Virus record (IMG/VR): IMGVR_UViG_3300036770_005754
Span: 7,472 to 71,471 of that record
Reading direction: 5' to 3' (one strand)
DNA: 64,000 nucleotides
Source: a virus
In this document: one piece after another, positions 1 to 64,000 of the stretch
How positions within the stretch are numbered: the stretch's first letter is position 1
Layout: the number at the start of each line of letters is the position of its first letter
Notes under the pieces: model-generated
What the model saw: the letters and a program-made list of their open reading frames with translations, nothing else
What the model was told of the DNA's origin: nothing
The model's database searches: none
Program-made: the position numbers and the translations under genes

Positions 1-1
1 T

Positions 2-268
2 CCCAACATATTACTTTTCTTGCTAGGTGATGGTATATTGTCGGAAAGTGGCTTAAGACTAGATTGTGGATGTGCTATAGTTAATTGTGATGGTACAGAT
101 AGTTCTGAAACCATTTGTGCATTGAGTCATTTTATAGACCAAGATGGCGAGTTAGATTGGAATCCCGATCACATTGATATATTATCACGCATGAAGCTTG
201 AGGAAACACATGGGATTCGTTCGATGTGTCTAGACGGTTCTATCGGTTCGTTATTGGAATTAGTATGA
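2..268 (+). CDS. Hypothetical protein, 5'-truncated by the window edge
   Basis: Frame is open from position 2 (CCC AAC ATA TTA...) to TGA at 266-268; no recognisable motif. Confidence 0.45.
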   Translation, partial: PNILLFLLGDGILSESGLRLDCGCAIVNCDGTDSSETICALSHFIDQDGELDWNPDHIDILSRMKLEETHGIRSMCLDGSIGSLLELV

Positions 269-645
269 TTGATACTATGTGATTCTTAGTAGTATATTGC
301 AAGCTATTCAACGGACATATCTGTTGATTTGAAACGCCGCCATGTATGCATTAGGCTTTCTGTGTATGCCTCACCGAGCACAGACTGTTCAAGCCATTCG
401 ATGATACGTTCACATATGTCATAGTAATGTTGCGATGGTATTGGACAATTGAGAGTCACATTATTTCCGTATTGGTCTGTGAGGAGTATATTTTTACCGA
501 CTATTCTGCCTCTGATGACGCTGCTTGCTTCCTCTCGTACGCGCTACTCGTTTTATAGAGGTCATTTTAGTACCTTAGTTAAAAGCCCGGCGATCTTTGA
601 TATTTTTGACGTCGCGATCGATATATAATATTTTGTGGGGGATAT

Positions 646-2322
646 ATGATTGATTATTCTTTAGCCGTAGTAACTGCATGCACTCCTGATTTCTTGACCG
701 ATTTCAATCTTTTTAGTGCATCCCTGCGGAGGTTTAGTAGTGTCAAATTAATTTTAATCTTGCTAGACTTCGACAATACTCCAAAATTGCCAAACAATAT
801 ATCTGCTGTTCACATGTCCAAAGAAGAGCAGAAAACTGCCACAGACATGTTTGGTGATAGGTGGGTACAATGGTATAAACCACACCTGATTCAAATGGCC
901 ATCGATCACTTCGGAATAAATGTAGTACTATGGTTAGATTGCGATATCATAATTGTTGATGATCCACATGAGATGTTTGACAAAGCTGTTGAAGATTTCT
1001 TTGTGGTTGGTGACTATTTTGCGCCTGCCTCATGTCTAAATGATAATTCGCTGTACGAAGAATTCACTCCGCATCGCGAATTTTCTGCGGAAGAGAACGA
1101 ATTAGCATTGAACTCCGGCGTGGTGGGCATGATGCTCCCACGTGATCAATTTATACTCGACATGTGGAAAAACAAAGTTGAGGTTGTGTCAGAAAGGCCT
1201 AACTTAGCCGATAAAGTCAAACTATACGATCAGGGTGCATTATTATGGGCAATGCGTGATTTGGATATTCTTGATAAAATTGTCCAAGAACCAAGATTCA
1301 ACCATAATCCGAAACGTAATGCTTATGACGTTGACAAACAATTTGAATGGCCATATGGACCAACACATATGGGTGGCGACATTATAGATCAAGTAGCTTA
1401 CGACAATCGTGGTGTTGTTGTCGCACACTTCGCTGGTCTACCTAAACTATCAGACCTAATCAAAATAGACAGTCAACCAGCCAAGCAATTCAGGTATAAT
1501 AAGCACGGTAAAGATGAGCCAGCACACATATTTGGCGTAGGATTAGAAAGAGCCGGAACGCATACCCTAGCAGAAATGCTCAGAGGGTCATGTAAATATA
1601 GCTCTTGGATCAGGCATGAATACAATCCTGGGATCTCTAGAGCCGCATTGGCTAAGTGGCGTGGTGAACCTTCTGACGGATCTATAGAAGAGCGTTGTGG
1701 TGTCTATAACAGGATTGATGTCCAATTCATCTCTGAGATCAATCACAGGCTTGGGTTCTTTATCCCAGAGATCAAGAATATGGTTAGAAATTCTAAATTT
1801 ATATTGCAACTCAGGAATCCATTTGAATTAGTTAAATCTAGGTTGCGTAATTTTTCATACTTGGATAGTCGAATTAGTAAGTTTCCGATATGTTATCAGT
1901 TCGACTCTTATAGTTTGCATAGAGAATTTCATAATGGCTCTTATGAACAAAATATTTTTAGGATACACCCTGATCATGAGATGTCTGTGATAGAGATGCA
2001 TGTATGGGAGATTTCCACTACATTAAGATTTATCCTGAAAGATCTGAAGGAATTATGCGACTCTGAATATACTATAATATGGCTGGAAGACATATCCAGA
2101 TCCATCAATAATGTGCGAAGTCTGGTTCCTAAACATTATTTCGATTGGATAAAAATGCGAGAGATATCGGAAACAAAATATGGTATGAGCAGAAAGCCTA
2201 CTGGCAGAACAGCCGAGTGGATCAATATGGAAGTCGAATCACACGCAGAATTTATTTCGGATAGTTTTTTTAATGTTCTTAAAGAGTTCAACATTGATGT
2301 GTATGGCAGGGAATTTATATGA
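646..2322 (+). CDS. Glycosyltransferase (GT8/GT-A like) fused to a C-terminal sulfotransferase domain
   Basis: N-half has LWLDCDII (DxD), LNSGVV, DQGAL, HFAGLPK. C-half has the PAPS-binding loop FGVGLERAGTHTLA and FILQLRNPFELVKS. Confidence 0.8.
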   Translation: MIDYSLAVVTACTPDFLTDFNLFSASLRRFSSVKLILILLDFDNTPKLPNNISAVHMSKEEQKTATDMFGDRWVQWYKPHLIQMAIDHFGINVVLWLDCDIIIVDDPHEMFDKAVEDFFVVGDYFAPASCLNDNSLYEEFTPHREFSAEENELALNSGVVGMMLPRDQFILDMWKNKVEVVSERPNLADKVKLYDQGALLWAMRDLDILDKIVQEPRFNHNPKRNAYDVDKQFEWPYGPTHMGGDIIDQVAYDNRGVVVAHFAGLPKLSDLIKIDSQPAKQFRYNKHGKDEPAHIFGVGLERAGTHTLAEMLRGSCKYSSWIRHEYNPGISRAALAKWRGEPSDGSIEERCGVYNRIDVQFISEINHRLGFFIPEIKNMVRNSKFILQLRNPFELVKSRLRNFSYLDSRISKFPICYQFDSYSLHREFHNGSYEQNIFRIHPDHEMSVIEMHVWEISTTLRFILKDLKELCDSEYTIIWLEDISRSINNVRSLVPKHYFDWIKMREISETKYGMSRKPTGRTAEWINMEVESHAEFISDSFFNVLKEFNIDVYGREFI

Positions 2323-3005
2323 TGTTGCAAAATAAGCCCCTATTGGTTATGTCTGTTTTCGGTGGTTCTGATTCACAGAAGTGGTTTAATATACAAAGGG
2401 AGGCTTTGGACGATACTACAGAAAATTTTGAGCACGCGATATATCTTAATAACATCCAAGAAGAATTTCAGCATTGTACGATCGTCGGGTCCACTGCCTC
2501 ATCAAAAGATGGTAAGACACAACATTTTGAAGGATTGTTGAAATTATTAGAATACGCTAGATCTGGTGATTATCGTGCTTGGTTGGTACTGGATTGTGAT
2601 TGCTTTCCAATAACGAGAGATTGGGAATCTAAACTTAGTGGTAGGAATGCTAGCATCATTAGAGTTGAAAACTTGGACGTTTTCCCGCACCCATCGGCCG
2701 TTTATTGTGTCGACCGAGAGTTAGATTTTAAGATTAGTAAACATAGAAATTTGGCTGGCGATGAATTTGATGAATTAGCGGCTGTTGGTTCATTCTTCCC
2801 ATTAATGCGAACGAACCGTGTGAATCTGCATCCTTTGAGATATGGTATATATTATGATTTATTTTATCACCACTGTGCTGGAACGAGAATTTTTGAGACT
2901 AGAAGCGACAATTATTATTCTGGTCTGAGGTACGCAAGTGAACATGATTCAGAATTGTTCAAAGGTCGATTGAATTTCATCAGCAAGTTACTTTGCTACG
3001 ACTGA
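2319..3005 (+). CDS. Putative glycosyltransferase (DxD motif)
   Basis: WLVLDCDCFPI; overlaps the upstream stop codon (ATGA). Confidence 0.55.
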   Translation: MMLQNKPLLVMSVFGGSDSQKWFNIQREALDDTTENFEHAIYLNNIQEEFQHCTIVGSTASSKDGKTQHFEGLLKLLEYARSGDYRAWLVLDCDCFPITRDWESKLSGRNASIIRVENLDVFPHPSAVYCVDRELDFKISKHRNLAGDEFDELAAVGSFFPLMRTNRVNLHPLRYGIYYDLFYHHCAGTRIFETRSDNYYSGLRYASEHDSELFKGRLNFISKLLCYD

Positions 3006-3136
3006 CATACTAACAGATTGAACTATCGTGGTATGTATTATAAATCGAGATTTGTCGATGTGAATGTCAATGAATTGACTTTGGATTTTTCAACAGTATG
3101 AAAATAACGAACATTGAAAATAACGATTGAGATACT

Positions 3137-3799
3137 ATGCTTTGTTTAAATAAATGTATAATAGTTTTGGGTATACCACGCAGTGGTACTAGTTTAGTTG
3201 CTGGGATACTACATAGATTAAATGTTAATATGGGAAACCAACTTTTAAATGCTGGACCATCGAATCCAAAAGGATTTTATGAAGATTTAGAATTCTTAAA
3301 GTTGCATCAATTGATGATAGGTAATGTCTGGCATGATCCAGATATGTCTAATATAGATAGATATTTATCTGAATATGAATTATTGATAAGAAAGAAAGAG
3401 AATCAGTCATTATGGGGGATTAAAGATCCTAGATTATGTTTCTTACTGAAATATCTGCTTAATATTATCAAATGTGACACTAAATTGATTTTAACGGAAA
3501 GGCCTTTACACGAATCTGCTAATAGCATGTTGGCTGATAGATTTATATCAAATCGGCATCATTCTTTTGTAAACAAATTCGAATATGCTATGAAAGTGTG
3601 TAATAGATATGAGGCTTCCAAGTATGATTTGGTCCAAAAATCAAGACTACCATTTATCACAGTTAAATTTCACGATCTATTTGACGATACATCACGTGAG
3701 ATAAATAAAATTTGTGAATTTGTTGGATTAGATTGTGATGCACATGATCAAATTGATTTCGTTGACAGCAGCTTGAGACATTTTCATGATAAGACATAA
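3137..3799 (+). CDS. Sulfotransferase family protein
   Basis: IIVLGIPRSGTSLVAGIL (5'-PSB loop), NPKGFYED, WGIKDPR. Confidence 0.9.
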   Translation: MLCLNKCIIVLGIPRSGTSLVAGILHRLNVNMGNQLLNAGPSNPKGFYEDLEFLKLHQLMIGNVWHDPDMSNIDRYLSEYELLIRKKENQSLWGIKDPRLCFLLKYLLNIIKCDTKLILTERPLHESANSMLADRFISNRHHSFVNKFEYAMKVCNRYEASKYDLVQKSRLPFITVKFHDLFDDTSREINKICEFVGLDCDAHDQIDFVDSSLRHFHDKT

Positions 3800-4565
3800 A
3801 GCGATTGTTGGGCTGATGCTGATTAAGGATGAACAAGATGTTCTTGAGGAAACTTTGTCTAATCATTTGAAATTTTGTGATATGATATTTGTTCTCGATG
3901 GGACGATAGGTACCGATAGAGATATATCATATTCAATATGTAGAGACAAAGTTTATGGATATTGGACCGATGAAGAAGTTGGCCGCACCATACGCGATGG
4001 TTCTAGACAATTTCTTTTGGATAAAGCTCGTGATGTGGTTGGTTCTAACAATTGGTATGTTGTTTTGCATGGTGACGAGATATGGGGTTCCGATCCGCGT
4101 CCTTTAATGATGGATGAACACGAAATAGCTTATGCGGTTAAGTTTTATCATTTTTTCCCGCACATTTCACAGAGGTCTTGTTGGGAATTTGGTAAGAAGT
4201 CAATAGAAAAATGTTGTGAATGGTATATGGTGCCGCCGACACCAGAGGTGCGTATTTTCTTTGATGCTGGATTAAATTATGATTATAGCAAACACTCTAG
4301 GACTGTGCCAATTGGATTGCGGGTCGAGCAATCAGACTTGATCGTAAAATCGTATAATTATAGAAGCCCAGAGCAAGCACATCGTAGAGCGGTCGATAGG
4401 AAAATTACAGGTTGGCAAACCAACCATTATGCACATCTACTAGATAGTGCTGATGGTTTTTTTGTTTCATCATTAGCCGAAAATAATATGAAGTGGAATG
4501 GTTGGTTGAGTCCGGGTGAAGGTGATACTACTAACACAAAGATTAATCCGTTACCTATAATATGA
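3786..4565 (+). CDS. Glycosyltransferase family 2-like protein
   Basis: LMLIKDEQDVLEETLSNHL...IFVLDG and WYVVLHGDEIW. Confidence 0.75.
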   Translation: MIRHKAIVGLMLIKDEQDVLEETLSNHLKFCDMIFVLDGTIGTDRDISYSICRDKVYGYWTDEEVGRTIRDGSRQFLLDKARDVVGSNNWYVVLHGDEIWGSDPRPLMMDEHEIAYAVKFYHFFPHISQRSCWEFGKKSIEKCCEWYMVPPTPEVRIFFDAGLNYDYSKHSRTVPIGLRVEQSDLIVKSYNYRSPEQAHRRAVDRKITGWQTNHYAHLLDSADGFFVSSLAENNMKWNGWLSPGEGDTTNTKINPLPII

Positions 4566-5218
4566 CTATGCCAAAAATAATATTGGTCACTGGTGGCACG
4601 ATGGGCATTGGTGCAGCACTCGTCGATGAACTACGTAAAGATAATCATACAGTTATCACCTGTGCTCGTACGCCAACCAATGATAGCATTAGATGTGATG
4701 TTTCTGACGCGAACGATGTTAAAGAAATGTTCCGTGAGATATATGCGAAATATGGCAGACTAGATGTTCTCATAAACAATGCTGCAATATATAGTCGTGG
4801 ACCGGTGGCGACTATGGACCCGGTAGAATGGCGTAATATTATTGACATTAATTTAAATGGTGTCTTCAATTGTTGTCATTATGCCATACCAATTATGATT
4901 AAAAACAATTATGGTAGGATCGTTAATTTAGTTTCATATACTATGTATTATTTGCCACCTGAAAGGTCGGCCTATTCAGCATCAAAAATCGCCGTGGCTG
5001 CATTAACTACTACATTATCTAAAGAAATCCTAGGCTATAATATTAAGGTCAATTGCATCTGCCCTGGTTCATGCAGGACACGAATGGATTTAGACAATAA
5101 ATCAATTAGAGAACCACAGATGGCTGTGAATGATATAATAGATCTAACACGATTGCCTGATGATGGTCCGTCTGGCTTGACATTTAAGGATGGGAAGGTA
5201 TGGCAGATATTCTCATAA
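4562..5218 (+). CDS. Short-chain dehydrogenase/reductase (SDR)
   Basis: TGGTMGIG Rossmann motif, LINNAAI, catalytic YSASK. Confidence 0.92.
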   Translation: MTMPKIILVTGGTMGIGAALVDELRKDNHTVITCARTPTNDSIRCDVSDANDVKEMFREIYAKYGRLDVLINNAAIYSRGPVATMDPVEWRNIIDINLNGVFNCCHYAIPIMIKNNYGRIVNLVSYTMYYLPPERSAYSASKIAVAALTTTLSKEILGYNIKVNCICPGSCRTRMDLDNKSIREPQMAVNDIIDLTRLPDDGPSGLTFKDGKVWQIFS

Positions 5219-6180
5219 TCGGCGCTGGTTGGTATGGTTGTCATTTAGCAAAAACTCTTTCTGAGGATCTTGATGTCATAATTTGTGATAACAATGGTGT
5301 ATTTAGTGGTGCGTCCGGAAAAAATCAGAATAGATTACACTTGGGTTTCCACTATCCAAGGTCTCATGTGACACGCCGACAGTCTAAAGACGGATTCTAC
5401 AGATTCATAGATAGGTATAGTTCATTGTCGGAAGAAATAGATTGTTGGTATTCAATAAAGACTGATGATTCGTTGATTGATTTTGACACATATAAATCCA
5501 TAATGTCATCATCTGGACTGGATTTCACCGAAGAATATCTGAATATAAAATTATCAGGAATATCTGGCAGTTTGAAATGTCACGAACACCTTATTAAGAC
5601 TGATAAAGCTAGAAAATATTTCGAATCAGAACTTAGTCGACTTCTGATTATATCTGACAATACTAGTATAACAGACGCAAAAATGATGATTGATTGCACT
5701 GGTGGAAGGCTGTCAAATAATCATAAATATATCTATGAATTATGCGTAATGCTAAGATATACTGGGCCTTCAGACCATCCGTCAATCACGATAATGGATG
5801 GGCCATTTTTTACGATACACCCAACAGAGTATGATTCAATATTTACTGTATACTCAGTTATGTATACACCAGTCTCATCACACAAATCTTATGACCTGGC
5901 GTACGGATCAATGATTACATTAAATAAAAGCGATGTTGATGCAATAAAGAACAGAATAGAAAATCAGATTGTAGAGACATATCCCGGTTTTAAGGATTCG
6001 TTTGTTTTTGAGGATGCATATACGGTTATACGCAATAAATCATTAAACAAAAGTGATCGGAGATGTTGTGAAGTAACTATGTGTGGTAATTCGATAATCG
6101 TGATGCCGGGAAAGATAGATAACATATTTTACGCAGAGGATCAAATTAGAAATTTTTTGAAGTTTCGCCACATTCTGTGA
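5200..6180 (+). CDS. FAD-dependent oxidoreductase (DAO-like)
   Basis: ILIIGAGWYG dinucleotide-binding motif; ASGKNQNRLHLGFHYPRS. Confidence 0.85.
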   Translation: MADILIIGAGWYGCHLAKTLSEDLDVIICDNNGVFSGASGKNQNRLHLGFHYPRSHVTRRQSKDGFYRFIDRYSSLSEEIDCWYSIKTDDSLIDFDTYKSIMSSSGLDFTEEYLNIKLSGISGSLKCHEHLIKTDKARKYFESELSRLLIISDNTSITDAKMMIDCTGGRLSNNHKYIYELCVMLRYTGPSDHPSITIMDGPFFTIHPTEYDSIFTVYSVMYTPVSSHKSYDLAYGSMITLNKSDVDAIKNRIENQIVETYPGFKDSFVFEDAYTVIRNKSLNKSDRRCCEVTMCGNSIIVMPGKIDNIFYAEDQIRNFLKFRHIL

Positions 6181-6887
6181 TCGTCTCTATTTATTCCCAC
6201 AAAATGTATCCCATCAACGTTTGATATATCGTCTATTGGCTCATCTTTTGCATGGAATATTGGTATATCGCGTAATTTAAAGATTTTTAAAACACTATTG
6301 TCGTTCAATATATTGCCTATAAGCCCTTGAATGTCCTCATGAATCCAAATTCCATTAGTTATTGGGCATAATACACCGTCCTTGAAGTTAACATTCTGTA
6401 CATATTTCTCGAACAATTCGTTGATATTGATAGACGGTGGTACACCGATGACTCCAGAATTAACCATACTTGGATATTTATTTTTGAAATCCACAAATCT
6501 ACCATATACTCTGGGAAAATTATTTGACTCAGCCATAATCGATATATCGTTCGAATCTAAAAATTTCTCTATCAATTTACTACGCCTCAATAATATCAAA
6601 TCGTTATCCAATGTCAATTCATGAGAATACGGCCTGATTGCTGGTGGTGTTAATTTCCATATCGGCCCCACGGGTGCAGGACAATTGTATCGTGTTAATT
6701 CATTTGGGTTTTGTCTATATATTTCGACATCATCTATTTCAATATTAAGTGATTGATCATTAATACATATCATCATATCGAATGTCTTGCCATACAATTC
6801 ACGAATTTTATTAATAGATGCAATCAGAACTTCTATGCTCGATGGCGTCGTTTTACCGCCGATATGCCACTTAACTAAAGGTTTCAT
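6141..6887 (-). CDS. Putative GT-A glycosyltransferase
   Basis: LTLDNDLILL (DxD), VNSGVIG, C-terminal IHFVG. Confidence 0.6.
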   Translation of the reverse strand: MKPLVKWHIGGKTTPSSIEVLIASINKIRELYGKTFDMMICINDQSLNIEIDDVEIYRQNPNELTRYNCPAPVGPIWKLTPPAIRPYSHELTLDNDLILLRRSKLIEKFLDSNDISIMAESNNFPRVYGRFVDFKNKYPSMVNSGVIGVPPSININELFEKYVQNVNFKDGVLCPITNGIWIHEDIQGLIGNILNDNSVLKIFKLRDIPIFHAKDEPIDDISNVDGIHFVGINRDDHRMWRNFKKFLI

Positions 6888-7618
6888 AAATACTTCTTCA
6901 CTAATTGGTCGTAAATACTTCCATCATTCCCAACCATACCCATCGTTGATCTGTTCCATAAGTGGATGGCATATGCCCATTCTGGGATCTTTACATCTGT
7001 TCTTAAGTATTGTAATTCTATACCAGATTGGCCTGGCGGAAAAGGAGCAAAAATATTTTCATTCGTTTTATAGTTTAGTAAATTGTTTTTTATTATATGC
7101 TCGGTGAAGAGCATCGGCCCCCAAGTTCCCCATCCAGGATCTACACCGTGTTGGGCATCATCAGAAATTGCATCAAGTATCGAATTCGTGAGAATACTAT
7201 TTTTTGGTGCTTTGAAAACTCCATTTATTATGCGTAACCCAAGTTTTTTCTGCATATGTGGTTTGTCGAAATATGACCCGCAAAAAACATACGGTTCAAC
7301 AAATCTAAAAGGTTTCAAACAAATCGTATCTGCATCACACCACCATCCGCCATATTTGTTTATTAAAACGTATCTGAAATAGCAGGCAAACGTTGGTAAT
7401 TTATGTTTCCGTTGGTCTGAATCATCGTTGAACCATAAGTTGTATACCTCCTCTGAGATTATATCACGAGCGTCACATATTTCTATATCACGGCCAATAT
7501 TTAAATTATCATATGTCCATAACCTATATCTATGTCCATTATTCAAGAATGATGCTATAGATAGATGACATGATTGATTTAAATCACCAGACCACCAACA
7601 ATTTATGACGTCATCCAT
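6884..7618 (-). CDS. Glycosyltransferase, GT32/DxD sugar-binding family
   Basis: FRYVLINKYGGWWCDADTICLKPF; WGTWGP; AIHLWN. Confidence 0.85.
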   Translation of the reverse strand: MDDVINCWWSGDLNQSCHLSIASFLNNGHRYRLWTYDNLNIGRDIEICDARDIISEEVYNLWFNDDSDQRKHKLPTFACYFRYVLINKYGGWWCDADTICLKPFRFVEPYVFCGSYFDKPHMQKKLGLRIINGVFKAPKNSILTNSILDAISDDAQHGVDPGWGTWGPMLFTEHIIKNNLLNYKTNENIFAPFPPGQSGIELQYLRTDVKIPEWAYAIHLWNRSTMGMVGNDGSIYDQLVKKYL

Positions 7619-7916
7619 TTGTGTTCAGTCTGTGTAACACAGGCAATTTTTCACCACCGATTGACCACTTTTTCCATCTTGTGCCATCAGATGTTGTTGG
7701 CTTATTAACAAGTTACGCATATATTTACCACCGCCGCCATCTATAGACCAAGCACAATATACCATCGGGTGAATTTGTTTCACCGAGAATCACATTACAC
7801 AATTATTTATATATATGGTTTAAGACACTCTATTGCCCAACGATTGACTTCCCGCACGAAAACATTACTCGAAGATAATATAGGTGGTAAGGTGCGAGTA
7901 CCTATTCCTACGAATA

Positions 7917-8780
7917 TCATTTCGACTTTAATACATAATCTATGAAAGTCATTGGCAATACCTTCGACTGCCAATCTGCATTTCCGTTCAATCTCTTCTC
8001 AAAAGCTGCAATTAGTGGTTCAGATGTGAAAATTGGGTCGATTGGTATTTCAGACTTATCTATATTAACTAGTGTAAATCCAGCTTTATCAAAAATTCTA
8101 TCATATTCAATTAATGGCCTAGTAATCTTCCTGACTTTGACAGTAGCAAGCCTATTATACTCTTCATCAGACAATAGAATGTGGGCGAACGCCTTATTGA
8201 CAGTTTCATACAAATGCCCACCATGTTTAGAAGTCCAAGGATGGCATCTAACCTTAATAACAGTATCGGACGTAGAACACTTTTTTACCACAGACATGGC
8301 TTCAACAGCCTCTTCATGCGTCATGATATGATCAATCACATCATATACTCCGATGAAATCATATGGACCATTTAAAATTATATCATCTATGTCTGTAGAG
8401 AAATCGACAGTACCAATTTCATGGCTCAAGTTCTGCGGTGATATTAGCTCGTCGGACCACTGTTTTTTGACATCATAACCATAAGCCAATAACCCTAGTT
8501 TGCAAGCTTCAATAGCTACACTACCGTTCCCACACCCAAAATCTAAGAATTTTTTACCACGCATAGATGGTAGACCATATGAGTGGACTATCGATTTTGC
8601 TCTAATAGCGACCTGCTGATCATTTTTGACCACCATTGATTGTGGCACTTCATTTGGCCATTGGTCTGACAGTATTAATCCATCGAAATTGTCTTTCAAT
8701 TCCCCAGATATAGAATATTTTGGTTTCTTAAAATGTGCAGAAACCGACTTCAATTTATCGATATCAAAAGATTCGAACAT
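7917..8780 (-). CDS. Class I SAM-dependent methyltransferase
   Basis: FLDFGCGNG motif I; YDFIGVYDVIDH. Confidence 0.82.
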   Translation of the reverse strand: MFESFDIDKLKSVSAHFKKPKYSISGELKDNFDGLILSDQWPNEVPQSMVVKNDQQVAIRAKSIVHSYGLPSMRGKKFLDFGCGNGSVAIEACKLGLLAYGYDVKKQWSDELISPQNLSHEIGTVDFSTDIDDIILNGPYDFIGVYDVIDHIMTHEEAVEAMSVVKKCSTSDTVIKVRCHPWTSKHGGHLYETVNKAFAHILLSDEEYNRLATVKVRKITRPLIEYDRIFDKAGFTLVNIDKSEIPIDPIFTSEPLIAAFEKRLNGNADWQSKVLPMTFIDYVLKSK

Positions 8781-8784
8781 CTTC

Positions 8785-9567
8785 TTACCTCCACTGACCT
8801 TTTATGGCTACGACCACATCATGCCCGGTTATTGCTACTGGCGAACCACACCATTCGCCATATCGGATCGGTTCTTTCACCATCAACCTACATTTCATCA
8901 ATTGTCTACGTAGCCCTGATTCAGGTATCGCCACATTGAACAATCGTCTACCTTCATATTCGTGCCATGAATCTGGTGTTCGTAAATCGAATTTAAAAGG
9001 ATGATTTTTCTTATGTTCGATGGCAGCCATAGATGTTTGATTCAACATCAGAAAAGTCGCAAAGAAGATACCATTCGGCTTCAACACTCTAGTCATTTCA
9101 GCGATATAACGGAAAGTCCACGGTGTTTCGAAATGGTTAAATAAAGCAATCGAGATCACTAAATCGAAACTTTGATCAGGATACGGGAATGTGAACTCTC
9201 TTGGATTTATCACTCCATTCGGATTGTATTCTTCATGCCTCACATCGCACATTTTAAAATTGAACTTCTTGTCTCTATATGTTTCTTTACAATAATTCAC
9301 GAAATAATCGTTTACATCGAAGCCATCGTATGATCCACCATCTAGAAATCGACTGAATTGCTTAGCCATCCTGCCAGTACCACAGCCGACATCTAAAATT
9401 TTACGCTTCTTATTCAGTCTAGCATGTTCTATCAACAACTTAAGAAAAGAGTGACCAATAGTATCAAAATATTGGCTATGCGGGTTGATCCCACCCAGAG
9501 GAGCTTTTATCTCTGGGTCAATACGTATATCGCCCAACAAACGATCGTTTTTCGGTTTATCTGTCAT
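8785..9567 (-). CDS. Class I SAM-dependent methyltransferase
   Basis: ILDVGCGTGRMA; FPYPDQSFDLVIS; TRVLKPNG. Confidence 0.9.
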   Translation of the reverse strand: MTDKPKNDRLLGDIRIDPEIKAPLGGINPHSQYFDTIGHSFLKLLIEHARLNKKRKILDVGCGTGRMAKQFSRFLDGGSYDGFDVNDYFVNYCKETYRDKKFNFKMCDVRHEEYNPNGVINPREFTFPYPDQSFDLVISIALFNHFETPWTFRYIAEMTRVLKPNGIFFATFLMLNQTSMAAIEHKKNHPFKFDLRTPDSWHEYEGRRLFNVAIPESGLRRQLMKCRLMVKEPIRYGEWCGSPVAITGHDVVVAIKGQWR

Positions 9568-9905
9568 CTAGGTTGTATGTTTCTCTTTCTAATATCCACC
9601 CAAGTGCCATTTCTCATTTCCTTAATGGCGACTGATGCGGAATGAGCATCACATTCCATCCCGAATTTATTCTCGATATCCGCAAACTGACCCTCCATTA
9701 TTTTCTGGCCAGATACCCATAATGAGCACACTCTTTCATCATCTTGTCTAATTTCAGCATCGAATCTGGCGGTCTTGATGGCTTTGGCCATCATTTTGCC
9801 AAACTGTGTGTCATTGGTAGCCAAGTTGTTAATAGCCTTTATGAATTGATCTCTATTAGCGGCGTTATCAAACGACAGTGTAACACTTTTCATATTATTC
9901 TCCAT
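9564..9905 (-). CDS. Hypothetical protein
   Basis: 113-aa ORF abutting the next gene; TATATAA motif upstream. Confidence 0.6.
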   Translation of the reverse strand: MENNMKSVTLSFDNAANRDQFIKAINNLATNDTQFGKMMAKAIKTARFDAEIRQDDERVCSLWVSGQKIMEGQFADIENKFGMECDAHSASVAIKEMRNGTWVDIRKRNIQPR

Positions 9906-9991
9906 TTGATTGTCAATCCCTGGAAATTATATACATCGAACTAATTAGAAATGAACAAAGATATTTTAACACATCCACAAGAGGGCCTAAA

Positions 9992-10693
9992 ATGCCAAGA
10001 AGAAAACCAAAACGTCGTAATTCAAGCAATCCGATCAAAAGACAGCCGAAGCCACAAAGGAGCCACGACAGACCACAAATAAAAATCAGGGGTATGACAA
10101 AAAACCAAGACGATTACATCAAAGGAATTAAAGATAATGATATAATATTCTGCACAGGTCCGGCCGGATCAGGAAAAAGTTATATTGCAGCCGGACTAGC
10201 AACAGAATACTTGCTAGGCGGGAAATGCGAACAAGTAATAATAAGTAGACCGTTAGTTTGCACAGGCAAAGAGATAGGATCATTACCGGGTGAATTAACC
10301 GACAAGATCAACCCATACTTAGGTCCTATACAAGATAGTCTCAAAAAATTATTAGGTCAATACTATGGCTTATATATCAATGACAAGAAAATTAGATATG
10401 AGCCACTTGAATTGATGAGAGGTTATACATTCGATAACTCTATAATGATACTCGATGAAGCTCAAAATTGCACCGCTGAACAGATAAAAATGTTCATAAC
10501 TAGAATAGGAAAAGAGTCGAAAGTAATCATCAACGGAGACATAAAACAGACAGATATATCAAAAAGAAGCGGGCTAGAGTTCATAATCGAAAGGGCCAGT
10601 AAAGTTTTAGGTGTTTCAGTAGCAAGATTAACATATGACGACATTCTAAGGAATGACATAATATATAGATTCTTGAGAGCCGTTGAAGAGTAG
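9992..10693 (+). CDS. phoH: PhoH family ATPase
   Basis: GPAGSGKS Walker A, IISRP, GSLPGELTDK, MRGYTF, ILDEAQN, NGDIKQTD. Confidence 0.95.
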   Translation: MPRRKPKRRNSSNPIKRQPKPQRSHDRPQIKIRGMTKNQDDYIKGIKDNDIIFCTGPAGSGKSYIAAGLATEYLLGGKCEQVIISRPLVCTGKEIGSLPGELTDKINPYLGPIQDSLKKLLGQYYGLYINDKKIRYEPLELMRGYTFDNSIMILDEAQNCTAEQIKMFITRIGKESKVIINGDIKQTDISKRSGLEFIIERASKVLGVSVARLTYDDILRNDIIYRFLRAVEE

Positions 10694-10699
10694 TGTATC

Positions 10700-11719
10700 T
10701 TAATCCCAAAAGCCCTCTGGAGTTTGGGTTTCATTAGATTCTGCGACTGAAACGAGCCATTGTATTAAATATCTCGCCAGCTGGTAATAATTTTGTATTG
10801 GTATATCGACAGTCTTTACGGACCTGAATTTGTCTGTAAAAGTTATCCTATCCAACCCATGCTTTCTGGTTCTCACACCAATTATATAAGAATTAGTATT
10901 AGCCACCTTTATGGCGTTCGCGTCACGCCCTAATCTGTCTGCCAATTTGTGCTTAGAACCACCAGCATAAAACCAAGTCGAGTCCGGACCATAGCCGAAT
11001 TCTCCAGAATCTTGTAATAACACGCCACTACACTCGATCCGAATAGTGTCTCCTTCAACACTAACAATCGTATTTGGGTATTCAGACGCTGCACGACGAA
11101 TAGCTGTTGACAGTAATTTCAACGGGCTTATATCGCCGCGTTCCCCTCCGACCATACCGACCGCTTCTCTGACCTTACTCGAAGCAAATCTGGCCAGTTG
11201 TATTGGGCTAGCATTATCCCTATAATTTAGAGCGTGAGATAACCAATTACTTTGATCTAGATAGTCTATTATCTCCCCACCATGATGCAGCATATTCATT
11301 AGACGATCTACGGCAATTATTTTCTCACGATGGGTTGTGGCATTAACAGCGTCTAATAATTCAGCGTATATGTGCTGCCAAACCCTGTCGACTGCTTTGT
11401 ATGATCTTGTGTCTATGACATTTTTCAGGAATTCTGCTATGTCTTTCTTCGATACAGCAACTTCATCCTGACTCAGACCTTTGTAGTACCAACGGTCGCT
11501 CAACAATGCGCGTGTAGTAGACCCTAGGCGGCTGATACATATATTTGTCAATTGTTTTATCAAGTCATTTAAAATAAAATCGACATAGAATTTGGCGAAA
11601 CGTTGTATATCTTGATCATCTCTATTAGTTGGTTCGGTGCTCGCATATAACAATAGATACATATCAAAGAAGTCTGAACGGCTAAAACCTTCTTCAATTA
11701 AGATATTAGATATTTTCAT
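10700..11719 (-). CDS. Hypothetical protein (N-terminus MKISNILIEE)
   Basis: 339-aa ORF; upstream GGAG. Confidence 0.7.
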   Translation of the reverse strand: MKISNILIEEGFSRSDFFDMYLLLYASTEPTNRDDQDIQRFAKFYVDFILNDLIKQLTNICISRLGSTTRALLSDRWYYKGLSQDEVAVSKKDIAEFLKNVIDTRSYKAVDRVWQHIYAELLDAVNATTHREKIIAVDRLMNMLHHGGEIIDYLDQSNWLSHALNYRDNASPIQLARFASSKVREAVGMVGGERGDISPLKLLSTAIRRAASEYPNTIVSVEGDTIRIECSGVLLQDSGEFGYGPDSTWFYAGGSKHKLADRLGRDANAIKVANTNSYIIGVRTRKHGLDRITFTDKFRSVKTVDIPIQNYYQLARYLIQWLVSVAESNETQTPEGFWD

Positions 11720-11731
11720 ATTGACTCCAAT

Positions 11732-12058
11732 ATGTTAATTTTGAACAATGAGGACATTAAAATGCGTCTAATAGTGTTCGAAATGCCGACCAAACACGAT
11801 GAAAGATGCAAATGGCTGGATGGCATACTGATGAGCGACGAGTTAAGCCAACTAGTAGTTGAACTTAATACAATATACCAAAACGAAATTACAGCAGTAA
11901 CAGCTGAAGAATTATTAGGAGAAGAATTAAATCAATTTCTCAGCCACGGTTTTATAGCAATATCGAACATAAATATATCAACGATATTACAAAACCCAAA
12001 GATGTTACATGAATTGAAAACGCTTCGACGAGCATCTCATAGCTTAAGTAGTAAATAG
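11732..12058 (+). CDS. Hypothetical protein
   Basis: 108-aa ORF at the start of a run of + strand genes. Confidence 0.55.
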   Translation: MLILNNEDIKMRLIVFEMPTKHDERCKWLDGILMSDELSQLVVELNTIYQNEITAVTAEELLGEELNQFLSHGFIAISNINISTILQNPKMLHELKTLRRASHSLSSK

Positions 12059-12077
12059 TATATCGAAAGGATTTAAA

Positions 12078-12476
12078 ATGAAACAACAGCACATATCGAA
12101 ACAAAAATCACACACACAACCTATAGTTCAAGACCAGCGACGGCCAAAAAATGTGGAAACCATAGATCTGTCAAAAGCAAATTCACCGGTCAGGACAGTA
12201 AACTTCGTCGAAGTAGGCGACATGGTCGGTAAGCAGCTACAACTAATATTGCAAAGATTAAACGCAACACATGATACAGCCAAGGGTGGTATACACTACT
12301 TCTTACCGATTCGTCATGGAAAAGTAGGTTCAGACATAGTTTTTGAAGAAGAATTCGAAAAGATCGGCAATGAAATATTCGAAGTAATAGACGAAAATGG
12401 CCATAAACTAGAAAATTGCAGAATCAAACTCAAAAATGGCGCTAAAGAAGTCACGATAATCAGACAAAAGATTTGA
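12078..12476 (+). CDS. Hypothetical protein
   Basis: 132-aa ORF; AAGGA upstream. Confidence 0.65.
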   Translation: MKQQHISKQKSHTQPIVQDQRRPKNVETIDLSKANSPVRTVNFVEVGDMVGKQLQLILQRLNATHDTAKGGIHYFLPIRHGKVGSDIVFEEEFEKIGNEIFEVIDENGHKLENCRIKLKNGAKEVTIIRQKI

Positions 12477-12483
12477 GGATAAA

Positions 12484-12786
12484 ATGGCACTAGAACCAAA
12501 GAAGATAAATGTTGAAAGAACTCTAGAACTACTACAAACGCAGGGTAATAAAGATTCTTGTAATAGCTGGCGAACGCTGTGTAACAAATTATACTCGATA
12601 TTACTATCTGGTAATGCTCTTGGCAGCAATGACACAATGAGACTATGCCACTTGCTGAATAATATGAATTACGAAGAACGCAGAGAACACATATTATCGA
12701 ATTGGGGTCCGCAATATGCAAGCAAGTGCGAAATACTACTGAAGCAATTGGAATCTTTAGAATCTAAAATGAACCGGGAGAAGTAA
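12484..12786 (+). CDS. Hypothetical protein
   Basis: 100-aa ORF; GAGG upstream. Confidence 0.65.
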   Translation: MALEPKKINVERTLELLQTQGNKDSCNSWRTLCNKLYSILLSGNALGSNDTMRLCHLLNNMNYEERREHILSNWGPQYASKCEILLKQLESLESKMNREK

Positions 12787-13194
12787 ATGGGTGAAGTACA
12801 CAAGGTGGGTGATAATATATCCGGTCAGCATCCATCAGTATTTGAATTGGTATTAAATGACCATATAAGATACGTAGATCCAAAAGACTATGGGCTAGAC
12901 CAACAATATTCTTTAGACCCATCCTCGTATTTCATAACTAGTGGTGATGCAGTTGAAAAAGCCAAAATTCTCGAAAGAGATATCTGGTTGCTTGTAAACA
13001 AGCTGCGTAAAGAACTACAACAAGGTGATGAAAATTTCAGTGCGTATACCGCTGAAATATTAATAACAGCGAAACAAGCAACGAATCTTCATCAAGCTTT
13101 GAAGGTAGCCAAAGGTACTAATTGTTTTTTAGAAACGGAATGGGAAAACCACCGTTTGCTTTGTATTCCTAAGAACCCACGAGCGAGAGAATGA
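12787..13194 (+). CDS. Hypothetical protein
   Basis: 135-aa ORF abutting both neighbours. Confidence 0.65.
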   Translation: MGEVHKVGDNISGQHPSVFELVLNDHIRYVDPKDYGLDQQYSLDPSSYFITSGDAVEKAKILERDIWLLVNKLRKELQQGDENFSAYTAEILITAKQATNLHQALKVAKGTNCFLETEWENHRLLCIPKNPRARE

Positions 13195-13892
13195 CACGAC
13201 AATACGACGGAAAATACATTGTATTCGAAGGCGGAGATTATGCCGGTAAATCAACAACACTATCAATGGTTGCTTTGAAACTCCAAGAGATTTGTGATAG
13301 GAAAGTCCATATTACACGACATCCTGGAAGCACTGAGCTTGGTGGTGGATTGCGTGAGCTGATTAAAAATAAGAATCTTGTCGTGGACCCAATAGCAAGA
13401 CAATGTGTATACGCAGCTGACGCCATAAATTTTGTCAACACAATGCTGATACCGGCCCTGGAGAACGGCGATATAGTCTTAGCAGATAGAAGTTCATTTA
13501 TTAGCGGATTGATATACTCCAGCGCCGACGAGATAAGTAAAGAAACTTATAATAAAATCTGGACAATCGTGAACCCTCCGAAGATAGATAGATTATATAT
13601 TTTACAATGTGATGATAGTACATTACTAAATAGAATGGCATTAAGATCCAATGAAGATCATTATGATAATAAGCCGTTTGAATTCATGAAAGCCGTACAC
13701 GACCAATACTCCAATTTAGTCATGCAATGTAGAAAACATGTCGAAAACGCTGGTGGCTGCTTTGACAAGATCGAGAGGATATTTTCTTTAGTCGATGTAA
13801 ATGATGTCATCGGTGTCGATAGTTCCCGAAACATGGGCTCGATAGTGGAATCGATAATTGGAGATATTCGATTAATGATTCACCCTTCTTAG
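13191..13892 (+). CDS. tmk: Thymidylate (dNMP) kinase, copy 1
   Basis: IVFEGGDYAGKST P-loop; IVLADRS; IDRLYILQCD. Confidence 0.85.
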   Translation: MTRQYDGKYIVFEGGDYAGKSTTLSMVALKLQEICDRKVHITRHPGSTELGGGLRELIKNKNLVVDPIARQCVYAADAINFVNTMLIPALENGDIVLADRSSFISGLIYSSADEISKETYNKIWTIVNPPKIDRLYILQCDDSTLLNRMALRSNEDHYDNKPFEFMKAVHDQYSNLVMQCRKHVENAGGCFDKIERIFSLVDVNDVIGVDSSRNMGSIVESIIGDIRLMIHPS

Positions 13893-13904
13893 TCGTAAAC
13901 AACG

Positions 13905-14171
13905 TTATCGACAGCCCACAAAAAATATCGATTTAATTTTTAATAGAATCAGATGTATTAAAGAACAAGACTCTTTCTTGCGATCCTTTGGCGTGCCTTT
14001 GAGTTTCATTAATCTCTTCTCTAGCATAGACTCTCTATCGCTAAGCCTCCTGCCCTCGACAATTTGCAATCCTCGCTGTCTGAGGTTCAGCGCCAATGAC
14101 ATGAAATCATCGGCCTCCTCATTACCAGTATGAATTTTAAACTTTTCGTCGTAAGCTTTGTAAGACCACAT
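13905..14171 (-). CDS. Possible hypothetical protein
   Basis: Fills the gap between tmk and dut if started at MWSYK (14171); only 12 nt from the divergent dut start. Confidence 0.35.
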   Translation of the reverse strand: MWSYKAYDEKFKIHTGNEEADDFMSLALNLRQRGLQIVEGRRLSDRESMLEKRLMKLKGTPKDRKKESCSLIHLILLKIKSIFFVGCR

Positions 14172-14183
14172 GGAGAACTTCCA

Positions 14184-14657
14184 ATGATTTCTGAAACAAG
14201 TGACAATCCGTTTATTTACGAACACGTAGGTATCAGGTTAGAATTCAAAAGAATTTCTGAGAAAGGCAAGATACCATTCAGAAAAAGGCCGACAGATGCC
14301 GGGTATGACCTCTATTCTATTGAAACAGTAGACCTCCGACCAAACTCTGCTACGTTAATCAGGACAGGTATCGCAATAGCGTGCCCGCCAGGGTACTACT
14401 ATACGATCGAGGGAAGATCTAGTTTATGGACTAAAGGAGTGTTTCCTAATCGAGGTATAATAGACTCCACGTTTACGGATGAGGTAATCGTATCGATGGT
14501 CAATGTGTCAGATAAAATATTCACAGTACAAGATGGAGATAGAATCGCTCAAATTATACTTAGTAAACAATATGACGCAAACTTCGTGTTGGTCGAAAAA
14601 TTCTCTGACGCCTATAACCAGCGTGGTACAGCAGGATTCGGTAGTAGCGGTAGATGA
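14184..14657 (+). CDS. dut: dUTP diphosphatase (trimeric dUTPase)
   Basis: DAGYDL, GRSSL, GIIDSTF, RIAQII, RGTAGFGSSG. Start moved to the ATG at 14184, which has GGAGA upstream. Confidence 0.95.
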   Translation: MISETSDNPFIYEHVGIRLEFKRISEKGKIPFRKRPTDAGYDLYSIETVDLRPNSATLIRTGIAIACPPGYYYTIEGRSSLWTKGVFPNRGIIDSTFTDEVIVSMVNVSDKIFTVQDGDRIAQIILSKQYDANFVLVEKFSDAYNQRGTAGFGSSGR

Positions 14658-14710
14658 TTAGTGTGACCAAGGACTGGTGATTACTGCTAAATACCGATGA
14701 AAGGAAACAG

Positions 14711-15004
14711 ATGTATTACGTCGTAACTTTTGCGAAAGTAATGATAGGCAAAAGCGGCATAGAAATACATGGTACATATTTCGGCGGCGTCTCTGAGGAA
14801 GAAGATGAGGCTAGCAAAATAGCTCACGAATGCGTTGGACGTGTAAAAAACGGCACTACTTTAGTGAAAATCATACACACAGATGACAAGATCATATTCA
14901 ATGCTATGAGCGATGCGATCAAAAAATTTGAAATAATAGTTTCACAAATGCAAGAGGCTGACAAAATAATCAATAGGACCCAAAGTAAAAATGATATGGT
15001 ATAG
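14711..15004 (+). CDS. Hypothetical protein
   Basis: 97-aa ORF; AAGGA upstream. Confidence 0.65.
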   Translation: MYYVVTFAKVMIGKSGIEIHGTYFGGVSEEEDEASKIAHECVGRVKNGTTLVKIIHTDDKIIFNAMSDAIKKFEIIVSQMQEADKIINRTQSKNDMV

Positions 15005-15335
15005 CCAACAGTTACGATGTAAAGGGCAACCAACAAATGTTGAAATAACTTTAAAAGGAGAATACTTCAGAAACGGAAACAAAAATACAGTAATAATTAA
15101 AGCTGAATCCAGATTAGTTGATGAAAGTCGTCCTGAACAAGACGACATAAACTACGTGACAGAATTATATAATAACGGATCAGTCTCCATGAGGGTGGAA
15201 ATACCGACACCGGAAGACGTTTTACAGAAACATTCTAACAGAATAACGAAGATTAGAGCTAATTTAGAAAACAAGGAGTATGATCTAATATTTCCAACAA
15301 GGAAATACCGTCAGGCAAATATCAAAACGAATTGA
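14991..15335 (+). CDS. Hypothetical protein
   Basis: 114-aa ORF overlapping the upstream gene. Confidence 0.6.
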   Translation: MIWYSQQLRCKGQPTNVEITLKGEYFRNGNKNTVIIKAESRLVDESRPEQDDINYVTELYNNGSVSMRVEIPTPEDVLQKHSNRITKIRANLENKEYDLIFPTRKYRQANIKTN

Positions 15336-15405
15336 ACATTACCTGAATTACAGACAAATATACTAGATGGTGATGTGCTAATTAGCACAAGGAATACTTT
15401 AACAT

Positions 15406-16872
15406 ATGGAACTCTACCAAACACTAACTAGAACCATCACCGAAGAAATCGACTATACTAATACACCCCCAGAAATAGTGGATAGGTTGAGACCACTCAA
15501 ATCACACGAACAAGAATGGGGAATCAGAGAATACCACAACGGAGAAAACATCGACAATATCCTAGACTCAATAGAAATCTACAACAACAACATAAGAGAT
15601 AACAGATACAACAGCATACTAGTCAGACACAACCGTAACTACAAGAACATATTCAACTACACCTCCAGAATCATCCACAGCGCCCTCACAGAATTTGAAG
15701 AACTGAGGGCCCCAAAACCCAGCAACCGCAAACTCCAAGAATCCCACAGAAACTGGAGCATTGAAGAACCGCCATACTCGGAAATACTAGTTGATAACAA
15801 CAGATTAAGAATAGTAAAAGTACAAAGGGCCGATGATACTGGGAAAGCGGCTAAAATAGCCAGCGATATGAGTCACAAATCAGAATGGTGTACGGTTAAT
15901 GTTGGAAAAGCTGATGACTACCTTAGTAGGGGTAACCTGTACTTCATTCTACTTGATGGTGAGAAGTATTTATATCATGCCGAAGCCCAACAGTTAATGG
16001 ATTTTGGGAATAGGCCTTTTAGGATTTCTGAGGAGGTTTATTATTTACTGTCAGATTATATTCCTGATATTGGTTTATTCATGGAGGATGAGCATAGCGA
16101 GATTTATAAGAATGCCGCTATAAAGTATCCTCTGGTTGCTTGTATGTATGCTCGTGACGTTCTAAGAGGCAGGTGGCCAGAAGCAGAATCAATTATAATG
16201 AAGGACCCTTTGGTTGCTTACAATTATGCTGTTGATACCATTAAAAGTAGATGGTTTGAGGCAGAACCGGCTATAATGAAGTATCCTAAGGCTGCTTGCG
16301 TGTATGCTTATAGCGTTCTAAGAGGCAGGTGGATAGAAGCAGAGCCGATTATAATCCAAGACCCTTGGTCCGCTGCCCATTATACTCATCACGTTCTCAA
16401 ACGTAGGTGGCCTGGAGCAGAACCGATAATAATGAAAGATCCGGATTCTGCTTGTGATTATGCTATTTATGTTCTTAAACGTAGATGGCCAGAAGCAGAA
16501 CCAAACATAATGAAGAACGCTGGGGCCGCTACCAATTATGCTATTAATATTCTTGAACGCAGGTGGCTGGAAGTAGAACCAATTATAATGAAGGACCCTT
16601 GGTCCGCAAACCACTACGCTAGATATGTTCTAGAACGAAGGTGGCCTGAGGCAGAACCAATTATAATGAATGATCATTGGGCTGCCTTCTATTATGCTCG
16701 GGATGTCCTTAAACGTGAATGGCCAGAAGCAGAACCAAACATAATGAAAAACCCTGGAGGGGCCCATAGTTATGCTAAATATATTCTTAAACGCAGGTGG
16801 CCAGAAGCAGAACCAAACATAATGAAAGACCCTAACGCCGCGAAGCATTACAAAGAAGACTTCGATATATGA
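15406..16872 (+). CDS. 26-aa repeat family protein, paralog 1 (9 full repeats plus capping unit)
   Basis: ~235-aa N-terminal region shared with three paralogs (contains SEWCT...LYFILLDGEKY...QLMDF), then repeats of MKDPxxAxxYAxxVLxRRWPEAEPxI. Confidence 0.9.
   Translation: MELYQTLTRTITEEIDYTNTPPEIVDRLRPLKSHEQEWGIREYHNGENIDNILDSIEIYNNNIRDNRYNSILVRHNRNYKNIFNYTSRIIHSALTEFEELRAPKPSNRKLQESHRNWSIEEPPYSEILVDNNRLRIVKVQRADDTGKAAKIASDMSHKSEWCTVNVGKADDYLSRGNLYFILLDGEKYLYHAEAQQLMDFGNRPFRISEEVYYLLSDYIPDIGLFMEDEHSEIYKNAAIKYPLVACMYARDVLRGRWPEAESIIMKDPLVAYNYAVDTIKSRWFEAEPAIMKYPKAACVYAYSVLRGRWIEAEPIIIQDPWSAAHYTHHVLKRRWPGAEPIIMKDPDSACDYAIYVLKRRWPEAEPNIMKNAGAATNYAINILERRWLEVEPIIMKDPWSANHYARYVLERRWPEAEPIIMNDHWAAFYYARDVLKREWPEAEPNIMKNPGGAHSYAKYILKRRWPEAEPNIMKDPNAAKHYKEDFDI
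16120..16860 (+). repeat. Coding tandem array of ~78-nt units
   Basis: Recurrent TGGCCAGAAGCAGAACCA core at ~78-nt spacing. Confidence 0.9.
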
Positions 16873-18011
16873 AACTGTGCCAAATACTAACCAGAACCCT
16901 CACCGAAGAAATAGACTACACCAACATACCCCCAGAAATAGCAGACAGACTAAAACCACTCAAACCACACGAACAAGAATGGGGAATCAGAGAATACCAC
17001 AACGGAGAAACCATAAACAACATCCTAGATTCCATAGAAATCTACAACAATAACATAAAAGACAACAGATACAGCAGCATACTAGCCAGACACAACCCCA
17101 ACTACAAGAACATATTCAACTACACCTCCAGGATAATCCACAGCGCCCTCACAGAATTTGAAGAACTAAGGGCACCAAAACCCAGCAACCGCAAACTCCA
17201 AGAATCCCGCAAGAACTGGAGTATTGAAGAACCACCATACTCAGAAATCCTAGTCAACAATAATAGGTTAAGAGTAATAAAAGTCAAGAGAGTCGATGAT
17301 ACTGGGAAAGCTGCTAAAATAGCTAATGACATGAGCCACAAGTCAGAATGGTGCACAGTCAATGTCGAAAAAGCAGATCATTACCTTGGCAGGGATGATT
17401 TGTACTTCATTCTGCTTGATGGTGAGAAGTACTTGTGCCATATCAAGTCTAAACAACTGATGGATTTTTGGAATAGGCCTTTTAGGATTTCCGAGGAGCT
17501 TTACCATTTACTATCAGATTATGTCCCTGATATTGGTTTATTCATCAAGGACAAACATAGTGAGATTTACAAGAATATTGTTATAAAGCACCCTAAGGCT
17601 GCTTACGATTATGCTTCACGTGTTCTTGGACGTAGATGGCCCGAGGCAGAACCAACCATAATCAAGGACCCTTTTATCGCTTATAGTTATGCTCGATATG
17701 TTCTAGATCGTCGATGGCCAGAAGCAGAACCAATCATAATGAGGGACGCTAAGGCCGCTGCCTATTATGCTCATCATGTTCTAGATCGTCGCTCCGTTGC
17801 CAGGTCGAGAATCCGCAGCCGGTGGCTCGAGGCAGAACCAATCATAATGAATGACCCTTGGGCTGCCGCCTATTATGCTATTTATGTTCTAGAACGTAGG
17901 TGGCCAGAAGTAGAACCGATGATAATGAAAGACCATAATGCTGCGAAACAGTACAAGGAGTTCTTCGGCATGCCTGGATGCTGTGAGTCATGCGAACAGT
18001 GGCTTTACTAA
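16869..18011 (+). CDS. 26-aa repeat family protein, paralog 2 (4 full repeats plus capping unit)
   Basis: Same N-terminal region and repeat consensus; ATGA overlap with paralog 1. Confidence 0.9.
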   Translation: MKLCQILTRTLTEEIDYTNIPPEIADRLKPLKPHEQEWGIREYHNGETINNILDSIEIYNNNIKDNRYSSILARHNPNYKNIFNYTSRIIHSALTEFEELRAPKPSNRKLQESRKNWSIEEPPYSEILVNNNRLRVIKVKRVDDTGKAAKIANDMSHKSEWCTVNVEKADHYLGRDDLYFILLDGEKYLCHIKSKQLMDFWNRPFRISEELYHLLSDYVPDIGLFIKDKHSEIYKNIVIKHPKAAYDYASRVLGRRWPEAEPTIIKDPFIAYSYARYVLDRRWPEAEPIIMRDAKAAAYYAHHVLDRRSVARSRIRSRWLEAEPIIMNDPWAAAYYAIYVLERRWPEVEPMIMKDHNAAKQYKEFFGMPGCCESCEQWLY

Positions 18012-18059
18012 CGTATAAGACGATAGTGCAAATCAACAAAAGAAGCGATTCTGTCGACA

Positions 18060-19817
18060 TTAGCCTTGCCAACTATCACCATTATAAAACATAAGCCTAG
18101 TACCATTATACCAAAAATCACCAAATTTAGGATCTCTACCTAATAGAATTCTCAACCTTGGTAATACGTCGTTGTTGTAAGTAGTAGGGTTGTCACCTAG
18201 AGTGTCTGCGGAAACGGTCATTTTGACACAACGGTGAGCCAGAGCGCCTGTATAACCATATTTATCTATAGAAGAATTTGGCACAATCCCGACCACTGAC
18301 TCTAAGTCAATTTGATTACCTAATCCTTGGTCCTGCTCTGTGATATACCTATTAGAATCGCTAGGGTAGATAGGCACACTCAATCTTGCCGTACTACCGA
18401 CCATAGCTCTTGATTCGCCGATTGTAGGAATATATTTCGGGACTCTACTGATGCCAAAGGAACTTATTCTAGTCGAAGATTTGGAAAATTCGGTGTCGAT
18501 AGGTGATCCAACAATCGAATCAAAAGAATCAAAGAATTGATCTATATCGTTTGTAAATTTGTCCCATAAGCTTGATAAAACAACATGACCGCGTCCGAAA
18601 TGCTGGTTGAAACTAGATGATGAGCCGCCGGTAATCAACTTTAGGTTGTTAGAAGGTACTATCTCAATTATCTCGCCGTCAGTAAAACTTCTGGTTAGAT
18701 CTAAAGTCGCAAATTCAATTATTGCAGTGCTTGGAGAACCACCAACTTCTGAATCTGTTACATTGTATGTGGCGAAAAACATCCTCAATTCGTTGGTACC
18801 AGTTCCGATTCTCTCTATTCTGGAAACCCATACAGGGAAAAAGGTGCCGCTCGAATCGCCGGTAGGATTGTCTCCAGCAGGAGCAACTATGTCGAATTCT
18901 CTAAACAAACCAGCGGGAATAACTATATTATCAATTGAAGTCCTTGATGCTTTCGCATCAAAAGGATAATTGAACGATACTAGCCAAGATTGGTTGTCAC
19001 TATCTAATTGTGGTATAGCATTCCATGCACTATCTGTTAATAGACCAGTACCATGTGATAAAGATGATTCTGAAAAATCGTCTGTTACATTAGTACCACC
19101 AGGTACTGTGTCGATTATCTCGTAAATCGCAGGAAAATCATATAAACCATCAGAATTGCTGTCAGTCACATTCCCAGGAGGTGCTAGCAAATTCAGGAAA
19201 TCTCTGACAATCTCGTCGTTCGTATCAAGTGTCCTAAAAGTGATGAATCCGGTAACAGTTTCAGACTCAGTTGGACTTATGACTATAGTCTCTTCGATAG
19301 CATCAACTACCTGCAATCTCAAATACTGATAAGTCAATGCACTATCGATTTTGTAATCTGCGTAGAATATCGCCACTTCTACTGAAGAATTCTCAACGTT
19401 CCCGGTGAATATGAGTCTAAGGTCGCCTGTATACCCATTAGTCACATTATTCTCGCCCGACATCCTTTTTATCTTTGCCAATCTGAGATTCTCCCATTTC
19501 TTCGGTAGCGAAGCATGGAAATCCCATATGAACTTTGGAGGTATTTCTTCATATCCTGCATTCGAAGCGACGATCGGAGATACTAAAAATGGGAATAGGT
19601 TCTCCTTGCCGATCGCTAGTTGAAGGACATCAACTGCTTTTGCAAGGACAAGCTGTCTGACGGCTAAGTCAGCTATCGGCCTATTCAAAACTTCATAGAA
19701 TGCTGGGTCGACAGCAGTCAACCATCTAATATTCAGAGTTGGGTCTCCACCCGTGAGACTACTGAATAGCGTTCCTGGTGATTTTGTCGGGACTTTGGCT
19801 GGTGTGATAGTAGGAAT
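18060..19817 (-). CDS. Putative virion structural (tail/baseplate-type) protein; start probably at ATT 19817 rather than TTG 19721
   Basis: S/T/G-rich 553+ aa ORF among structural-type genes. Frame is open upstream of 19721; AAGGAG sits 8 nt before an in-frame ATT. Confidence 0.6.
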   Translation of the reverse strand: MPTITPAKVPTKSPGTLFSSLTGGDPTLNIRWLTAVDPAFYEVLNRPIADLAVRQLVLAKAVDVLQLAIGKENLFPFLVSPIVASNAGYEEIPPKFIWDFHASLPKKWENLRLAKIKRMSGENNVTNGYTGDLRLIFTGNVENSSVEVAIFYADYKIDSALTYQYLRLQVVDAIEETIVISPTESETVTGFITFRTLDTNDEIVRDFLNLLAPPGNVTDSNSDGLYDFPAIYEIIDTVPGGTNVTDDFSESSLSHGTGLLTDSAWNAIPQLDSDNQSWLVSFNYPFDAKASRTSIDNIVIPAGLFREFDIVAPAGDNPTGDSSGTFFPVWVSRIERIGTGTNELRMFFATYNVTDSEVGGSPSTAIIEFATLDLTRSFTDGEIIEIVPSNNLKLITGGSSSSFNQHFGRGHVVLSSLWDKFTNDIDQFFDSFDSIVGSPIDTEFSKSSTRISSFGISRVPKYIPTIGESRAMVGSTARLSVPIYPSDSNRYITEQDQGLGNQIDLESVVGIVPNSSIDKYGYTGALAHRCVKMTVSADTLGDNPTTYNNDVLPRLRILLGRDPKFGDFWYNGTRLMFYNGDSWQG

Positions 19818-19861
19818 GGCTGATGCTCCTTGTATATCTAATTAAGATAATTTTGATCTGC

Positions 19862-20776
19862 TTAAATTAGAGTAAAATCAGAAACTCCATTGCCGTCTAT
19901 CCGAATCTGACTCAAGTCCTCAATGCCTGTGATCGTAATAGTGTGTTTGCCACCAGGATTTGATGGGTTCGGGTTCGATGGATTTGGATTGTTTGGTTTA
20001 GAAGCTGGACTGCCGTACAGTCTTTGAATTCTAGGTATGTCGTCATTCTGTTGCGGTTTAGTAATACCGGCTGAATAATATGGAGCCATCAGTGCTCTCT
20101 GTGCAGAAGAATGATCTAGGCCAAGGAAGTGGCCGAATTCATGACAGGCTACATTCAGTAAGAGTATACCGCGATCTTTGGGACTCGTGACCCAGGTCTC
20201 TCCTAAATCGAATCGCATTAATAACTGGCCATTATAGTTGTTGTTCGGCGGTAAGTACGCCCAAGCCAATGTCCCGCCAGGGCCATCGAAATTACTTTGC
20301 CTACCAGAACCTGTCGAGATTATCATATTGGCTGAGTTTTTTGAAGCAACCCTAGTAATTTTAAGGTCGCAATTATCTTCCCATTGCTGATAAGCTAAGT
20401 CAAGAATATCATCTTGATCTTTTTTAGGTAATCCTGGAATATATTGTTCTACGAAATACGTCAATTGTTTCAGACCCCATCTCGAGCCCTGTGAAGCTGA
20501 TGATCTCACATAGTCTGGACACCCACACCTCGGCCACCTCATGGCTCTCACAGTCTGCTCATCCAGCTTTCCAGTCTGTGGTAAACTAAACATCTCTTGA
20601 AATTTCAGAATTGATTGTGATATATCAGCATGTAACATGCTCTTCTTCTTATCGCTGATATAATAATAATCCAGATACTGGATCGCAAAATTGCTGTCAG
20701 AATCGCTGATATTGTTGTCGCCTGCAACTTGCTTGACAAGAGTATTGGTTACTCTCGCAATCAACTGGTCACTCAT
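19862..20776 (-). CDS. Matrixin/MMP-like zinc metalloprotease (peptidase M10) with PG-binding-like prodomain and cysteine switch
   Basis: ILKFQEMFSLPQTGKLDEQT; PRCGCPD; HEFGHFLGLDH; ALMAPYY Met-turn; PNNPNPSNPNPSNP linker. Confidence 0.92.
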   Translation of the reverse strand: MSDQLIARVTNTLVKQVAGDNNISDSDSNFAIQYLDYYYISDKKKSMLHADISQSILKFQEMFSLPQTGKLDEQTVRAMRWPRCGCPDYVRSSASQGSRWGLKQLTYFVEQYIPGLPKKDQDDILDLAYQQWEDNCDLKITRVASKNSANMIISTGSGRQSNFDGPGGTLAWAYLPPNNNYNGQLLMRFDLGETWVTSPKDRGILLLNVACHEFGHFLGLDHSSAQRALMAPYYSAGITKPQQNDDIPRIQRLYGSPASKPNNPNPSNPNPSNPGGKHTITITGIEDLSQIRIDGNGVSDFTLI

Positions 20777-21155
20777 TGCTGTCTCCGATATTTGTTAGCA
20801 CTACAGAACCGTTTTGATCTATCCTGAATGACCAATCTACCACACCAAGATAAGTTTTCGTGACTGTGGCTGTGGCTGCGGCTGTTTTGGACTTCTGAGT
20901 ATTCATAGGTATATACCCACCAGTATTATCGGCGAACCTGAATTGTCGCCATCTTACTGGTGGTAGACTGTTATCCCTGACGCCGCGTAATGGTAGATCA
21001 AGGGGGTCGACACCATGATCCGAGCCAGAGCCATGATTAATCGCCTGCAATGACACTATCCTGTTTACGACCATCGGTGTGTTGAGGTGACTTTTCACAT
21101 AGTCACCAGAGATAGCCGTATTGATTGTCATCATCAATATCAAGAAATATTTCAT
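20769..21155 (-). CDS. Small hypothetical protein with N-terminal hydrophobic/signal-like segment
   Basis: MKYFLILMMTINTAISG N-terminus. Confidence 0.55.
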   Translation of the reverse strand: MKYFLILMMTINTAISGDYVKSHLNTPMVVNRIVSLQAINHGSGSDHGVDPLDLPLRGVRDNSLPPVRWRQFRFADNTGGYIPMNTQKSKTAAATATVTKTYLGVVDWSFRIDQNGSVVLTNIGDSNE

Positions 21156-21156
21156 A

Positions 21157-21486
21157 TCATTTTGCCCAGTGGTTGGTTATTTTAGATTTGCGAATCACGA
21201 CGTTGTTCGAGATGAATGGACTAGGTTGATTAATTGCCGCATATTCTGAAAATGGACTCTTGTAGCTATCGCCAATTTGCGGCAGTGGGCCCATATTTTG
21301 ATTGAAATTGAATGGTCTAGTCTTTAATGGTGCGACAGCCATAGGTGGCCTATCTATTTTAAGAGGCTTCAAATTCACCGGCATTATTAGATTATTGATA
21401 ACATTCGTATTGTTGACGACTTTAACCTCATGGTCTCCAGCTACCGCTGCTGCAGCCATGATCATAAATATTAATATAGTTTTCAT
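21157..21486 (-). CDS. Small hypothetical protein with signal-peptide-like N-terminus
   Basis: MKTILIFMIMAAAAVAG; start placed at the second ATG, after GAGGA. Confidence 0.55.
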   Translation of the reverse strand: MKTILIFMIMAAAAVAGDHEVKVVNNTNVINNLIMPVNLKPLKIDRPPMAVAPLKTRPFNFNQNMGPLPQIGDSYKSPFSEYAAINQPSPFISNNVVIRKSKITNHWAK

Positions 21487-21497
21487 TTTAAACATCC

Positions 21498-22565
21498 TCA
21501 ATTAAAGATTATCCGCCACCTGACGACGATTTCGAAGTCCTCTGATTTTTTGACAGGCGTTTTTAGAATCCTATGTGAAAAAATCTTAAAACCGTCTCTA
21601 AGAATGCCGATTGGACCAACCAACGGAATATTATCACCATCAACTGGGACTCTGTCGACGACAATATCATGCCCGCCTGGTGCTTTGTTTATCACTAGAT
21701 AATATGGGTTTAATTGGTTCAATGTATCATCATCAGAGATCGTCACGTCTCTTGCAACAATCTTTATTTGGTCGCCTTCTTTGATCAAGTCTGGGTTCAT
21801 GACTGACGGGTCTAAGGAAACTGTGGTTGCACCACTGGCGGATGCTGGTAAAGACACGCCATTCTCACCAGTCATAAATATTTCACGGGGTGGGCACTCA
21901 CAACTGCCGACATTTCCGATCTCAGCCGCACCAACCAGTGCTACCTCCGTTATTGTAAAGAAGTCTCCTGACGTTATGCCGAAACCATTGTATTCACTTT
22001 TGAGTAATGTCGTCTCGAAGACTACTATGTTGTTGACAGCTCTGATATCATCCTGCAATAGGGGCGTACCAGAAGGCTGGTAACTGCTCTCAAAGAATAT
22101 TCTCTCTATTCTTTTGAGAGGTCTAGTTGGCTCTGAGATAGGTATCGGATTTATGAGATCTCCACCATATTCGGCACCCACACCTAATGTAACAGGAATT
22201 GAACCACCACTTATGGAGTCGACTATATAAAATCTTTCGTCAGTCGAGTCTAACGGATTACCATCTTCTCCGAACGAAGCACCAAACACGATGTATTTGG
22301 CAGCGAACTCGTCTATATCAATATCGTGCGTTACCCAATCGCCTGCACCACCATTGGCATTTATGTCCCAAACTTTGTGGTATGGTAGCCTATGTGAGAT
22401 CATTTCTTTGGCGAAAATTTTGATAATATTAGGTTGATATATTGTGTTTATTATTCTGCCATGTTTGTCTTTTATTATGAATTCAATTTCACCTTTATAG
22501 GTACGTATCTTGTGCCCATTTGCATCTGAGCCAAGCCCATATTGATCTTGCAATTTTGCTTTCAT
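21498..22565 (-). CDS. Putative virion structural (tail/baseplate) protein
   Basis: GEIEFIIKDKHG...NII, ITEVALVG and C-terminal FSHRILKTPVKKSEDFEIVVRWRI resemble phage tail-collar/baseplate-type proteins. Confidence 0.55.
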   Translation of the reverse strand: MKAKLQDQYGLGSDANGHKIRTYKGEIEFIIKDKHGRIINTIYQPNIIKIFAKEMISHRLPYHKVWDINANGGAGDWVTHDIDIDEFAAKYIVFGASFGEDGNPLDSTDERFYIVDSISGGSIPVTLGVGAEYGGDLINPIPISEPTRPLKRIERIFFESSYQPSGTPLLQDDIRAVNNIVVFETTLLKSEYNGFGITSGDFFTITEVALVGAAEIGNVGSCECPPREIFMTGENGVSLPASASGATTVSLDPSVMNPDLIKEGDQIKIVARDVTISDDDTLNQLNPYYLVINKAPGGHDIVVDRVPVDGDNIPLVGPIGILRDGFKIFSHRILKTPVKKSEDFEIVVRWRIIFN

Positions 22566-22572
22566 TGTTTTC

Positions 22573-23199
22573 TCATAATACTAAAGACGGGGTGTGATAT
22601 GAATTATCTGGGATTCTTCGCAATACTACTGTGAATTCATCTCCATTGTCAAGAAGAATCCCACTTAATAGAATCGTTGAATTCCCTATTATCGTGTAGC
22701 TTCTGGGGTCTACCAGCAAACCATTAACATGTAAGAAGCATCTTGTCTCATCGTTAACAAATTGCCTCAAAGCTTCTGGTATTGGTATGCTATTTATACC
22801 ATTGTTAGCACAACTTCCGCTGAACACAACATCCTGAGTGAATGATTCGATCGTCGCCTTTACAGAATTATACCATTCTGATAGTGTTATGTGTAGACCA
22901 TTCGTGTCAGGTTCTCCCAATGGTATTACTTCAGAATAATTCAACCATTGATTGTCTTTACGGATTTTTAGAGTTTGTGAATTTAGATCGAACCATGGTG
23001 TACCGTCTCTGTATTCTGTTGGTTCGTCATATGATGATTGTTGTGATAATAACGCGATCACAACCATTCTCATGTGATCATATCTTGCCTGAGATTGTGG
23101 CATTGGATAATTATCATGATCCTGGCTTGCCAAACCTACTTCTGTCTGAAAGTTAATCAGAGCAGAAGAGAATCTCATCCTATTGTCCGGTATCGTCAT
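22573..23199 (-). CDS. Putative virion structural protein
   Basis: C-terminal LHVNGLLVDPRSYTIIGNSTI beta-rich module; GGAGG and TATAAATA upstream. Confidence 0.5.
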   Translation of the reverse strand: MTIPDNRMRFSSALINFQTEVGLASQDHDNYPMPQSQARYDHMRMVVIALLSQQSSYDEPTEYRDGTPWFDLNSQTLKIRKDNQWLNYSEVIPLGEPDTNGLHITLSEWYNSVKATIESFTQDVVFSGSCANNGINSIPIPEALRQFVNDETRCFLHVNGLLVDPRSYTIIGNSTILLSGILLDNGDEFTVVLRRIPDNSYHTPSLVL

Positions 23200-23211
23200 A
23201 TAGCCCCTCCA

Positions 23212-23219
23212 TATTTATA
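23212..23219 (-). promoter_or_regulatory. T4-type late promoter-like TATAAATA
   Basis: Exact TATAAATA on the minus strand, 13 nt upstream of the ATG at 23199, followed by GGAGG. Confidence 0.4.
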
Positions 23220-23224
23220 TACTA

Positions 23225-24256
23225 TTATCGTCTAGCGATCGGAGCTGTGCGTGGTGCTGGTGCAGTCTTTGGTATCGCTGCTTCTTCAGCTGCCTCCTCT
23301 TCAGTGCTATCGACACCCATCTGTGCTGCTATCTCGCTTTCTTCGTCCTTCGGCTGGACAGCTCTAGCAATATCGCCTATGGCCTTTCTGCGATCTTGTA
23401 TTTCTTGTTCTTTCTGTTCAAATGCTCCTGGTGCGTCTCCGGATGCAAAGTCCACCATATGCTTTAATTGCTCTTCGAAATCTCCGGGATTTACCAAAGT
23501 GTCATAATTAATACGTGCGATCGGCTGGTCTGCTCCAGTCACAGCGTTTTTGATAGTTAAAATTATCGATTGTCCATCGTCTGATTTTTTCCAGGATATG
23601 CCCTGTTGCGTCAGTCTATCTTGTAATGGACCCATGCCCATTTTCTCACCAAGAACTCTCAACGCTCTAGCAAAAGTTCTGAAAAGATCATCTGGCTGAT
23701 CACCAGTCGGTGTGGCCAATCCTTCTAAAGCTTCGTTCAAGTAATTTTGGAAAACACGCCTTTCTGGTGATTCGTATCTTAGTTCCGTTCCGCGATTAGC
23801 ACCTTTGGCAGCCCCTTTTGGATAATCATGGTTCTTCCTCTTTCTTCTGACCATTTTAGATGCTGATTCTAAAAAATCAATAATTCTAATAGGCTCTGAG
23901 ACCTGTTTTGGTTTAGCCACAGCTTTGAAAGCTTCATCTAGCTTATTAATAAAAGTCATTTCCAATTCTCCACCGGCTTCTGATGTCATTTCGATCATTT
24001 TTGATTCTGAGACTGCTTCTAAAGAAAACGTCAGAATCGTACCACCGCGAACTCTTTTGATGTCGACGTGGATTTTGTTCTCCACTACTTCTTCTTCAAT
24101 GAATGACAGTAGTGCATTTGCGGCTTCCGGACTTTTCTTGAATAACATTATTCCCTGAATATCTGCTTCGTCACATACGATGTCATAGGGTATGCCATTT
24201 ACAGCAGACCACTGTGATATCATCTTACAAATCATGCTCAGGCGTGGGTCTACCAT
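23225..24256 (-). CDS. Hypothetical protein (acidic, possibly head-associated)
   Basis: 343-aa ORF containing VSES, LDEA, FLES, LNEA. Confidence 0.7.
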   Translation of the reverse strand: MVDPRLSMICKMISQWSAVNGIPYDIVCDEADIQGIMLFKKSPEAANALLSFIEEEVVENKIHVDIKRVRGGTILTFSLEAVSESKMIEMTSEAGGELEMTFINKLDEAFKAVAKPKQVSEPIRIIDFLESASKMVRRKRKNHDYPKGAAKGANRGTELRYESPERRVFQNYLNEALEGLATPTGDQPDDLFRTFARALRVLGEKMGMGPLQDRLTQQGISWKKSDDGQSIILTIKNAVTGADQPIARINYDTLVNPGDFEEQLKHMVDFASGDAPGAFEQKEQEIQDRRKAIGDIARAVQPKDEESEIAAQMGVDSTEEEAAEEAAIPKTAPAPRTAPIARR

Positions 24257-24771
24257 TCTGGTTTTTCACAAAATTCGACTAATTCACATAAAGTGACGCT
24301 CTTGCCATCTATCAACGTAATACCGGTCCCTATGATATCTTCATTTAATGATTTATAAAACATTCTGAAATAGTCTATTACAGCCGAAGATAGATCACCA
24401 ATATCCGGCACTAAGATCGTGTGTCGACGATATGTTCTCTTGAACCTACCAGAAAATTTATCATCGTTTGAGTCTACAGACCACAGTCCCCTTGATACAT
24501 CAGGGTTCAAAATTAGCGTTTTAGTTTTGTACCCAATTTTACAACCATCGGCAGTCACCGATATATTCAAACTAGGATTCTCTCTTCTCACTATTGTCGC
24601 TAAATTAGTGTTTATTCTTCTAGATGTTAATGCCAATTTCCTCTTCAAATCAGATAAATGCTGCTTGACACGATCAATTTGACCTACTAGATCAGTAGCT
24701 ACATCCAGCAAATCACCGCACTGAGTTGCTTGCTCTTCAAGTATCAGAGACAATCGATTTGAAAAACTCAT
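24250..24771 (-). CDS. Hypothetical protein
   Basis: 173-aa ORF coupled to its neighbours. Confidence 0.7.
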   Translation of the reverse strand: MSFSNRLSLILEEQATQCGDLLDVATDLVGQIDRVKQHLSDLKRKLALTSRRINTNLATIVRRENPSLNISVTADGCKIGYKTKTLILNPDVSRGLWSVDSNDDKFSGRFKRTYRRHTILVPDIGDLSSAVIDYFRMFYKSLNEDIIGTGITLIDGKSVTLCELVEFCEKPEW

Positions 24772-25148
24772 CAGAATAACCTGTTGGATGGAAAATCGAC
24801 TTCATCTGGAGTACTACCAGCAATAATAGCAATCTGATTATCGTCAGAGTTCGGATCGATGTCTAGCATATCATAAACATTGCTGAGATTATCTAGCAAC
24901 TCACGTGCACGGTCAGCAGAGCCGACCTGTGCAATTAATTCTTTCGCCAGAATATAGTCTTCAGACGTGAATTTCTCATCTTCCCCGGCATCTTCGCCAC
25001 ATTCGGCAGATGACATTCCTCCCATACTGACGTTTATTGGTCCGAATCCAGCATTAGACATTGCACTTTGAATGCCTGTCCCAGACATAGGCTGCATGCC
25101 GCTTTCCATTATCGAAACTATCGTACGTATCGGATCGTTCTTTCGCAT
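24771..25148 (-). CDS. Hypothetical acidic protein
   Basis: 125-aa ORF coupled to the next gene. Confidence 0.65.
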   Translation of the reverse strand: MRKNDPIRTIVSIMESGMQPMSGTGIQSAMSNAGFGPINVSMGGMSSAECGEDAGEDEKFTSEDYILAKELIAQVGSADRARELLDNLSNVYDMLDIDPNSDDNQIAIIAGSTPDEVDFPSNRLF

Positions 25149-25300
25149 GGCTACTTCTTTCTAAAAAAATTCTTAATTATTTTTTCCTATTTGGCCAATC
25201 GTTTAAGTCTCTCTAAGGCTGATTCAAAGTGCATTATGTTACATAGCTCTCACCTGATAAATACTTATCTAAGAATCTTCACACTAATCAGGAGGTTATA

Positions 25301-26557
25301 ATGAGACATTTGATGATAATAGCACTACTAGTGACGTCCATCAGCAATGCCGAAGCATGTCCGTTCAGAAGATCACGATGTAGAACTCTCAATAGGAGTC
25401 AGTGTCAAATAGTATACAGGAGCCGATGCCAGGTTGGGTTCATAATCAGAGAATCCTCAGAACCACAAGTTCAACAGCAGATCGATGTGTCGCGAGTAAA
25501 TGAACCGCGGATTGAGATATTGCAGGAAGATGCAGTACAAGCAGAACTAGAAGAAATCACTAGTGAATCAGGCCCACCCGCACCATCCTTGGAATTGGTA
25601 AAGTCAAGCGAAGATGAAGAAGCATACCCGAAATCCACTTTCAAATTAACAGACACTCTCGATTTCAATCTTTGCACAAAAAAGATAGATTTATCGAAGC
25701 TAGAAGCAGTTAAAGCTTTCCAAGAAGAAACGCCAGCAGTTAGCTTATCTGGCTTGGGGCAAGTAAAGGCGTCCAATACTGAATTATCTGTAGCCGCAGC
25801 GCCTAAAACAGTGAAGCAAGAAAATGACTTCGCACTAACAGACGAATCTCCAGCAGACGAATACCCATCCCCAGCTTCTAATATATTCGGTGCTGAAATA
25901 GAATATAACGTAGGTGACCTGATAGAATTATCTGTAGAACCAGCAGATAAGCCAAATGGTTTAATCTCTGTTGACTATACTTGGACTGTATTGCCGAATG
26001 TGGCGTCGAGAGTATGGCCAGATAAAACAAAAATTTTGTTTGGCACGGGCTCTAAAAGCCTAACATACGTCGTAATCCTAAACACATCATATGTCTTCGG
26101 AGAAAGAGATCCGCAAGGTAATATTGAGAGTGTAGTACAAAAAACGTCCGTTACTATGGCGAATGTGAGAGTAGGCGGCGGCACCTCTGAGACATCACCA
26201 AACAATCTATCAGGTCTCTCTAGATTGGCATATGAATGGACATATGAAGTCACGAAAACTGAGAACTATGACAAATCACGATTAATGGCAGATGCAGGTA
26301 AGCTATCAGAGTCATTTAAGACCATAGCCAATGAAATTCAGAGCGGAGCATTAACCGACGTTGGATCAATAATAAGAAGAACGAAAGAGAATAACGACGC
26401 CACAATAGAGAATAGAAATGAATGGCTACCATGGTTTACTAGGATGTCTGAACACCTGCAAGTATCATACAACAATGGAACTATCAGGGACATAGATGAT
26501 TTCAACAAGGCATGGCTTGAAATATCAAAAGGTCTAGAAACGGCAGCAAAAGGATGA
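25301..26557 (+). CDS. Hypothetical secreted/periplasmic-type protein
   Basis: Signal-like MRHLMIIALLVTSISNAEA; AGGAGG upstream. Confidence 0.7.
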   Translation: MRHLMIIALLVTSISNAEACPFRRSRCRTLNRSQCQIVYRSRCQVGFIIRESSEPQVQQQIDVSRVNEPRIEILQEDAVQAELEEITSESGPPAPSLELVKSSEDEEAYPKSTFKLTDTLDFNLCTKKIDLSKLEAVKAFQEETPAVSLSGLGQVKASNTELSVAAAPKTVKQENDFALTDESPADEYPSPASNIFGAEIEYNVGDLIELSVEPADKPNGLISVDYTWTVLPNVASRVWPDKTKILFGTGSKSLTYVVILNTSYVFGERDPQGNIESVVQKTSVTMANVRVGGGTSETSPNNLSGLSRLAYEWTYEVTKTENYDKSRLMADAGKLSESFKTIANEIQSGALTDVGSIIRRTKENNDATIENRNEWLPWFTRMSEHLQVSYNNGTIRDIDDFNKAWLEISKGLETAAKG

Positions 26558-26646
26558 TGATATCATTGGTCATAGCGATATCGGTAGTACCGATAATATT
26601 GTGGTACATCCTTGAAGAACGCTCAGACACTAAAAGATGGAAGTAA
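26554..26646 (+). CDS. 30-aa single-TM micro-protein (not in ORF track)
   Basis: MMISLVIAISVVPIILWYILEERSDTKRWK; ATGA overlap upstream and TAAAATG coupling to the next gene. Confidence 0.5.
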   Translation: MMISLVIAISVVPIILWYILEERSDTKRWK

Positions 26647-26647
26647 A

Positions 26648-27331
26648 ATGGAAGACGAATATCCATTGGTATCTGCGATAATGCTTGCCGGAAAATCGAA
26701 CATAACAGACATATTATGCGCTATACAATGTTTCAACAAACAATCCTACCCGTATAAAGAACTAATTATAATTAATAATGCTAAGACCCAATTTGAAGCT
26801 AGCTCTCTAGAATTGGATGCCAACGAAAATGTATTCATAATCGACACACCAACAGAACTAACGGCTGGGATGGCTAGGAATTATGGTATAAAGGCAGCGA
26901 GCGGTAGAATATTGGCGCAGTTCGATTCTGATTATTGGCATTCACCAGATAGACTCAGCACACAAATTTCAGCAATGGTCAATAATGAATCGCATATATG
27001 TATGCTAAGCGATGCATTGTCATTCAGTTACCTATCTGGTATCGCAACCATCATTAGTAATGAGAAATCCGCGATACTCGGCACCATGGTATACATAAGA
27101 CCACAAAATATAGACTACCCACCATATAATAAATACGAAGAATTCGGAATACTCAGCAAAATGATAGAATCGGGCATGAAGCCTATTTCCATAAACAATC
27201 CAGATCTATGTTGTAAGTTGATTACGTCTGACGCACATGAGGACATGATCAACAATGGGTTGAATGATGATCAATTAAGTCTAGTGAAGTCGATTGTCGA
27301 AGAGCGATCGATGATATCCGCCAATATGTGA
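26648..27331 (+). CDS. Glycosyltransferase family 2
   Basis: LVSAIM, QSYPYKELIIINN, ARNYGIKAASG, AQFDSDYW...RLSTQ; start reassigned to MEDEYP. Confidence 0.8.
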   Translation: MEDEYPLVSAIMLAGKSNITDILCAIQCFNKQSYPYKELIIINNAKTQFEASSLELDANENVFIIDTPTELTAGMARNYGIKAASGRILAQFDSDYWHSPDRLSTQISAMVNNESHICMLSDALSFSYLSGIATIISNEKSAILGTMVYIRPQNIDYPPYNKYEEFGILSKMIESGMKPISINNPDLCCKLITSDAHEDMINNGLNDDQLSLVKSIVEERSMISANM

Positions 27332-27370
27332 TATTAGGCGGCAGCTCAAAAATATTCGTAGGAGGTATAT

Positions 27371-29560
27371 ATGCGCAGTGTCATTTCGAAGCTCAATAGA
27401 AGACTACGACCAATATTTGAATCATCCGCAGAACCAGTAGAGCATATATGGTGGAAGAGCCCTGACTCACCAGATTATAACAGGCAATTGGCAGAAGATG
27501 CTTTATATCATACAATAGGCCCCCTTACAAATAACCCCAGATGGGCATCAGAATGGACCAGCAAGAGTGAGCCTGTGCCAGGATTCGTTGGTGGTGGCCC
27601 AGCACCAAGATGGGACGAACATGAAATAACAATGGCTATGGCTGGTGATCAGTCTTACCAAAGAGGGCCAATGAGCCCAAAAGGTTCTCCAATATATAGA
27701 TTAGCTATGAAAACAGCTAGAAAATTTGGTAGAGAAAATGACCAAGATTTAATAGCTGACTTCTATGCTAATGGTCTCCTGAGACTCGCCACCTTAATGA
27801 AGCCAGGATATGACCAATCGAGAAGTACATTTATACAATATGCACTCCCATATATCAGAAGTGCGATGGATACAGGCACTGGTAAGACTCTTGCAACACA
27901 AGCAGCAGCTGGTTTCAGAAGCGAAGGTGGGATAGTGGGCTTCAAAGGTCTTCTCGACTATAATATCACACAAGGAGACCCTGAAAGAATCCGTAAAATC
28001 GCAACGCAAATAAAAGGGAAATACAGAGAGCAGAGGAGTCATGACAAAGACAAAGGCAACCCATTAGGACCATATTCAAAGGCTTTTTGGGAACTAGCTA
28101 ACGCATATGCAGACGCACTTGAATCCGATAATGAAGACCGCATCGAGGCAATACGTCATCAAATAGGCCAAAAGATAGAGGAAATAGAATCAGAGTCGAC
28201 TGTCCTTGGTGCACGACTTGGCATAGGCCAAGCTATGACGGATCCGACTAGAAAAACGCCAATGAAGATTGTGAGCGTAGATGCTCCTATGGGTGACGAC
28301 GAAGGTTCGTCCACAATCGCTGGATCACTAGAATCCAAAAAAGAAGATGAAGCGGAATGGATAACACCGCAAGTAATCAATAAAGTGCTTATGATGGCAT
28401 TGGACGAAGAATGGATGAAATACACTGCTATCAAAATGAAGTCCGACAAAAAACTTGCAGCATTCGCAGTAGAGAAATTGGGGCTAACAGAAGTAATTAA
28501 CGAACCACTGACAGCCAATGAGTTTAGGTTCGTCATCAGAACCCTGGGCACGATCGCGTCAGAGTATCCCGGAAAAGGCGTGGTCAGAAAGAATATCAAT
28601 ATGCCCAGGAACTCCAAAGGGTGGTGGAAGCCTGGTGAAGATCCTGAAATAGAACCATTTTCATACGTGAAAAAAGGTACCAATGAGAGAATACAAAAAA
28701 TGTGGAAATCAAGATGGGCCACAGGACGTAAAGATCCAGGGCAAGATCCGAATGAGCCATATAAGAAAATGAATAACACGGAAATAATGAGAGAGATGTT
28801 CGCAGAAAATGACGAGTTCAGAAGACTAGCAATACGAACTGCTACGCCAGTGAAAAAAGATCAGATCGCCGAAAAGTATGCTGAATACTTCGGCAGACTA
28901 TTAGACACGAGAAACCCTGAGGAACTGGCTAAAATTCGTTCTGAATATATGGCGGTATACCCTGAAAACGATCGATATTATCACTACATCAATACTAACA
29001 TACCAAGATACATAGCGGCCCTAAAGAAAAGGGACAATAAAACAATAGAGAGATATAATAAAGAATTCAGGACTAAATTTGATATGAACTCTGGAGAAGT
29101 CACTAGAGTGACGGGTTTCAGTCCCGTAACAATCGGCGAGCAGTTAAACAGAGCTTTAAATAAATTAAAAATAATAGTATTCTCAGAACGCAGAGATCTT
29201 GAAGACCCACAAGTAATCAAACCATCAAAATTGAAAGCCAGCGAACCAGAAGGTCCAGCGCTAGCTGAAGAATTACACAGATCACATCCAATTGACAGAG
29301 AATTAATCATAGAAGCTTGTGAATGGATGTGCTCAAAAATCGAATCAGTATTAAATGAGAAATCACCGCCGGGGTGGAAGAAGACAGTCGAACATATGAA
29401 AGAAAAGGGGATGACTGAAAAAGAAGCGTTCTCAAGAGCTTGGGCCACACATAAGAAGGGTGGGTCGAGGCCCGACAGAAGAAAGAAAAATAAATACTAT
29501 GTTGAAAGTTCAATGAAGCCAATTGATTCAATATCGGATGACATATATGAAATTGAATGA
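27371..29560 (+). CDS. Highly divergent, insertion-rich sigma70-like protein
   Basis: Region 2-like TARKF...DLIAD...NGLLRL...GYDQSRSTFIQYALPYIRSAM; region 3.2-like IVSVDAPMGDDEGSSTI; region 4-like LTANEFRFVIRTLG, MNNTEI, TIGEQLNRALNKLK. Confidence 0.55.
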   Translation: MRSVISKLNRRLRPIFESSAEPVEHIWWKSPDSPDYNRQLAEDALYHTIGPLTNNPRWASEWTSKSEPVPGFVGGGPAPRWDEHEITMAMAGDQSYQRGPMSPKGSPIYRLAMKTARKFGRENDQDLIADFYANGLLRLATLMKPGYDQSRSTFIQYALPYIRSAMDTGTGKTLATQAAAGFRSEGGIVGFKGLLDYNITQGDPERIRKIATQIKGKYREQRSHDKDKGNPLGPYSKAFWELANAYADALESDNEDRIEAIRHQIGQKIEEIESESTVLGARLGIGQAMTDPTRKTPMKIVSVDAPMGDDEGSSTIAGSLESKKEDEAEWITPQVINKVLMMALDEEWMKYTAIKMKSDKKLAAFAVEKLGLTEVINEPLTANEFRFVIRTLGTIASEYPGKGVVRKNINMPRNSKGWWKPGEDPEIEPFSYVKKGTNERIQKMWKSRWATGRKDPGQDPNEPYKKMNNTEIMREMFAENDEFRRLAIRTATPVKKDQIAEKYAEYFGRLLDTRNPEELAKIRSEYMAVYPENDRYYHYINTNIPRYIAALKKRDNKTIERYNKEFRTKFDMNSGEVTRVTGFSPVTIGEQLNRALNKLKIIVFSERRDLEDPQVIKPSKLKASEPEGPALAEELHRSHPIDRELIIEACEWMCSKIESVLNEKSPPGWKKTVEHMKEKGMTEKEAFSRAWATHKKGGSRPDRRKKNKYYVESSMKPIDSISDDIYEIE

Positions 29561-30782
29561 TGCAGTTACAGCATCTGTGATGGAGTCAAACCTCTTCACG
29601 ATAAATGAAGAAGACGAAGGACCACGATGGCAATTTAATTACAACGGTAAAAAAGTAACGGACTTCAACCCAGACATACTACTACTGGGGGCTTATAAAC
29701 ATCCGACTACAGGTAACAATCTCATAGGCGGTATAAATCTGAACTACATATCGCCTAAACAAAGAGACCAAATAGCTTACGCACTACCGCAAATAATAAA
29801 TGCTGAGAACCTACTAGAAAGGTACTGGATCGGAAGAAGTCTACTCCCAGAAATATTTAAAAATTATTACAGAACATATAATCCAAAATATATCAGAGGA
29901 GTTAAAAAGGACGTCATGTATCCGAAGTACGGATACCTAAAATCTGCACAAAACTGGGCAAAAAAGAAGATAGGCAGTATATTTAAATCCAAAGAACAAA
30001 GGTCGAAAGAACTAGAACCGAAGTATCGTGAAGACCTGGCTGCCATGTCAGATAAACTGGATCAAGTGGTATCACAATTATCACAAGATCAAGAGACGAA
30101 CACGCCAGAAGTGCAAGCAGCAATGAGAGCTGCAAAAGATTTCCAACGCCAAAAATCAGTGCGAGAAATAGGACGCCAAGAAATAGAACCACTGAGAACA
30201 GCACGACGAGATCTAGAAGCAGCACAACAAGAGCCAGGAATGCAACCTCCAGAGGAATATGAAAACTCTGAAGTAGGAGCCGGAATGCTTCCGAAAAAGC
30301 TGGAGAGCCGTCCTAGAAGACGACCGGCAATCAGGCCGCTTAAAAGACAAAAAGAACCAACGGAACCAACGGGAGGGCTCCCAGCGGTGTCTCCACCAAG
30401 AATGGAAAAGCCTGGCGATACAGAACAGCCGACCCTTCGACCATCGCCAAGTGAACCAAGAAATAGAAGACCAATAGGCAGATCCACACCAGAAGACGCA
30501 ATAAACAGACCGAGAAGGCCAATAGGCAGGCCATCGCCAGAAGACACGACCGAAAGACCAAAAAGGCCAATTGGTAGACCATCGCCAGAAGACACAATCG
30601 AAAAACCAAAAAGACCAATTGGTAGGTCATCGCCAGACACAATAAAAAAAAGACCGACAAAACGTCAAACACCACCAGCAGTGGATAACGAGATAGACCC
30701 AGACATAGATCTTCAAGAGTCTATTATATATTACTCTCCCGTCGCAGGTCATTACATAATAGAGCATTTCGAATTATCATGA
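29547..30782 (+). CDS. T4 gp2 (DNA end protector)-like N-terminal domain plus Pro/Arg-rich repeat tail
   Basis: PDILLLG...IGGINLNYISPKQR and YRTYNPKYIRG resemble the gp2 GLNLHYL motif; start reassigned to MKLNDAV. Confidence 0.45.
   Translation: MKLNDAVTASVMESNLFTINEEDEGPRWQFNYNGKKVTDFNPDILLLGAYKHPTTGNNLIGGINLNYISPKQRDQIAYALPQIINAENLLERYWIGRSLLPEIFKNYYRTYNPKYIRGVKKDVMYPKYGYLKSAQNWAKKKIGSIFKSKEQRSKELEPKYREDLAAMSDKLDQVVSQLSQDQETNTPEVQAAMRAAKDFQRQKSVREIGRQEIEPLRTARRDLEAAQQEPGMQPPEEYENSEVGAGMLPKKLESRPRRRPAIRPLKRQKEPTEPTGGLPAVSPPRMEKPGDTEQPTLRPSPSEPRNRRPIGRSTPEDAINRPRRPIGRPSPEDTTERPKRPIGRPSPEDTIEKPKRPIGRSSPDTIKKRPTKRQTPPAVDNEIDPDIDLQESIIYYSPVAGHYIIEHFELS
30468..30656 (+). repeat. Four ~48-nt coding repeats (RPIGRPSPEDTxERPK)
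   Basis: AGACCAATAGGCAG / AGGCCAATAGGCAG / AGGCCAATTGGTAG / AGACCAATTGGTAG at 48-nt spacing. Confidence 0.85.
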
Positions 30783-31121
30783 ATCAACACTACCAATAAA
30801 TATCTTTAAAGTAAAATGCTTAGGCTTACTGTATGAAACTTTTATAGGTATGTGCGACATACCATACTCATCAGTTGTTCCGGTATAAATAATATCACGC
30901 TCATGAAGCTCCCAGCGAAATCTATTAGCAGCGTCGCCACGATACTTTACAGCCATAACGGTCTCAATACCTAGCGTACCACCGACAGGTGTCGGCTGCT
31001 TCATCCCATTATATGGTTTAGTCCTAACTACACGTTCGATGTTCACATAAACTTCATTTTTAGCTTCATCAATTAAATCATAACCAAGATTTTGGAATCT
31101 AAATTCAACGAATTCTGTCAT
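30777..31121 (-). CDS. Hypothetical protein
   Basis: 114-aa ORF coupled to the large structural-type gene. Confidence 0.6.
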   Translation of the reverse strand: MTEFVEFRFQNLGYDLIDEAKNEVYVNIERVVRTKPYNGMKQPTPVGGTLGIETVMAVKYRGDAANRFRWELHERDIIYTGTTDEYGMSHIPIKVSYSKPKHFTLKIFIGSVDS

Positions 31122-33586
31122 GTAATCTCCAGTTGACCATAAGTGAACTCGCTGAACACAGTGGCCTGAGTGCGTATGTCGACTCTCCTAATCTTCGCAC
31201 CAGGCCACATCCTCAAACCATTCTTACCAAATTGTCTATTGGGGTTGAGAGTAATCGGGAAGTATGGTGTATCAATCGACACTGAAGTTGGCAGCGCCGC
31301 ACTCAAAGTGGGACTCGGCGGTATAAGCAAACGATTCCACCAGATCCATAATTGATCATCCTTCACCAATACTTCCAATCTGTTCCAATATTCTTCTTGT
31401 AGTCCGCCAATTTGTGCTCCACCATCGTATACCACAAAGCCACTAGGAGATGATTGTGGTTGCGTACCGACTCCAGTGAAAGTACCTGACTGAGAATAAA
31501 TTGCACTCACAGCATATCCGGGTGTTAGCCCCCTTACAAAATCATCTGAATCATCATCAAATATATCATCCTCATATGGTAAGCTCATGTCCAAAATACC
31601 CACCTTGAATTGCAATTGTGTTAAACCTGTTGCTTCGTCGAATGTAAATTCAACGCGAACGACCGTTGAATTATATTCTTGGTGAAGGAGTTCTAAAATA
31701 TCGTCGACGGAACCAGGATATTCATCATTGTTTAGAGAATCACCAGCTAGGATGATATTATCACAATTAGCAGGATAACCACTGGTTAGTTCAGTACCTG
31801 AACTCGATGGGAACATGAATTTTCGATAATAGTTGTAAATCTTGTTATGGTTCTCACCGGGCGATATTACTCTCACCGACCCGAATGGCGGCAAATCATT
31901 GAAATGTACACCACAAACTCTAATATAATTTAGGCCATTCACTTGGCCAGTGCCTATAACACGCATGTATTTGTTCTCATTCTCGTCGATCTGGGCCCTT
32001 ACAACTAAATCGATTGGAGAGAACGAAGAGTTATCTGGCCTACCTATATCCACTCTTGTTAAGGTATTGCAAAAGTTCTTTCTATGCCATAACCATACCG
32101 GTCTTTCACTGAAATCAGCAATCGCATCTTGAGATGATTGGACGACCAAGCCAGGTAGCGTATTATCAATAAAAGCACGATGCTGCTGACTAATATCAGC
32201 GTCTCCTGTCCCTGCTGTCGAAGCTATATCATACCACATCAATGGGTCATCATACCCAGTTAGGCCCCACACACTGCGTTCAAAATCTCTGATCGCGGTC
32301 ACTTGTGTCGAAGAATACTTATCTTCACTACCGGGTCCAGCTAAAATTTCTTCTCTAGCTATAGCGGAATCACCAAACTGAGTAAACCCGGACCATGTCC
32401 AAATATTATTAGGATTTAACGATGGTTTCTTGTTGAAGTAATGTCTAGATATTGGTTCTCCAGCTATTTCTCCTATCTTAAAGGACCATAGGTCCACCAG
32501 AGTACCAACAGGTAACAAATCTATCGTAGAATCGAGTACGATAGACTGAGAGTTAGACCCGGACTGTGGGTTTTCAGGATTGACGTATTGCCAGATATTC
32601 CTGGCCGTGAACGTGTCGCCGACAGCCCTGGCCCCATCTACATCCCACTCTCTCAAAACATATTGATTGGTGCTGAGAATAGCATCTGTATAACTGGTTA
32701 TTACAGCCATCTTCTTGGTTATTAGATGCCCCTTATACAGCAGAGAGCCAAGTAGGCCTGGTTCGGAGCTTGGGTCTAGATCGAATCGTATCTGTGAGCC
32801 ATCGTTGTCCTTCCCCATGAACCAGACCATCTCAGGAACACCGGCGGCCCCCGGGGTCATTGCCCAACCTATTTCTGTAACCATAGAATTGAGCGGATCT
32901 CTCTTCAATATCATCTCATGTTCAGCGACTCCTGGGACTATAGTATCATCGAACCTTTTGAATATGAATGCAGGGTAATTCCCTTTATTATTCAGTGTCG
33001 ATGAAGGATTGCTTGGGTTTACAATCGTCGATTCTGGGAACAAATAAACCTTCATTTCACCATATGAGTTGACGCCCGGTAGTTTCCCAGCACATGTCGG
33101 TGGCCTAACGGATGATATGTCAGTTTCATCTTGGACCCAAAATATTTGTTGGCACGTTTCGCAGGCACAATTAAGAGGTATTGGACTATCGACTGTAAAT
33201 CTAACTACATTGCCTATTCGTTCGATGCTTATAAATTCTGTGCCGGCCGCAAGTATAATATCTCCTTGCATCCAGCCACCATCGTCTGGAAATCCTGCAC
33301 CTTGGAATCCTAATACACCAAGTCTAGTTTGCAATAATGCATCAAGTTTGCATTTGTCGTCGGCGGCCATCAATCCTGGCGTATCACATGTCGCTATCGG
33401 AACTGGGTCCTCCGCGATATGTGTGACACCATGGAATGTTGGAAACAACACCTGAGATTCTTTCATGTACAATGCTCTCTGTTGAGCATCATACTGATAG
33501 CCAGTGGTTATTCCATTTGGTCCCGATACTTGAACGTACTGCCTGTCAACTAATGTCGAGGCCGATGGAACTTTTGATATGGCCAT
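31118..33586 (-). CDS. Large putative virion structural (tail/baseplate) protein
   Basis: 822-aa ORF; AGGAG upstream; GLMAADDKCKLD motif of fibre-type proteins; beta-rich. Confidence 0.55.
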   Translation of the reverse strand: MAISKVPSASTLVDRQYVQVSGPNGITTGYQYDAQQRALYMKESQVLFPTFHGVTHIAEDPVPIATCDTPGLMAADDKCKLDALLQTRLGVLGFQGAGFPDDGGWMQGDIILAAGTEFISIERIGNVVRFTVDSPIPLNCACETCQQIFWVQDETDISSVRPPTCAGKLPGVNSYGEMKVYLFPESTIVNPSNPSSTLNNKGNYPAFIFKRFDDTIVPGVAEHEMILKRDPLNSMVTEIGWAMTPGAAGVPEMVWFMGKDNDGSQIRFDLDPSSEPGLLGSLLYKGHLITKKMAVITSYTDAILSTNQYVLREWDVDGARAVGDTFTARNIWQYVNPENPQSGSNSQSIVLDSTIDLLPVGTLVDLWSFKIGEIAGEPISRHYFNKKPSLNPNNIWTWSGFTQFGDSAIAREEILAGPGSEDKYSSTQVTAIRDFERSVWGLTGYDDPLMWYDIASTAGTGDADISQQHRAFIDNTLPGLVVQSSQDAIADFSERPVWLWHRKNFCNTLTRVDIGRPDNSSFSPIDLVVRAQIDENENKYMRVIGTGQVNGLNYIRVCGVHFNDLPPFGSVRVISPGENHNKIYNYYRKFMFPSSSGTELTSGYPANCDNIILAGDSLNNDEYPGSVDDILELLHQEYNSTVVRVEFTFDEATGLTQLQFKVGILDMSLPYEDDIFDDDSDDFVRGLTPGYAVSAIYSQSGTFTGVGTQPQSSPSGFVVYDGGAQIGGLQEEYWNRLEVLVKDDQLWIWWNRLLIPPSPTLSAALPTSVSIDTPYFPITLNPNRQFGKNGLRMWPGAKIRRVDIRTQATVFSEFTYGQLEIT

Positions 33587-33656
33587 ATACTACTCCTGAT
33601 TTTATCTTCATATATTGAGGCAGTCGGTTCTGAGCAATTAACGCTGTATATTTTAT

Positions 33657-34823
33657 TCAGAGTTCTTCTGGCAACTTGAAGTACGCTCTATACAGCTTTG
33701 CGGTCCAAGGGTCCTTCATTATTGTTGGTTCTGCTTCTTGCCATCTACGTCCAAGAACATATCGAGCATAACTATAAGCGATAATAGGTTGATTCATTAT
33801 TACCGGCTCCGCTTCTGGCCATCTGCGTTTAAGGGCTTTTTCAGCGTAATTGGCAGCAGATCGAGGGTCTTGGATTATGGTTGGCTCTGCTTCTGGCCAT
33901 TCACGTTTAAGAATATAACAGGCATAGGCAGAAGCAGCCGTGGGGTTCTTTACTATGATCGGTTCTGCTTCTGGCCATCTGCGTTTAAGAACACTAATGG
34001 TGTATAAGAACACAGCCTCTGGATCCTTCAGTATAATTGGTTCTACCTCAGGCCACTCACGTTTAAGAACATGCCGAGCATAATCACAAGCAGCCTGGGG
34101 ATGCTTGATCATAGCATTCTTATAAATCTCGCTGTGCTTATCCTTCATGAATAAACCAACATCAGGCACATAATCTGATAGTAAATAGTAAACCCCCTCC
34201 GAAATCCTAAAAGGCCTATTCCTAAAATCCATCAGCTGATTAGATTGTATGTGACACAAGTACTTCTTACCATCAAGCAGAATGAAGTACAGATCATCCT
34301 TGCCAAGGTAATCATCTGCTATTTCGACATTGACTGTGCACCATTCGGTTTTGTTGCTTATGTCACTGGCTATTTTAGCAGCTTTGCCAGTATCGTCGAC
34401 TCTCTGTACTTTTATTATTCTTAGTCTATTATTATTGACTAGGATTTCTGAGTATGGTGGTTCTTCAATACTCCAGTTCCTGCGGGATTCTTGGAGTTTT
34501 CTATTGCTGGGTTTTGGTGCCCTTAGTTCTTCAAATTCTGTGAGGGCGCTGTGTATTATTCTGGAGGTGTAGTTGAATATGTTTTTATAGTTGGGGTTGT
34601 GTCTGGCTAGGATTTTACTGTATCTGTTGTCTCTTATATTATTATTGTATATGGCGATTGAGTCTAGGATGTTGTTGATGTTTTCTCCGTTGTGATATTC
34701 TTTGATTCCCCATTCTTGTTCGTGTGGTTTGAGTGGTTTTAGTCTTTCCGCTATTTCTGGGGGTATGTTAGTGTAGTCTATTCCTTCGGTGAGGGTTCTG
34801 GTTAGTATTTGGCAGAGTTTCAT
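33657..34823 (-). CDS. 26-aa repeat family protein, paralog 3 (5 full repeats plus capping unit)
   Basis: Same N-terminal region and RWPEAEP repeats as 15406 and 16869. Confidence 0.9.
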   Translation of the reverse strand: MKLCQILTRTLTEGIDYTNIPPEIAERLKPLKPHEQEWGIKEYHNGENINNILDSIAIYNNNIRDNRYSKILARHNPNYKNIFNYTSRIIHSALTEFEELRAPKPSNRKLQESRRNWSIEEPPYSEILVNNNRLRIIKVQRVDDTGKAAKIASDISNKTEWCTVNVEIADDYLGKDDLYFILLDGKKYLCHIQSNQLMDFRNRPFRISEGVYYLLSDYVPDVGLFMKDKHSEIYKNAMIKHPQAACDYARHVLKREWPEVEPIILKDPEAVFLYTISVLKRRWPEAEPIIVKNPTAASAYACYILKREWPEAEPTIIQDPRSAANYAEKALKRRWPEAEPVIMNQPIIAYSYARYVLGRRWQEAEPTIMKDPWTAKLYRAYFKLPEEL

Positions 34824-35968
34824 ATGTTGAAGTGTTCCTTATACTCGTATGCGGCATTAGGGTCTTTCATTATGTTTGGTTCTACTTCTGGCCATCTATG
34901 TCCAAGAACATGAATAGCATAATAGGCGGCAGCCCAAGGGTTTTTTATTATGTTTGGCTCTGCTTCTGGCCATCTACGTTTAAGAACATGAATAGCGTAT
35001 TGCGTAGCAGTCCAGGGGTCCTTCATTATGGTTGGTTCTGCTTCTGGCCATGTATTTTTAATAACCTGCCAAGCGTACCAATTAGCAATAGCACTCTTCA
35101 TTATGATCGACTCTGCTTCTGGCCACCTACGTTTAAGAACATGCTTAGCGTACTCAGAAGCAGCATAAGGGTCCTTCATTATGATCGGCTCTGCTTCTGG
35201 CCACCTACGTTTAAGAACATGCTTAGCGTACTCAGAAGCAGCATAAGGGTCCTTCATTATAGTATTCTTATAAATCTCGCTGTCGATCCACACGAATAAA
35301 CCAACATCAGGCACATAATCTGACAACAAATAATAAACCTCCTCAGAAATCATAAAAGACTCATTCCAGAAATCCATTAGTTGTTTAGATTGTATGTGAC
35401 ACAAGTACTTCTCACCATCAAGCAGAATGAAGTACAGATCATCCTTGCCAAGGTAATCATCTGCTTTCTCGACATTGACTGTGCACCATTCGGTTTTGTG
35501 ACTCATATCGCTAGCTATTTTAGCCGCTTTACCAGTATCGTCGACTCTCTGTACTTTTATTATTCTTAGTCTATTATTATTGACTAGGATTTCTGAGTAT
35601 GGTGGTTCTTCAATACTCCAGTTCCTGCGGGATTCTTGGAGTTTGCGATTGCTGGGTTTTGGTACCCTTAGTTCTTCAAATTCTGTGAGGGCACTGTGTA
35701 TTATTCTGGAGGTGTAGTTGAATATGTTTTTATAGTTGGGGTTGTGTCTGGCTAGTATGCTGCTGTATCTGTTGTCTTTTATGTTGTCATTGTATATGGC
35801 GATTGAGTCTAGGATGTTGTTGATTGTTTCTCCGTTGTGGTATTCTTTGATTCCCCATTCTTGTTCGTGTGGTTTGAGTGGTTTTAGTCTTTCCGCTATT
35901 TCTGGGGGTATGTTGGTGTAGTCGATTCCCTCGGTGAGGGTTCTGGTTAGTATTTGGCAGAGTTTCAT
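34820..35968 (-). CDS. 26-aa repeat family protein, paralog 4 (5 repeats plus capping unit)
   Basis: Same family; first two repeats nearly identical in DNA; ATGA overlap with paralog 3. Confidence 0.9.
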   Translation of the reverse strand: MKLCQILTRTLTEGIDYTNIPPEIAERLKPLKPHEQEWGIKEYHNGETINNILDSIAIYNDNIKDNRYSSILARHNPNYKNIFNYTSRIIHSALTEFEELRVPKPSNRKLQESRRNWSIEEPPYSEILVNNNRLRIIKVQRVDDTGKAAKIASDMSHKTEWCTVNVEKADDYLGKDDLYFILLDGEKYLCHIQSKQLMDFWNESFMISEEVYYLLSDYVPDVGLFVWIDSEIYKNTIMKDPYAASEYAKHVLKRRWPEAEPIIMKDPYAASEYAKHVLKRRWPEAESIIMKSAIANWYAWQVIKNTWPEAEPTIMKDPWTATQYAIHVLKRRWPEAEPNIIKNPWAAAYYAIHVLGHRWPEVEPNIMKDPNAAYEYKEHFNI

Positions 35969-35977
35969 GTTTACAGA

Positions 35978-37651
35978 TCACCATATGAATATGTAATTCG
36001 GTTCTCTTAACCATGTTGTTTTAATTTTGATTATTGAAGTAGGTTTGAGCTTTGAATATAATTCGTCCTTGAATTCTCGTGGTACGAAGATCATCATCCT
36101 TTTGGCATAGCCCATATAATTGTTTATCAATCTAATGTCTGGTATATTCCAGTCGTTGTCATATACTATAACATCTACAGTTTCTTTATTCCACTTATGG
36201 TATTTCAGTCCAGTTAAGTCTGCCAAGCCTTTGTCAATAGCTTTTTTGAATCTTTCGTCTGGTATTACATAGTATTCCAGGCCAGCTATTGCTGAGGCTA
36301 TGGCTTTGTTACCGAAGTCAGGACTTATATCTAATATTTTACCTCTGATATTTAGTTTGTTGAATATGCAGCAATATGCTCCCGGGTCAGTGAACCTGAA
36401 TCTAGGGTAATTTCTTCTGAAGGTTTTACTGTATCCTGCTGAGAATAATCTCAGAAAGTTATGGAAGTCGAATGGTGTGTCTTTTCGTGAGGCTAATATG
36501 TTTAGAACCTTCATTACAGTTCTTGGGCTTTTGAAAGCTGGGCTATAGTCACTTACGTCGAAAAAATGCTCACACAATTTCCTACCTAATGTTGGTGCTC
36601 CGTAAATTGTGAATATGTTGTTTTTTACATATTTGTTATGATCACAATTTTTGAGCTTTTCCCATTCTTCTTGTAGGACATATTCTGGATGTTCTGGCCA
36701 TATCCATTCTCTTCTGGTTATCTGTCGACAGAATTCGTGGACGGCCAATCTTCGTTCCATTAAACTTGATTTTTGGAACTTTGCTCTGTCTATCATGATA
36801 TGTGCGGTCTTTATTATCCCGTCTTCGTCATATAGTTCTTCGAAATCTGTTTCATATTGTGGTATTACTTTTGGTATTCTGCTCAGCCTAGCATCGCGTT
36901 TAGTTATGGCGTAACTGAATATCGGGACTTTATCGATTTTGAATGGGTAATATGTTTCCCAGAAGAAGTTCATAAATCTGACATGTATCCTATCTTGGTA
37001 TAGATACACTCTCCTGACTACACTCTGCTTCTCTAGATCTTGTATCAGTTTCCTAGTCCACAATTGCACATGTTTGTGTTTCCAATGTTCTTCTACTGTT
37101 CTCACAGCTATATTGAAACGGTTCAACCAATTTGAAAATGCCTGCTGGCATATCCCCGCGGCTTTTGCGCACTTTTCTTGACTCCAGTTCAACTCGACAT
37201 AATGTCTATAACACCATGCTTTTGTACAGCATTTATTTTTGGATTTTATTGAGTATTTTGATTTTATCCCATATTTTTTAAATTTTCTATATATTATAAT
37301 TCGTGAAACACCGCAGGCTTGTGCTATTTGTGACACTGAATGTGAAGATACTCTCCTGAGCCAGTCTTGGTCATTTCTCCAGTTTTCAGGAACGGATATG
37401 GTGTTTGTGGCTCTTTTAGCTTTACTTTTCGGGAGGACTGGAGGTAAGCTAGCTTTAATCCCAGCGAATCTTCGCAATCTCCTGATATAATTTAACGACC
37501 TGTTCGCCACTTGACAATGATCATTCGCTGTCAGATGTGGTTTGCTCTCGAACCATTTTCTGACTGCTTCAGGATCTTTTTTATTGAGCCTTGCGAATTC
37601 TATACGTAATTCCTGTATGTCTTCTTCGTATGTTGTTTTGATGTTTCTCAT
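35978..37651 (-). CDS. Multi-HTH protein with a degenerate DNA-methyltransferase-like C-terminal domain
   Basis: HTH-like SVSQIAQACGVSRIIIYRKFKKYGI and WSQEKCAKAAGICQQAFSNWLNRFNI; C-terminal KILDISPDFGNKAIA and ETVDVIVYD. Confidence 0.5.
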   Translation of the reverse strand: MRNIKTTYEEDIQELRIEFARLNKKDPEAVRKWFESKPHLTANDHCQVANRSLNYIRRLRRFAGIKASLPPVLPKSKAKRATNTISVPENWRNDQDWLRRVSSHSVSQIAQACGVSRIIIYRKFKKYGIKSKYSIKSKNKCCTKAWCYRHYVELNWSQEKCAKAAGICQQAFSNWLNRFNIAVRTVEEHWKHKHVQLWTRKLIQDLEKQSVVRRVYLYQDRIHVRFMNFFWETYYPFKIDKVPIFSYAITKRDARLSRIPKVIPQYETDFEELYDEDGIIKTAHIMIDRAKFQKSSLMERRLAVHEFCRQITRREWIWPEHPEYVLQEEWEKLKNCDHNKYVKNNIFTIYGAPTLGRKLCEHFFDVSDYSPAFKSPRTVMKVLNILASRKDTPFDFHNFLRLFSAGYSKTFRRNYPRFRFTDPGAYCCIFNKLNIRGKILDISPDFGNKAIASAIAGLEYYVIPDERFKKAIDKGLADLTGLKYHKWNKETVDVIVYDNDWNIPDIRLINNYMGYAKRMMIFVPREFKDELYSKLKPTSIIKIKTTWLREPNYIFIW

Positions 37652-37712
37652 AACGTCGCCTGATGCAGACTGATACTATCGGCCAAATATATGTTATATT
37701 AGAGGGCAACAG

Positions 37713-37862
37713 ATGAAATTAAAATTGATTTCAGAAATACAAATAAAGTCATCAGATACCAGTCTAGAGAGAAGCAATATTACTGGTAGTCTGAAGGTGA
37801 ATTCTGTAAATGATCTATATCATAAAAAGAATAAAAAGAAACGAAAACAACGGCTAAAATAG
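37713..37862 (+). CDS. 49-aa basic micro-protein (not in ORF track)
   Basis: MKLKLISEIQ...HKKNKKKRKQRLK; AGAGGG upstream. Confidence 0.5.
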   Translation: MKLKLISEIQIKSSDTSLERSNITGSLKVNSVNDLYHKKNKKKRKQRLK

Positions 37863-38576
37863 CACACCTTGCCTAGTGATCTTCACCACATGATTGAAAA
37901 TATCTGAAGCTATGCTATCTATAGACCTACAACATCCAGATTCGTCTGAACCTTTCACAATTCTCCAATTAGATCTATTCTCAATTATACGCAGATAGCA
38001 GTCTCTAATCCCAGACAAATAATCATGATTCGCTTCGTGGATATCTTCCGATGCACTAGTGTAATCCCTACCTTTCTTTTTCAGCACTAAATCTTTACTA
38101 ATATGTATCGGCATGTCGATTAATATATTCAATTTGGGCTTTGGTAGCCGTAGCTTCTCAAATTCGAATTCTTCTACATATTCAATCCAATCACACTCTT
38201 CTTTTTTAGTCCCGCCATTACGTAGTCGCCTACAGTTGTCGTCTGATAATTTATTCATTTGATACGCTACGCTAGAATATGTATATCTATCTAAGACTAG
38301 TACATCATTTTCATTTAGAACTTCTATTAAATAGTTTTTAGATTCTAAGCGATCGCCCGCATATAATGAGGCAACTATTTCTGGATGTAGATTGTCATAT
38401 TTTCCATTCAAATATTTTGCCAATAGACTTCCGAAAGCAGTTTCAGAATATCGTGGAAAGCTTAGATAATCAGATTTTAAACCGGCATTTCTTAAGGATT
38501 TTACGAGTGCCAAAGTTTGGGTATTTTTACCTGATCCATCTATACCTTCAATAGCTACTAGTATGTTTTTCATCAT
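37854..38576 (-). CDS. tmk: Thymidylate (dNMP) kinase, copy 2
   Basis: VAIEGIDGSGKNTQ; LDRYTYSSVAYQ; PKPKLNILIDMP. Confidence 0.9.
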   Translation of the reverse strand: MMKNILVAIEGIDGSGKNTQTLALVKSLRNAGLKSDYLSFPRYSETAFGSLLAKYLNGKYDNLHPEIVASLYAGDRLESKNYLIEVLNENDVLVLDRYTYSSVAYQMNKLSDDNCRRLRNGGTKKEECDWIEYVEEFEFEKLRLPKPKLNILIDMPIHISKDLVLKKKGRDYTSASEDIHEANHDYLSGIRDCYLRIIENRSNWRIVKGSDESGCCRSIDSIASDIFNHVVKITRQGVLF

Positions 38577-38608
38577 CGCCTCTCGTTTGGATGCCGGAGA
38601 ATAGTCGA

Positions 38609-39556
38609 TTACAGCCGCTTCAAGTATTTTCTTGTGTTTTCCTCAGCCATCTTTTTTAAAATACTATGTTGATATTCAGCAACACCGTATCTTGAGGCCG
38701 ATAGAAATTCGTCGTCCAATGTCGTATTGCACTGGATGGGATCGTCTGTACCAAGAGTCAATCTTAGGCCATTGTTTAGCATCTTGGTCACTGGATGCTC
38801 ATCTCTGCCTACTACACCTGTAAAAAAATTGCTAGTTATCCCCAGATCGAATGTTATGTCGTTATCTATGGCTGCAGATATGATATCTGGTTCTTCGCAT
38901 ATCTTTATACCATGTGCTATGTTTGTTACTTTCATCACCGTTATCGCCTCATATGCGTTCATTGCAGTCTGTGATTCTGCGACATGTGCTCTGGTCATTT
39001 TACCTGCATTGTTCCACTCTGCGAATATTGGTCGATAGAATTCTGCGTCGAAATATGCTTCATCGCCAACTAAATCTATTCCAAATAATATTTCAGCGAT
39101 TTCTGGATCTTCTATTAGTTTTGAATATTGCTTCTGACCGGCTCTCATACTCTCGTATTTCAATGATAATATTAATCCGACTTTACCAGGTATATGTTGT
39201 TGAAATGAATGATATATGAATTTGACCGCATCCTTCTTCGACCACTTCATCTGGTGCATGTACTTGTTGATTGAAAAATCTAGCCATACGAAATCTAAGC
39301 TATCTCGATTAATCTCTTTTGCTATTGATTCTATTGAACTATCTATTAACTCTTCGTCCCATATTATTTCGTCTAATATTTTGAATTTGTCTAAGAACCT
39401 ATAGAAATTACGTGGTTCATCATGGCCATAGACCATAGTCTTTTTGACATCATCATATGTCTCTGCGAGATAATACCAACCACGGCGTTGTATTGTCTCC
39501 CATACCCATGCCGGTGGTATGCTTCCGCCTAAGTGTCGGTGTGTATCAATTCTCAT
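38609..39556 (-). CDS. add: Adenosine/adenine deaminase family (amidohydrolase)
   Basis: DTHRHLGGSI, GIDLVGDE, RAHVAES, IAHGI, TLGTDDP. Confidence 0.88.
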   Translation of the reverse strand: MRIDTHRHLGGSIPPAWVWETIQRRGWYYLAETYDDVKKTMVYGHDEPRNFYRFLDKFKILDEIIWDEELIDSSIESIAKEINRDSLDFVWLDFSINKYMHQMKWSKKDAVKFIYHSFQQHIPGKVGLILSLKYESMRAGQKQYSKLIEDPEIAEILFGIDLVGDEAYFDAEFYRPIFAEWNNAGKMTRAHVAESQTAMNAYEAITVMKVTNIAHGIKICEEPDIISAAIDNDITFDLGITSNFFTGVVGRDEHPVTKMLNNGLRLTLGTDDPIQCNTTLDDEFLSASRYGVAEYQHSILKKMAEENTRKYLKRL

Positions 39557-39845
39557 TTTTATTCTTATAATCCAAAAACCAATTGGATATTCTTTTGGCC
39601 CATGATTGTAAATCGTCTTCGTGTATCAAGAATTCTGTTGGTATATTGTTCGCTATTAAGTCATTTTTTATCATAAGATCGCAACACTCTACCACTACCT
39701 TTTGACCATTGTTTATAGATGACATCTGATACATGTTGATGATTCGCACGCTTACGAATGGGTCCGGAGGTGTGGAATCTAAGAATTCTAATAATATCCA
39801 AAATGGCAAATAATATGTAGAACCGATTGATACTTTACTGGCCAT
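39546..39845 (-). CDS. Hypothetical protein
   Basis: 99-aa ORF overlapping the add start. Confidence 0.55.
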   Translation of the reverse strand: MASKVSIGSTYYLPFWILLEFLDSTPPDPFVSVRIINMYQMSSINNGQKVVVECCDLMIKNDLIANNIPTEFLIHEDDLQSWAKRISNWFLDYKNKNEN

Positions 39846-39862
39846 TCTTTAGATCCCTGATA

Positions 39863-40309
39863 TTATCTAACTGATTCGATCAATTTTTTCACATTTTTGA
39901 ATAGTGGCTTCAGATGGCGTATTTCAGCCATAGTAAAGAATCCTAGAGCGGAGAATTCAGAATTAGGTTTAAATTTCTGATCTCCGCTCGTTGCTCTACA
40001 ATGCACGAATGCAACACCGGGCCTGTCGCTCATACTGAATGCTTTGCCGACGGCTTTACATCTAATACCAGTTTCCTCAAAACACTCTCTCTCAGCTGCT
40101 TTTTCTGGCGTTTCACCTTTTTTAATACCTCCGCCTGGATGTACCCATTTACTATCTCTATCGTCGCCAGTATTTCTGGCCATCCCTAATAACCACCTAT
40201 CTCTATATTCAACTATAGCAACTGCTGATTTATATTCTTTCTCAGTATCCTCATATAGAATGTGTTCTAGGATATCTGAGAATTTAAATAATCTTGGTTT
40301 GATAATCAT
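39863..40309 (-). CDS. Nudix hydrolase
   Basis: Nudix box GGGIKKGETPEKAAERECFEETG. Start moved from 40606 to the ATG at 40309 because the longer extension is antisense to the next gene. Confidence 0.88.
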   Translation of the reverse strand: MIIKPRLFKFSDILEHILYEDTEKEYKSAVAIVEYRDRWLLGMARNTGDDRDSKWVHPGGGIKKGETPEKAAERECFEETGIRCKAVGKAFSMSDRPGVAFVHCRATSGDQKFKPNSEFSALGFFTMAEIRHLKPLFKNVKKLIESVR

Positions 40310-40352
40310 AATTAATGTTTGACGAGCAAAGATACTTGAAATCGGCCGAACA

Positions 40353-41162
40353 ATGGAGAGACCAATGCGAAGAAGATCGATCAGTATTCGTGAGAAACTC
40401 GACAGATCATTAAGAGAAGACACAGTTGTCGGCGAGATCGACACAATGATGAAAGTCCTCAATTCTAGAGGACGATTCGATGATAGATCTGAACTCGCCA
40501 GATATCTATCGGAAGGTGCATTGCTTAATATCAATACAATAGCGTCAAAAGCACTTTCAATACCGTGCGGTGAGTATATTGTGTGGGTCACAGATGTCGG
40601 GCACACTATGTTGGTTCCAACGAAAACGCAATCTTCTGAGGTTCATGAATCTGCTGACGACAGATATGAAATAATGACTCCGAAGCTGCTTCAGAATTGG
40701 AACAAAATAGAAAGAGTCATCGGTGAGGCGAAGGACGATGATGATGACGACGGAGCGATAAAATTAAGGGTTGACCCCGCAGATATCGACAGGCCAACAA
40801 TTCTGAGAGCTATGGAAGATAGAGGATTTACAGTAACATCACTGGCTAATGCAGCAGGTGTGGAACCACCAGCCATATCAAGATTACTGAGAATACCAAA
40901 AGATAGACAAGGCGACCCAGGCGGACGTAATCCTAGCATGGGTCTAGCAGCCACGATCAGTAAATTACTGCGTGTTGATCCAACGGCATTATTCCCAGAC
41001 ATATTCGGACCGTCTGGTATGCAAGATCTTGGAGCAAGGAAAACCCCTGGAAATCGTGGTAGCGGTACCTCTTCAGGATCTACTAAAAAAGGTAAAGCAA
41101 CCAAAAAATGGACACAAGGTTCGAAAAATAAAAAGAGTAAAAAATCTAAGAAAAGCAACTAA
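40353..41162 (+). CDS. XRE/Cro-type HTH domain protein with Lys-rich tail
   Basis: RGFTVTSLANAAGVEPPAISRLLR...PSMGLAATISKLLRVDPTALF. Confidence 0.7.
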   Translation: MERPMRRRSISIREKLDRSLREDTVVGEIDTMMKVLNSRGRFDDRSELARYLSEGALLNINTIASKALSIPCGEYIVWVTDVGHTMLVPTKTQSSEVHESADDRYEIMTPKLLQNWNKIERVIGEAKDDDDDDGAIKLRVDPADIDRPTILRAMEDRGFTVTSLANAAGVEPPAISRLLRIPKDRQGDPGGRNPSMGLAATISKLLRVDPTALFPDIFGPSGMQDLGARKTPGNRGSGTSSGSTKKGKATKKWTQGSKNKKSKKSKKSN

Positions 41163-41183
41163 CAGATTATTGCAGGAGTCGAT

Positions 41184-42044
41184 ATGGTACAGAAATCATT
41201 ATTCGAGAATATATTAAAAAAAGAACTAAATACAATAAATGAATTGTTCCATAGGCCTGCATATGATTATAAAGTGCGTATAACATACATTCACCCTAGG
41301 ACTAAGATACCGCATGTCGTCAGCGAGTTAGTGAAATCAGTAGATTCTGCTAACGAAGCATTCGCAGTGGTTCATACTAAATTCTGCGAGGATAGAGGTA
41401 TTGACCCAGGCAGTACATTCGCTCTATCATTAATGTCTGATTTTACATTGACACGATCAGATGGAAAAAAATTCACAAAGGATAATAAAGACTTCGATAT
41501 TAGAACAGGATGGGCTCAAGAATGGCATCCGACATCAGCAGTCGACCCATTAAAACACATACCAGATGAAGAACTGATAAACACACCAGAGAGAGAGTGG
41601 ATCACTAAGATTCCGTACGCAAGATTGCAAAGAATCATACAGAAATTCCAAAATCTTGGTAAAAGTGCTAATTGGAATTCGATGTATAGAAGAGGATACG
41701 CAAAAGGAGAAATAATAGTAAAGGCGACAATGATCGGGACATATATTTGCCAAGGCTTGGTTGCAGGCTTGGAACGAAACATATTTGACAGAATCACTAC
41801 AGATGCCGATGAGTTAGAATACTTAATGTCGGTAATGAACAGCATCGGAATCGATTTCGGACAAAGCGACAAGGCAGCACTGATAGAATCTATGATTGAT
41901 TCAGTATTTACCAACGATAAATGTGAATGGACTGACGATATACCTGGTGCATTCAGTAATATATGTAATAAAATAGGTATTTCAATATCTGAAGAAGAAA
42001 TAGAAGAGATATACAGAAAGATACGAGAAGATACGATAGGCTGA
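41184..42044 (+). CDS. Hypothetical protein
   Basis: 286-aa ORF; GGAG upstream. Confidence 0.7.
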   Translation: MVQKSLFENILKKELNTINELFHRPAYDYKVRITYIHPRTKIPHVVSELVKSVDSANEAFAVVHTKFCEDRGIDPGSTFALSLMSDFTLTRSDGKKFTKDNKDFDIRTGWAQEWHPTSAVDPLKHIPDEELINTPEREWITKIPYARLQRIIQKFQNLGKSANWNSMYRRGYAKGEIIVKATMIGTYICQGLVAGLERNIFDRITTDADELEYLMSVMNSIGIDFGQSDKAALIESMIDSVFTNDKCEWTDDIPGAFSNICNKIGISISEEEIEEIYRKIREDTIG

Positions 42045-42047
42045 ATC

Positions 42048-42905
42048 ATGCGTGTCTGTGAATTAGTTGATGATACACCATACGACTTTGATATTAAAGT
42101 AGTCCTCAAAACATTTGGACTAATGTCAAAAGTGAACCTGAATATAAAGGAAGAAGCAATACGTACTGAACACAAGGTGCTAGTGAGGAATAAACAAACG
42201 CAACCATTATTGAGGAAGCTAGATTCAGCGCTAATACCGTGTACGCATAGAGAATGGTTGAATAAAAGAGGCATAGAAGTAGAACGAGCCTATTCATTAG
42301 ACTATGAAATTTTGAATTTGCAAGATATGCTGGACCTCTATATAATACCAGGAGATCACATAGTCGATAGATTCGGAATTAAGCCAATTGAAGGCCCAGT
42401 CTTTGATGACAGAAGAAATGGCAAATTATTCGGAGTTTGCATCAGGAACATAGCGACCGATTTAAACTATGCTTCGGCAGAAAAATTCACTATTTCAAAT
42501 TTCGGGTGGTATCTTAATGGATATGATCTAAGTGGTCCTAACGACGAAGTTTACATTGTTGAAGGAGTGTTCGATGCGATAGCTATGAGAAAAAGTGGAT
42601 TCAATGCTATAGCGATAGCCAGTGCATGTCCGACTCCGTTCCAATTGGCATGTATAATGTACAAATTTAACAATATCAAATTATGCTTGGATAATGACCT
42701 ATTCGGTGCAATCGGTGCTTTCATGACTCATGAAGCAACTGGTTTTCCGATATATCAAACAGAGCTAAAAGACCCGGGCTCTTACCATGATAGTAATGTA
42801 AAACTAGTCGAAATTCAGGCGGACGAATTGAAATATAGGCTTGATCATGAAATTGCTGAGTATAATATGTCAGATAGGAAGCCAAGGCCTATGTCTTACA
42901 ATTAA
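42048..42905 (+). CDS. TOPRIM-domain DNA primase-like protein
   Basis: VYIVEGVFDAIAM, LCLDNDLFG, KDPG. Confidence 0.78.
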   Translation: MRVCELVDDTPYDFDIKVVLKTFGLMSKVNLNIKEEAIRTEHKVLVRNKQTQPLLRKLDSALIPCTHREWLNKRGIEVERAYSLDYEILNLQDMLDLYIIPGDHIVDRFGIKPIEGPVFDDRRNGKLFGVCIRNIATDLNYASAEKFTISNFGWYLNGYDLSGPNDEVYIVEGVFDAIAMRKSGFNAIAIASACPTPFQLACIMYKFNNIKLCLDNDLFGAIGAFMTHEATGFPIYQTELKDPGSYHDSNVKLVEIQADELKYRLDHEIAEYNMSDRKPRPMSYN

Positions 42906-43243
42906 AATTCTTTCTCCAATCCTTGTAGCATCGTTTCTATATCTTCCATATCGTCACCTAACTCATCGAATGTAGTGTTGGTCTGTAATGCCGCAGACAT
43001 GCCCTTTTGTACATTTGTGTTAACGTCACTCATAGTCGATTGTAGTTTACGCAATTGTGGTTCTACTCTTTTTCGTCTCTCCTCTTCTTGTTTTTTCAAC
43101 ATCTCCTTCTGTTTTCTCATCTGATCTTGCATTTGACGATTACTATCGACGGTATTCATACTTTCTATCTCTTCAAAGAGCGTATTTAGTGCATCTCTGA
43201 ACATACTGTCCAGTGTACGGTATAGCTTATTATTCTTTCGCAT
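42902..43243 (-). CDS. Hypothetical coiled-coil protein
   Basis: QMQDQMRKQKEMLKKQEEERRKR; start placed at MRKNNK after AAGGA. Confidence 0.6.
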   Translation of the reverse strand: MRKNNKLYRTLDSMFRDALNTLFEEIESMNTVDSNRQMQDQMRKQKEMLKKQEEERRKRVEPQLRKLQSTMSDVNTNVQKGMSAALQTNTTFDELGDDMEDIETMLQGLEKEF

Positions 43244-43297
43244 TATGGATATCCTTATATAAAAATGGGCAGGTGATTGTTCACCTGCCCACATTGA

Positions 43298-46078
43298 TCA
43301 TCTGCTGCGGAAATCTCTGGTTCTTACAGCATGTCCCCAATTGTGACCAACAAGCTGGCAGGTTTTACCTTCTGAAACAAGTGAATTCGCGAATCTTTCA
43401 GCATTTCTCTTGAATCTGAAGACCGCCATACCCTCATTTGTCAACAAACCACGCGGCTTTATTGTGATTAGAGGCACTTCTTGCTTCAAGACCACCACAC
43501 CATCTGCGTTTTTGAAGGAGGTTTCAAGTTCGACATTTTCAGGCTCGTGGAATTGTAATAGCTCTTCAGCATCAGCTAGAGCCTCAGACAGTCTTTTGCG
43601 AGTCATAGTCCTGTTGATAGTGCCACCTTCGTTAACAAGCAACGAGAATGAAACACCATACCTACCACGCAGGTTTGCAGTGCCTTCTTTTAAAGCCTCT
43701 TTGACATATCTTGAAAGTCTGATTACGTTCTCTTTAACCGATTGTGCTACGCTTCCATTACCGTCCATACCCTTGTGAGTACCCTTCATTATCGGCGTAC
43801 CGTCAAGAGTGTTCTTTTGTTTTTTACCAAAAGGATCTCCATGGTCTTCCATGTCATCTAGGTTAGGCTGCGAACCAAAGCCAGACATCTGTTTTCTTTT
43901 GCTTTTACTGATGGGTGTTCCGCTTGCGACTCCCATCGCTTTTGAACTGCTCTCCAAAACGGCTGCAAATGTCGGAAAACGTCTCGCCAAGCTCTCTAGC
44001 GTGGTTCTCACTTTGCGCGGAGCTACGTTGGGGTCGATGTGTCTAGCATATGATAACCATGATCTTTTAAGAGCATTTCCTACAGAACGAAAGTCCAATC
44101 GACCATCGTTGCTGCTCTCTAAAATCTGCCTAGCAGAATTCATGAAGCGACTAATACTCTCGTTGAGTTCACCTGACATGCCTGAGGAACCAGACATGCC
44201 TCCTTCATATCCCATGTCATCCATGTCATCCATGCCATCCATGTCATCCATGTCACCCATGTCATCCATGTCACCCAATTCATTTACCTCATCGAATTCT
44301 TCAGCAAGATCGTCATCTAAACCAGCACTTGTCCCATATACTGCGTTTTCATCGTCATAGTCATCATAGTCATAGTCGTCATCATAATAATCATTCGGAT
44401 CGTCTAAGGCACCGTGGTCTCGTGGGTCCTGTTCCATTGGGCCATCAAATGTCATGTCATCATAGTCGCGGGTCTCTGAGTTGTCAGAAACCATCTTATC
44501 ATTCATGGCATTGTGGTTATTATAGCCCATATCTGGGTCATCAAGCATTGAACTAAAATCTGCCTCATCTTCCGGCGATCTTATCTCTGCTTCACTGATC
44601 ATGCGTCCTAGTCCCCTACGAGACTCAGTCATCTCGCAACCAGGGTCACTATCTTCATCGCACTCTTCATCTTCAGAGTCGCCGCCAGAAAATGGCGGAG
44701 CAGCATTTGGAAATGGTTTTTTACCTTCAGCTAGCGGTGTGGGAGCCCAATATGGGCCATTGGCGTCTTCACCTTGATAGAAGATGAACTCTCTATTATC
44801 ACGCATCAGCTTGAGCAAAGAATTCTCATCTAACCTGATATCACTTCCGTGAGCATTACAAAGATTTTGAAAGTCTTCCAAGCAGACATATTCATAATCT
44901 CTGGCGTAACTATCAAACAGATTTTGAAGCCGCAGTTCTCCGCCTTCCATTATAGAGCCAATGAATTGTGGGTCCCAGCTTTCGGAAGGCTGACCTAGCT
45001 GTGATCCTTTTACGCCAGCGATCGGCCCACTTTTGGGCATTCTCTGTTTTCTGCCACTGTTGTTGACGCCAGTAGGAGCATGACCGCTGAGAGTGCCACC
45101 ATCGCTCCAACGCGAGCCTCCGAACGGTTCCGCTACCCCATTACCATCATTGGAGGGGGCGTCTGGCCAATCATGTCCCAATTCTGATTGATAACCATCT
45201 GTTGGTTTACCAACACTGGATTTATGGCCGCCCTGTGGCTTATGTTCAACACCATCATCATCAACATCACACATTGCGGCTGTGTCTTTGTGCTTTCTTG
45301 GCCATTCTTTGCCAATATTCTTCATGGTAGTCCCATTGTCACTGCCGATTTTGTGTTTCTTTGGAGCCCTAGCAGCAACACCACTACCAGTTGGACTGGG
45401 CATTTTGTAATCACCGGGAGAGTATTCACCAGCATTGAATGATGGTTCCCACTCATTTAACAGTCTATTAACACTTTCAGCGAGAACATCATTCTTACGG
45501 CTCATATTACTCTCCGTTTGGTTTTCGTCGGACTCTTGGTCGTCTTCGTCGTCGTCGACTATATGATAACCACCAGCCGGTGAAACAGCTATCGCACCAG
45601 TCCCGGTGAATGATTCAGAATGCGTTGCACCATAGTCTAAACCATCACCGTTATTATCTTCGATATATTTGTTTCGAGAACGTTCTCCTCTATACGTCTT
45701 GGTACCAATATTTGATTTAGACCTAGATCCCTCTAAATCATCAGAACCAGATGGCATAGAAGCAGCAATGTTCGTTATAGTATCGCCAGCGTTCCTCGTC
45801 TTATCACCAGAATTATGTACAAGCTGCGGTGTAAAATTATTGTGTCGTCTGTCATACAGAGTTTGCTCTGGTGACCCAGCACCACCACCGGTTGCTGGGA
45901 CACCAAACTCAATACCTTCAACCATACTTAAGACGTCATCTGACAATTCGTTCAAAGTTTCTTCATCGTCATCGACAACAAACTCCTCATGACCACTAGG
46001 GTTAATCCTGGTATAAGCAGTATGTCTTTCGATGCCATCTTTTGGCTGTATCACAGTCATCTTCGGTGCTTTTTTCAT
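43298..46078 (-). CDS. Large acidic low-complexity protein, possibly prohead scaffold/core-like
   Basis: 926 aa, D/E/G-rich, with many (I/L/V/M)xE(S/G/A) sites: LAES, IMEG, LAEG, ISEA, LNES, ILES, VLES, LKEG, VNEG, LSEA, VSEG. Confidence 0.5.
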   Translation of the reverse strand: MKKAPKMTVIQPKDGIERHTAYTRINPSGHEEFVVDDDEETLNELSDDVLSMVEGIEFGVPATGGGAGSPEQTLYDRRHNNFTPQLVHNSGDKTRNAGDTITNIAASMPSGSDDLEGSRSKSNIGTKTYRGERSRNKYIEDNNGDGLDYGATHSESFTGTGAIAVSPAGGYHIVDDDEDDQESDENQTESNMSRKNDVLAESVNRLLNEWEPSFNAGEYSPGDYKMPSPTGSGVAARAPKKHKIGSDNGTTMKNIGKEWPRKHKDTAAMCDVDDDGVEHKPQGGHKSSVGKPTDGYQSELGHDWPDAPSNDGNGVAEPFGGSRWSDGGTLSGHAPTGVNNSGRKQRMPKSGPIAGVKGSQLGQPSESWDPQFIGSIMEGGELRLQNLFDSYARDYEYVCLEDFQNLCNAHGSDIRLDENSLLKLMRDNREFIFYQGEDANGPYWAPTPLAEGKKPFPNAAPPFSGGDSEDEECDEDSDPGCEMTESRRGLGRMISEAEIRSPEDEADFSSMLDDPDMGYNNHNAMNDKMVSDNSETRDYDDMTFDGPMEQDPRDHGALDDPNDYYDDDYDYDDYDDENAVYGTSAGLDDDLAEEFDEVNELGDMDDMGDMDDMDGMDDMDDMGYEGGMSGSSGMSGELNESISRFMNSARQILESSNDGRLDFRSVGNALKRSWLSYARHIDPNVAPRKVRTTLESLARRFPTFAAVLESSSKAMGVASGTPISKSKRKQMSGFGSQPNLDDMEDHGDPFGKKQKNTLDGTPIMKGTHKGMDGNGSVAQSVKENVIRLSRYVKEALKEGTANLRGRYGVSFSLLVNEGGTINRTMTRKRLSEALADAEELLQFHEPENVELETSFKNADGVVVLKQEVPLITIKPRGLLTNEGMAVFRFKRNAERFANSLVSEGKTCQLVGHNWGHAVRTRDFRSR
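44212..44274 (-). repeat. Seven 9-nt coding repeats (CCATGTCAT, encoding DDM/GDM)
   Basis: Read directly from 44212-44274. Confidence 0.9.
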
Positions 46079-46578
46079 GATTTACGCCTGTAATTTGCAA
46101 TCTGCCAATTGTCAATTGGAATACTACCAGAAATCCGACTATCTGACTTGTTCAAGTATTCAATGTATAATTTGTCTCCGACTATTATATAATCACCACT
46201 CAGCTTGTCTAGCAAAAACTCTTTAGCCTTTTTAAGCAATGATCTGCTATCACCACTAAAAATGACTCTATGTGGATATGTCAAAATATTAGGATTATAA
46301 CCCACAAACACATCACCACCATTCGATTCGACAATATCACCACCATCTATCATATGTCCATAATTCTTAGATATGAATGCTATCAAAGAATTGTTACCAC
46401 CAGTGTTCTGAATATCGGTCAACAGCCTTAACATAATATCACGATTATGTGAGCATCCCTTCGACTGTTGCAAATTAGACATGAACGTACGATATAATTC
46501 TATATCGTGATGATATAACCATGATTGAAATGATGGTGAAGTGGCTAAGCCACAAAATTGGTCAGTCTTTATCTTCAC
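46075..46578 (-). CDS. Hypothetical protein
   Basis: 167-aa ORF coupled to the downstream gene. Confidence 0.65.
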   Translation of the reverse strand: MKIKTDQFCGLATSPSFQSWLYHHDIELYRTFMSNLQQSKGCSHNRDIMLRLLTDIQNTGGNNSLIAFISKNYGHMIDGGDIVESNGGDVFVGYNPNILTYPHRVIFSGDSRSLLKKAKEFLLDKLSGDYIIVGDKLYIEYLNKSDSRISGSIPIDNWQIANYRRKS

Positions 46579-46585
46579 CTGAGCC

Positions 46586-49258
46586 TCAAGAAGCTGGGAA
46601 CAGAACTAGTGAGAATTGACTTTCACTCGTTTTCTTTGACACTATATTATTAATCGACTCGTCGTAAACGAACCTTATATTACCATCATTCGGTGGTAAT
46701 ACAAAAGATTTACCATCAAAAGTCGGCCAAGCAAACGCCGGGTATTTCCCGAGTAATTCAAAAGCTTCTTCAGCACATTTGATACTTGATGCTCCTTTGG
46801 AAGCACTGCTTCCGACTATGATATAATCTTGCCCACCTATGTTCATGACAACACCACGACGATTATCACTATCCCACAAATCCTTGTATAAATTCAAATG
46901 CTCATTCGACAGAAAACATGAGAACGAATCAGCACTATTATAGATTTCTAAAGTTTCTCTAGCGAATCCTTGTGTGTGTTCAATATAAACAGTAGATGAT
47001 CCTGAAGCATTTTGACTCGGTATTATTGGATAATAGAGATATACCATACCTCCATCGTGGTTGAAAGCTATCGTTAAGCCTTGATACGAATTCCTTGCGT
47101 CTTCTAAAGTACCGAATCTTCCTTTGTCTAAAAATTGTATAACCCTCTTGTCTCCATTTTCAGCATACTGGATCTTTATCGGGAGCCCGAACTTATCAGC
47201 TATTTTTACATCAGTAGCTGTTATTGTGGCAGTATACCTTCCTTTAGGCAACTCGACAGTCGATGCCGTTTTTGCGCTGGAAGTATTCAGCAACGGGTCT
47301 ACTACAACGACCCAGCCTTTTCGTGTCCCCTCATCATCAATAGCATTGGTTTTAGTCACCTGGCCCTGAATCGGATCTACATATGTTATCTTGATCGAAC
47401 CAGACAACCATAAACCCATACTCGTCCTTAAAGTACCATTCACCCATGTTGGAAACTTATCTCTGGCTGGTCCACTAACAGCTAATCCATCTTCACACCA
47501 GTCTTTTATTAGCTGTGGGGCATTATTGACGTCGCCTTTAAATCTAGGTAAAGGTTTTCTATCGCACCAATCCGAAAATGGCCAAACAACTCTGTTAGAC
47601 GGTCCGAACGCATCATTGATACTACCACTTTTAAAATCGCCTTCCCAGGGTCTTAATGTCAAATTCGATAATTTTTGTAGTACACTGATTGGTTCGCCGC
47701 TACAACCCAATAACTGAATATCGTTGTCTGTTAAATCCCTAGAATAAATCACATACGGCCCAATAACATCTATATATGGAACGCCATTAAATCCTCTCTC
47801 TGAATAAACTTGCAACCGTGTGTTAGGACCTATGGCTACCGATGCGATACCTGTATTAATTGAATTAAGCGAAGGTGAAGATGAACCTTTATAAATATTA
47901 TACACATTAGGAAGATATGTCTTAATATCTTCCTCACTACTCAACAAAACAGGCCTGCGGATTATATCACTCGTCTTACCACGACTATTTGCACCAGTAC
48001 CGAATGTCGAAGTAGAACCGCACGGGAAGTTATCTATAATGTTGTCAAAAGTGTCTGAAATAATCAAAGCATCGAAATGTACGAAAGCATCGCCATCATC
48101 ATTGCTAACAGCACACAGATCCTTCCCATCGGGCAGGCGTGGTAATAAGCTCGTAGAACTTATCTCCACAGCAACATCACTATCACGGCTGTGTAGGTTG
48201 ATCCTAGCACCCTTAGAGCCCACGACGGCCGCGGCTACAGATTCCATGTGCCAACGCTGATCAATACTCTTAGTAGCAGACATACAATATTCTAAAGCGC
48301 AGCACAGGGCCGCTTTCTGCTCATCGAAAAGGTCAGACATTGTTTGTATCCAAAATCTGACTATATCCTCATACCCCTTCTTCAGCCTATGCACCTCTGA
48401 CAAGAACTTAGAACGAACTATATCAATTAGCGGTTCTATATCAATGTAATAAACCGGCTGAGGATTACCGGCCACATTTGTGACGGCCAAAACCCAGAAA
48501 CTATTAGAATCTCTGACATTGAAACTAGATGTAGACAACGCTTGACTACCAACGACTTGTCTATCGAATTCCAAGATAAAACTCTTATCAGTATTATCAA
48601 TTAGCCTAGCAGTGACCAAAGCCCTCTTCAATCCTGGTCTTGCTTCAGCATTTATAGGTTCTGGATCGATTATTAAATCGCATGGTGGCGCAAGACCTTG
48701 AGTGCCCTTGTTTCCAGCCGGACCTGATAAAATGTTGTTGATACCATCATCACCGGTGTCTCCTTTATCGCCCGTATCACCAACCAACCCCTGGAGGTTC
48801 AATTTGCCTCTGGATATTAGCTCTCTGACAAGTTCTGGTATATCTAAAGTGAAATCAAAACCATACGTATGTTGGTGTATATGGAATGGGTGGCTTGTGC
48901 TTACTATATCACCAAATTCGTTTATGTTTCTTATATCAACATTACCATCAACGCCTACGAACCTATCACCTGAGTATAATTGGACTGTACCATATTGAAA
49001 TGGCGTCGGGCAATCAGTACCAGTTATCGTCGATTGCGGCGGAGGCAATAGCAATCTATTCAATTTTCTTAGATCTTCTGAGGACATAGCCCCCTTTTTA
49101 ATCGGGGTCGCAAGCTCTATTATAAAATTGTCCGATCTAACCTCTAGCCACCCATTGACGCCAGCGTCATATTGATATAAGAGCCCACTTTTCACCTCGT
49201 AAATGTCACCGTGCCTTGGGTTGTTCGGAAACTTAGTATTCACAATTTTATATTCCAA
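46586..49258 (-). CDS. Putative tail fibre/virion protein with short collagen-like segment
   Basis: FPNNPRHGDIY...LYQYD...W N-terminus; GAMSSEDLRKL; GDTGDKGDTGDDG and GPAGNKGTQG triplets. Confidence 0.6.
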   Translation of the reverse strand: MEYKIVNTKFPNNPRHGDIYEVKSGLLYQYDAGVNGWLEVRSDNFIIELATPIKKGAMSSEDLRKLNRLLLPPPQSTITGTDCPTPFQYGTVQLYSGDRFVGVDGNVDIRNINEFGDIVSTSHPFHIHQHTYGFDFTLDIPELVRELISRGKLNLQGLVGDTGDKGDTGDDGINNILSGPAGNKGTQGLAPPCDLIIDPEPINAEARPGLKRALVTARLIDNTDKSFILEFDRQVVGSQALSTSSFNVRDSNSFWVLAVTNVAGNPQPVYYIDIEPLIDIVRSKFLSEVHRLKKGYEDIVRFWIQTMSDLFDEQKAALCCALEYCMSATKSIDQRWHMESVAAAVVGSKGARINLHSRDSDVAVEISSTSLLPRLPDGKDLCAVSNDDGDAFVHFDALIISDTFDNIIDNFPCGSTSTFGTGANSRGKTSDIIRRPVLLSSEEDIKTYLPNVYNIYKGSSSPSLNSINTGIASVAIGPNTRLQVYSERGFNGVPYIDVIGPYVIYSRDLTDNDIQLLGCSGEPISVLQKLSNLTLRPWEGDFKSGSINDAFGPSNRVVWPFSDWCDRKPLPRFKGDVNNAPQLIKDWCEDGLAVSGPARDKFPTWVNGTLRTSMGLWLSGSIKITYVDPIQGQVTKTNAIDDEGTRKGWVVVVDPLLNTSSAKTASTVELPKGRYTATITATDVKIADKFGLPIKIQYAENGDKRVIQFLDKGRFGTLEDARNSYQGLTIAFNHDGGMVYLYYPIIPSQNASGSSTVYIEHTQGFARETLEIYNSADSFSCFLSNEHLNLYKDLWDSDNRRGVVMNIGGQDYIIVGSSASKGASSIKCAEEAFELLGKYPAFAWPTFDGKSFVLPPNDGNIRFVYDESINNIVSKKTSESQFSLVLFPAS

Positions 49259-50670
49259 TTCCTGACACCAACGCCTATCGTACCAACCTTTGTGGCACCA
49301 GACGCTAGCTTGATAACATCGGACTTAAGAGCAGCAGAAGCACTAGGACTAGGAGGCGGCGGTGGAACGGGTGGCGGCACTGGCGGTGGCACTGGTGGCG
49401 GCACCGGCGGCGGGACAGGTGGTGGTACCGGCGGCGGGACTGGCGGCGGTACTGGAGGTGGGACTGGCGGCGGCGGAGGCGGTGGAGGCGGCGGAGGCGG
49501 CGGGGGCGGTTCTTCACAACCAGTAAGAGTAATACAATAATCGATGGCTGGGAGATTAAATTCACACATCGCCAGCTGATTAGCTAGATCTGATAATATT
49601 CCCCTAGCTTTGTCATCAAGAGAAGTAATATATTCTTTTACCTCACGACCCCACTTATTATCTAATTTAACCAACCTCTTCTTATACTCAGAGACGATCT
49701 CACCAACGAAACCAGATAGAGATAAAGTCCCATTAAAGTTTACAGGATTTCGAATATCATTTCTTGAACCTTTCGGCAATCTTAACAACTGCAAATCCAG
49801 CGGTGTATTATCTTCTGGCGGTTTAGCGAGCGACCAATTATCCAACCTTGTTAAATCACATTTATCTGGGTCTCTGTCTGGTCCATATACGACTGTTCTA
49901 GTTAAGGGGGTCGCGAGCACTTTGTCAGCTGGTCTATCGTCTTCAACATTGATTTTGGCCTTCGTTACAACGAGTTTACATCCATGACCATCATCGTCGA
50001 CTAGCCTTAAATCTACTATAGCTGTATCGGTTATTCCGTCGATATCATTGTATCTTATGCTATCAATAGTACACAGCTCATCAATATCTCTGCCTGGTCT
50101 ACCTTGATTGCCCTGCGGGCCACTACTAAATCCTGGCTCTCCTTGGTCTCCTTTATCGCCTTTGTCGCCTTTTTTACCCTTAGGACCACGCCTATCGATC
50201 ATTAAAGTATCTAAGAATCTATCGCTCAATCTGAAAACCAGACCCGGATAATTTTCAGCCGTAGAACCAGAGCATTCTAAAGACGTCACAGGTGTCGGAC
50301 AGTTCAGCTTCACTTGATTAGAATCAACACATACTATGTCTAAGCTATCGCTTTTTAGTTTAATATCACCAGTTATAACACCATCTGGATTTGTAGGGCT
50401 TTTTAATAATAATTTAGCATCTGTGATTATACCGAAGCCACCACCGACTGCTGGCACACTATCGATCAATCCCTTGTGTTGCGGAGATAATAAGCCCACA
50501 GACTCTAAAGAAGCTAATGGTATATCATCAGTTATCCCTCGACGTTCCCATACCCCCTCCTTACCATTGTATATCCACTGGACCATCTGACCATCGATGA
50601 ATCGCTGGCCGTCCGTGGGGACAATTGGCAAAAAAGTCGACCGACCACTTGGAAGAATAGTTGATGACAT
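49240..50670 (-). CDS. Putative tail fibre/virion protein with collagen-like segment and polyproline tail
   Basis: Start reassigned to MSSTILPSGR; GPKGKKGDKGDKGDQGEPG; N-terminal layout matches the 46586 gene; P15-(VPPP)9 tract. Confidence 0.65.
   Translation of the reverse strand: MSSTILPSGRSTFLPIVPTDGQRFIDGQMVQWIYNGKEGVWERRGITDDIPLASLESVGLLSPQHKGLIDSVPAVGGGFGIITDAKLLLKSPTNPDGVITGDIKLKSDSLDIVCVDSNQVKLNCPTPVTSLECSGSTAENYPGLVFRLSDRFLDTLMIDRRGPKGKKGDKGDKGDQGEPGFSSGPQGNQGRPGRDIDELCTIDSIRYNDIDGITDTAIVDLRLVDDDGHGCKLVVTKAKINVEDDRPADKVLATPLTRTVVYGPDRDPDKCDLTRLDNWSLAKPPEDNTPLDLQLLRLPKGSRNDIRNPVNFNGTLSLSGFVGEIVSEYKKRLVKLDNKWGREVKEYITSLDDKARGILSDLANQLAMCEFNLPAIDYCITLTGCEEPPPPPPPPPPPPPPPVPPPVPPPVPPPVPPPVPPPVPPPVPPPVPPPVPPPPPSPSASAALKSDVIKLASGATKVGTIGVGVRNWNIKL
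49352..49510 (-). repeat. Polyproline / (VPPP)x9 coding repeat
   Basis: GGN-rich tract on the + strand; 15 Pro then nine 12-nt VPPP units with varied synonymous codons. Confidence 0.9.
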
Positions 50671-50766
50671 AACTGTATATATCGCCCCGCAATAATGACA
50701 TAATAAATTTGGTTGAGATGATACTCGACTGATTCCTATCAAAACTACGTAAAATAGGAGACGACA

Positions 50767-52254
50767 ATGACAGAGAATATGATCATACAAGAAAACAACA
50801 ACGAATTTTTGTTGAGTAGACAGGGTGTCATAGGAACAGCCATAGGAGAAAAATGGCTGAATGGAAAACCAACTGGTGAAGAAGCAGTGCTTGTATTCGT
50901 AGAGAAGAAACATAAAGCAGAATCCATAATTAACAAAAGCACATTAAAACAATTCACTGAAGAAGACCTAGTTCCGCCTGAAATAGATGGTGTTAAGACT
51001 GATGTAATAGAAGTAGGTAAAATAGTTAAACACAATTACAGAGGAAAAGTCAGACCGATAAGGCCTGGGTTCAGTGTCGGACATGAAGAAACTACGGCAG
51101 GCACAATAGGTGGTATATTCACAGACTCCGACGGCGATCTAGTGATCCTGAGTAATAACCATGTGTTGGCTAATGAAAATAATGCGAAAATAGGTGATCT
51201 AATATACCAGCCAGGACCAGCAGATAATAAACAAAATATGAAAGACATCGGATGGCAAGAGCCAATAGTGGGACTACCATACATAGCGACATTAAAAAGA
51301 TTCGCTGAAATTCAAAAAGCAAATAACACGCATGACTCAGCAATAGCCAAAATACATCCAAGAGTGATACAAAGCGGCTTGATTAATCAACTATACCCAC
51401 AGATAAATAGTAAACTAACAGGCTTCAACAACGCCACAGTTGGAATGCAAGTTCAAAAGTGCGGTAGAACAACTGGATACACCACAGGTAGAGTATTAGG
51501 CGTTAATGCTAGCTTCGGTGTCCAATACGACCTGGGCGAAGCCAAGTTCAATAAGTGCATAGTAATGTCTGGAATGAGCAAAGGCGGAGACTCTGGAAGT
51601 TTAATATTAGACATGGACGAAAGAGCCGTCGGCCTCTTATTCGCGGGCTCAAACAAGATAACACTAGCAAACCCAATTGAAATAGTCAGAGATTATTATG
51701 GTCTACAACTACCAGAGGACGAGCGAGTTCAGTTGGATGACGACAGATGGATAACCAAAAAGTCAGAATCAAGTGAAATATCAGTATCCAACGTCCTAAA
51801 GATAAAAGCACCAGCTAATCATTATGCATGTATAGAGAGAAAAATCCAGTCATTTAAATCAATAGAATTTGCAATTAACACGGGAACAGACAAAGGTGCA
51901 ACGTGGGGAACAGGCGTATCGATACACTGGCCAAATGGTTATATAAAAATAAATCTCAGATATTCAATGACATTTGGCGGATATGTCAATGGTAGTTCCA
52001 ACCTTAGTGTTGGTAAAACGCGTGATAACTACTGGTATAAGATCAGAATAAGATTAACTGACAAATCATATATAGGTGAGATTAACGAAGATGGAAAATG
52101 GTACACGATAGTAGAAGCGTCTAGGAAAGTGTTCACAGAAATGCCACAATTAATAAGACTTGGTAAAACAGATCTGAACGGAGGACTATCGAACCATAAT
52201 ACAAGCGGCAATGTCGGAAATTCCGAAATAAAGGACCTAAACTTCACAGGTTGA
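50767..52254 (+). CDS. Trypsin-like serine protease (S1, Nal1-like) with prodomain and C-terminal beta-sandwich
   Basis: TAGTIGG, ILSNNHVLA (His), HDSAIA (Asp), KCGRTTGYTTG, GGDSGS (Ser). Confidence 0.88.
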   Translation: MTENMIIQENNNEFLLSRQGVIGTAIGEKWLNGKPTGEEAVLVFVEKKHKAESIINKSTLKQFTEEDLVPPEIDGVKTDVIEVGKIVKHNYRGKVRPIRPGFSVGHEETTAGTIGGIFTDSDGDLVILSNNHVLANENNAKIGDLIYQPGPADNKQNMKDIGWQEPIVGLPYIATLKRFAEIQKANNTHDSAIAKIHPRVIQSGLINQLYPQINSKLTGFNNATVGMQVQKCGRTTGYTTGRVLGVNASFGVQYDLGEAKFNKCIVMSGMSKGGDSGSLILDMDERAVGLLFAGSNKITLANPIEIVRDYYGLQLPEDERVQLDDDRWITKKSESSEISVSNVLKIKAPANHYACIERKIQSFKSIEFAINTGTDKGATWGTGVSIHWPNGYIKINLRYSMTFGGYVNGSSNLSVGKTRDNYWYKIRIRLTDKSYIGEINEDGKWYTIVEASRKVFTEMPQLIRLGKTDLNGGLSNHNTSGNVGNSEIKDLNFTG

Positions 52255-52267
52255 GCTGATTCGTCTT

Positions 52268-52474
52268 TTATTCGTCTCTACCTCTCTTCGTAACCCTCAA
52301 TTCTGACTCTACTAACTTACTAAGATTCCTGAGTTGATGGCCTAAAGCAAGCAAGGCAGTATTCTTAGTACTAGAATCCAAAACCAGCATCCCTAAACTA
52401 ACTGCTAGATCATAATCAATAGACAGAGTGATCCTGGGATCGATCTCGAAAGCAGCGTTGACTTTATCTGACAT
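52268..52474 (-). CDS. Small hypothetical protein
   Basis: 68-aa ORF; AAAGG upstream. Confidence 0.5.
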   Translation of the reverse strand: MSDKVNAAFEIDPRITLSIDYDLAVSLGMLVLDSSTKNTALLALGHQLRNLSKLVESELRVTKRGRDE

Positions 52475-52521
52475 ATACGGCCTTTCAGTAAAATCATTTA
52501 CTATTAAATTTTACGTAAGAC

Positions 52522-53709
52522 TCACATCCTAACAACATATCCCCAGTCAGGACCTGGCTGATCTGTTGTTATGACGCATATGTATGGGAAATTTTTGTCT
52601 GAAGTATAATTACAATATCCATCTGTTAGCATGATCTGGACATCCTTAACATGCCCATTATCACAAAGCCATTCGATAGGCTTAGCCATATCAGTACCGC
52701 CTCTACCATTGATACTAAATTTACGCCAGTCTCCCCTTCTATACTTTGAATAACCAGCGAATTGACGGTCCCATTGTAGAATCCAGACTCTATATCCGGA
52801 ACATATAGATTCGATCTCTGTGAAGAATTGTTCTAGATCATCGTTAGAAATAGAACCAGAAGTGTCTATTATGACATTTACGTCCGATGATGCATGGCGA
52901 CTTTTCCCTTTAGTGCCGAATTCCTGTCTCCTCCTGTTAGCTCTACTATAGGTTCTTCTACTACTACCGGCATGCCTACCGACATATCTCTTCAATAAAT
53001 CACGCCAACGTATCAAAGGTTTAGACAATCCTGCTATCAATTCTGATAGGTGGCCAGGGATATACCCGTTACATTTTGAAGAAGCATCTTCGACAAGATT
53101 TTTGACGATTTGCCTGACTTCGTCAATTGAAACATCAGTCTGTGACCAAGTACTATGGTTGTCTATGGCTTTACCGTCAGTAGTAGCACCATTGACCAAC
53201 TTGTCATAGTAGTCTTCTACAGTGCAGTCAGTATCCCAACCTTTTGGAATCCAAACTGGATTCAATGGAAAAATCGGTCTGTTATTGCTAATATAGCCGA
53301 TCCTTGGATTATTCTCAGGACCATTAACGCACATATCTGCCGCTAAATTCCAGGCTTCCGGATCTCTATTCGAGACACGCACACAATGACACCTGACAAT
53401 GTGTTCAATCTCATGTTGCACTACCGTATACAGCTCTTCAATGGCAATTGATTCTACAAAAGGCTCATAATATAAACATTGTACCTCACCACCGTCAACA
53501 ATCCTGACGCCCATGGTCCTTTCATCTTCTGGTATCCAAGACATGGTACTTTTTATCCATACCATGTTCATAGCGATGTGGCCATACCACGGCTCGCGGG
53601 TCATGAGTCTGCAGCGAGCTTTCATTAATTTGTCCGAAGACGACAATTCACTCTCCCCATGATACATTTGACATAATTTTTTGTAATTCCGGTGTTTTTG
53701 ATAAAACAT
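52522..53709 (-). CDS. vWA-domain protein with N-terminal HExxH metallopeptidase-like domain (DUF2201 type); start uncertain
   Basis: VVQHEIEHIVRCH, WNLAADMCVN, MIDAS VIIDTSGSIS, GRGGTD, MLTDGY. Confidence 0.88.
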   Translation of the reverse strand: MFYQKHRNYKKLCQMYHGESELSSSDKLMKARCRLMTREPWYGHIAMNMVWIKSTMSWIPEDERTMGVRIVDGGEVQCLYYEPFVESIAIEELYTVVQHEIEHIVRCHCVRVSNRDPEAWNLAADMCVNGPENNPRIGYISNNRPIFPLNPVWIPKGWDTDCTVEDYYDKLVNGATTDGKAIDNHSTWSQTDVSIDEVRQIVKNLVEDASSKCNGYIPGHLSELIAGLSKPLIRWRDLLKRYVGRHAGSSRRTYSRANRRRQEFGTKGKSRHASSDVNVIIDTSGSISNDDLEQFFTEIESICSGYRVWILQWDRQFAGYSKYRRGDWRKFSINGRGGTDMAKPIEWLCDNGHVKDVQIMLTDGYCNYTSDKNFPYICVITTDQPGPDWGYVVRM

Positions 53710-54889
53710 CTATGAAAGTGTTTTTGTTAGTGCTCTTATTGATTTTAGATAACATATTTGCTAACGATGGGTTGGATATCGCAGCAGCACGAATTTTTGA
53801 ACCTTTATCGCGTTTGTCAGCACCAACTAGAGCCCTACAGAATGCTACTGCTACGTCCTTGTCTTGGGCATGTGAAGCTACAAATTTTGAAAAGTCAACG
53901 CACACGTTGATTATATCTTCTCTGTCGATATTATTTCTACAGATCGAGACGAGGCCCCACATTAGTCCAGTCAGCTGATTCCTGCTCAATTTTTTAAGTT
54001 CGTTCTCGTATTTCCCAACCCCATGTGCCACTATGCTGTTCGGTTTTATCGGGCATGAATGCTTACTGTAAGATAATGCTAAGTCTCTGCCGATAAGCCC
54101 AGCATAACATTCAACTCTCGCTGCTTCTGAATATTCGCCTTTAGCAAACTCGGCATTAATCCTAGCGATCATATCCCATGATCTTCTAGATGGTGAAATG
54201 TTGAAGCCTAGCTCACCTTCCAGCTTACCGTCCAGATGGTCTACGTTGTGTGATGTAAATTCAATGATGTCTGATATCAAGTCGCCATGAGTATCAGACA
54301 TGTATTCGACCCATTCTCCAAATGTTTCCTCACCACTAGATAGTATCATATGACAGAATCTGTCAAGAAACGCTTGGTCTGTAAAACCAGTGACCATATA
54401 GCCTTCCATGAAATTACCAGCCGCGACTATGAACCAGCCTGGTGGTAATGTATATTGACCTACTGACCTATCTAATACCAATTGAAAGACAGATTGCTGA
54501 ACATCGTCCTGCGATCTGTTTATCTCATCTAGGAACAAGATACCTGTTTTATATCTGCATTGCAAAGATCTAAATTTATCATTATATAATCTGGTATCAT
54601 CGATTTTCGACAACTCTGAATTTATTGATTCAATGCTCATATTCCCGATTGGCATGTCGGCAGGCGGTAGGTAATGTGTTCTACCATCATCACCAGCTTT
54701 TGGTAGACCTCTTATGTCAGACGCTTCTAATTGAGAGCATCTTAAATCTATAAAACCCATCCCATTGTCTGATGCAAGCTGTTTAACAAGGCTGGATTTT
54801 CCGAGTCCTCTATGCCCCCATATGAACGGAGTTATTCCAGCACGTCCACACAGCATGACAGCTTCTTTTATTACACTTATCTTAGCCAT
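53648..54889 (-). CDS. MoxR-like AAA+ ATPase
   Basis: GHRGLGKSS Walker A, DIRGLP, LFLDEINRS Walker B, IVAAGN, AFLDRF. Confidence 0.9.
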   Translation of the reverse strand: MAKISVIKEAVMLCGRAGITPFIWGHRGLGKSSLVKQLASDNGMGFIDLRCSQLEASDIRGLPKAGDDGRTHYLPPADMPIGNMSIESINSELSKIDDTRLYNDKFRSLQCRYKTGILFLDEINRSQDDVQQSVFQLVLDRSVGQYTLPPGWFIVAAGNFMEGYMVTGFTDQAFLDRFCHMILSSGEETFGEWVEYMSDTHGDLISDIIEFTSHNVDHLDGKLEGELGFNISPSRRSWDMIARINAEFAKGEYSEAARVECYAGLIGRDLALSYSKHSCPIKPNSIVAHGVGKYENELKKLSRNQLTGLMWGLVSICRNNIDREDIINVCVDFSKFVASHAQDKDVAVAFCRALVGADKRDKGSKIRAAAISNPSLANMLSKINKSTNKNTFIDVLSKTPELQKIMSNVSWGE

Positions 54890-55330
54890 TTAAATCTCTT
54901 GATTTTTAAGTTTATACAAAACCCTAACGACGCTATCTGTCGCAGTATCTGAATCGATGTTTCTGTTTTCTGGTGTCGAAGAACTCTCTCCAGTTGCTCC
55001 ATTTATGTTAAAAGAATCTCTAGAATATTTTCTAAGCATGGTGTATAATTTATCTGAAGCAGGAGCGGACCTAGGGCCTTTGATCTCATTTATTAGACGA
55101 TTGGCGTCCAAATTATATTCTCCAAATAACGAATCACGCCATATGAATGTCCTGGTTCCCCATCTGTAATATACTCCTATCGGTTCTGACTTCGGATCTT
55201 CCAAATTTCTGTTAGACAATTCTACTATATAGAGATTACTCTTGAAATTTTTCGGCAACGATATGTTATTTATAACTAGAAATTTGGTGACTACGAAAAA
55301 TTTACAATCAATATCCATGGTCGTGCTCAT
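54890..55330 (-). CDS. Hypothetical protein
   Basis: 146-aa ORF abutting the AAA gene. Confidence 0.6.
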   Translation of the reverse strand: MSTTMDIDCKFFVVTKFLVINNISLPKNFKSNLYIVELSNRNLEDPKSEPIGVYYRWGTRTFIWRDSLFGEYNLDANRLINEIKGPRSAPASDKLYTMLRKYSRDSFNINGATGESSSTPENRNIDSDTATDSVVRVLYKLKNQEI

Positions 55331-55386
55331 ATTGGTATAAACAGCACTTTATATATTTGTTTAATCTTTGATTTCATGTGAAACAG

Positions 55387-56148
55387 TTATCGGTTAACCA
55401 GTGCATGCGGCTCGAACATATATGAAAACCAATGCCTATTTGCTGGCTGCGCTTCTGGAGTATGTTTTGGTTCATGTTGACAATTTGTCGCATAATCGGC
55501 CGACCAACGACTCAAGTAGTCCCTTCCTGAGACAATGACATAATTATAACAATCTGGGCACCAGCGTTCTATCGCTCGAAGTTCACCAAGATTCGCAATA
55601 TTGCGTTCTACTTGGTCAACGTCTCCCGGTTCCACAATCACTCCAGCTTGATCGCCTTTGGCTACTGATGCATAACCACCAGTTTCGTAATCTTGGGACA
55701 ATTTGATACCCAATCCGATTAAATGTTTATACCAAGCTTTGCGTATGTCCATGCCTTTGTAGTACTTAAACACACTTTCTGGTTCATAGCCAAATGCTAG
55801 TCCTCGTATCAAATGCGCTTCAGCATCCGTAGTATCAACTACCAAATCAAGTATATCACGATTTTTCGGCAATGCAACCATCCATTGCTTTCCATAATCT
55901 ACTACATCTAAATCATCGAAATCTGCTGATACACAATCGGATTTCCAGGGATTTCCAACTAACCGTTTATTGTTTAATAATTCATGTCGAATAATACTAC
56001 CAGTATGTAGTTCACCTGGGTCAGTAAAATCATTACGGCTAAATGACCATCGGATCAATTTAGAAACAGGACCACTGTCGCCTAATATTCCAGATAAGAT
56101 TAAAGCAAGATCTGTGCTTTCGACTATGCTTCTTAGTTTCATACACAT
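55387..56148 (-). CDS. Hypothetical protein (N-terminus MKLRSIVES)
   Basis: 253-aa ORF; AGGA upstream. Confidence 0.65.
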   Translation of the reverse strand: MCMKLRSIVESTDLALILSGILGDSGPVSKLIRWSFSRNDFTDPGELHTGSIIRHELLNNKRLVGNPWKSDCVSADFDDLDVVDYGKQWMVALPKNRDILDLVVDTTDAEAHLIRGLAFGYEPESVFKYYKGMDIRKAWYKHLIGLGIKLSQDYETGGYASVAKGDQAGVIVEPGDVDQVERNIANLGELRAIERWCPDCYNYVIVSGRDYLSRWSADYATNCQHEPKHTPEAQPANRHWFSYMFEPHALVNR

Positions 56149-56190
56149 ATCCTAACAATCGTTGTCTAACATCATTTTATGTTTGTTTAA

Positions 56191-57309
56191 TCATCTAGGC
56201 TCTACATATTGTTTGTTTATAGCTGCGAAATAACCGCTCGTACCAGCACGCAATGAAGGCGGAACATGAATAGTTAAACCGTTCCTGACGTCGTCAATAG
56301 CAGCCATTATAGCGTTGTATGCTGTTTTGTCGCGTTTGCTACTAGCCATCTCACAAGTCGCTAAGGCCATTGGTATGACGCATTCAGGTAATCCAGTCCT
56401 TTCTGTTGTGTAAGAAGCCGCCATCGCGATCGGACCCGCCAGAGGGTTGCTCGCACAATCTTCGAATGCAGTTATCAACATTCTTCTACATATATAGGCA
56501 GGATCTTCACCAGATTCGATCCACTTAGCCAACCAATATATAGCGGCGTTTACATCGGAATTTTGAATAGACTCTTGGTAGCAATGTGCGAGATCATAAT
56601 GTTCGTTCCCACTTGCATCAAAAACCAAGTGTTTGTCGGGTATTGCTAAATTTATGTGATCTGCTGTGATATGATCATCGTCGGACAGTATTTCTATCGC
56701 AGTTTCTAGAGCTGTTATCAATTTTCTAGCATCGCCACTGCTTCGCAATATCAAAATCTTGGCCGCTTCTTTATCTATATCTATCTTCCTACCTTTGTTC
56801 TTATAATGTTCCTTAACCTTCATGATTATTTTTATCAATGATGGAGTTTGTAGTGGTTTAAGTTCAAAGACCAGACATCTAGATAGCAATGTGCTATTAA
56901 CTGCGAATTTTGGGTTCTCAGTCGTAGCACCAAATAGTATTATTGTCCCGTCCTCCACCACTGGGAGCATTGTATCTTGTTGTGACTTATTCCAACGATG
57001 TATTTCGTCTACGAACACAATCGTTGCTTTGTCATTGTTTCTAGCTGATGAAATCATCGACCTTAGATCGCTTACCGTAGCTTTTGTGGCGTTCAGTTGA
57101 CAGAAAACAGCATCGATTTCATTAGCTAATGACCTTACTATAGATGTCTTACCAATACCAGTTGGTCCCCATAATATAGTGCTCCTCACGGTGTTCTTCA
57201 ATGCCATTTTTGATAGTGGCTTGCCGTCGTCTGTAAGGTGTTCTTGGCCTATAATATCTTTTAATTTGCTTGGCCGCAATTCCACAGCCAGTGGGGTCGA
57301 TTTACCCAT
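56191..57309 (-). CDS. rarA: Replication-associated recombination protein A (RarA/MgsA), C-terminally shortened
   Basis: PLAVELRP...IIGQEHL, WGPTGIGKTS, FVDEIHRWNKSQQD, GATTENP, ALLSR-like TLLSRC, SGDARK, GEDPAYICRRM. Confidence 0.92.
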   Translation of the reverse strand: MGKSTPLAVELRPSKLKDIIGQEHLTDDGKPLSKMALKNTVRSTILWGPTGIGKTSIVRSLANEIDAVFCQLNATKATVSDLRSMISSARNNDKATIVFVDEIHRWNKSQQDTMLPVVEDGTIILFGATTENPKFAVNSTLLSRCLVFELKPLQTPSLIKIIMKVKEHYKNKGRKIDIDKEAAKILILRSSGDARKLITALETAIEILSDDDHITADHINLAIPDKHLVFDASGNEHYDLAHCYQESIQNSDVNAAIYWLAKWIESGEDPAYICRRMLITAFEDCASNPLAGPIAMAASYTTERTGLPECVIPMALATCEMASSKRDKTAYNAIMAAIDDVRNGLTIHVPPSLRAGTSGYFAAINKQYVEPR

Positions 57310-57938
57310 TAGAATGGTGCTTCTTCTTTAGATGGTGTGATACTCTCGCCGATCAATGAATTAATACCTTTTTCAGAAATTCCTTCAATCTGTAGTAGGC
57401 TATTGATACCTTGATCATTTACCGGTGCCGAACCGTTCCAGATTGGTTTTATGTGCTTCAATATGGTCTTAATATTTCTGTCAGATAGTTCAAAAGTACA
57501 ATCGAACCAAGACGAGTCTGTGAAATTTCGGCCTCCGCTGATACCTTTACATTCATTGCCGTATATGAATATACATGCTTTCATGTGTATATCCGTGGCC
57601 ATCTTCCATTTAAATTCCGGAAAATGATCTACATGGTTAGATAATCTAATGAATATTTTACAATATTCCGCTTCACAGTCAACACACGCTCTTCTACCTT
57701 TACAGCTTTTATATTTCGGTACTCCTATCAAAAATTTGACATCCGGCACCGATCGCATTTTCTCCATCAGATCTCTAGTCTTTGATCTGAATTTCCAGTC
57801 GATTTGCGTCATATCATGACCGGCATAACTTATGCCAGCATATAACCCAAATGAAGTTATGATTGCGCTCTTTGGGTTTTCATCTATTCTGTCAGACAAC
57901 CATCTCACATGGTCATCGTAATTTATCAATAATTCCAT
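57309..57938 (-). CDS. Putative phospholipase D-like (HxK) nuclease-domain protein
   Basis: DIHMKACIF and GGRNFT resemble a single HKD motif. Confidence 0.45.
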   Translation of the reverse strand: MELLINYDDHVRWLSDRIDENPKSAIITSFGLYAGISYAGHDMTQIDWKFRSKTRDLMEKMRSVPDVKFLIGVPKYKSCKGRRACVDCEAEYCKIFIRLSNHVDHFPEFKWKMATDIHMKACIFIYGNECKGISGGRNFTDSSWFDCTFELSDRNIKTILKHIKPIWNGSAPVNDQGINSLLQIEGISEKGINSLIGESITPSKEEAPF

Positions 57939-57955
57939 AATATGTCTCGAAATAA

Positions 57956-57986
57956 GAAGACCCAGGATTTTGTATCCTGGGTCTTC
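57956..57986 (-). terminator. Intrinsic terminator
   Basis: Perfect 13-bp stem GAAGACCCAGGAT/ATCCTGGGTCTTC, 5-nt loop, TTATTT tail on the minus strand. Confidence 0.75.
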
Positions 57987-58001
57987 GTCATGTGCTATGA
58001 A

Positions 58002-58448
58002 TTAAATTAAAACGAAGTCGTGGTTCTCTGATATCATAATACTTGCCTGCGAGGTATTACCAAGTCTGATACTATCGAGAGTTGCTAAAGCAATCTCGCT
58101 GGCCTGTTCGAATGTGATGTTTTGCTTGTTTTTTCTAGCTGCGGCTAAAGCCTGTCTGGTCATTGCTTTTACGAGATCTTTTTTATACCCTCTGTTTGAG
58201 TTCGATGCTTGTTCTTGGTTGTAACGCCTCATAACATATCTCTGAGCTTCTTGCCCATCTGTTGGGTTAAAACATGCTATGATCCTTGGTAACATCTCAA
58301 TCAATATTGAGATAATGCTGCCCATCGCTAGACCAGACATATTCTGTCTATTATCCAGTGAATTTGCGATTAGGGTTGCTCGTGCGAGCGTTTGCGGCTG
58401 AGGTCGGTGCATTGATAACTCCTTGGTTATGGTGAAGACTGACTTCAT
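58002..58448 (-). CDS. Hypothetical protein
   Basis: 148-aa ORF; start may be the internal MHRPQ. Confidence 0.6.
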   Translation of the reverse strand: MKSVFTITKELSMHRPQPQTLARATLIANSLDNRQNMSGLAMGSIISILIEMLPRIIACFNPTDGQEAQRYVMRRYNQEQASNSNRGYKKDLVKAMTRQALAAARKNKQNITFEQASEIALATLDSIRLGNTSQASIMISENHDFVLI

Positions 58449-58699
58449 TTCAAATACGTAGCAGTGCGAGTGGTATTATCCTTCAACACCATGGTTAGAA
58501 CATATCCTTTTTCAGATATTTCAAGTGTTAAAATTGACAAACTGTAATCGTCTCTCTTGGAAGTAGAATCTATGTATTTTGTCAATTTACTCACTTCTGA
58601 ATCGCTGAAGCCAAGTGATAATGCTAATTCTTCGACTGACTCTTTAACATGGGCATGTACCAGACCACCAGCATCTAATATGGCTCTATATGTGATCAT
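58445..58699 (-). CDS. Hypothetical protein
   Basis: 84-aa ORF coupled to the next gene. Confidence 0.55.
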   Translation of the reverse strand: MITYRAILDAGGLVHAHVKESVEELALSLGFSDSEVSKLTKYIDSTSKRDDYSLSILTLEISEKGYVLTMVLKDNTTRTATYLK

Positions 58700-58746
58700 T
58701 TTTGTTCAACCCATAGTATTGATAATTAACATACAACACGCCATTC

Positions 58747-59304
58747 TTATTTTTCCACAAATTTATCCCATGATTCAAGAAACATATTGCAGTGATATAC
58801 AGGACTCCATTTTGGAATCTTAGGCTGATTTAACAGGTTCATGCCTATTTCGTTCAATGTCCTATCGGCTTTTTTTCTATTGCAGTCTTTGCATGCTGTA
58901 ACACAATTTTCAAAATCGTTCGTACCATTACGTACTCTCGGCACCACGTGGTCAATCGTTAAATCCTTGTTACCAAATCTACCACAATATTGGCACGTAT
59001 AATCGTCCCTTTTAAACAAGCTTCTTCTACTGAATGCTATTGTGGTAGATGGTACTTTATTATAACGGTTTAGAACGATCACCTCAGGTGCGATTATGGA
59101 CCTGTTAGCTAGACCTATAGTTTTGTCCGTAACCCTTGGTTCACGCAATATCCAACTGTCCCATGAGTGTTGTGAATAGTCGGAAGTATCTACAACGCTT
59201 GCTATATTGAGCCAGACCTTTGTAATGGCTTCTGCTACTGTTTGGACACCTATCGGATACCATGATTTGTTTAAGATTAAAGTTGGGTATTGTAATGTAG
59301 ACAT
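58747..59304 (-). CDS. HNH endonuclease (McrA-like, CxxC-flanked)
   Basis: RDDYTCQYCG...LTIDHVVPR...GTNDFENCVTACKDCNRKK. Confidence 0.93.
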   Translation of the reverse strand: MSTLQYPTLILNKSWYPIGVQTVAEAITKVWLNIASVVDTSDYSQHSWDSWILREPRVTDKTIGLANRSIIAPEVIVLNRYNKVPSTTIAFSRRSLFKRDDYTCQYCGRFGNKDLTIDHVVPRVRNGTNDFENCVTACKDCNRKKADRTLNEIGMNLLNQPKIPKWSPVYHCNMFLESWDKFVEK

Positions 59305-59318
59305 GCATTATCTCGAAT

Positions 59319-59389
59319 TTAGCCCGCGAAGATTCGAACTTCGACTTAGAGAACCAAAATCTCTAGTGCTACCATTACACTACGGGCTA
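59319..59389 (-). tRNA. trnQ: tRNA-Gln (anticodon UUG), CCA not encoded
   Basis: TAGCCCG/CGGGCTA acceptor (U1-A72), GTGT/GCAC D arm, AGAGA-TTTTGGT-TCTCT anticodon arm, CGAAG-TTCGAAT-CTTCG T arm. Confidence 0.95.
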
Positions 59390-59392
59390 ATG

Positions 59393-59752
59393 CTACTTAC
59401 TTAATCTTTCCATGATTCTTGTTTTGACTAAGTCTGTGTCTGACTGCGAAGGCGTCCAATCGACCATCAATTGTTTTGGCACATTGTCCCATGCTTTCTC
59501 ATAATCACTGACATTGTAACCTCTTCTATAACATTCATCTCTGATTTTTACGTATCTATTTTTGAGATACTGCATTTTATCATAGAAAAATGTTACGTGT
59601 CCCTTACCTAGTTTAAATGATTTAGGTATATTTGAGATTACAGCTTTACCAGAAGTTATCGCATTTGGTATCCTCTTAATTTCTCTATGTTCTGCCAACA
59701 AATGTTCACGTGTCAAATCAGATGGGTCTACGCCGACATTAATGCGTGTCAC
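59393..59752 (-). CDS. denV: Pyrimidine-dimer DNA glycosylase / T4 endonuclease V-like
   Basis: (M)TRINV...LTREHLLAEHREIKRIP...FKLGKGHVTFFYDK; GTG start at 59752. Confidence 0.9.
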   Translation of the reverse strand: MTRINVGVDPSDLTREHLLAEHREIKRIPNAITSGKAVISNIPKSFKLGKGHVTFFYDKMQYLKNRYVKIRDECYRRGYNVSDYEKAWDNVPKQLMVDWTPSQSDTDLVKTRIMERLSK

Positions 59753-60287
59753 TTTTCTTACCGTCCCAAATGTTGTCTTTTTCAGCCACAAGTCTAGCCA
59801 GAGTAAACAAGTAATCACTAAGTCTGTTCAAGTACGGGACAATCGAACTGTTTAATTCTTGTGTCGCAGATGCTTGATGTAAAAATCGCCCAACAGTTCT
59901 TTCGACCCTACGACATATAGCCCTTGCGACATGGATGTGGTTATTTGGCAATATGAAGTTCTTTAATTCTGGTAGACTCCCCTCTATTTCATCAATTCTG
60001 TCTTCGATGAATTTAACATCCGTCTCTGTAACTCGTCTTTCGCCATTGTGTAATTCTGCACCGATATCAAACAACTTACGTTGTATCGTTTCAATACAAG
60101 AGAAAGCATTATGTCGATCACGCCCAAACAGCAGTTGCCCATTGAATAGGGCAATATAACACAATCCGATATATGAGTTTAACTCATCGATTTGACCTTG
60201 ACACTCTATCGCATCGTCGAATTTCCATACTCTTTTACCACCATGAGATGTTCGTAAATCGTCACCTGTTCTCGTGTAAATTTTCAT
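59739..60287 (-). CDS. pduO: PduO-type cob(I)alamin adenosyltransferase
   Basis: KIYTRTGD, GQIDELNSYIG, QRKLFDIGAEL, HVARAICRRVER, YLNRLSDYLFTLAR. Confidence 0.92.
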   Translation of the reverse strand: MKIYTRTGDDLRTSHGGKRVWKFDDAIECQGQIDELNSYIGLCYIALFNGQLLFGRDRHNAFSCIETIQRKLFDIGAELHNGERRVTETDVKFIEDRIDEIEGSLPELKNFILPNNHIHVARAICRRVERTVGRFLHQASATQELNSSIVPYLNRLSDYLFTLARLVAEKDNIWDGKKSDTH

Positions 60288-60399
60288 ACCTATCCTATCG
60301 TATCGTATGTCGAAGCGATTTTCTGATCGTAGTTATCACGACCTTAAAATACATCGCCTATATTATATGGCTTCAAAAGTAATTTGACATATACAGAAA

Positions 60400-60425
60400 G
60401 GGCGGGGATGATCGTCTCCCCGCCC
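60400..60425 (-). terminator. Intrinsic terminator
   Basis: GGGCGGGGA/TCCCCGCCC stem immediately after the 60436 stop; TTTCT tail on the minus strand. Confidence 0.65.
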
Positions 60426-60435
60426 CGTTTAGCAA

Positions 60436-60780
60436 TTACTTCATTTTGCTTTTGGCAAGTCTGAAAGCAGCCTCTACCAAACCAGGCATAATCCCATTTC
60501 TTATGAGCGGGTCCACGAGCCAATCCGGACCAATGAGGTCAATCGGCAAAACGTACTCATCATACAACATGTTAGCGGCTTCTTTAAGATTGCCGAGATC
60601 GGTGTCGCTAACACCACCCGCTTCGGCCAGGACTGTCTGAATCGCTTCAGTAAGAGCTAACAAGAACACCCACATCTCTGAGACAGTCACTTTTCCGTCA
60701 GAGAATGCTACTAAAGCAGAATCCACTACTACTTTCAATTTCGGGTAGAAAACATTTTGTGTCATCTTGGATCTCCTCAT
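60436..60780 (-). CDS. Hypothetical protein, possibly membrane-associated
   Basis: 114-aa ORF; GAGGAG upstream of MTQN. Confidence 0.65.
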   Translation of the reverse strand: MRRSKMTQNVFYPKLKVVVDSALVAFSDGKVTVSEMWVFLLALTEAIQTVLAEAGGVSDTDLGNLKEAANMLYDEYVLPIDLIGPDWLVDPLIRNGIMPGLVEAAFRLAKSKMK

Positions 60781-60884
60781 ATGGTCGATAAAGTAAATCT
60801 AAACTGACAATCGTAAGCATCATTTAGGGTTCCGCCACATGTTGTTGCGGAGATCGGGATGCCGATAACCAACACAAGAGTCAA

Positions 60885-61595
60885 TTACGGCGACGGTGGC
60901 TTCCGTTGCTTTAACGCAACACCATGTTTAAATTGTGTTAATGTTTCGCATTCTCCACAAATCTCCAAATTCGGATCATGAGGTTCGCAAGCGGACTTGC
61001 CATCTGTTGTTGGTGGTTGCAACGGTGGTCGGCCAGCAAGCGGAACAACGTCACTGAATGTGTCGGCATAAACATATTCAATATCTGGGTGCTCCAGTAG
61101 CTTTTGTATGGCTTCATCCTTTGTGCCTTTTCCGGACCATGCACACTGCATCTTTGATACAAATGGTGACACTCCCGTAATGTTTACCTCAGGGACATCA
61201 TCTCTAACGAATTGAATAACGGTCTTGGTTGTGCCCTGTTTCAAAACGCAAATTAGCAATTCGGCATTTTGAAGCTCCTTTTTTCGGACTTCATCATACC
61301 CGACTGCGAACTTGATATCAAGCGGCTGGTATGCGTATGGAAGCCGGGTGCTTTGGTGGCCGCGAAAAAAGCAATTTCTGCTACGACATTCAAGCTTGTG
61401 GAGGTTTCTCCATTTGTTCTCCAGAACCAACCGACAAAAGCACGGTGTTTCGTCTCCGGATAAACCTTTTCGATCGCCTCGATCTGAGTCGCGGAAGTGA
61501 TCGAGTTTCGCGTCCTTTTGTGCGAACGCCGAAGCAGAAAAATCGGTTACCATTAATCCAATTAAGAGTAAAGTAATAAGGAAACTACGATTCAT
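60885..61595 (-). CDS. Hypothetical secreted-type protein
   Basis: Signal-like MNRSFLITLLLIGLMVTDFSASAFA; GGAGG upstream; visibly more GC-rich than its neighbours. Confidence 0.7.
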   Translation of the reverse strand: MNRSFLITLLLIGLMVTDFSASAFAQKDAKLDHFRDSDRGDRKGLSGDETPCFCRLVLENKWRNLHKLECRSRNCFFRGHQSTRLPYAYQPLDIKFAVGYDEVRKKELQNAELLICVLKQGTTKTVIQFVRDDVPEVNITGVSPFVSKMQCAWSGKGTKDEAIQKLLEHPDIEYVYADTFSDVVPLAGRPPLQPPTTDGKSACEPHDPNLEICGECETLTQFKHGVALKQRKPPSP

Positions 61596-61778
61596 GGTTC
61601 CTCCGGTAGTGGGACAAGTGATTGAAAAACGTGTGGATTTGGTGGTGTTAGCGAACGAACGTACACGGTCGATGAAGCTACTACTATATCTTTGCTTAGA
61701 CGAACTCTATGATATTTGTAAATCGTAAGCATCATTCAATTTTCACGATCTATATAATTTCATTTAAATATGGAGTAA

Positions 61779-63284
61779 TCAATACCTATCCACCATAGCT
61801 CTAGACATAGTATAGATAAATCTCAACTTCTTAGTACCATACACCTTTTTATAACCAAATTTCTCGGCATATTCAGATTCTTTAATACCCATCTTTACGG
61901 CGTGATTATATAATGTCTTCTTATGCATCACCCAGCCTCTATCATCACTATACCAATAATCTGGACGCACCTCGGCATCTAGTCTAAAACCGACCGCCTT
62001 GTAGATAGCACCTGTATGATTAAAACTAGTGTCGCAATACGATACCACACAGTCAATACCTCGCAATAGTTTCAAGCATCTGCTCACAAACCAAGAAGCA
62101 AAATTCTTCTTCTGATATCTAGGGTTAATACACAATCTTGATAATTCACAAGTAGTATCACGAGTAAACCCAGTGATGATGATATTTTGCCTAACCAACG
62201 GTGAAAAGACACAGACAGCTATTAATATATCACCAATATATGCACCATATGCTAGCCCACCTTTACCAGCATTAGGTAGATAATGATACTTGGTCAACAA
62301 TTCCCTGTATTCTGCTGCTTGAGCCTTTTTAATCGTTACTTCTTCGAACCCGAAATCTACCACATCAGTTTGGGTAATACCAAGCCAATATTTCAATGAT
62401 TCTACGACCTTCTCTTTACAAGCGAATTCGTGTTCCCAGATATACTTTAGTTCATATTGATCGACTAAATAGCGTTCATAATATGTGGCTTTGGCTTTAT
62501 CTACTCTAATAGCCTTGTCTTGTGTATGCCAGTAGTCGCCTTGGCACTCTATTAATAACTTTCTACCTGGTCTAGGAATAACACAATCAAAATTATACGG
62601 TCCTATTATACACTCAGAGTCCGCAATGGTGTTGTCGTGCTCGCGATGGTACACAACACCTAGATCATCTAATATTGAGTACAATATTTTTTGAATGCTC
62701 GACACTTTACCTGATTGTTTAGCTCTGAAGCTGGCCAATCGCTTTTTATTGTTTTCTGTGTTCCAATATTCAGTCTGAACAGCAACCTGCTTTGCTCTGT
62801 ATTCACTATCAGCCCAAAGTTCTTTTGAATGCTTAGACAACTTTTCGCGAACGTCTTCAAATACATTCCTTGATTTAATAGACTGAGCCAATCGTTTTTC
62901 TTGTGTCCAAGCTTTAGCCATTCTTGTGGCTTGATGTTCGCTATAGGTATCATGATCCAGTTCAATTCGATGCTTAATGCACAAACGGTGTACGGCCGAC
63001 GTCGAGCCACCCACTGCTGCCGCGATCTCGTTCAATGAATTGGTATTTCTCATAGATGTTATCATAGATATTGTGTCTGGGTCATCGAGCAGGCTTTTAT
63101 TTTTTAACTCCGCAATTTGACTTTTAGTGCGGGTTAATCCCAAATGCTTGCAAAGCTTCATTACTGTTCTGCGTGGCTTGTTTATAGCTAGGCCAATTTC
63201 TGCGTGAGTACTACCAGCATTATACATGTCTCTTACTATTACCAACTCCTGAGATGTAAATTGATCAATAACTGGTATATTCAT
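61779..63284 (-). CDS. HTH + Vsr/DUF559-type PD-(D/E)XK endonuclease + Mom-family (GNAT-fold) domain fusion
   Basis: Two HTH-like segments; IGPYNFDCVIP...LLIECQGDYWH...YIWEHE; then TKYHYL, CELSRLCINP, VVSYCDTSFNHTGAIYKAVGF. Start moved to MNIPVID. Confidence 0.7.
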   Translation of the reverse strand: MNIPVIDQFTSQELVIVRDMYNAGSTHAEIGLAINKPRRTVMKLCKHLGLTRTKSQIAELKNKSLLDDPDTISMITSMRNTNSLNEIAAAVGGSTSAVHRLCIKHRIELDHDTYSEHQATRMAKAWTQEKRLAQSIKSRNVFEDVREKLSKHSKELWADSEYRAKQVAVQTEYWNTENNKKRLASFRAKQSGKVSSIQKILYSILDDLGVVYHREHDNTIADSECIIGPYNFDCVIPRPGRKLLIECQGDYWHTQDKAIRVDKAKATYYERYLVDQYELKYIWEHEFACKEKVVESLKYWLGITQTDVVDFGFEEVTIKKAQAAEYRELLTKYHYLPNAGKGGLAYGAYIGDILIAVCVFSPLVRQNIIITGFTRDTTCELSRLCINPRYQKKNFASWFVSRCLKLLRGIDCVVSYCDTSFNHTGAIYKAVGFRLDAEVRPDYWYSDDRGWVMHKKTLYNHAVKMGIKESEYAEKFGYKKVYGTKKLRFIYTMSRAMVDRY

Positions 63285-63328
63285 AATTAATTTTATTCCG
63301 AATCTTGTCATATTATATACACAAAAAA

Positions 63329-63357
63329 GCCCCTGCCAATACAAGACTGGCAGGGGC
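63329..63357 (-). terminator. Intrinsic terminator after the major capsid gene
   Basis: GCCCCTGCCA/TGGCAGGGGC 10-bp stem followed by TTTTTT on the minus strand. Confidence 0.9.
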
Positions 63358-63383
63358 CGATTCTATACAATGGACAGGCTAGC

Positions 63384-64000
63384 TCAGAGGTTGCTTACGG
63401 TGATAACGCCGTAGTAGAGGCCGCCATCCTCGATCAGCTTCTTTCCATATCGTGTCATGATCCCTTTGTTCGGTGTGAAGCTGTTAGGATCGAGGACAGT
63501 TGGAGTGCTCAACAGAGGAATATATGGAGCGTAGAAATAACCAGCGTCTAACACTGAGTTACCCTTGAAGCCCATCAGGATCTTACAATTCGGGAAAAGA
63601 GGGTCTTTGTAGATCTTCATTTTACCCTGGATTGTTCCGATGTTCATGATACCAATATCGACACCTTCTGTCGTAAAGGCGTCGCTCGCTCTGAAATCGT
63701 TCAACTGTTCGAACTTGGAGCAGATGTCAGCAGACATAACCATCCAGTTAGCAGGGCCACGGAGAGTGGTTCTGTGGATGATGTTTGCCACTTCGAGGAC
63801 CTTGTACATCAGAGCGATGTTTCGATCAGTGAAGTTCACCGATGCCCCAGCGGCAGTGGCGAAGTTGTGATTAGCACGAATAGCTGAAGCTATGATGAGG
63901 TCGTTGATGATTTCACGGTCGATTTCAGCAACCATCTCATCGGCCATCAGGTCAGTGAGGGTTGATTCTGCATCGATATTGTGAACCGACTTGAGGTCTT
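63384..64000 (-). CDS. gp23: Major capsid protein, T4 gp23-like (5' part outside the window)
   Basis: Frame open to the window end (DLKSVHNIDAESTLTDLMADEMVAEIDREII); GPANWMVMS, KIYKDP, MGFKG, AGYFYAPYIPL, PNKGIMTRYG. Confidence 0.93.
   Translation of the reverse strand, partial: DLKSVHNIDAESTLTDLMADEMVAEIDREIINDLIIASAIRANHNFATAAGASVNFTDRNIALMYKVLEVANIIHRTTLRGPANWMVMSADICSKFEQLNDFRASDAFTTEGVDIGIMNIGTIQGKMKIYKDPLFPNCKILMGFKGNSVLDAGYFYAPYIPLLSTPTVLDPNSFTPNKGIMTRYGKKLIEDGGLYYGVITVSNL

Follow-up and report, generated by a model that had tools for sequence, protein, structure and literature searches.

Seven paralogs with a constant head and a variable 26-residue repeat array: candidate modular target-recognition proteins in a large uncultured phage

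Introduction

What might a phage gain from a set of genes which share one N-terminal domain and attach to it arrays of short repeats that vary at a few fixed positions? The question is raised by a window of 64,000 nucleotides (positions 7,472 to 71,471 of IMG/VR record IMGVR_UViG_3300036770_005754) in the 176.6-kb viral contig of a large, uncultured phage from the subsurface. A sequence-only reading of the window had recognised such genes and proposed that they encode a natural variable binding scaffold joined to one effector domain. We examined the paralogs, their predicted structure, the selection acting on them and their relatives.

Results

Inventory of the paralogs

The four open reading frames of the sequence-only reading, at 15406-16872 (+), 16869-18011 (+), 33657-34823 (-) and 34820-35968 (-), were recovered exactly. 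The "four-gene family" is thus real in its four members and too small as a family, as the contig holds seven paralogs (three of them beyond the window) which together comprise 37 repeat units. The proteins range from 361 to 488 aa, and each consists of a 13-residue leader, a two-lobed head of ~225 aa, four to nine units of 26 aa and a cap. The features are as follows, in window coordinates except for the last three lines, which give genome coordinates.

15406-16872, + strand, paralog 1 (P0001, 488 aa), nine 26-aa units
15406-15444, + strand, paralog 1 leader (aa 1-13)
15445-16119, + strand, paralog 1 head (aa 14-238)
16120-16821, + strand, paralog 1 nine units (aa 239-472)
16822-16869, + strand, paralog 1 cap (aa 473-488)
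16869-18011, + strand, paralog 2 (P0002, 380 aa), four units
16869-16907, + strand, paralog 2 leader
16908-17582, + strand, paralog 2 head
17583-17924, + strand, paralog 2 four units (aa 239-352)
17925-18008, + strand, paralog 2 cap and Cys-rich tail
33657-34823, - strand, paralog 3 (P0003, 388 aa), five units; the protein used for modelling
34823-34785, - strand, paralog 3 leader
34784-34110, - strand, paralog 3 head
34109-33720, - strand, paralog 3 five units (aa 239-368)
33719-33660, - strand, paralog 3 cap
34820-35968, - strand, paralog 4 (P0004, 382 aa), five units
35968-35930, - strand, paralog 4 leader
35929-35258, - strand, paralog 4 head
35257-34871, - strand, paralog 4 five units (aa 238-366)
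34870-34823, - strand, paralog 4 cap
103123-104208, - strand, paralog outside the window
104438-105541, - strand, paralog outside the window
105538-106944, - strand, paralog outside the window

The stop codon of paralog 1 and the start codon of paralog 2 overlap as ATGA, and paralogs 4 and 3 are joined by the same overlap. Counts of nine, four, five and five units plus a cap had been read correctly; a 10-aa insertion (SVARSRIRSR) in the third unit of paralog 2 and the 25-aa length of unit 3 in paralog 4 had been overlooked. The sequence-only reading had further passed over the three outlying paralogs, the conservation of the leader at the N-terminus and the fact that scaffolds are interchangeable behind the head. 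Tandem Repeats Finder reports a 78-bp period in the arrays, with 66-82% matches. Units 1 and 2 of paralog 4 differ at 1 of 60 framework bases and at none of the variable codons, and this near-identity points to a very recent duplication. The first in-window pair sits behind genes of nucleotide metabolism (thymidylate kinase, dUTPase), and the in-window pairs border an unannotated gene block which includes a PG-binding matrixin.

The repeat array

AlphaFold modelled full-length paralog 3 at a pLDDT of 92.3, and the array, at about 98, is predicted with high confidence as a regular two-helix solenoid of antiparallel helix pairs. Each unit, with the signature DPxxAxxYAxxV[IL]xxRWPEAEPxI, is modelled as a 12-residue helix A (positions 4-15) which a KRRW loop connects to a 7-residue helix B (positions 20-26). 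Column entropies, computed over 36 in-register units, agree with the nearly fixed framework described from the sequence: Y10, W19, E23 and I26 are invariant, and A7, A11, L15 and E21 do not exceed 0.31 bit. The columns which had been named as widely variable are so, with 3.44, 3.35, 3.04, 2.91, 2.29 and 2.23 bits at columns 5, 9, 8, 12, 6 and 13, respectively, while columns 25, 3 and 16 are semi-variable. Each of the six accepts 7-15 residue types (overall Y 13%, A 12%, H 10%, S 8%, W 5%), columns 9 and 13 being encoded mostly by NAT codons (N/D/Y/H). In 187 units from other viral contigs, the variability falls on these same columns.

By helical-wheel geometry, the variable columns occupy a 160-degree arc of helix A, opposite the conserved A7/Y10/A11/V14/L15 face. 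The proposed placement on one helix face is therefore upheld by model and wheel, on which the columns would be neither buried nor scattered; judged by helix boundaries and wheel geometry, the variable face is probably exposed.

The array could not be placed in a known family, in line with the earlier reading, which had recognised no characterised one: the repeat matches nothing in Pfam, PHROGs or NCBIfam, and its arrays differ in unit number and sequence among relatives. The Pfam profiles HEAT, HEAT_2, HEAT_PBS and Arm do not match P0001-P0004 at E up to 1, nor do HEAT, HEAT_PBS, ARM or TPR profiles match any of the phage's own paralogs. A Foldseek search against the PDB returned nothing at E <= 0.001. 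Fold searches with the array brought up no more than HEAT/ARM solenoids of a generic kind, alphaRep and designed peptide binders, the best VIA Z scores (7.5 for 7ue2, 7.1-7.4 for symplekin, 7.2 for PP2A-A, 4.7-4.9 for alphaRep) lying below the ~13 under which helical repeats score as noise. From the model and the sequence statistics we infer a rigid, HEAT-like alpha-solenoid of 26-aa helix-loop-helix units, and on the predicted geometry it probably acts as a variable binding scaffold.

Short regular units with 2-6 specificity positions, a conserved basic K16-R17-R18 and a small alphabet at columns 9 and 13 also invite comparison with nucleic-acid readers of the TALE, PUF or PPR kind, in which the variable residues of each 26-aa unit would recognise a single base and the head would work on whatever DNA or RNA is bound. 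We consider this highly improbable. The weak matches of the array to PUF and TALE/BurrH structures (Z 3.3-4.9) are no better than those to generic HEAT proteins, the arrays are nearly neutral (net charge -5 to +6 over 125-252 aa), and R17/R18 are probably paired with the framework residues E21/E23. Moreover, six positions with 7-15 residue types each far exceed the needs of a base code.

Selection on head and array

A comparison of dN/dS, suggested by the sequence-only reading, gave a strongly non-uniform result: the head stands at 0.09-0.17 (dS 0.2-0.8), the framework at 0.14-0.22, and the variable columns, scaled by the local synonymous rate, at 0.75-0.96 (roughly 0.75-1). Against neutral proxies taken from outside these columns, variable-column dN amounts to 1.7x the held-out framework dS and about 3x the four-fold-site distance. 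Ten paralogs of a related phage, which serve as an independent replicate, gave an omega of 0.06 for the leader and 1.74 for the variable columns. The constancy of the head reflects strong purifying selection, possibly aided by gene conversion. An omega of about 0.75-1 in the variable columns at the local rate could reflect a simple lack of constraint and, as it does not exceed 1, neutral drift of the exposed face is possible.

This value, and the restriction of hypervariation to a few codons as in the target regions of diversity-generating retroelements, might be taken to mean that such an element makes the variability, or that a structural spacer without a binding role is drifting freely. Either origin seems to us very unlikely. 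The 176.6-kb contig, a record that is about 49% complete, gave no RVT_1 (reverse transcriptase) match at E <= 1; furthermore, 37 units in seven genes vary, all four bases change at codon positions 1 and 2, and the variation is not adenine-specific and does not look derived from a single template. Drift, for its part, leaves unexplained both the enrichment of the exposed face in aromatic residues and His and the variation of the same columns over hundreds of units during unit-number expansion in many phages.

The head domain

The "highly similar" N-terminus is borne out by heads which are 82-91% identical in protein and 83-94% in DNA. The WCT...LY.I...QLMD motif does recur in large-phage proteins, as matches of the head profile show; this profile hits 11,302 protein clusters (50% identity), 1,286 of them at E <= 1e-30. 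Pfam, PHROGs and NCBIfam offer no matching model for the head, which is among the larger protein families left without one. W161-C162 is invariant in 59/59 and 100/100 sequences, and is followed by strands with conserved polar residues (Q/E196, D/N199, D/N202). The invariant Cys hints at a chemistry of which a packaging or binding role would make no use.

No catalytic fold is recognisable in the head. PcfJ-like phage proteins are the sole named family to recur among its fold matches (Foldseek E 0.0017-0.24, TM 0.22-0.27; E 0.015 and 0.14 in AFDB), and the PcfJ profile (PF14284) is absent from the phage's own genome at E <= 10 and from 59 head sequences. E2- and IpaH-type matches appear at E 0.1-1 only. 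The alpha/beta lobe repeatedly draws weak matches to GNAT, MYST and ESCO acetyltransferases (sidF at Z 5.2, HAT1, RimL, ESCO1, KAT6A), the GNAT alignment covering residues about 121-221 only at Z 3.4-5.2. The Acetyltransf profile has no hit in P0001-P0004 or in 59 head sequences.

These matches, the invariant W161-C162 with its polar neighbours, the position of the first gene pair behind nucleotide-metabolism genes and the enzyme-plus-repeat layout shared with LRR-NEL effectors would suit cytoplasmic, unpackaged host-takeover enzymes. The head would then be a Cys162 thiol enzyme (e.g. an acyltransferase, a transferase of some other group, or a protease) whose array picks the substrate, so that each paralog would modify a different host protein. 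We regard this as doubtful: the best fold match (Z 5.2) lies under the tool's stated noise level, and the second half of the GNAT fold and a P-loop-like motif A are missing from the lobe. His191 is present in only 35/59 heads, which speaks against a Cys-His-Asp triad. Nor would such enzymes account for the leader, its retention in headless relatives or the detection of a homolog in PA5oct virions (below). The head could equally well be a packaging or anchoring module as an effector.

Relatives and modularity

In relatives, the head is fused to HEAT, DUF4116, LRV, LRR or WG-beta (WG_beta_rep) repeats. DUF4116 arrays (PF13475, a 49-position repeat) stand behind the same head at E 2.5e-66, and are not found in the phage's own genome at E <= 10, nor by hmmscan. 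The 26-aa repeat, almost wholly confined to uncultured phages, occurs headless as well, and fused to CbbX/EccA-type AAA ATPases. Its arrays vary among relatives in both number and sequence of units. Tandem expansions of the family are found in many viral contigs, one of which has ~30 consecutive genes, and Salicola phage SCTP-2 carries seven copies of the head. The T4 Frd.3 profile (PF05798) has no match in the phage's own genome at E <= 10; two relatives reach its threshold only because the scores of a short Yxxx[IV]IxxR[YW]PE motif add up across their units, a motif which T4 Frd.3 itself contains once.

The leader and capsid packaging

The leaders of the in-window paralogs, MKLCQILTRTLTE and MELYQTLTRTITE, follow the pattern M-K/R-hydrophobic...hydrophobic-x-Glu, and residues 1-12 of the model fall below pLDDT 50. 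A [LIVMF]xE end within residues 7-14 is found in 115/148 family members, as against 10-37/148 in control windows. T4 ipII and ipIII ("internal virion protein") begin with MKTYQEFIAE, as checked in NC_000866. The phage itself has genes for a gp23-type capsid protein (Gp23, E 1.1e-80) and a Peptidase_S77 prohead protease (E 6.3e-18), and S77 recurs in 4/5 further large contigs with members of the family. Headless relatives retain the leader. Genome-wide, a hydrophobic-x-Glu N-terminus is not enriched (18% of ORFs vs 13% null), and the regions upstream of the paralog clusters contain no T4-type late promoter. The leader may be nothing more than the opening structural element of the head. Its resemblance to the T4 capsid-targeting sequence nonetheless suggests, tentatively and at less than an even chance, that the proteins are packaged and injected.

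A homolog in phage PA5oct, EST35_0205 (profile E 5e-46), is annotated as "structural protein, ESI-MS/MS", lies among virion protein genes and was detected in virions by mass spectrometry (PMC7318152). The same list includes seven "virion-unrelated enzymes" (PMC7318152), so contamination is possible. Its C-terminus differs from the 26-aa repeat, and the PA5oct relatives RaK2 and 121Q have no such head; both points tell against the reading preferred below.

The virion association of this homolog, near neck and head-completion genes (PMC7318152), is also what surface decorations or accessory adhesins would show, with the head anchored on capsid, neck or tail and the arrays forming an attachment panel for host-surface or environmental ligands. 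BspA-type LRR and WG-beta repeats in relatives are typical of surface binders, a face rich in Trp/Tyr/His/Asn/Asp suits sugars too, and the in-window pairs flank the block with the PG-binding matrixin. We nevertheless judge adhesins decidedly unlikely: a cleavable, capsid-targeting type of leader would indicate the capsid interior, HEAT-like solenoids are seldom extracellular adhesins, and no fibre, Ig-like or baseplate-attachment domain accompanies them. In addition, the head is not found in the PA5oct relatives RaK2 and 121Q, which share its virion architecture.

Discussion

The reading we prefer, though we give it somewhat less than an even chance as a whole, is that the paralogs serve a large phage of the T4 type as modular proteins for target recognition. 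In the array, A7, Y10, A11, V14, L15, W19, A22 and I26, together with R17/R18-E21/E23 charges, would build the core, and the outward faces of the A helices (positions 5, 6, 8, 9, 12, 13 and partly 16) would merge into one continuous surface. Rich in Tyr/His/Trp/Ser/Asn/Asp and different in every unit and every paralog, this would give seven proteins seven different binding surfaces, with proteins as the most likely ligands; that the targets are host defence proteins is doubtful. The head would supply the common function, and its union with other scaffolds in relatives suggests a logic of "one constant module, swappable recognition module". Were the leader to work like the T4 capsid-targeting sequence, the prohead would be loaded with the paralog proteins, a gp21-type protease would cut the leader after Glu, and the proteins would leave the capsid together with the DNA, so that host factors, e.g. 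defence proteins, could be bound at the moment of entry. The fullest form of the idea, that capsids are loaded with an antibody-like repertoire of solenoid binders, each paralog with its own paratope on a common scaffold, and injected against the first host defence or regulatory protein that they encounter, with the head as delivery or effector module for any scaffold, we consider unlikely.

Naming the head and the repeat would provide an annotation for thousands of "hypothetical" large-phage genes, and the head could be studied in a cultured phage, PA5oct. If our reading is correct, phages would assemble panels of specificities by expanding genes in tandem and by joining a constant module to exchangeable scaffolds with a rapidly changing face, a principle comparable to that of ankyrin/F-box families in giant viruses. 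Should the proteins be injected, they may represent a new, diversified class of counter-defence. Very short and highly regular, and with six positions that tolerate change, the 26-aa unit is a ready natural starting point for binder design.

Comparison with known systems

HEAT-like binders (PBS-HEAT, alphaRep, PP2A-A, symplekin) are the best structural matches of the array, though weak ones. They too stack tandem helix-turn-helix units as a rod and combine a fixed hydrophobic framework with a few hypervariable positions on one helix face. The unit described here has only 26 aa, its own sequence signature and no HEAT/ARM/TPR profile match. Its variable face lies on the longer first helix, whereas alphaRep, a scaffold derived from natural PBS-HEAT repeats, varies on the second.

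The T4 internal proteins IPI, IPII and IPIII, as well as Alt, which a capsid-targeting sequence directs into the head, gp21 cleaves and the phage injects, share a short leader ending in hydrophobic-x-Glu (MKTYQEFIAE in IPII and IPIII vs MKLCQILTRTLTE here), and the present genome likewise has a capsid protein of the T4 type and an S77 protease. Like the paralogs, they are accessory, fast-evolving, multi-copy genes; the paralogs, however, have no sequence or fold similarity to them, and are modular and far larger (361-488 aa). T4 IPI* and the P1 Dar proteins are packaged, ejected with the DNA and act at entry, and the inner-body paralog families of phiKZ, like the Dar proteins, are comparable to packaged internal proteins.

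PcfJ (PF14284), which recurs among the fold matches of the head, and DUF4116 (PF13475), whose arrays follow the head in relatives, are themselves uncharacterised families, and neither profile matches the phage's own genome even at E 10. Where the head has WC[TV], PcfJ carries a conserved HCV motif.

Lastly, the ankyrin-PRANC/F-box proteins of poxviruses and giant viruses and the IpaH/SspH LRR-NEL ligases join a conserved module to a diversified repeat array, form large paralog families within one viral genome and, as here, allow the repeat type to be exchanged behind the constant module. In contrast to these adaptors and effectors, the constant module here comes first in the chain and has no F-box, BTB or NEL fold, and the host is presumably a bacterium that lacks a ubiquitin system.

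A seven-member family in three tandem clusters

Gene calls on the window sequence recover the four open reading frames named in the sequence-only reading as described there, and a search of the whole viral contig (176,558 bp; ~49% complete according to CheckV) added three further full-length paralogs beyond the window. The family thus totals seven members, which form two tandem clusters of two genes each and a third of three genes.

Paralogs beyond the window and genes near the in-window pairs
Genome 103123-104208, minus strand: paralog (whole-contig search)
Genome 104438-105541, minus strand: paralog (whole-contig search)
Genome 105538-106944, minus strand: paralog (whole-contig search)
Window 13191-13892, plus strand: thymidylate kinase, upstream of the first paralog pair
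Window 14130-14657, plus strand: dUTPase, upstream of the first paralog pair
Window 19862-20776, minus strand: matrixin-type metalloprotease with N-terminal PG_binding_1 (Peptidase_M10, E 7e-33)
Window 35978-37651, minus strand: HNH-endonuclease/HTH protein, directly upstream of the second paralog pair

Inside the clusters, the stop of one gene and the ATG of the next overlap as ATGA, and the junction sequence '...KxHFNI-stop/ATG' has been duplicated too. The paralog at 104438-105541 stops prematurely (..RRRPEANTP*) and is followed by a non-coding leftover of the usual cap and ATGA junction (genome 104208-104438), which indicates a copy truncated by mutation. The locus is present in a single sequencing run, a subsurface metagenome that is probably its source and whose contigs fragment within the paralogs, and the apparent variants in it represent cross-mapping among copies.

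Between the in-window pairs (window 18060-33586), none of the nine large ORFs matches any PHROG and the matrixin provides the only Pfam match; the block is 'dark', and a 'structural' label is unconfirmed. One of the ORFs in this region (29523-30782) contains a 48-bp tandem repeat at 30467-30637 (3.6 copies, 82% matches). Scans for sigma-70 promoters and terminators, as well as a search for the T4 late promoter (TATAAATA), returned nothing above chance near the paralog clusters.

A fixed framework and six variable columns

Anchoring on W19-x-E21-x-E23 yielded 37 units of 26 aa, with the 9, 4, 5 and 5 copies counted earlier in the window and 4, 4 and 7 outside it; a 78-bp period was recovered in the DNA by Tandem Repeats Finder. 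Minor departures from register occur in the second in-window gene, where one unit contains a 10-aa insertion, and in the fourth, where one unit has 25 aa. Units 1 and 2 of this fourth gene differ at 1 of 60 framework bases and show 0 changes in variable codons, a near-identity which implies that unit number is still changing.

Per-column entropy across the 36 in-register units bears out the division, drawn from sequence alone, into a fixed framework and variable columns 5, 6, 8, 9, 12 and 13. Y10, W19, E23 and I26 are invariant and A7, A11, L15 and E21 almost so, while columns 5, 9, 8, 12, 6 and 13 reach 2.2-3.4 bits with 7-15 residue types apiece. Among 187 units from 69 ORFs on other viral contigs, framework columns are identical to those of our paralogs and columns 5, 6, 9, 12 and 13 vary most (3.2-3.7 bits), with a lower value for column 8 (2.2 bits) and values up to about 2.4-2.6 for columns 16-17. 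This pattern of variability is a property of the family, not of this genome alone.

The variable positions are enriched in Tyr (13%), His (10%), Ser (8%) and Trp (5%), a composition typical of binding sites and unlike that of an ordinary exposed helix surface. The arrays are near neutral (net charge -5 to +6), which speaks against their serving as nucleic-acid readers, an alternative we regard as much less likely.

Predicted structure of the array

An AlphaFold2 model of a full-length 388-aa paralog, built with 51 homologs, attained a mean pLDDT of 92.3, with values of ~98 throughout the array. Each unit is predicted to comprise helix A (4-15), a four-residue loop (16-19, usually K-R-R/E-W) and helix B (20-26, PEAEPxI). 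When projected onto a helical wheel, positions 5, 6, 8, 9, 12, 13 and 16 cover about -60 to +100 degrees, and A7, Y10, A11, V14 and L15 cover 140 to 280 degrees. Judged by predicted helix boundaries and wheel geometry, the variable residues would therefore share the side of helix A that lies opposite its packing surface, and the earlier proposal of a single variable helix face holds on the same basis.

Fold searches with the array returned only generic alpha-solenoids, all below the level which the tool considers informative for helical repeats: a designed peptide-binding repeat protein (Z 7.5), symplekin (7.1-7.4), PP2A-A (7.2), PUF (4.9) and alphaRep (4.7-4.9). A Foldseek comparison of the array with the PDB gave nothing at E <= 0.001.

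Selection on head and array

Ratios of non-synonymous to synonymous change among paralogs and repeat units
Head, 225 codons, 21/21 paralog pairs: dN/dS 0.09-0.17 (dS 0.2-0.8)
Framework columns, all unit pairs: omega 0.14
Semi-variable columns, all unit pairs: omega 0.35
Variable columns, all unit pairs: omega 0.75 (pN/pS-based)
Framework columns, nearest-neighbour unit pairs: omega 0.22
Variable columns, nearest-neighbour unit pairs: omega 0.96

The non-uniform dN/dS anticipated by the sequence-only reading is apparent in the contrast between framework (0.14-0.22) and variable columns (0.75-0.96); counts of non-synonymous and synonymous changes in nearest-neighbour pairs separate the two classes with a Fisher p of 2e-12. 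As dS inside variable codons is difficult to estimate, variable-column dN was set against outside proxies. It amounts to 1.7x the dS in framework columns that were kept out of pair selection (0.8-2.9 across 40 splits) and to about 3x the four-fold-site distance (1.08 vs 0.36). Framework codons depend on position, with CCT at Pro4 vs CCA at Pro20 and Pro24, and GCT at Ala7 and Ala11 vs GCA at Ala22; their synonymous sites are thus far from saturated, whereas variable codons are saturated. Ten 206-aa paralogs from the tandem array of a related phage offer an independent replicate of this contrast: omega is 0.06 over their N-terminal 55 codons, against 1.74 for the variable columns. These ratios suggest that the variable face at minimum escapes purifying selection and that diversifying selection probably acts on it. 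Mere drift of this face is much less likely.

Among the youngest pairs of paralogs, dS is higher in the array framework (0.5-0.8) than in the head (0.22-0.25), which may reflect either gene conversion of the head or exchange of arrays among copies. A diversity-generating retroelement is an unlikely source of the variation, given that no reverse transcriptase was found in the 176.6-kb contig (a record ~49% complete) and that changes in variable codons are not adenine-specific.

A constant head with exchangeable scaffolds

The head model (residues 1-238, pLDDT 87) consists of a disordered leader (1-12), a helical lobe (22-116) and an alpha/beta lobe (125-238). Scans of head and repeat against Pfam, PHROGs and NCBIfam found no matching model and sub-threshold partial matches only, in keeping with the earlier reading, which recognized no characterized family for the repeat; those to DUF982, HTH_35, FF, YunG-like, ClpS and Frd.3 on YAxxVIxxRWPEAE were judged spurious. 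A sequence-profile search of the PDB gave nothing below E 0.1, and Foldseek matched the head to no PDB entry at E <= 0.001. PcfJ-like phage proteins match it at Foldseek E 0.0017-0.24. Weak E2/UBC and IpaH matches were set aside because their strand order does not fit.

W161-C162 is invariant in 59/59 and 100/100 head sequences, with Y172, Q/E196, D/N199 and D/N202 almost invariant, and the alpha/beta lobe is repeatedly, if weakly, similar to the first half of GNAT, MYST and ESCO acetyltransferases. These features would suit cytoplasmic thiol enzymes whose arrays select substrates. However, the best solved structure in an all-against-all VIA search reaches a Z of only 5.2, and His191 occurs in just 35/59 head sequences; we consider such an enzyme rather unlikely.

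Searching 1.84 billion cluster representatives with the head profile retrieved 11,302 proteins at E <= 0.001, 1,286 of them at E <= 1e-30. Among 100 profile matches, Pfam placed HEAT repeats (5) or DUF4116 (2; E 2.5e-66) after the head, as well as LRV, LRV_2, WG_beta_rep or HEAT_2 arrays, while ESM Atlas and BFVD added LRR and ankyrin partners. Cluster representatives P0122-P0142 are predicted giants of 1,200-2,700 aa in which 2-5 heads are interleaved with BspA-type LRR or WG-beta arrays. These could represent true polyproteins, or gene calling could have run tandem genes together, as might happen in recoded-stop phages. The variety of repeats behind one head marks it as a constant module to which phages attach many different binding scaffolds.

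The head-coding region also carries a switch in wobble bases: A or C occupies the third position in 88% of codons 1-110 (G 5%, T 7%), and G or T does so in 70% of codons 166-235. The switch is kept in 7/7 copies despite a dS of 0.2-0.8, and the regions concerned are the most extreme 60-codon windows genome-wide.

Wobble-switch regions in the window (three more lie in the outside copies)
15406-16110
16869-17570
34823-34120
35968-35260

A weaker switch occurs in some relatives (L022, L038, L043 and L045), and other genes of the phage genome show an A/C- or G/T-ending bias over their whole length.

Distribution of head and repeat

A homology search for the 26-aa repeat gave 231 proteins, nearly all metagenomic, and the repeat is present at 114 viral-contig loci, many on contigs of 190-479 kb; tblastn with a whole paralog and with the array gave no match in 50,697 GenBank phages. 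Of the 121 homologs retrieved, ~100 have both head and repeat. Relatives as a rule show tandem expansion, with six consecutive head-plus-array genes on a 250-kb contig and at least seven tandem genes on a 50-kb contig. The 84,887-bp IMG/VR contig 3300035181_001867 (L009, L023) carries ~30 consecutive, translationally abutting headless genes of 180-362 aa, in which a common 59-aa N-terminus (MKLRDLFEAMDLYKYHSNPE...) precedes 4-11 units of the same repeat; to our knowledge, this is among the largest tandem paralog arrays in phage contigs. More than 20 units occur in a single 1,675-aa protein.

In a few bacterial proteins the repeat is joined to a CbbX/SpoVK/EccA-type AAA ATPase, where it occupies the place of EccA's TPR domain. 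Neighbouring genes were informative neither for one of the bacterial AAA fusions nor for a 72-kb relative. A degenerate WPEAEPxI DNA pattern matched no bacterial locus more than once; ten loci showed one weak unit-like match each, and no array or head turned up in the bacterial genomes searched.

The sequence-only reading noted that the head motif recurs in large-phage proteins and, among cultured phages, the head is indeed found in jumbo phages only: one copy apiece in the PA5oct group of Pseudomonas phages, one in Caulobacter phage CcrBL9, and seven, six of them clustered, in Salicola phage SCTP-2. The SCTP-2 cluster (MF360958, 29.5-42.5 kb) adjoins an RpoH-like sigma factor gene. The head is missing from RaK2, phage G and 121Q, and the literature searched contains no description of either head or repeat family.

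The leader and possible packaging

The leader reads MKLCQILT[RK]TLTE in 6/7 paralogs and MELYQTLTRTITE in the seventh; one copy may have an upstream extension. It is the sole low-confidence N-terminal segment in both models. The motif [LIVMF]-x-E ends at residues 7-14 in 115 of 148 head-family proteins, compared with 10-37 in five control windows, and K/R occupies position 2 in 64% of the family and a hydrophobic residue position 3 in 63%. Headless relatives begin likewise (MKLRDLFE...), with the motif in 30/81 vs 6-7/81 in control windows. Genome-wide, the motif is not enriched (18% of ORFs vs 13% null).

In phage T4, gp21 cleaves after (L/I)xE, and the T4 leader reportedly suffices for capsid loading (work of Mullaney and Black). 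The paralog leader motif resembles this capsid-targeting sequence: T4 ipII and ipIII, annotated 'internal virion protein', start MKTYQEFIAE (NC_000866). The contig itself encodes a T4-type head module.

Head-module and packaging genes
Window 63444-64000 to genome 70915-75268: head module with gp23-type major capsid protein (E 1e-80)
Adjoining the capsid gene: Peptidase_S77 prohead protease (E 6e-18)
Adjoining the capsid gene: coiled-coil scaffold, 238 aa, starting MDKIVALLE
T4-type head module: very acidic protein, 427 aa, starting MKRLALE, with (DEDMD)n repeats
Genome about 79742-81382: terminase large subunit homolog

S77 also occurs in 4/5 other large contigs with the family. The PA5oct homolog EST35_0205 (head-profile E 4.8e-46) directly follows a terminase-like gene, within a run annotated 'structural protein, ESI-MS/MS'. 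For PA5oct, 93 proteins linked to the virion have been reported, along with a prohead protease of T4 type, and the mass-spectrometry list contains some non-virion enzymes (PMC7318152). By analogy with T4, the putative binders would be loaded into the capsid through the leader and delivered along with the DNA. We hold capsid packaging and injection of the paralogs to be a tentative possibility, and a role as virion-surface adhesins to be improbable.

Relation to known systems

The proposal of a variable scaffold has passed all computational tests run. A panel of modular binders, each a constant head with a hypervariable 26-aa solenoid, is the best-supported reading; an 'effector' role for the head, and what the arrays would target, are matters of inference. 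Head and repeat are both absent from the profile libraries and literature searched, and the principle itself, in which a viral gene family expands around a hypervariable repeat scaffold, is already known.

What the first reader, a model, noticed from the sequence alone, without database searches (positions are those of the whole stretch)
16869..17560. Extreme A/C-to-G/T switch of wobble bases inside every repeat-family gene
Seen (hand counts): in paralog 2, about 105 of the first 112 non-Met/Trp codons end in A or C. In paralog 1, 32 of 37 codons at 16000-16113 end in G or T. The same polarity flips at about codons 115-165 in all four copies, including both minus-strand ones, so it follows the gene and not the genome strand. 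Synonymous differences between copies in the 5' block are often A/C swaps (ATA/ATC, ACC/ACA, TCC/TCA), so the restriction persists as copies diverge. Neighbouring genes are only mildly A-rich. Established: G/T enrichment marks the strand exposed as ssDNA (C>T and A>G deamination), and an AC-to-GT flip is the signature of a bidirectional origin. Inference: each copy may hold a local origin or recombination (R/D-loop) initiation site with long opposite-strand ssDNA exposure. Alternatively the mRNA has an unstructured 5' part under selection. The copies share ancestry, so they are not four independent observations.
Basis: partly seen in the sequence, partly recalled or inferred. Interest (0 to 1): 0.8.

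Follow-up and report, generated by a model that had tools for sequence, protein, structure and literature searches.

The report
Skewed silent-site repeat in phage genes
The constant 0.75-kb front part of a seven-copy phage gene family is written almost only with A/C-ending codons and then with G/T-ending codons, which fits a published but unexplained class of repeats (GRINS) and gives no sign of a replication origin in each gene.

Summary
The genome record holds seven paralogs, not four. In each, codons 1-129 end in A/C about 89% of the time. Codons 130-169 are a transition zone, codons 170-250 are about 70-75% G/T-ending, and the repeat arrays are neutral.

The skew is not unique to this family. 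Three other blocks of the same record reach similar values. One of them crosses oppositely oriented genes with mirror-image codon use. Intergenic DNA follows the local skew. The cause therefore acts on DNA strands, not on translation.

Homologues at 36-45% identity lack the extreme skew. [quoted passage not shown] 2021). It is over 500 bp, 83-97% identical between copies, has mean |GC| 0.23-0.26 and |TA| 0.34-0.37, r = 0.8, and changes sign abruptly.

The skew is strongest far from the flip, so a local origin at the flip is not supported. I infer strand-coordinated transition damage on recombination intermediates near the repeat arrays, spread among copies by gene conversion.

This scan has noted similar amino/keto mosaics on other DNA. 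Verdict: a new member of a known kind, mechanism still open.

The parts
15406..15792 (+). Paralog c1 (gene 15406-16872), A/C-wobble block, codons 1-129
   Evidence: A/C3 about .85
15793..15912 (+). c1 transition zone, codons 130-169
   Evidence: Three-segment maximum-likelihood split; pooled A/C3 .66
15913..16155 (+). c1 G/T-wobble block, codons 170-250
   Evidence: 33 of 38 codons at 16000-16113 end in G/T; 10-codon bins
16795..17255 (+). Paralog c2 (gene 16869-18011), A/C block: codons 1-129 plus about 70 nt upstream, inside the last 'capping' unit of c1
   Evidence: A/C3 .90, 105/112. All-position A/C is .7-.8 from about 60-80 nt upstream of the ATG
17256..17375 (+). c2 transition zone, codons 130-169
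17376..17618 (+). c2 G/T-wobble block, codons 170-250
34437..34823 (-). Paralog c3 (gene 33657-34823), A/C block, codons 1-129
   Evidence: A/C3 .87; the + strand is G/T-rich here
34074..34316 (-). c3 G/T-wobble block, codons 170-250
35582..35968 (-). Paralog c4 (gene 34820-35968), A/C block, codons 1-129
   Evidence: A/C3 .89
35219..35461 (-). c4 G/T-wobble block, codons 170-250

Best explanation
The roughly 0.75-kb constant region of this phage gene family is a GRINS-type element. It is a multi-copy DNA repeat, kept similar by gene conversion, whose silent sites were driven to one-strand A/C and then one-strand G/T by a substitution bias that acts on DNA strands.

The A/C-to-G/T flip travels with the repeat. 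That is why minus-strand copies show it in gene polarity. It is not an independent origin in each copy.

**Shown:**
- the element's anatomy and its repeat status;
- the DNA-level nature of this kind of skew elsewhere in the same genome;
- its absence from distant homologues.

**Inferred, about 25% on its own:** the bias comes from transition-type damage (C to T and A to G) on the strand left single-stranded during recombination that starts in or next to the hypervariable repeat arrays. The strand to the left of an array becomes G/T-rich and the strand to its right becomes A/C-rich. The intragenic A/C-to-G/T change would then be the meeting point of two such tracts. Gene conversion spreads the result to copies that have no upstream array.
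For: **GRINS criteria met.** Windows of 150 nt have best identity .83-.97 to another copy over about 700-750 bp. Mean |GC skew| is .23-.26 and mean |TA skew| .34-.37. r(GC,TA) is .79-.86, and the sign changes within 0.5 kb on one strand. Third-position GC and TA skews are -.75/-.73 and then +.24/+.63.

**Gene conversion is likely.** 60% of informative site pairs fail the four-gamete test. The tandem neighbours c3 and c4 are 94-98% identical in the A/C block but 88% identical downstream.

**The cause is at DNA level in this genome.**
- Two Pfam-confirmed glycosyltransferase genes on opposite strands have A/C3 of .22 and .72.
- Neighbour correlation of A/C3 is +.59 for same-orientation pairs and -.67 for opposite pairs.
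- Intergenic A/C follows the flanking wobble skew, r = .61.
- The orthologous cluster in relatives shows the same sign of skew but weaker, and a sister contig at 89% DNA identity is equally extreme.

**The protein does not require it.** Eight homologue genes on seven loci, at 36-45% identity, have A/C3 of about .5-.65.

**Polarity and gradient.** The skew is strongest next to the arrays and gene boundaries and weakest at the flip. The non-family gene just downstream of the last copy c5 has the highest first-60-codon A/C3 of 106 genes (.83, z about 2.5). Bidirectional 5'-3' resection gives mutated C on the left and mutated G on the right of a break on the top strand (PMC6786661).

**The bias persists.** A/C swaps outnumber the other transversions available from A or C by 12-13 to 1-2.
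Against: - The mechanism is inferred from polarity alone. No break, nick or ssDNA data exist.
- Only one of the three cluster ends shows a strong A/C block in the downstream non-family gene. One is weak (2/17 codons) and one shows nothing.
- Two of the three single-copy skew blocks (131-136 kb and 159 kb) have no tandem array beside them.
- First and second codon positions do not show a block-specific reversal. The amino-acid effect is weak.
- The polarised spectrum between this genome and its 89%-identical sister in another skew block is mixed: T>C 16 against C>T 2, and A>G 8 against G>A 1. Ongoing pressure is therefore not demonstrated.
- PHI is only borderline (p about .05).
- The seven copies share ancestry, so the flip is one observation.
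Confidence: 0.6

Rival explanations
1. Each copy holds a local bidirectional origin, or a divergent R-loop or D-loop start, at the flip. The template strand would be exposed upstream of it and the coding strand downstream.
For: An A/C-to-G/T change along a strand is the classical origin-type polarity. The third-position composition of the A/C block (A .45, C .42, G .06, T .07) resembles genes on the strand-displaced mitochondrial genome (my own knowledge). A sigma70-like antisense promoter lies at window 17287-17260, at the end of the A/C block of c2.
Against: The skew is weakest at the flip and strongest far from it. The abrupt step is the opposite one, upstream of the start codons. The antisense promoter motif is present in only 3 of 7 copies, and the region has fewer promoter-like hits than shuffles do. 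There are no iterons, no conserved palindromes and no AT-rich unwinding element at the junction. There is no genome-level extremum of cumulative skew. A/C blocks occur alone elsewhere, without a G/T partner. The copies are one inherited repeat.
Confidence: 0.1
2. Selection on the transcript or on decoding. The first 130 codons would be kept G/U-poor to give an unstructured, C-rich 5' mRNA, or fast Watson-Crick-decoded codons. A deliberately wobble-decoded slow stretch would follow.
For: The A/C block RNA folds at -42 to -54 kcal per 426 nt. The genome mean is -104 +/- 21, and the same protein recoded with genome codon usage gives -65 to -71, so z is about +3. A/C-ending codons are the ones matched by G34/U34 anticodons (established knowledge). 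The bias persists through roughly 18% silent divergence.
Against: Homologues of the same protein lack it. Elsewhere in this genome the same kind of skew follows the DNA strand across opposite genes and into intergenic DNA. The A/C block begins upstream of the start codon, inside the previous gene. There is no complementarity between the two blocks. The only tRNA gene found in the record is tRNA-Gln(UUG).
Confidence: 0.12
3. Inversion scar. Two paralogs lay in opposite orientation inside a strongly skewed region, so one became A/C-ending and the other G/T-ending. Recombination between them made a chimera, which later multiplied.
For: Family members exist on both strands. Oppositely oriented genes in the 131-136 kb block do have A/C3 of .14-.22 against .72-.81. 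Recombination among copies is evident. A crossover gives a sharp junction.
Against: The junction is a 40-codon gradient, not a step. The G/T part fades within about 80 codons instead of running to the gene end. No reciprocal product (G/T first, then A/C) is present. This account still leaves the origin of the regional skew unexplained.
Confidence: 0.13
4. The A/C block was imported from a donor genome with extreme strand composition.
For: No related DNA or protein turned up in the phage collection or in IMG/VR contigs. One homologue, P0013, shares only residues from about 113 onward.
Against: The whole 235-residue region aligns colinearly with homologues at uniform identity: 37-42% in the A/C block and 36-45% in the G/T block. 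The flip lies inside a conserved domain, not at a module boundary. Orthologous regions of relatives show that such skews intensify in place.
Confidence: 0.04

Closest known systems
[quoted passage not shown]
   Same: It is a duplicated coding region over 500 bp with more than 80% identity between copies. GC and TA skews are intense and positively correlated, and strongest at third codon positions. Within 1 kb on one strand the composition changes abruptly from C+A coding to G+T coding. Homologues in related systems lack it. It is linked to gene conversion and to the diversification of repeat proteins (for the paper; for the tests here).
   Different: GRINS were described in GC-rich Streptomyces polyketide synthase modules and in bacterial genomes. 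The paper names phage genes only in a survey sentence. Here the element is the constant N-terminal region of a seven-copy family in a 42% GC uncultured large phage. Copies lie on both strands, and the polarity is fixed relative to tandem repeat arrays. The same genome also has single-copy skew blocks. The paper mentions such blocks only as possible precursors or remnants.
Strand asymmetry of vertebrate mitochondrial DNA (deamination of the strand that stays single-stranded during replication)
   Same: The third-position composition is nearly the same: A and C about .4 each, G about .05, T about .1. It is a transition-type amino/keto axis, and the proteins are retained (the comparison rests on my own knowledge).
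   Different: The mitochondrial skew is genome-wide and tied to one replication mode. Here it is confined to 0.2-5 kb blocks, and both signs occur on one strand.
Strand-coordinated mutation clusters at resected double-strand breaks (PMC6786661)
   Same: One-strand transition damage switches strand at a defined point. The known polarity (mutated C on the left, mutated G on the right, on the top strand) matches the G/T | array | A/C order seen in the tandem clusters.
   Different: Those clusters are single events caused by an expressed deaminase in yeast and in tumours. Here the pattern would have to build up over many generations under purifying selection, and no deaminase gene was found in the record.
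Skew jumps at replication origins (bacterial oriC; N-domains of mammalian genomes)
   Same: The sign of the intragenic change, from A/C to G/T along the strand.
   Different: Origin jumps are abrupt and are where the skew is largest. Here the change is gradual and is where the skew is smallest.

Membership tests
GRINS (Nivina et al. 2021) | Duplicated region over 500 bp with more than 80% DNA identity to another region (150-nt windows, step 30) | tested here: met
   Best-window identity is .83-.97 over about 700-750 bp in all seven copies. Pairwise identity is .81-.98.
GRINS (Nivina et al. 2021) | Mean absolute GC skew and TA skew both above 0.15 across the region | tested here: met
   Mean |GC| is .23-.26 and mean |TA| is .34-.37 in every copy.
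GRINS (Nivina et al. 2021) | GC and TA skews correlated; abrupt changes, with both signs on one strand | tested here: met
   r = .79-.86. GC skew runs from -.49 to +.32 and TA skew from -.64 to +.29 within 750 nt.
GRINS (Nivina et al. 2021) | Skew most marked at third codon positions | tested here: met
   Third-position GC/TA skews are -.75/-.73 and then +.24/+.63. Positions 1 and 2 change little between the blocks.
GRINS (Nivina et al. 2021) | Noticeable effect on amino-acid composition (Gly/Val/Cys/Trp against Pro/Thr/His/Gln) | tested here: inconclusive
   GVCW is .054 in the A/C block against .081 in homologues. PTHQ is .092 in the G/T block against .136 in homologues. The direction is right but the effect is small, and there is no block-specific reversal at codon position 1.
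GRINS (Nivina et al. 2021) | Copies much more alike within a genome than to homologues elsewhere; signs of gene conversion | tested here: met
   Identity is 81-98% within the genome. Proteins elsewhere are 36-45% identical and lack the extreme skew. 60% of informative site pairs are incompatible, and identity between c3 and c4 is mosaic. PHI is only p about .05.
Replication-origin skew switch | Skew changes sign abruptly at the origin and is largest next to it | tested here: not met
   The transition spans about 40 codons. G/T3 rises from .057 at codons 1-50 to .26 at codons 130-142, so the skew is weakest at the flip.
Replication-origin skew switch | Origin hardware at the switch (initiator sites, unwinding element, promoter for a primer RNA) | tested here: inconclusive
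   No conserved promoter, palindrome or AT-rich element was found at the junction. Origins of this phage group are unknown, so a motif search cannot be decisive.
Translational codon-usage selection | Bias follows the coding strand of each gene and is absent from non-coding DNA | tested here: not met
   Opposite-strand neighbours are mirror images, with residual r = -.67. Intergenic DNA follows the regional skew, r = .61. For the family itself this cannot be separated from inheritance.

The most novel reading that the evidence does not exclude
The skew is a cumulative scar of recombination started in or beside the hypervariable repeat arrays. On each side of an array a different strand is repeatedly left single-stranded and collects C-to-T and A-to-G changes, and gene conversion spreads the recoded tract among the copies. 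If so, this phage family would supply the missing mechanism for GRINS in general. It would explain why both skew signs occur on one strand and why the elements are tied to repeats. It would also show that a phage diversifies a putative packaged effector family through a locally mutagenic recombination hotspot.
Probability: 0.2. Interest if true: 0.75.

Novelty: new member of a known kind. Interest (0 to 1): 0.45.

Why it matters
GRINS were described in 2021 with no mechanism. This case is compact (seven copies in 176 kb) and AT-moderate, so both skew axes are easy to read. It has copies on both strands, a fixed polarity relative to tandem arrays, and single-copy skew blocks with weaker orthologues in relatives.

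That combination turns 'where do intense local skews come from' into a testable question: which strand is exposed, where, and when. It also warns that codon-usage or origin-prediction tools will misread such blocks in phage genomes.

Tried and rejected
- **Overlapping gene.** No alternative frame is open across the A/C block in all copies.
- **Long-range RNA pairing between the A/C and G/T blocks.** Duplex energy equals the codon-shuffled controls.
- **Promoter at the junction.** One antisense sigma70-like match exists, in 3 of 7 copies only, and the region has fewer hits than shuffles.
- **Shared strand-specific motif (Chi-like, primase or binding site).** No common enriched k-mer was found across the skew blocks.
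AGGCCT lies about 35-50 codons past the flip and in only 3 copies.
- **Phage-encoded reverse transcriptase or cytidine deaminase.** No Pfam match in the record, which CheckV estimates at only about 49% complete.
- **tRNA complement.** One tRNA-Gln(UUG) only.
- **Conservation of the skew in the protein family.** Absent or weak in eight homologue genes on seven loci.
- **Transcription-associated asymmetry.** A likely major capsid gene shows no keto skew, and one block has A/C-rich coding strands.
- **Genome-wide replication skew.** There is no V-shaped cumulative profile.
- **Block-specific shift at non-silent positions.** Not seen.
- **Polarised substitution spectrum in a sister contig.** Mixed and too small.
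- **Searches of the phage collection and IMG/VR contigs.** No relatives found.
- **Sequencing runs.** One subsurface metagenome holds the DNA, as contigs only, so no population variants or RNA could be read. P0013's contig could not be fetched.
Full report
**Observation.** The hand counts are exact: 105 of the first 112 non-Met/Trp codons of c2 end in A/C, and 33 of the 38 codons at 16000-16113 of c1 end in G/T. In codons 1-142 the third position is A .42-.48, C .37-.44, G .05-.08 and T .05-.10. Binomial p against .5 is 1e-17 for c1 and 2e-23 for c2.

The codon table shows how complete the switch is. GAA:GAG is 86:3 in the first block and 1:28 in the second. AAA:AAG is 46:9 against 3:22. AGA:AGG is 49:14 against 0:10. 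CCA+CCC:CCT is 49:0 against 0:9. The silent first position of Leu follows too, with CTN:TTR at 68:3 against 24:19.

A three-segment likelihood split of the pooled copies puts the boundaries after codons 129 and 169, with A/C3 of .89.66 and .29. The repeat arrays that follow are near .5. No other 100-codon stretch of the window exceeds about .75.

**Extent.** The window is bases 7472-71471 of a 176,558-bp virus record. The record is linear and CheckV estimates it at about 49% complete. One subsurface metagenome holds the DNA. The record contains three more paralogs outside the window, at genome 103123-104208, 104438-105541 and 105538-106848, all on the minus strand. The total is seven, in three tandem clusters. 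A decayed piece of a family 3' end lies upstream of c5. All seven copies show the same gene-relative pattern, with A/C3 of .85-.90 in codons 1-142 and a consensus value of .90.

**The skew is not restricted to this family.** Three other regions of the record reach comparable values:
- 121.0-122.3 kb, where the plus strand is G/T-rich;
- 131.1-136.1 kb, where the plus strand is A/C-rich;
- 158.7-159.5 kb, in the C-terminal part of a Metallophos nuclease-like gene.

In the 131-136 kb block the skew ignores gene direction. Two Pfam-confirmed glycosyltransferase genes on opposite strands have A/C3 of .22 and .72, and a further pair has .14 and .81. That gene order, including the oppositely oriented genes, is conserved in related contigs, so the genes are real.

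Genome-wide, with family genes excluded and orientation means removed, A/C3 of adjacent genes correlates at +.59 for the same orientation and -.67 for opposite orientation. Without the extreme block the opposite-orientation value is -.37. The plus-strand A/C content of 62 intergenic spacers follows the wobble skew of the flanking genes, with r = .61 overall and r = .68 among 38 spacers between minus-strand genes. In this genome the amino/keto skew is therefore a regional property of DNA strands and not of translation.

**Relatives.** Eight homologue genes on seven loci, at 36-45% protein identity, were read as DNA (L001, L002, L003, L006-L010). None has the extreme skew. L001, L002, L006 and L008 show a weak trend of the same polarity, and L007, L009 and L010 show none. 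In L006 two tandem copies are 85% identical over the constant region and carry the weak version.

The orthologue of the most skewed single-copy gene (A/C3 .14 here) has .33-.45 in contigs at 62-85% protein identity, again with mirror-image neighbours. It has .10 in a sister contig at 89% DNA identity. Such skews therefore intensify in place within lineages, and the proteins do not require them.

**Tests of specific explanations.**
- No alternative reading frame stays open across the A/C block.
- The A/C block RNA is among the least structured stretches of the genome. It folds at -42 to -54 kcal per 426 nt, against -104 +/- 21 for the genome and -65 to -71 for the same protein recoded. This is a consequence of its composition and does not separate the causes.
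- The two blocks are not complementary.
- A sigma70-like antisense promoter at 17287-17260 is present in only three copies, and the region has fewer promoter-like hits than shuffles.
- No shared motif, iteron or palindrome marks the switch.
- The record encodes no reverse transcriptase and no cytidine deaminase detectable with Pfam. The only tRNA gene found is tRNA-Gln.
- Silent differences between copies are 31 transitions and 12-13 A/C swaps, with only 1-2 other transversions. The restriction to A/C has therefore persisted through about 18% silent divergence. This fits either maintained mutation pressure or selection.
- Codon positions 1 and 2 do not reverse between the blocks, and amino-acid effects are small.
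- A polarised spectrum from the sister contig is mixed.

**Polarity and gradient.** The fraction of G/T-ending codons rises along the A/C block.057 in codons 1-50.13 in 51-100.15 in 101-129 and .26 in 130-142. The G/T block peaks at codons 181-250. So the skew is weakest at the intragenic flip.

The abrupt step is the other one. In tandem copies the A/C-rich composition begins 60-80 nt upstream of the start codon, inside the last unit of the preceding gene. An origin or R-loop start at the flip predicts the largest skew next to the flip, which is not seen.

Bidirectional 5'-3' resection of a break leaves mutated C on the left and mutated G on the right of the top strand (PMC6786661). That gives G/T-rich and then A/C-rich DNA. 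This is the order found across each repeat array together with the start of the next gene.

In line with a positional effect, the non-family gene just downstream of the last copy c5 has the highest first-60-codon A/C3 of 106 genes, at .83. The convergent gene after c2 is G/T-ending in its last 17 codons. The gene after c3 shows nothing. A collagen-like tandem array lies at the right edge of the 121-122 kb block with the expected sign, but the other single-copy blocks have no array beside them. This mechanism is therefore an inference with partial support.

**Comparison with what is known.** I read the paper (PMC8256042). GRINS are defined as duplicated regions over 500 bp with more than 80% identity and mean absolute GC and TA skews above 0.15. 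Their skews are correlated, strongest at third positions and change abruptly between C+A and G+T coding on one strand. They are absent from homologous systems and linked to gene conversion, and their mechanism is unknown.

Applying the same windows here gives identity of .83-.97 over about 700-750 bp, mean |GC| of .23-.26, mean |TA| of .34-.37 and r of .79-.86. Sixty percent of informative site pairs are incompatible with a single tree. The tandem neighbours c3 and c4 are 94-98% identical in the A/C block against 88% downstream, which points to gene conversion. PHI is borderline at p about .05. The element meets the definition.

The authors note that replication-type deamination does not explain both signs on one strand, and that single-copy skewed regions also exist. 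Both points match this genome. I found no later paper on the mechanism.

**Verdict.** The per-copy origin reading is not supported. The broader idea of a strand-specific footprint linked to recombination is compatible with the data. The finding is a new, unusually clean member of a known but unexplained kind. This scan has recorded similar amino/keto mosaics in archaea, Chloroflexi, Bdellovibrio and two other phages. Those are unchecked notes and do not count as support.

**Limits.** The seven copies are one evolutionary observation. There are no expression, ssDNA or population data. Gene calls outside the Pfam-confirmed cases are my own crude ORF calls.

Noticed in passing
L011:11615-16601 (genome 131.1-136.1 kb): A 5-kb single-copy block in which the plus strand is about 75-90% A/C at silent sites across genes of both orientations. 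It covers the N-terminal part of a tail-fibre-like gene and a glycosyltransferase cluster. Orthologous clusters in related contigs show the same sign of skew, only weaker.
   Followed up: partly
L011:1523-2789 (genome 121.0-122.3 kb): Two small minus-strand genes have A/C3 of .82-.84 (A .57). They abut a collagen-like tandem array with a 9-nt period at L011:2681-2989.
   Followed up: partly
L013:1215-1954 (genome 158.7-159.5 kb): The last 120 or so codons of a Metallophos (Mre11/gp47-like) nuclease gene are 70-100% G/T-ending. The rest of the gene is ordinary.
   Followed up: no
L012:1201-1570 (genome 102.7-103.07 kb): The non-family gene directly downstream of paralog c5 looks primase-like by eye (not tested). 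Its first 60 codons have the highest A/C3 of 106 genes (.83). The value fades to about .5 by codon 130.
   Followed up: partly
L012:2710-2938 (genome 104209-104437): The 230-nt spacer between c6 and c5 contains a decayed remnant of a family 3' end (capping unit) directly before the c5 start codon. The duplication unit therefore seems to run from a capping unit into the next constant region.
   Followed up: no
L011:13934-14746 (genome 133430-134245): This 271-aa protein has no Pfam match but is very widely conserved. It is 55-96% identical on many large contigs, up to 408 kb, always inside the same glycosyltransferase gene order.
   Followed up: partly
window 59318-59390 (-): The single tRNA gene found in the record, tRNA-Gln(UUG).
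   Followed up: no
window 46586-49258 and most other large ORFs: Large proteins of this record have no Pfam match, and an 890-aa ORF has no tblastn match in the 50,697-record phage collection. With a CheckV completeness of about 49%, this is probably a fragment of a poorly sampled large phage.
   Followed up: no

Follow-up and report, generated by a model that had tools for sequence, protein, structure and literature searches.

Several described systems place inverted repeats around a DNA segment. In the R64 shufflon (Rci) and the G/C segments of Mu and P1 (Gin/Cin), a site-specific recombinase is encoded next to the segment and the crossover sites are short and defined; shufflon-type systems further keep promoterless alternative C-terminal cassettes behind a single constant 5′ segment. 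In plastid genomes and in the L and S segments of herpesviruses, the inverted repeats flip-flop and are held virtually identical by constant exchange. Multigene families that evolve by birth and death with interlocus gene conversion, among them families of repeat proteins in large DNA viruses and arrays of paralogs in bacteria, form a third point of reference. In this report, we found that a family of paralogous genes in a phage genome, four members of which lie in inverted pairs within a 64,000-nt window (the whole stretch of DNA analyzed), probably belongs to the last category, with growth by tandem duplication and occasional short-tract gene conversion; its inverted layout is probably no switching device.

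The locus can be compared with all three systems. With the R64 shufflon and the Mu and P1 segments, it shares inverted repeats that flank a DNA segment, and variant C-termini whose attachment to a constant N-terminus is conceivable in principle; it differs in having no adjacent recombinase, in repeats that are whole diverged genes, and in copies that are all complete. With the plastid and herpesvirus genomes it shares long inverted repeats and a general recombination system, here a phage RecA-family gene, whereas its repeat arms are only 83-90% identical, their longest exact match is 53 nt, and the arrangement is known from a single contig. The correspondence to birth-and-death families extends to tandem arrays, dispersed copies in both orientations, decaying members, variable repeat number, short common tracts, and trees that are incongruent along the gene. 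The difference is that the present family is unannotated.

The ORF calls bear out the layout proposed in an earlier, sequence-only reading of the window. Two genes on the plus strand, P1 (15406-16872; 488 aa, an N-domain and 10 repeat units) and P2 (16869-18011; 380 aa, 5 units after the N-domain), face two on the minus strand, P3 (33657-34823; 388 aa) and P4 (34820-35968; 382 aa), each of the latter having an N-domain and 6 units. Between the pairs is a 15,645-bp block (18012-33656) with genes on both strands. The long imperfect inverted repeats described in that reading are also present (I1-I4, 675-1057 nt, with 83-90% complementarity between pairs). Each of the four begins with a start codon of its own and includes the complete N-domain. 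The stop codon of P1 and the ATG of P2 overlap (ATATGA), as do the P4 stop codon and the P3 ATG, and the ATGA overlap is found at three junctions in the family (P1/P2, P4/P3, and P7/P6). P1 is the most diverged copy, its first 684 nt being 83-85% identical to those of the others; P2 has a 10-aa insert within one repeat unit; and repeat units 1 and 2 of P4 have in common an identical 21-residue stretch (KDPYAASEYAKHVLKRR...). Immediately 5′ of P1 is the remnant of a C-terminal tail and junction of the family type (15384-15405, plus strand) that contains an AAGGA ribosome-binding motif, which suggests that P1 once followed another copy of the family. Such tail relics occur upstream of both P1 and P5.

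The sequence-only reading missed the full extent of the family, three members of which lie outside the window. The host record (G000) spans 176.5 kb, about half of the genome of a huge (jumbo) phage, and includes a third array, P7, P6, and P5 in that order (G000 103123-106848, minus strand), about 62 kb from P1-P4. The record thus contains seven copies in three arrays. Nucleotide identity among them is 83-93% over the first 684 nt, and the reading frames of all seven are intact save for the decayed end of P6. One of the three arrays is inverted relative to the other two; with three arrays in a record, one inverted pair is expected by chance about half of the time.

Each protein comprises a conserved N-domain of ~230 aa followed by 5-10 helical repeats of 26 aa. 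Within the repeat, positions 13, 14, 16, 17, and 20 are hypervariable, and matches of units between genes are confined to the first and the last position. AF2 modeling from a single sequence was of no use (pLDDT 39), whereas the alignment-based model was good (mean pLDDT 92.3) and has residues 228-388 as paired helices. In VIA-align comparisons, these residues gave Z = 7.0-7.7 against a designed helical repeat, PP2A-A, and the symplekin HEAT domains, a range that the tool describes as generic for helical repeats. As modeled, the C-terminal domain is a predicted alpha-solenoid of the HEAT/ARM type, and we infer from this that the proteins may act as binding scaffolds. A Foldseek search of the PDB gave no match at E <= 1e-3, and Pfam and PHROGs searches with the paralogs returned no genuine family; some DUF982-like matches on the repeats were short and were judged spurious. 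Phage proteins are listed in which a shared N-module is joined to different repeat scaffolds; the scaffold of the present family is the predicted C-terminal alpha-solenoid, whose WPEAEP-type 26-aa repeat matched no curated repeat family. Within the N-domain, residues ~108-235 are similar to the N-modules of such Uroviricota proteins, which carry LRR, WG_beta_rep, or DUF4116 scaffolds (ESM Atlas, BFVD), with TM-scores < 0.5 that make this likeness a lead only; one sequence homolog of the family does bear DUF4116 repeats (E = 1.8e-45).

The N-domain is present in only 48 clusters among 1.84 billion representatives, and homologs with the same architecture are scattered among other metagenomic proteins. 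Another viral contig carries a related four-gene tandem array, and matches in the P0008 search were limited to single copies on short contigs. No close relatives were recovered with P3, P0007, and P0014 among viral contigs or with alignment A1 among metagenome contigs, and the “phages” collection gave no match to the region by megablast or to P3 and an 822-aa gene by tblastn. The N-domain profile had no match in four complete relatives of 355-408 kb, and literature searches found nothing on the paralogs. By these sequence comparisons, the family is unannotated and appears to be a lineage-specific expansion.

The block between the pairs had been called structural, a label that our searches do not support: just two of its ORFs matched any family, one as a matrixin-like peptidase (19862-20776) and the other as a GT2 glycosyltransferase (26612-27331), and no structural match was obtained. 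The matrixin match briefly suggested a eukaryotic virus. That idea was dropped given the PHROG matches to clamp-loader, tail-fiber-like, and HNH genes and the huge-phage relatives; a search for NCLDV capsid proteins returned nothing, as did its controls. To the left of P1 lies a nucleotide-metabolism block, block A (12787-15335, plus strand), with thymidylate kinase-like (13191) and dUTPase-like (14130) genes, and to the right of P4 lies gene D, which is HTH/HNH-endonuclease-like (35978-37651, minus strand).

These flanks have homologs in related phages. In three relatives (G001, G002, and G003), the homolog of gene 35978 lies ~90-100 nt from that of gene 31118 on the same strand, so that the P4-P3 array is best read as a 2.3-kb insertion into this conserved spacer. 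Block A in the relatives adjoins 30777/31118 or 35978 and never 18060, which marks the P1-P2 site as a lineage-specific junction. The region that holds the arrays is rearranged among the related 355-408-kb phages, and the family is missing at these loci in all three relatives examined. Synteny had been put forward as a check on inversion of the block, and it does not favor one: the present orientation retains the ancestral 31118|35978 adjacency, a flip would break it and create none that is seen in the relatives, and the flipped gene order matches no relative.

The residues that gave rise to the idea of mosaic N-termini are as originally described. At residues 14, 26, 41, and 57, P1 and P2 have E/D/R/E where P3 and P4 have G/E/K/A; at residues 48 and 64, P1 and P3 have N/R where P2 and P4 have T/K. 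The latter pattern does not, however, constitute evidence of recombination. Over the first 684 nt of the four copies, the 34 informative sites divide into 19 that group 12|34, 6 that group 13|24, and 9 that group 14|23; simulation without recombination yields 4.0 +/- 2.0 sites of the 13|24 type (p = 0.23). This count is at the level of homoplasy, and thus the sites fit recurrent change. It is the 14|23 sites that are in excess (9 versus 4.2 expected; p = 0.024 by simulation). The best candidate for a conversion tract is a 113-nt stretch (gene nt 325-437) that is identical in P3 (34387-34499, minus strand) and P4 (35532-35644, minus strand). The shared run covers 22 polymorphic sites, with a pairwise p of 0.0017 and a global p of 0.006 among four copies but of 0.071 among seven. 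In three successive segments of the gene, P3-P4 identity is 93.9%, 97.7%, and 87.1%, and that of P5-P6 is 92.1%, 94.0%, and 94.2%, a shift of about six-fold in their relative divergence. In AU tests, nt 1-443 reject the tree of nt 444-684 (p = 0.0018; reverse, p = 0.056), with the caveat that the boundary at nt 443 was picked after the data had been seen; the incongruence between the 5′ and 3′ N-domain trees involves P7. The PHI test, another of the suggested checks, was not significant for four copies (p = 0.05-0.71). For seven it was significant only at short range (w = 50, p = 0.0025); the usual w = 100 gave p = 0.07, and w = 200 gave p = 0.40. Gene conversion among the copies is therefore plausible on the strength of the P3/P4 tract, the 14|23 excess, and the AU result, and mosaicism in the family is moderately supported by such sequence patterns outside the 13|24 sites.

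Could the patchwork have arisen by divergence alone, along a single duplication tree, with the same changes recurring in parallel at a small number of rapidly evolving sites prone to transitions, and no exchange? The fitted model has strong rate heterogeneity (alpha = 0.27), transitions outnumber transversions by 135 to 40 at two-state sites, and there is an unusual A/C wobble-base constraint that shifts at about codon 150; these features could mimic some of the region-specific patterns. The simulated 13|24 count is compatible with this explanation, as are the non-significant four-copy PHI, runs (p = 0.08), and maximum chi-square (p = 0.25) tests. It accounts poorly for the 113-nt tract at its four-copy global significance, for the rejection of one tree for both parts of the gene, for the short-range seven-copy PHI signal, and for the six-fold change in relative divergence, and we regard it as unlikely. 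An assembly artifact, in which mis-joined repeats generated the copies or their arrangement, would be a natural concern, as repeats are known to cause mis-joins and the record consists of one metagenomic contig, represented once in the protein collection, where the family proteins were found on one contig only. Yet the copies differ by 7-17% as well as in repeat number and tails and so represent distinct loci, both array ends enter unique flanks with homologs in relatives, and the frames are intact but for the end of P6; an artifact is extremely improbable.

The remaining explanation is the shufflon-style one, in which RecA-type recombination would reversibly flip the 15.6-kb block and swap repeat arrays without an invertase. 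The absence of an invertase, as claimed for the window, holds for the whole 176.5-kb record: neither PF00239 nor PF00589 was matched there, whereas controls were, so no serine or tyrosine recombinase adjoins the block in this half-genome. Mechanically, a flip by homologous recombination is possible. A RecA-family protein is encoded by the phage (G000 152286-153068, E = 5.9e-109), the inverted repeats are long, and the inverted copies contain exact matches of 50-53 nt, the longest in the N-domain coding region; several synonymous variants in a short run are also common to P1 and P4 (pairwise p = 0.012). The signal of positional orthology is thin, amounting to one synonymous patch and the tails. 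Positive evidence for the flip is nonetheless lacking. The repeats detected at the inverted pairs are gene-length and imperfect only, and arms as diverged as these are unlike actively exchanging inverted repeats, which stay near-identical. The suggested swapping of arrays fares no better, the repeat arrays showing no recent exchange: comparison of the two pairs reveals no near-identical array and no near-identical unit. A P2 x P3 crossover predicts enrichment of 13|24 sites 3′ of the crossover, but three such sites are seen in each half, the chance level. The copies are complete genes with their own starts rather than promoterless cassettes, and a flip would run against the conserved gene adjacency. 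No inversion signal is seen in GC or AT skew, both of which simply follow the coding strand; scans for promoters and terminators did not exceed chance; and no reverse transcriptase was found, so that a DGR is not indicated. In sum, nothing suggests flipping of the block, and the reversible switch is very unlikely. Equally hard to credit is a version of it in which the phage's own RecA-type recombinase flips the segment in just some genomes, which is most improbable; were it true, the resulting chimeric genes, with an N-domain joined to another repeat array, would provide invertase-free binder diversity and a rewired transcription unit driving genes 31118/30777.

Birth and death with occasional conversion thus remains the probable history of this family. 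Tandem duplication would build the arrays, with the TGA of each gene overlapping the ATG of the next. Three loci may each have received an array, one of the three being inverted by chance with respect to the other two: P4-P3 would have landed in the conserved 31118/35978 spacer, and P1-P2 at a junction that only the studied phage has. The inverted layout around the 15.6-kb block would then be a by-product of where the arrays landed. Members would gain or lose repeat units and decay at their ends, and occasional short-tract conversion, clearest in the tandem neighbors P3 and P4, could have produced the patchwork N-domain. The order of these events and the role of conversion in causing the patches are what we infer from the present-day genes.

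The locus therefore exemplifies ordinary genome dynamics, not a new switching system. What it brings to light is an unannotated phage family that couples a conserved N-module to a predicted, hypervariable alpha-solenoid of 26-aa repeats, with seven copies here and none in the complete relatives. If the modeled fold is correct, such lineage-specific, binder-like expansions would be candidates for functions in host interaction or counter-defense.

The window covers bases 7472-71471 of a viral record of 176,558 bp (CheckV completeness 49%). The record belongs to a huge tailed phage, as indicated by PHROG matches to a clamp loader, tail-fibre-like proteins and HNH endonucleases, and by relatives of 355-408 kb that match an 822-aa gene at 44-71% identity. 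It also carries, outside the window, a RecA-family recombinase gene (G000:C1:152286-153068, minus strand; PF00154, E = 5.9e-109), which is present in two related phage genomes, G001 and G002, as well. In this analysis, seven repeat-protein paralogs of this phage (P1-P7) were recognised as a multigene family that probably evolves by birth and death, with a degree of gene conversion. The feature is genuine but unremarkable, and the inverted arrangement of its P1P2 and P3P4 pairs is incidental.

Four of the copies lie in the window: P1 (15406-16872) and P2 (16869-18011) on the plus strand, and P3 (33657-34823) and P4 (34820-35968) on the minus strand. The pairs are 15,645 bp apart and are linked by gene-length inverted repeats (675-1057 nt, 83-90% identity). 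ORF coordinates and inverted repeats thus bear out the layout described in the sequence-only reading, and a comparison of the paralog proteins reproduced all six residues that it quoted. Three further copies, in the order P7, P6, P5, occupy the minus strand at 103123-106848 of the record, giving seven copies in three arrays. At the tandem junction of each array, the TGA of the upstream gene overlaps the following ATG (ATATGA), and the upstream genes end in a YK(E/K)xF(N/D)I tail. Immediately ahead of P1 is a relic of such a tail and junction. P5 has a second, frameshifted relic upstream, and in front of that relic a unique insert of ~150 nt cuts P6 short. The overlaps, the tail relics and the truncated P6 are the signature of tandem duplication with subsequent decay. 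The insert itself (G000:C1:104260-104440, in the P6-P5 gap) holds a hairpin with a perfect 22-bp stem and is followed by a frameshifted relic of the last P6 repeat; blastn found no second copy in the same record.

Gene conversion or crossover among the copies had been proposed from conflicting residue pairings in the N-terminus, on the grounds that one tree needs recurrent change to yield both. That premise is true, but such recurrence is expected. Within nt 1-684, the informative sites of the four window copies comprise 19 that group P1+P2 against P3+P4, 6 that group P1+P3 against P2+P4, and 9 that group P1+P4 against P2+P3. Under the best-fit model, rate heterogeneity is strong (alpha 0.27), as is the transition bias, and 500 recombination-free simulations along the ML tree gave expectations of 30, 4.0 and 4.2, respectively; the probability of at least 6 sites in the second class is 0.23, and that of at least 9 in the third is 0.024. 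With windows of 50, 100 and 200, PHI returned p = 0.05, 0.71 and 0.12 for the four copies and p = 0.0025, 0.07 and 0.40 for all seven; a runs test of site patterns (p = 0.08) and max-chi-square (p = 0.25) were applied to the four. A GENECONV-style search for the longest identical run identified an exact 113-nt P3-P4 tract that spans 22 polymorphic sites, with a pairwise p of 0.0017 and a global p of 0.006 among four copies and of 0.071 among seven; it also identified a short synonymous P1-P4 patch (pairwise p = 0.012). P3-P4 identity is 93.9% over nt 1-228, 97.7% over 229-443 and 87.1% over 444-684, while P5-P6 identity is 92-94% in all three segments, and P7 matches P3 and P4 at 93-95% to nt 443 but at only 83-84% beyond. 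In AU tests, nt 1-443 reject the ML tree of nt 444-684 (p = 0.0018), and the reverse is marginal (p = 0.056); we treat this result as moderate evidence, because the boundary at nt 443 was picked after inspection and coincides with a change in wobble-base usage. Short-tract exchange within the family is therefore likely, most clearly between tandem neighbours and with P7 also involved. Gene conversion thus finds support in the P3-P4 tract and the AU incongruence involving P7, but not in the P1+P3 pairing, which is at chance level.

The paralogs have a distinctive codon usage. All seven reach 93-98% A/C-ending codons in their best 40-codon window, within the first ~90 codons, and they hold seven of the eight top values among the 185 ORFs of the record (mean 0.50, sd 0.10). 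Third positions are A/C-rich to about codon 150 and 15-25% A/C thereafter, a switch that falls near nt 444, where the paralog relationships change.

The inverted copies had also suggested a shufflon-style flip of the intervening block (18012-33656), with homologous recombination as the route for lack of an invertase in the window; indeed, no serine or tyrosine recombinase was found in the whole record. Given the RecA-family gene and exact stretches of up to 53 nt common to the inverted copies, block inversion by homologous recombination is possible in principle. A reversible, low-frequency flip within the population is conceivable but unlikely. The 83-90% identity of the arms counts against a flip, and repeat-unit comparison revealed no near-identical arrays between P1P2 and P3P4. 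Further, the sole crossover that would retain the 2+2 layout with intact arrays, P2 with P3, predicts P1+P3 versus P2+P4 sites 3' of the crossover, the very class found at chance level.

Synteny is likewise opposed. We delimited blocks A (12787-15335), B (18060-30782), C (30777-33586), D (35978-37651), E (38609-40606 and following) and F (43298 onwards), which run A, [P1P2], B, C, [P3P4], D, E, F in the window, E, B, -D, -C, -A, F in G001 and in a third relative, G003, and E, B, C, D, -A, F in G002. None of these three relatives has a family member at these loci; the N-domain profile had no match in four complete relatives, and G003 has no closer counterpart than a remote look-alike of 371 aa. 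All three keep C and D adjacent (31118 and 35978 on one strand, with about 90-100 nt between them), which indicates that P4-P3 is a clean 2.3-kb insertion into the C|D spacer; the A|B junction, the site of P1-P2, occurs only in this phage. A flip of B+C would break C|D and create adjacencies that match no relative. As judged from these gene orders, synteny argues against a fixed flip.

The region at 12787-58448 is a rearrangement hot spot among these 355-408-kb phages. Position or orientation differs for blocks A, C-D and E. In G001 and G003, gene 25301 is inverted with respect to the genes beside it, and the homologue of window gene 60436 lies between 25301 and 26612; in G002, the 27371 homologue has moved elsewhere. 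Four G002 ORFs of 405-466 aa weakly resemble the N-part of the G003 look-alike (matches at G002:C1:185874-186044, 288545-288775, 289825-290007 and 322898-323068) and may be another lineage-specific paralog family.

The description of the block as structural lacks support: only two of its ORFs match any family, one as a matrixin-like peptidase that bears a PG-binding prodomain, the other as a GT2 glycosyltransferase, and PDB sequence searches of three block ORFs (822, 729 and 553 aa) returned no match. The metallopeptidase (19862-20776, minus strand; PF00413, E = 7e-33; PG_binding_1 prodomain) is an unusual gene in a phage and has homologues in G001 and G003 at 50-59% identity. The 3' end of ORF 29523-30782 contains, at 30465-30656, a tandem array of four 48-nt repeats with 69-73% identity to the reference copy.

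The paralogs share an N-domain of ~230 aa (82-92% protein identity to P3, the reference), after which come 5-10 tandem units of 26 aa (consensus WPEAEPIIMKDPWAAAYYAIHVLKRR), whose variation clusters at positions 13, 14, 16, 17 and 20. An exhaustive profile search placed the N-domain in 48 clusters (18 with E <= 1e-10), several of which have the same N-domain and RWPEAEP-repeat architecture. A confident AF2 model (pLDDT 92.3; 43-sequence alignment) comprises an all-alpha part (about residues 9-116), an alpha/beta part (about 125-225) that bears W161-C162 and Y172-L173 motifs, and a solenoid (228-388). C162 and Y172 are invariant, and W161 and L173 occur in at least 90% of sequences. The solenoid resembles HEAT/ARM-type repeats with a Z of about 7, a generic score. 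As leads only, phage look-alikes in the Atlas and BFVD pair a comparable N-module with LRR, WG or DUF4116 repeats, and one is a PA5oct protein annotated as structural. In another virus (IMGVR_UViG_3300028364_000023, 9155-15220), four tandem paralogs of 578, 587, 436 and 396 aa combine a related N-module (SDWCTTKP motif) with a variable number of RWPxGEAAI-type repeats; here, the same design has expanded independently. We infer that P1-P7 most likely serve the phage as a diversified family of binders.

Follow-up and report, generated by a model that had tools for sequence, protein, structure and literature searches.

Three ways are known in which phages direct early transcription: they use the host sigma factor, inject a polymerase of their own, or inject an enzyme by which the host polymerase is modified. 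RNA polymerases (RNAP) are packaged by N4, phiKZ and crAss-like phages, whereas the packaged RNAP-modifying enzyme of T4, Alt, is an ADP-ribosyltransferase and not a sigma factor. T4 also injects the gp2 protein with its DNA. The late sigma of T4, gp55 (chain F in PDB 7d7c/7d7d), is a protein of 185 aa that lacks sigma4, needs gp33 and gp45, and is not packaged. For proteins that do enter the T4 head, the capsid-targeting sequence is an established route (PMC3012670). Among jumbo phages, the RNAP-less 'group 2' has a T4-type core and its own RpoD-like or minimal sigmas (PMC7824862), and phiKZ gp68 and AR9 gp226 are sigma-like fifth subunits of jumbo-phage RNAPs (PMC13282480). No published account of a packaged sigma factor was found in the literature.

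The window, a stretch of 64,000 nucleotides of viral DNA, contains an open reading frame (P0001, 27371..29560; all features given here are on the plus strand) for a giant protein of 729 aa, which we assign to the sigma70 superfamily on the evidence below. A sequence-only reading had reported a 729-aa ORF with sigma-like motifs in the right order. The frame was confirmed to be open and all quoted motifs were found in it: IFES (aa 15-18), TARKF (aa 115-119), DLIAD (aa 126-130), GLLRL (aa 135-139), YDQSRSTFIQYALPYIRSAM (aa 147-166), VSVDAPMGDDEGSSTI (aa 301-316), LTANEFRFVIRTLG (aa 380-393), MNNTEIMREM (aa 467-476), TIGEQLNRALNKLK (aa 587-600), VLNE (aa 660-663) and YVES (aa 710-713). The upstream signals (27347..27365) consist of CAAAAATATT (27347-27356) and an AGGAGG Shine-Dalgarno (27360-27365), located 5 nt 5' of the ATG. 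CAAAAATATT is a near match to a recurrent (C)AAATATA(T) element, possibly a promoter, which is found upstream of 10 genes against 2.1 expected, a weak enrichment of about five-fold.

The order of the motifs is more than chance, because the sigma-70 superfamily model TIGR02937 aligns with residues 109-600 in a single stretch (profile positions 11-162 of 165, E 1.3e-5), from sigma2 to sigma4. The score, 24.9 bits, is below the curated cut-off of 42.9. The same model matches six family members (best E 2.6e-6), and three members each are matched by the FliA/WhiG and by the SigB/F/G models. When all 24,736 Pfam families were considered, Sigma70_r2 was the most recurrent, with 10 of 65 members matched (best 5.9e-4). 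With hhalign, residues 109-167 were placed on residues 384-440 of sigma70 with a P of 0.0013 (reversed control, 0.065), and about 27 weak HMM matches were concordant. The query alone gave nothing significant against Pfam, PHROGs or PDB, nor did the family profile against PDB sequences, and in a search of the whole record with Pfam Sigma70_r2, r4 and r4_2 this ORF had no match at E<=1. The data support a relative of the sigma70 superfamily that misses every curated cut-off, and the earlier proposal of an atypical phage sigma factor is backed by family profiles, profile-profile alignment and fold comparison alike.

Sigma domain 2 is recognisable both by profile and by fold. Regions 2.1-2.3 correspond to 27695..27871 (aa 109-167), where the family has conserved equivalents of sigma70 R385, Y394, D403, G408, L412, F427 and Y430. 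In region 2.3, the F427 equivalent is near-invariant (62/65, position counts being taken from an alignment of 65 family members) and that of Y430 is always aromatic; the equivalents of W433 and W434, involved in -10 melting in sigma70, are mostly R and T/N and are not conserved. Next comes a family-specific insertion in the sigma2 domain (27875..28066, aa 169-232), which carries an invariant N-P-x-G-x-x-S motif; sigma structures that align before and after it lack an equivalent. The sigma2-like domain is completed by a helical hairpin at the position of region 2.4/3.0 (28067..28240, aa 233-290; DSSP helices at 233-252 and 255-274 of the predicted model), and the sigma2 structural alignments stop at model residues 284-288. 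An acidic loop resembling region 3.2, S-V-D-A-P-x-G-D-D-E (28265..28351, aa 299-327), is predicted to be disordered (pLDDT <50 at residues 294-326); in the family alignment its S302 is invariant and D304 is conserved in at least 90% of members. The loop was placed by hhalign on RpoS region 3.2, an alignment that alone is not significant (P 0.06-0.075).

The sigma4-like part is more heavily remodelled. Structural matches to sigma4 begin at the first residues of a helical segment (28352..28564, aa 328-398) that includes L-T-A-N-E-F-R-F-V-I-R-T-L-G and is part of the sigma4-like helical bundle; the equivalent part of the P0046 model has a pLDDT of 94.7. Inserted inside this domain is the most conserved block of the family, Y-P-G-K-G ... 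G-W-W ... G-E-D-P-E-I-E-P (28565..28765, aa 399-465), a beta-hairpin whose strands appear in both structure models and which has no sigma counterpart. Its invariant or near-invariant residues are Y399, P400, G401, R406, R413, W418, D424, P425, E426, S447 and W449. The helix N-T-E-I-M-R-E-M... (28766..28855, aa 466-495), read earlier as the first 4.2 helix, packs in the sigma4-like bundle. It is separated by a lineage-specific four-helix-bundle insertion (28856..29110, aa 496-580) from the region 4.2 recognition helix, S-P-V-T-I-G-E-Q-L-N-R-A-L-N-K-L-K... (29126..29203, aa 586-611), on which the sigma4 fold matches finish. The last core helix (29288..29359, aa 640-663) contains a near-invariant D642 and ends in L-N-E, a possible second protease site. 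Sigma regions 2.1-2.3, a 3.2-like loop and the 4.2 recognition helix are retained in this protein.

Large insertions, including one inside region 4, had been claimed, and both the alignment and the fold comparison bear this out. The approximately 100 additional residues that precede the final sigma4 helix are real, residues ~496-580 forming a generic four-helix bundle that is found only in P0001-P0004, the closest relatives. Other members have at this site little sequence, 10-20 residues in most homologs, or a canonical HTH. As to the region 4 helices themselves, the assignment of aa 587-600 as the 4.2 recognition helix is well supported, whereas aa 380-393 and 467-476 are uncertain candidates for the 4.1 helix and the first 4.2 helix. 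P0144 gives a full-length match to Sigma70_r4_2, and its recognition helix aligns with residues 586-600 of the query. In P0144, P0134 and P0147, which are divergent and have a canonical sigma4, region 4.1 and the first HTH helix come after the equivalent of residues 467-485; the homology of helix 466-495 to HTH helix 1 is uncertain. Neither sigma4 alone nor helices spliced in two alternative registers gave anything significant in hhalign. With insertions breaking up the HTH, it is not certain that sigma4 binds DNA.

The outcome of structure prediction was two-sided. Seven sigma2 and eleven sigma4 structures align to the family models, on the same residues and in the same register, but with the full model as query Foldseek gave nothing significant in PDB, in the AFDB clusters or in BFVD. 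With the C-terminal model, PDB and the Swiss-Prot part of AFDB were likewise negative, as was a shape search of the full model against Atlas. A few large phage proteins annotated 'sigma factor' were seen at non-significant Foldseek ranks.

The protein begins with a basic amphipathic helix ending in I-F-E|S (27371..27421, aa 1-17), a candidate propeptide or capsid-targeting tag. The (I/L)-x-E end of this leader is conserved in about 60 of the 65 members (E17 in 58, and I, L, V or M at position 15 in 63), and a linker of variable length follows directly in the alignment (pLDDT <50 at residues 18-22). The phage encodes a gp21-type prohead protease (Peptidase_S77, E 6.3e-18; phmmer with T4 gp21, E 1.5e-14), whose gene would be at 65784-66503 in the numbering of the window and so falls just beyond its end. 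Three sites, IFES, VLNE and YVES, had been taken as a sign that the protein could be head-packaged. The first does end a conserved leader, but VLNE is present in less than half of the members (E663 in 27/65, L or I at 661 in 44/65) and YVES does not conserve an I or L at -2. Several unrelated neighbouring gene families possess conserved (I/L)xE leaders of their own. Across the phage proteome, N-terminal (I/L)xE was counted 31 times against 16.6 expected (p 5e-4), an enrichment inflated by paralogs; by chance, the motif occurs near the N-terminus in about 9% of windows. At the other end of the protein, the C-terminal tail (29360..29560, aa 664-729) is a portable S-P-P-G-W...A-W...K-K-G module. 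A set of small proteins not otherwise related, P0146-P0156, end in a matching sequence, which is usually preceded there by (L/I/M)-x-E. We infer from these sequences that the sigma-like factor may be packaged in the head: its leader ends in a candidate cut site of the head-maturation protease, and the protein may therefore be loaded and injected.

The sigma-like gene overlaps the next gene (29547..30782), whose product is homologous to gp2, the DNA-end protector of T4 (hhalign P 3.2e-5, 45% identity over 51 columns, reversed control P 0.38; phmmer E 0.002) and has its own leader, M-K-L-N-D-A-V-T-A-S-V-M-E|S. This overlap is kept in three relatives, and the gp2 homolog is translationally coupled to the sigma-like gene. 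Together with the leader and the protease, this neighbour strengthens the circumstantial case for packaging. The description of the locus as lying among virion genes is partly true, but the recognisable head module is located some 34 kb away, which counts against packaging. Most of the immediate neighbours have no match to any known family.

The family comprises 91 homologs in a set of 5.8 billion proteins, or 79 clusters at 50% identity, all from uncultured sources, on contigs of up to 438 kb. Neither blastn nor tblastn matched it to any of 50,697 phage records. The phage is T4-like, with homologs of gp23, gp21, gp20, gp17 and gp18, and its record is 176 kb long and 49% complete. An orthologous relationship to gp55 was rejected: the gp55 family profile phrog_234 had no match in G000 or in four relatives at the locus, and the protein is 729 aa long and has a region 4. 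Relatives G001 and G002 also encode ordinary small sigmas, and in the complete relative G004 no second Sigma70_r2 gene was detectable. The intergenic DNA contains TAnnTTTG-type and other host-like promoter elements. Enrichment of TAnnTTTG hints at a host among the Bacteroidota, but one third of the genes have a Shine-Dalgarno core. A scan of genome contigs yielded a single 3.8-kb fragment; its placement in the bin of a Nitrospirales MAG is uninformative on the host.

The reading that we favour, with a probability of roughly 0.45, is that of a highly derived sigma70-family factor that is packaged and injected by a T4-like jumbo phage using the host RNAP. The factor would be synthesised late, as a precursor, with the 17-residue leader directing it to the prohead core in the manner of the T4 capsid-targeting sequence. 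Cleavage by the gp21-type protease behind E17 would then free it of the leader, and a further cut behind E663 would perhaps free it of the SPPGW tail. In its mature form it would be ejected with the DNA and the gp2-like end protector, to act as soon as the next infection begins. In the host core enzyme, the clamp helices of beta-prime would be the docking site of its sigma2 part and the active-site cleft would receive its 3.2-like loop, while its sigma4 part would bind the beta flap as well as promoter DNA; the host RNAP would thereby be redirected to phage promoters. Such a packaged factor would correspond in function to T4 Alt. That it would be the first virion-carried sigma, reprogramming the host RNAP upon injection and before any phage gene is expressed, is put forward more tentatively. 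If it is the only phage sigma of its clade, a conventional middle or late role would be equally natural, which speaks against our main explanation.

An ordinary phage sigma, made de novo and never packaged, would guide transcription by the host RNAP from middle or late promoters; its N-terminal helix would then act, for instance, in autoinhibition, as region 1.1 does, in binding a partner or in stabilising the protein. We regard this as a real possibility, if on the unlikely side. All of the evidence for sigma identity fits it equally, and RNAP-less jumbo phages are known to have their own sigmas (PMC7824862; PMC13282480). As no gp55-type late sigma was detected, nor any other sigma in G004, the family may have to serve late transcription, and the host-like promoter elements (TAnnTTTG-type) could serve the early genes without a phage factor. 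However, a sigma that never enters the head leaves unexplained why about 60 of the 65 divergent members keep a leader with a protease-type (I/L)xE at a fixed column, ahead of a linker of varying length, why such leaders are common to several unrelated neighbouring families, and why the gene for it is coupled to that of a gp2 homolog.

The protein might instead be packaged and injected, and bind the host core RNAP through its sigma-derived domains, yet take no part in initiation; it would be a decoy or inhibitor by which host transcription is shut off, or an anchor for RNAP or for the incoming DNA end. The leader, protease and gp2-neighbour evidence applies to such a binder; it would also fit the loss of the melting residues W433/W434, the interrupted HTH, the weak similarity of sigma4 and the absence of a sigma counterpart for block 399-465, the most conserved of all. 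Nevertheless we consider it improbable, since the conservation of the F427/Y430-equivalent aromatics, of the 3.2-like loop and of the recognition helix exceeds the needs of a simple decoy, and since a canonical HTH is kept or regained in some members.

That the protein is no sigma at all, but a helical internal head or structural protein with a chance resemblance among helical bundles, is highly improbable, because NCBIfam, the recurrence in Pfam, hhalign, the weak HMM matches and the structures agree on residues and register. Although sigma-like fifth subunits exist in jumbo phages (PMC13282480) and the record of the window is only 49% complete, a promoter-specificity subunit of a phage multisubunit RNAP, like phiKZ gp68 or AR9 gp226 and packaged if the enzyme is a virion one, was rejected as the least credible reading of all, since no beta-prime active-site domain (RNA_pol_Rpb1_2, E<=1) was found in three 98-100% complete relatives with the family, no DFDGD motif in the 176-kb record, and the phage shares the T4-type core by which the RNAP-less 'group 2' is defined (PMC7824862).

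If the packaged-sigma reading is true, an injected sigma would be a fourth and simpler route to the takeover of early transcription, and a third strategy beside packaged RNA polymerases and packaged RNAP-modifying enzymes. It would account for promoter specificity at time zero in RNAP-less giant phages. The family is of interest even if packaging does not occur, since it illustrates how much insertion the sigma70 scaffold can accommodate, in sigma2 and in the sigma4 HTH: one and the same sigma4 site is nearly empty in some members and occupied by a second HTH or a four-helix bundle in others. It also adds a new and deeply divergent lineage of sigma factors on which structural studies and promoter engineering can draw, and the leader and SPPGW tail, both portable, may serve as packaging tags.

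Compared with bacterial sigma70 factors of groups 3-4 (FliA/WhiG, SigB/F/G, ECF), the phage protein has regions 2.1-2.3, the 3.2-like loop and the 4.2 helix in collinear order and shares the sigma2 fold. It differs in being three to four times larger, with insertions in sigma2 and sigma4, in its additional propeptide-like leader and portable C-terminal tail, and in not conserving W433/W434. With its 729 aa and its region 4, it also contrasts with T4 gp55, which is small and sigma2-only. The 'group 2' jumbo phages (Iyer et al. 2021) are alike in having a T4-type capsid, no RNAP and a sigma of their own, but the present protein lies beyond the Pfam sigma models and has a leader and insertions. 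Like phiKZ gp68 and AR9 gp226, it is a very divergent sigma-like specificity factor of a jumbo phage; those two serve phage multisubunit RNAPs, whereas none is detectable in the present clade. Finally, the phage protein has no sequence similarity to T4 Alt or to the internal proteins IPI-III, which carry a capsid-targeting sequence, are processed by gp21 and are injected along with the DNA, but resembles them in the short leader ending in (I/L)xE and in the accompanying gp21-type protease, and it would, as proposed, share with Alt an action on the host RNAP at the time of injection.

The 729-aa protein encoded by the open frame at window 27371–29560 (+), whose ATG is preceded at 5 nt by a Shine-Dalgarno AGGAGG, is supported as a sigma-family protein by four independent lines of evidence that converge on the same residues. 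The sequence-only reading had called it a sigma70 factor on the strength of a series of motifs; all of these were found as quoted and in the same order, and the assignment was supported by family profiles, by profile-profile comparison and by the fold of both halves. Searched alone, the protein gave no match in Pfam, PHROGs or PDB sequences, the profile of its family gave none in the PDB, and blastn and tblastn against 50,697 phage records returned nothing. The family comprises 91 proteins in a set of 5.8 billion and, in a set of 1.8 billion representatives, 79 clusters at 50% identity; none of the members has a name, and their contigs reach 438 kb. In two alignments of the family (A1, 37 sequences; A2, 65 sequences), both the core and an N-terminal leader were conserved. 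The sole match in 185,579 species genomes covers residues 1–69 of a family member and lies at one end of a contig of 3.8 kb (JBFJON010000253.1, locus L024) binned with a Nitrospirales MAG; it is probably mis-binned phage DNA and not evidence of the host.

The NCBIfam sigma-70 family model TIGR02937 aligned with the protein in one stretch, residues 109–600 on profile positions 11–162 of 165 (E 1.3e-5; 24.9 bits, below the cut-off of 42.9 bits), and matched six family members (best 2.6e-6). FliA/WhiG and SigB/F/G models matched three members each. When 65 members were scanned singly against Pfam, Sigma70_r2 was the most recurrent family (10 of 65, best 5.9e-4), and Sigma70_r4_2 and GerE each matched two members. 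For profile-profile alignment the partner set was the six E. coli sigma factors: hhalign placed residues 109–167 on sigma70 384–440 with P 0.0013 (reversed control, 0.065), the conserved family residues coinciding with sigma70 R385, Y394, D403, G408, L412, F427 and Y430; conservation does not extend to W433 and W434. Built from six sequences, a weak sigma2 HMM matched about 27 different members, every time within 109–167. For sigma4 alone, profile-profile alignment was not significant.

An AlphaFold2 model of the whole protein (mean pLDDT 84.8) found no match with Foldseek. For the N-terminal half of this model, comparison with sigma structures gave these values, the first of each set being Z: S. 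aureus SigB (7.7, 2.0, 76), RpoS regions 1.2–2 (7.1, 3.2, 89 of 96), E. coli sigma70 (7.0, 1.8, 71, at 18% identity), sigma32 (6.7, 4.0, 92), the SigE N-terminal domain (6.6, 3.7, 77 of 80), T4 gp55 (chain 7d7d_F, confirmed as gp55; 6.4, 3.6, 92 of 137) and sigma28 (6.3, 4.4, 80). Single Z values are modest for a helical model, and the weight lies in their exclusivity and in agreement with the profile register. The C-terminal half was modelled on a short, insertion-free member (P0046, residues 330–560; pLDDT 94.7, pTM 0.91), and sigma-70 clusters made up two of its ten Atlas family rows.

Divergent members settled residues 586–600 as the last sigma4 helix. One of them, P0144, has a full-length Sigma70_r4_2 match (454–504, E 0.013), and its recognition helix aligns with the family helix S-K-V-x-V-S-N...K-L-K, which is 586–600 in the 729-aa protein; P0134 and P0147 share this canonical layout. 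The last of the helices read from sequence is the 4.2 recognition helix. The proposed 4.1 and first 4.2 helices are tentative, because in canonical members these come after the helix equivalent to 467–485. The block noted between the two 4.2 helices is real but, in A1 and A2, confined to the closest relatives.

The phage is T4-like in its virion genes: phmmer with T4 proteins found homologs of gp23 (5.6e-31), gp21 (1.5e-14), gp18 (7.7e-41), gp20, gp17, gp19, gp13 and gp25. The DFDGD motif was in no ORF of the 176,558-bp IMG/VR record (CheckV completeness 49%), and RNA_pol_Rpb1_2 was absent at E≤1 from three relatives of 354–408 kb, 98–100% complete. The clade thus fits the 'group 2' jumbo phages, which have a T4 capsid, lack an RNAP, and are known to transcribe with the host RNAP and sigmas of phage origin (PMC7824862; PMC13282480). 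Ordinary small sigma70 genes were found in two relatives but not in the complete relative G004, and a gp55-type sigma was undetectable throughout the clade, so the family may be its universal phage sigma.

Two intergenic elements were observed. The most enriched 8-mer class was TAnnTTTG, with 35 of 142 sites in the intergenic 7.4% of the record (examples at window 601, 9963, 37691 and 40334). It is the −7 element of Bacteroidota sigmaA and hints at a host of that phylum, but a Shine-Dalgarno core precedes 33% of ORFs, which is unusual for Bacteroidota. Across the record, (C)AAATATA(T) lies 20–70 nt upstream of 10–11 genes versus 2–3 expected (window 27347–27356, 15355, 33654 and others), among them the sigma-like gene, the gene of an 822-aa protein, one gene of a repeat family and several virion-side genes. 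The element may represent a promoter class specific to the phage.

That the sigma is packaged in the head, as had been suggested, is plausible but unproven. In its favour, residues 1–17 make up a basic, amphipathic helix that ends in (I/L)-x-E; of 65 members, 58 have the E and 63 have I/L/V/M at the position two before it. The linker after this helix varies in length and is modelled with low confidence. The T4 gp21 prohead protease cuts at the motif (I/L)-x-E, and the capsid-targeting sequences by which IPI–III and Alt enter the T4 head have the same form. The phage encodes a gp21 homolog adjoining its capsid gene; the capsid-targeting sequence is documented in PMC3012670. Proteome-wide, the motif occurred at 31 N-termini versus 16.6 expected (about 1.9-fold, p 5e-4), a figure inflated by paralogs. 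The other sites proposed count against packaging: fewer than half of members retain the second one, L-N-E at 661–663, and the I/L position of YVES is not conserved. Neither jumbo-phage reviews nor a literature search pairing sigma factors with capsid-targeting sequences yielded a report of a packaged sigma.

The neighbourhood also speaks for packaging: gene order is kept in four distant relatives, and several neighbouring families have conserved leaders of their own. The gene at 29547–30782 (+), which overlaps the sigma-like stop codon in the window and three relatives, encodes a homolog of T4 gp2, the DNA-end protector that shields injected DNA ends according to the T4 record annotation (hhalign P 3.2e-5, 45% identity over 51 columns; reversed control 0.38; phmmer E 0.002). 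It went unrecognised by Pfam and PHROGs, and differs from gp2 in having a conserved leader, M-K-L-x-D-A...(L/V)-x-E. The most conserved neighbour (58–77% identity in four distant relatives) is the 822-aa protein at 31118–33586 (−), without a Pfam or PHROG family; atlas feature matches of 0.86–0.87 to Mtd_N/DUF2793 tail-fibre-like clusters are leads only. Against packaging counts the distance of about 34 kb to the T4-type head and packaging module (−), which runs from window 63384–64000 on to G000:C1:81400. The module holds a gp23-like capsid protein, a 238-aa scaffold candidate, a gp21-like protease, a 1036-aa protein, a gp20-like portal and a gp17-like terminase; homologs of the tail sheath, the tube and gp25 follow at a distance (G000:C1:90310–114547).

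Residues 664–729 (window 29360–29557) carry a module, about 45 aa in length, of sequence S-P-P-G-W-x-x-T-V-x-x-M-K...A-F-x-L-A-W...K-K-G-x-K-P. It is portable, being also found at the C-terminus of unrelated small phage proteins (P0146–P0156), and in most cases starts right after (L/I/M)-x-E. The module may be a second tag for packaging or processing, at the C-terminal end.

Within sigma4, the site at which the 729-aa protein has its four-helix bundle is a hot spot of domain insertion. Here P0116 (475–519) and P0091 carry a complete extra canonical HTH, G-V-S-G-A-E-I-A-R-R-F-G-I-S-K-Q-N-V-S-N-R-L-K-K-L-K, matching GerE, Sigma70_r4_2 and MarR_2 models. The sigma2 insertion (169–232; 60 residues) is conserved. 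Block 399–465 (Y-P-G-K-G, G-W-W, G-E-D-P-E-I-E-P), the family's most conserved, sits inside the sigma4-like bundle and is without counterpart in known sigmas. In the acidic segment 299–327, disordered in the model, one S is invariant and one D nearly so; by a similarity that alone is not significant, the segment resembles region 3.2 of RpoS (I-T-S-V-D-T-P-L-G), and it lies at the expected place.
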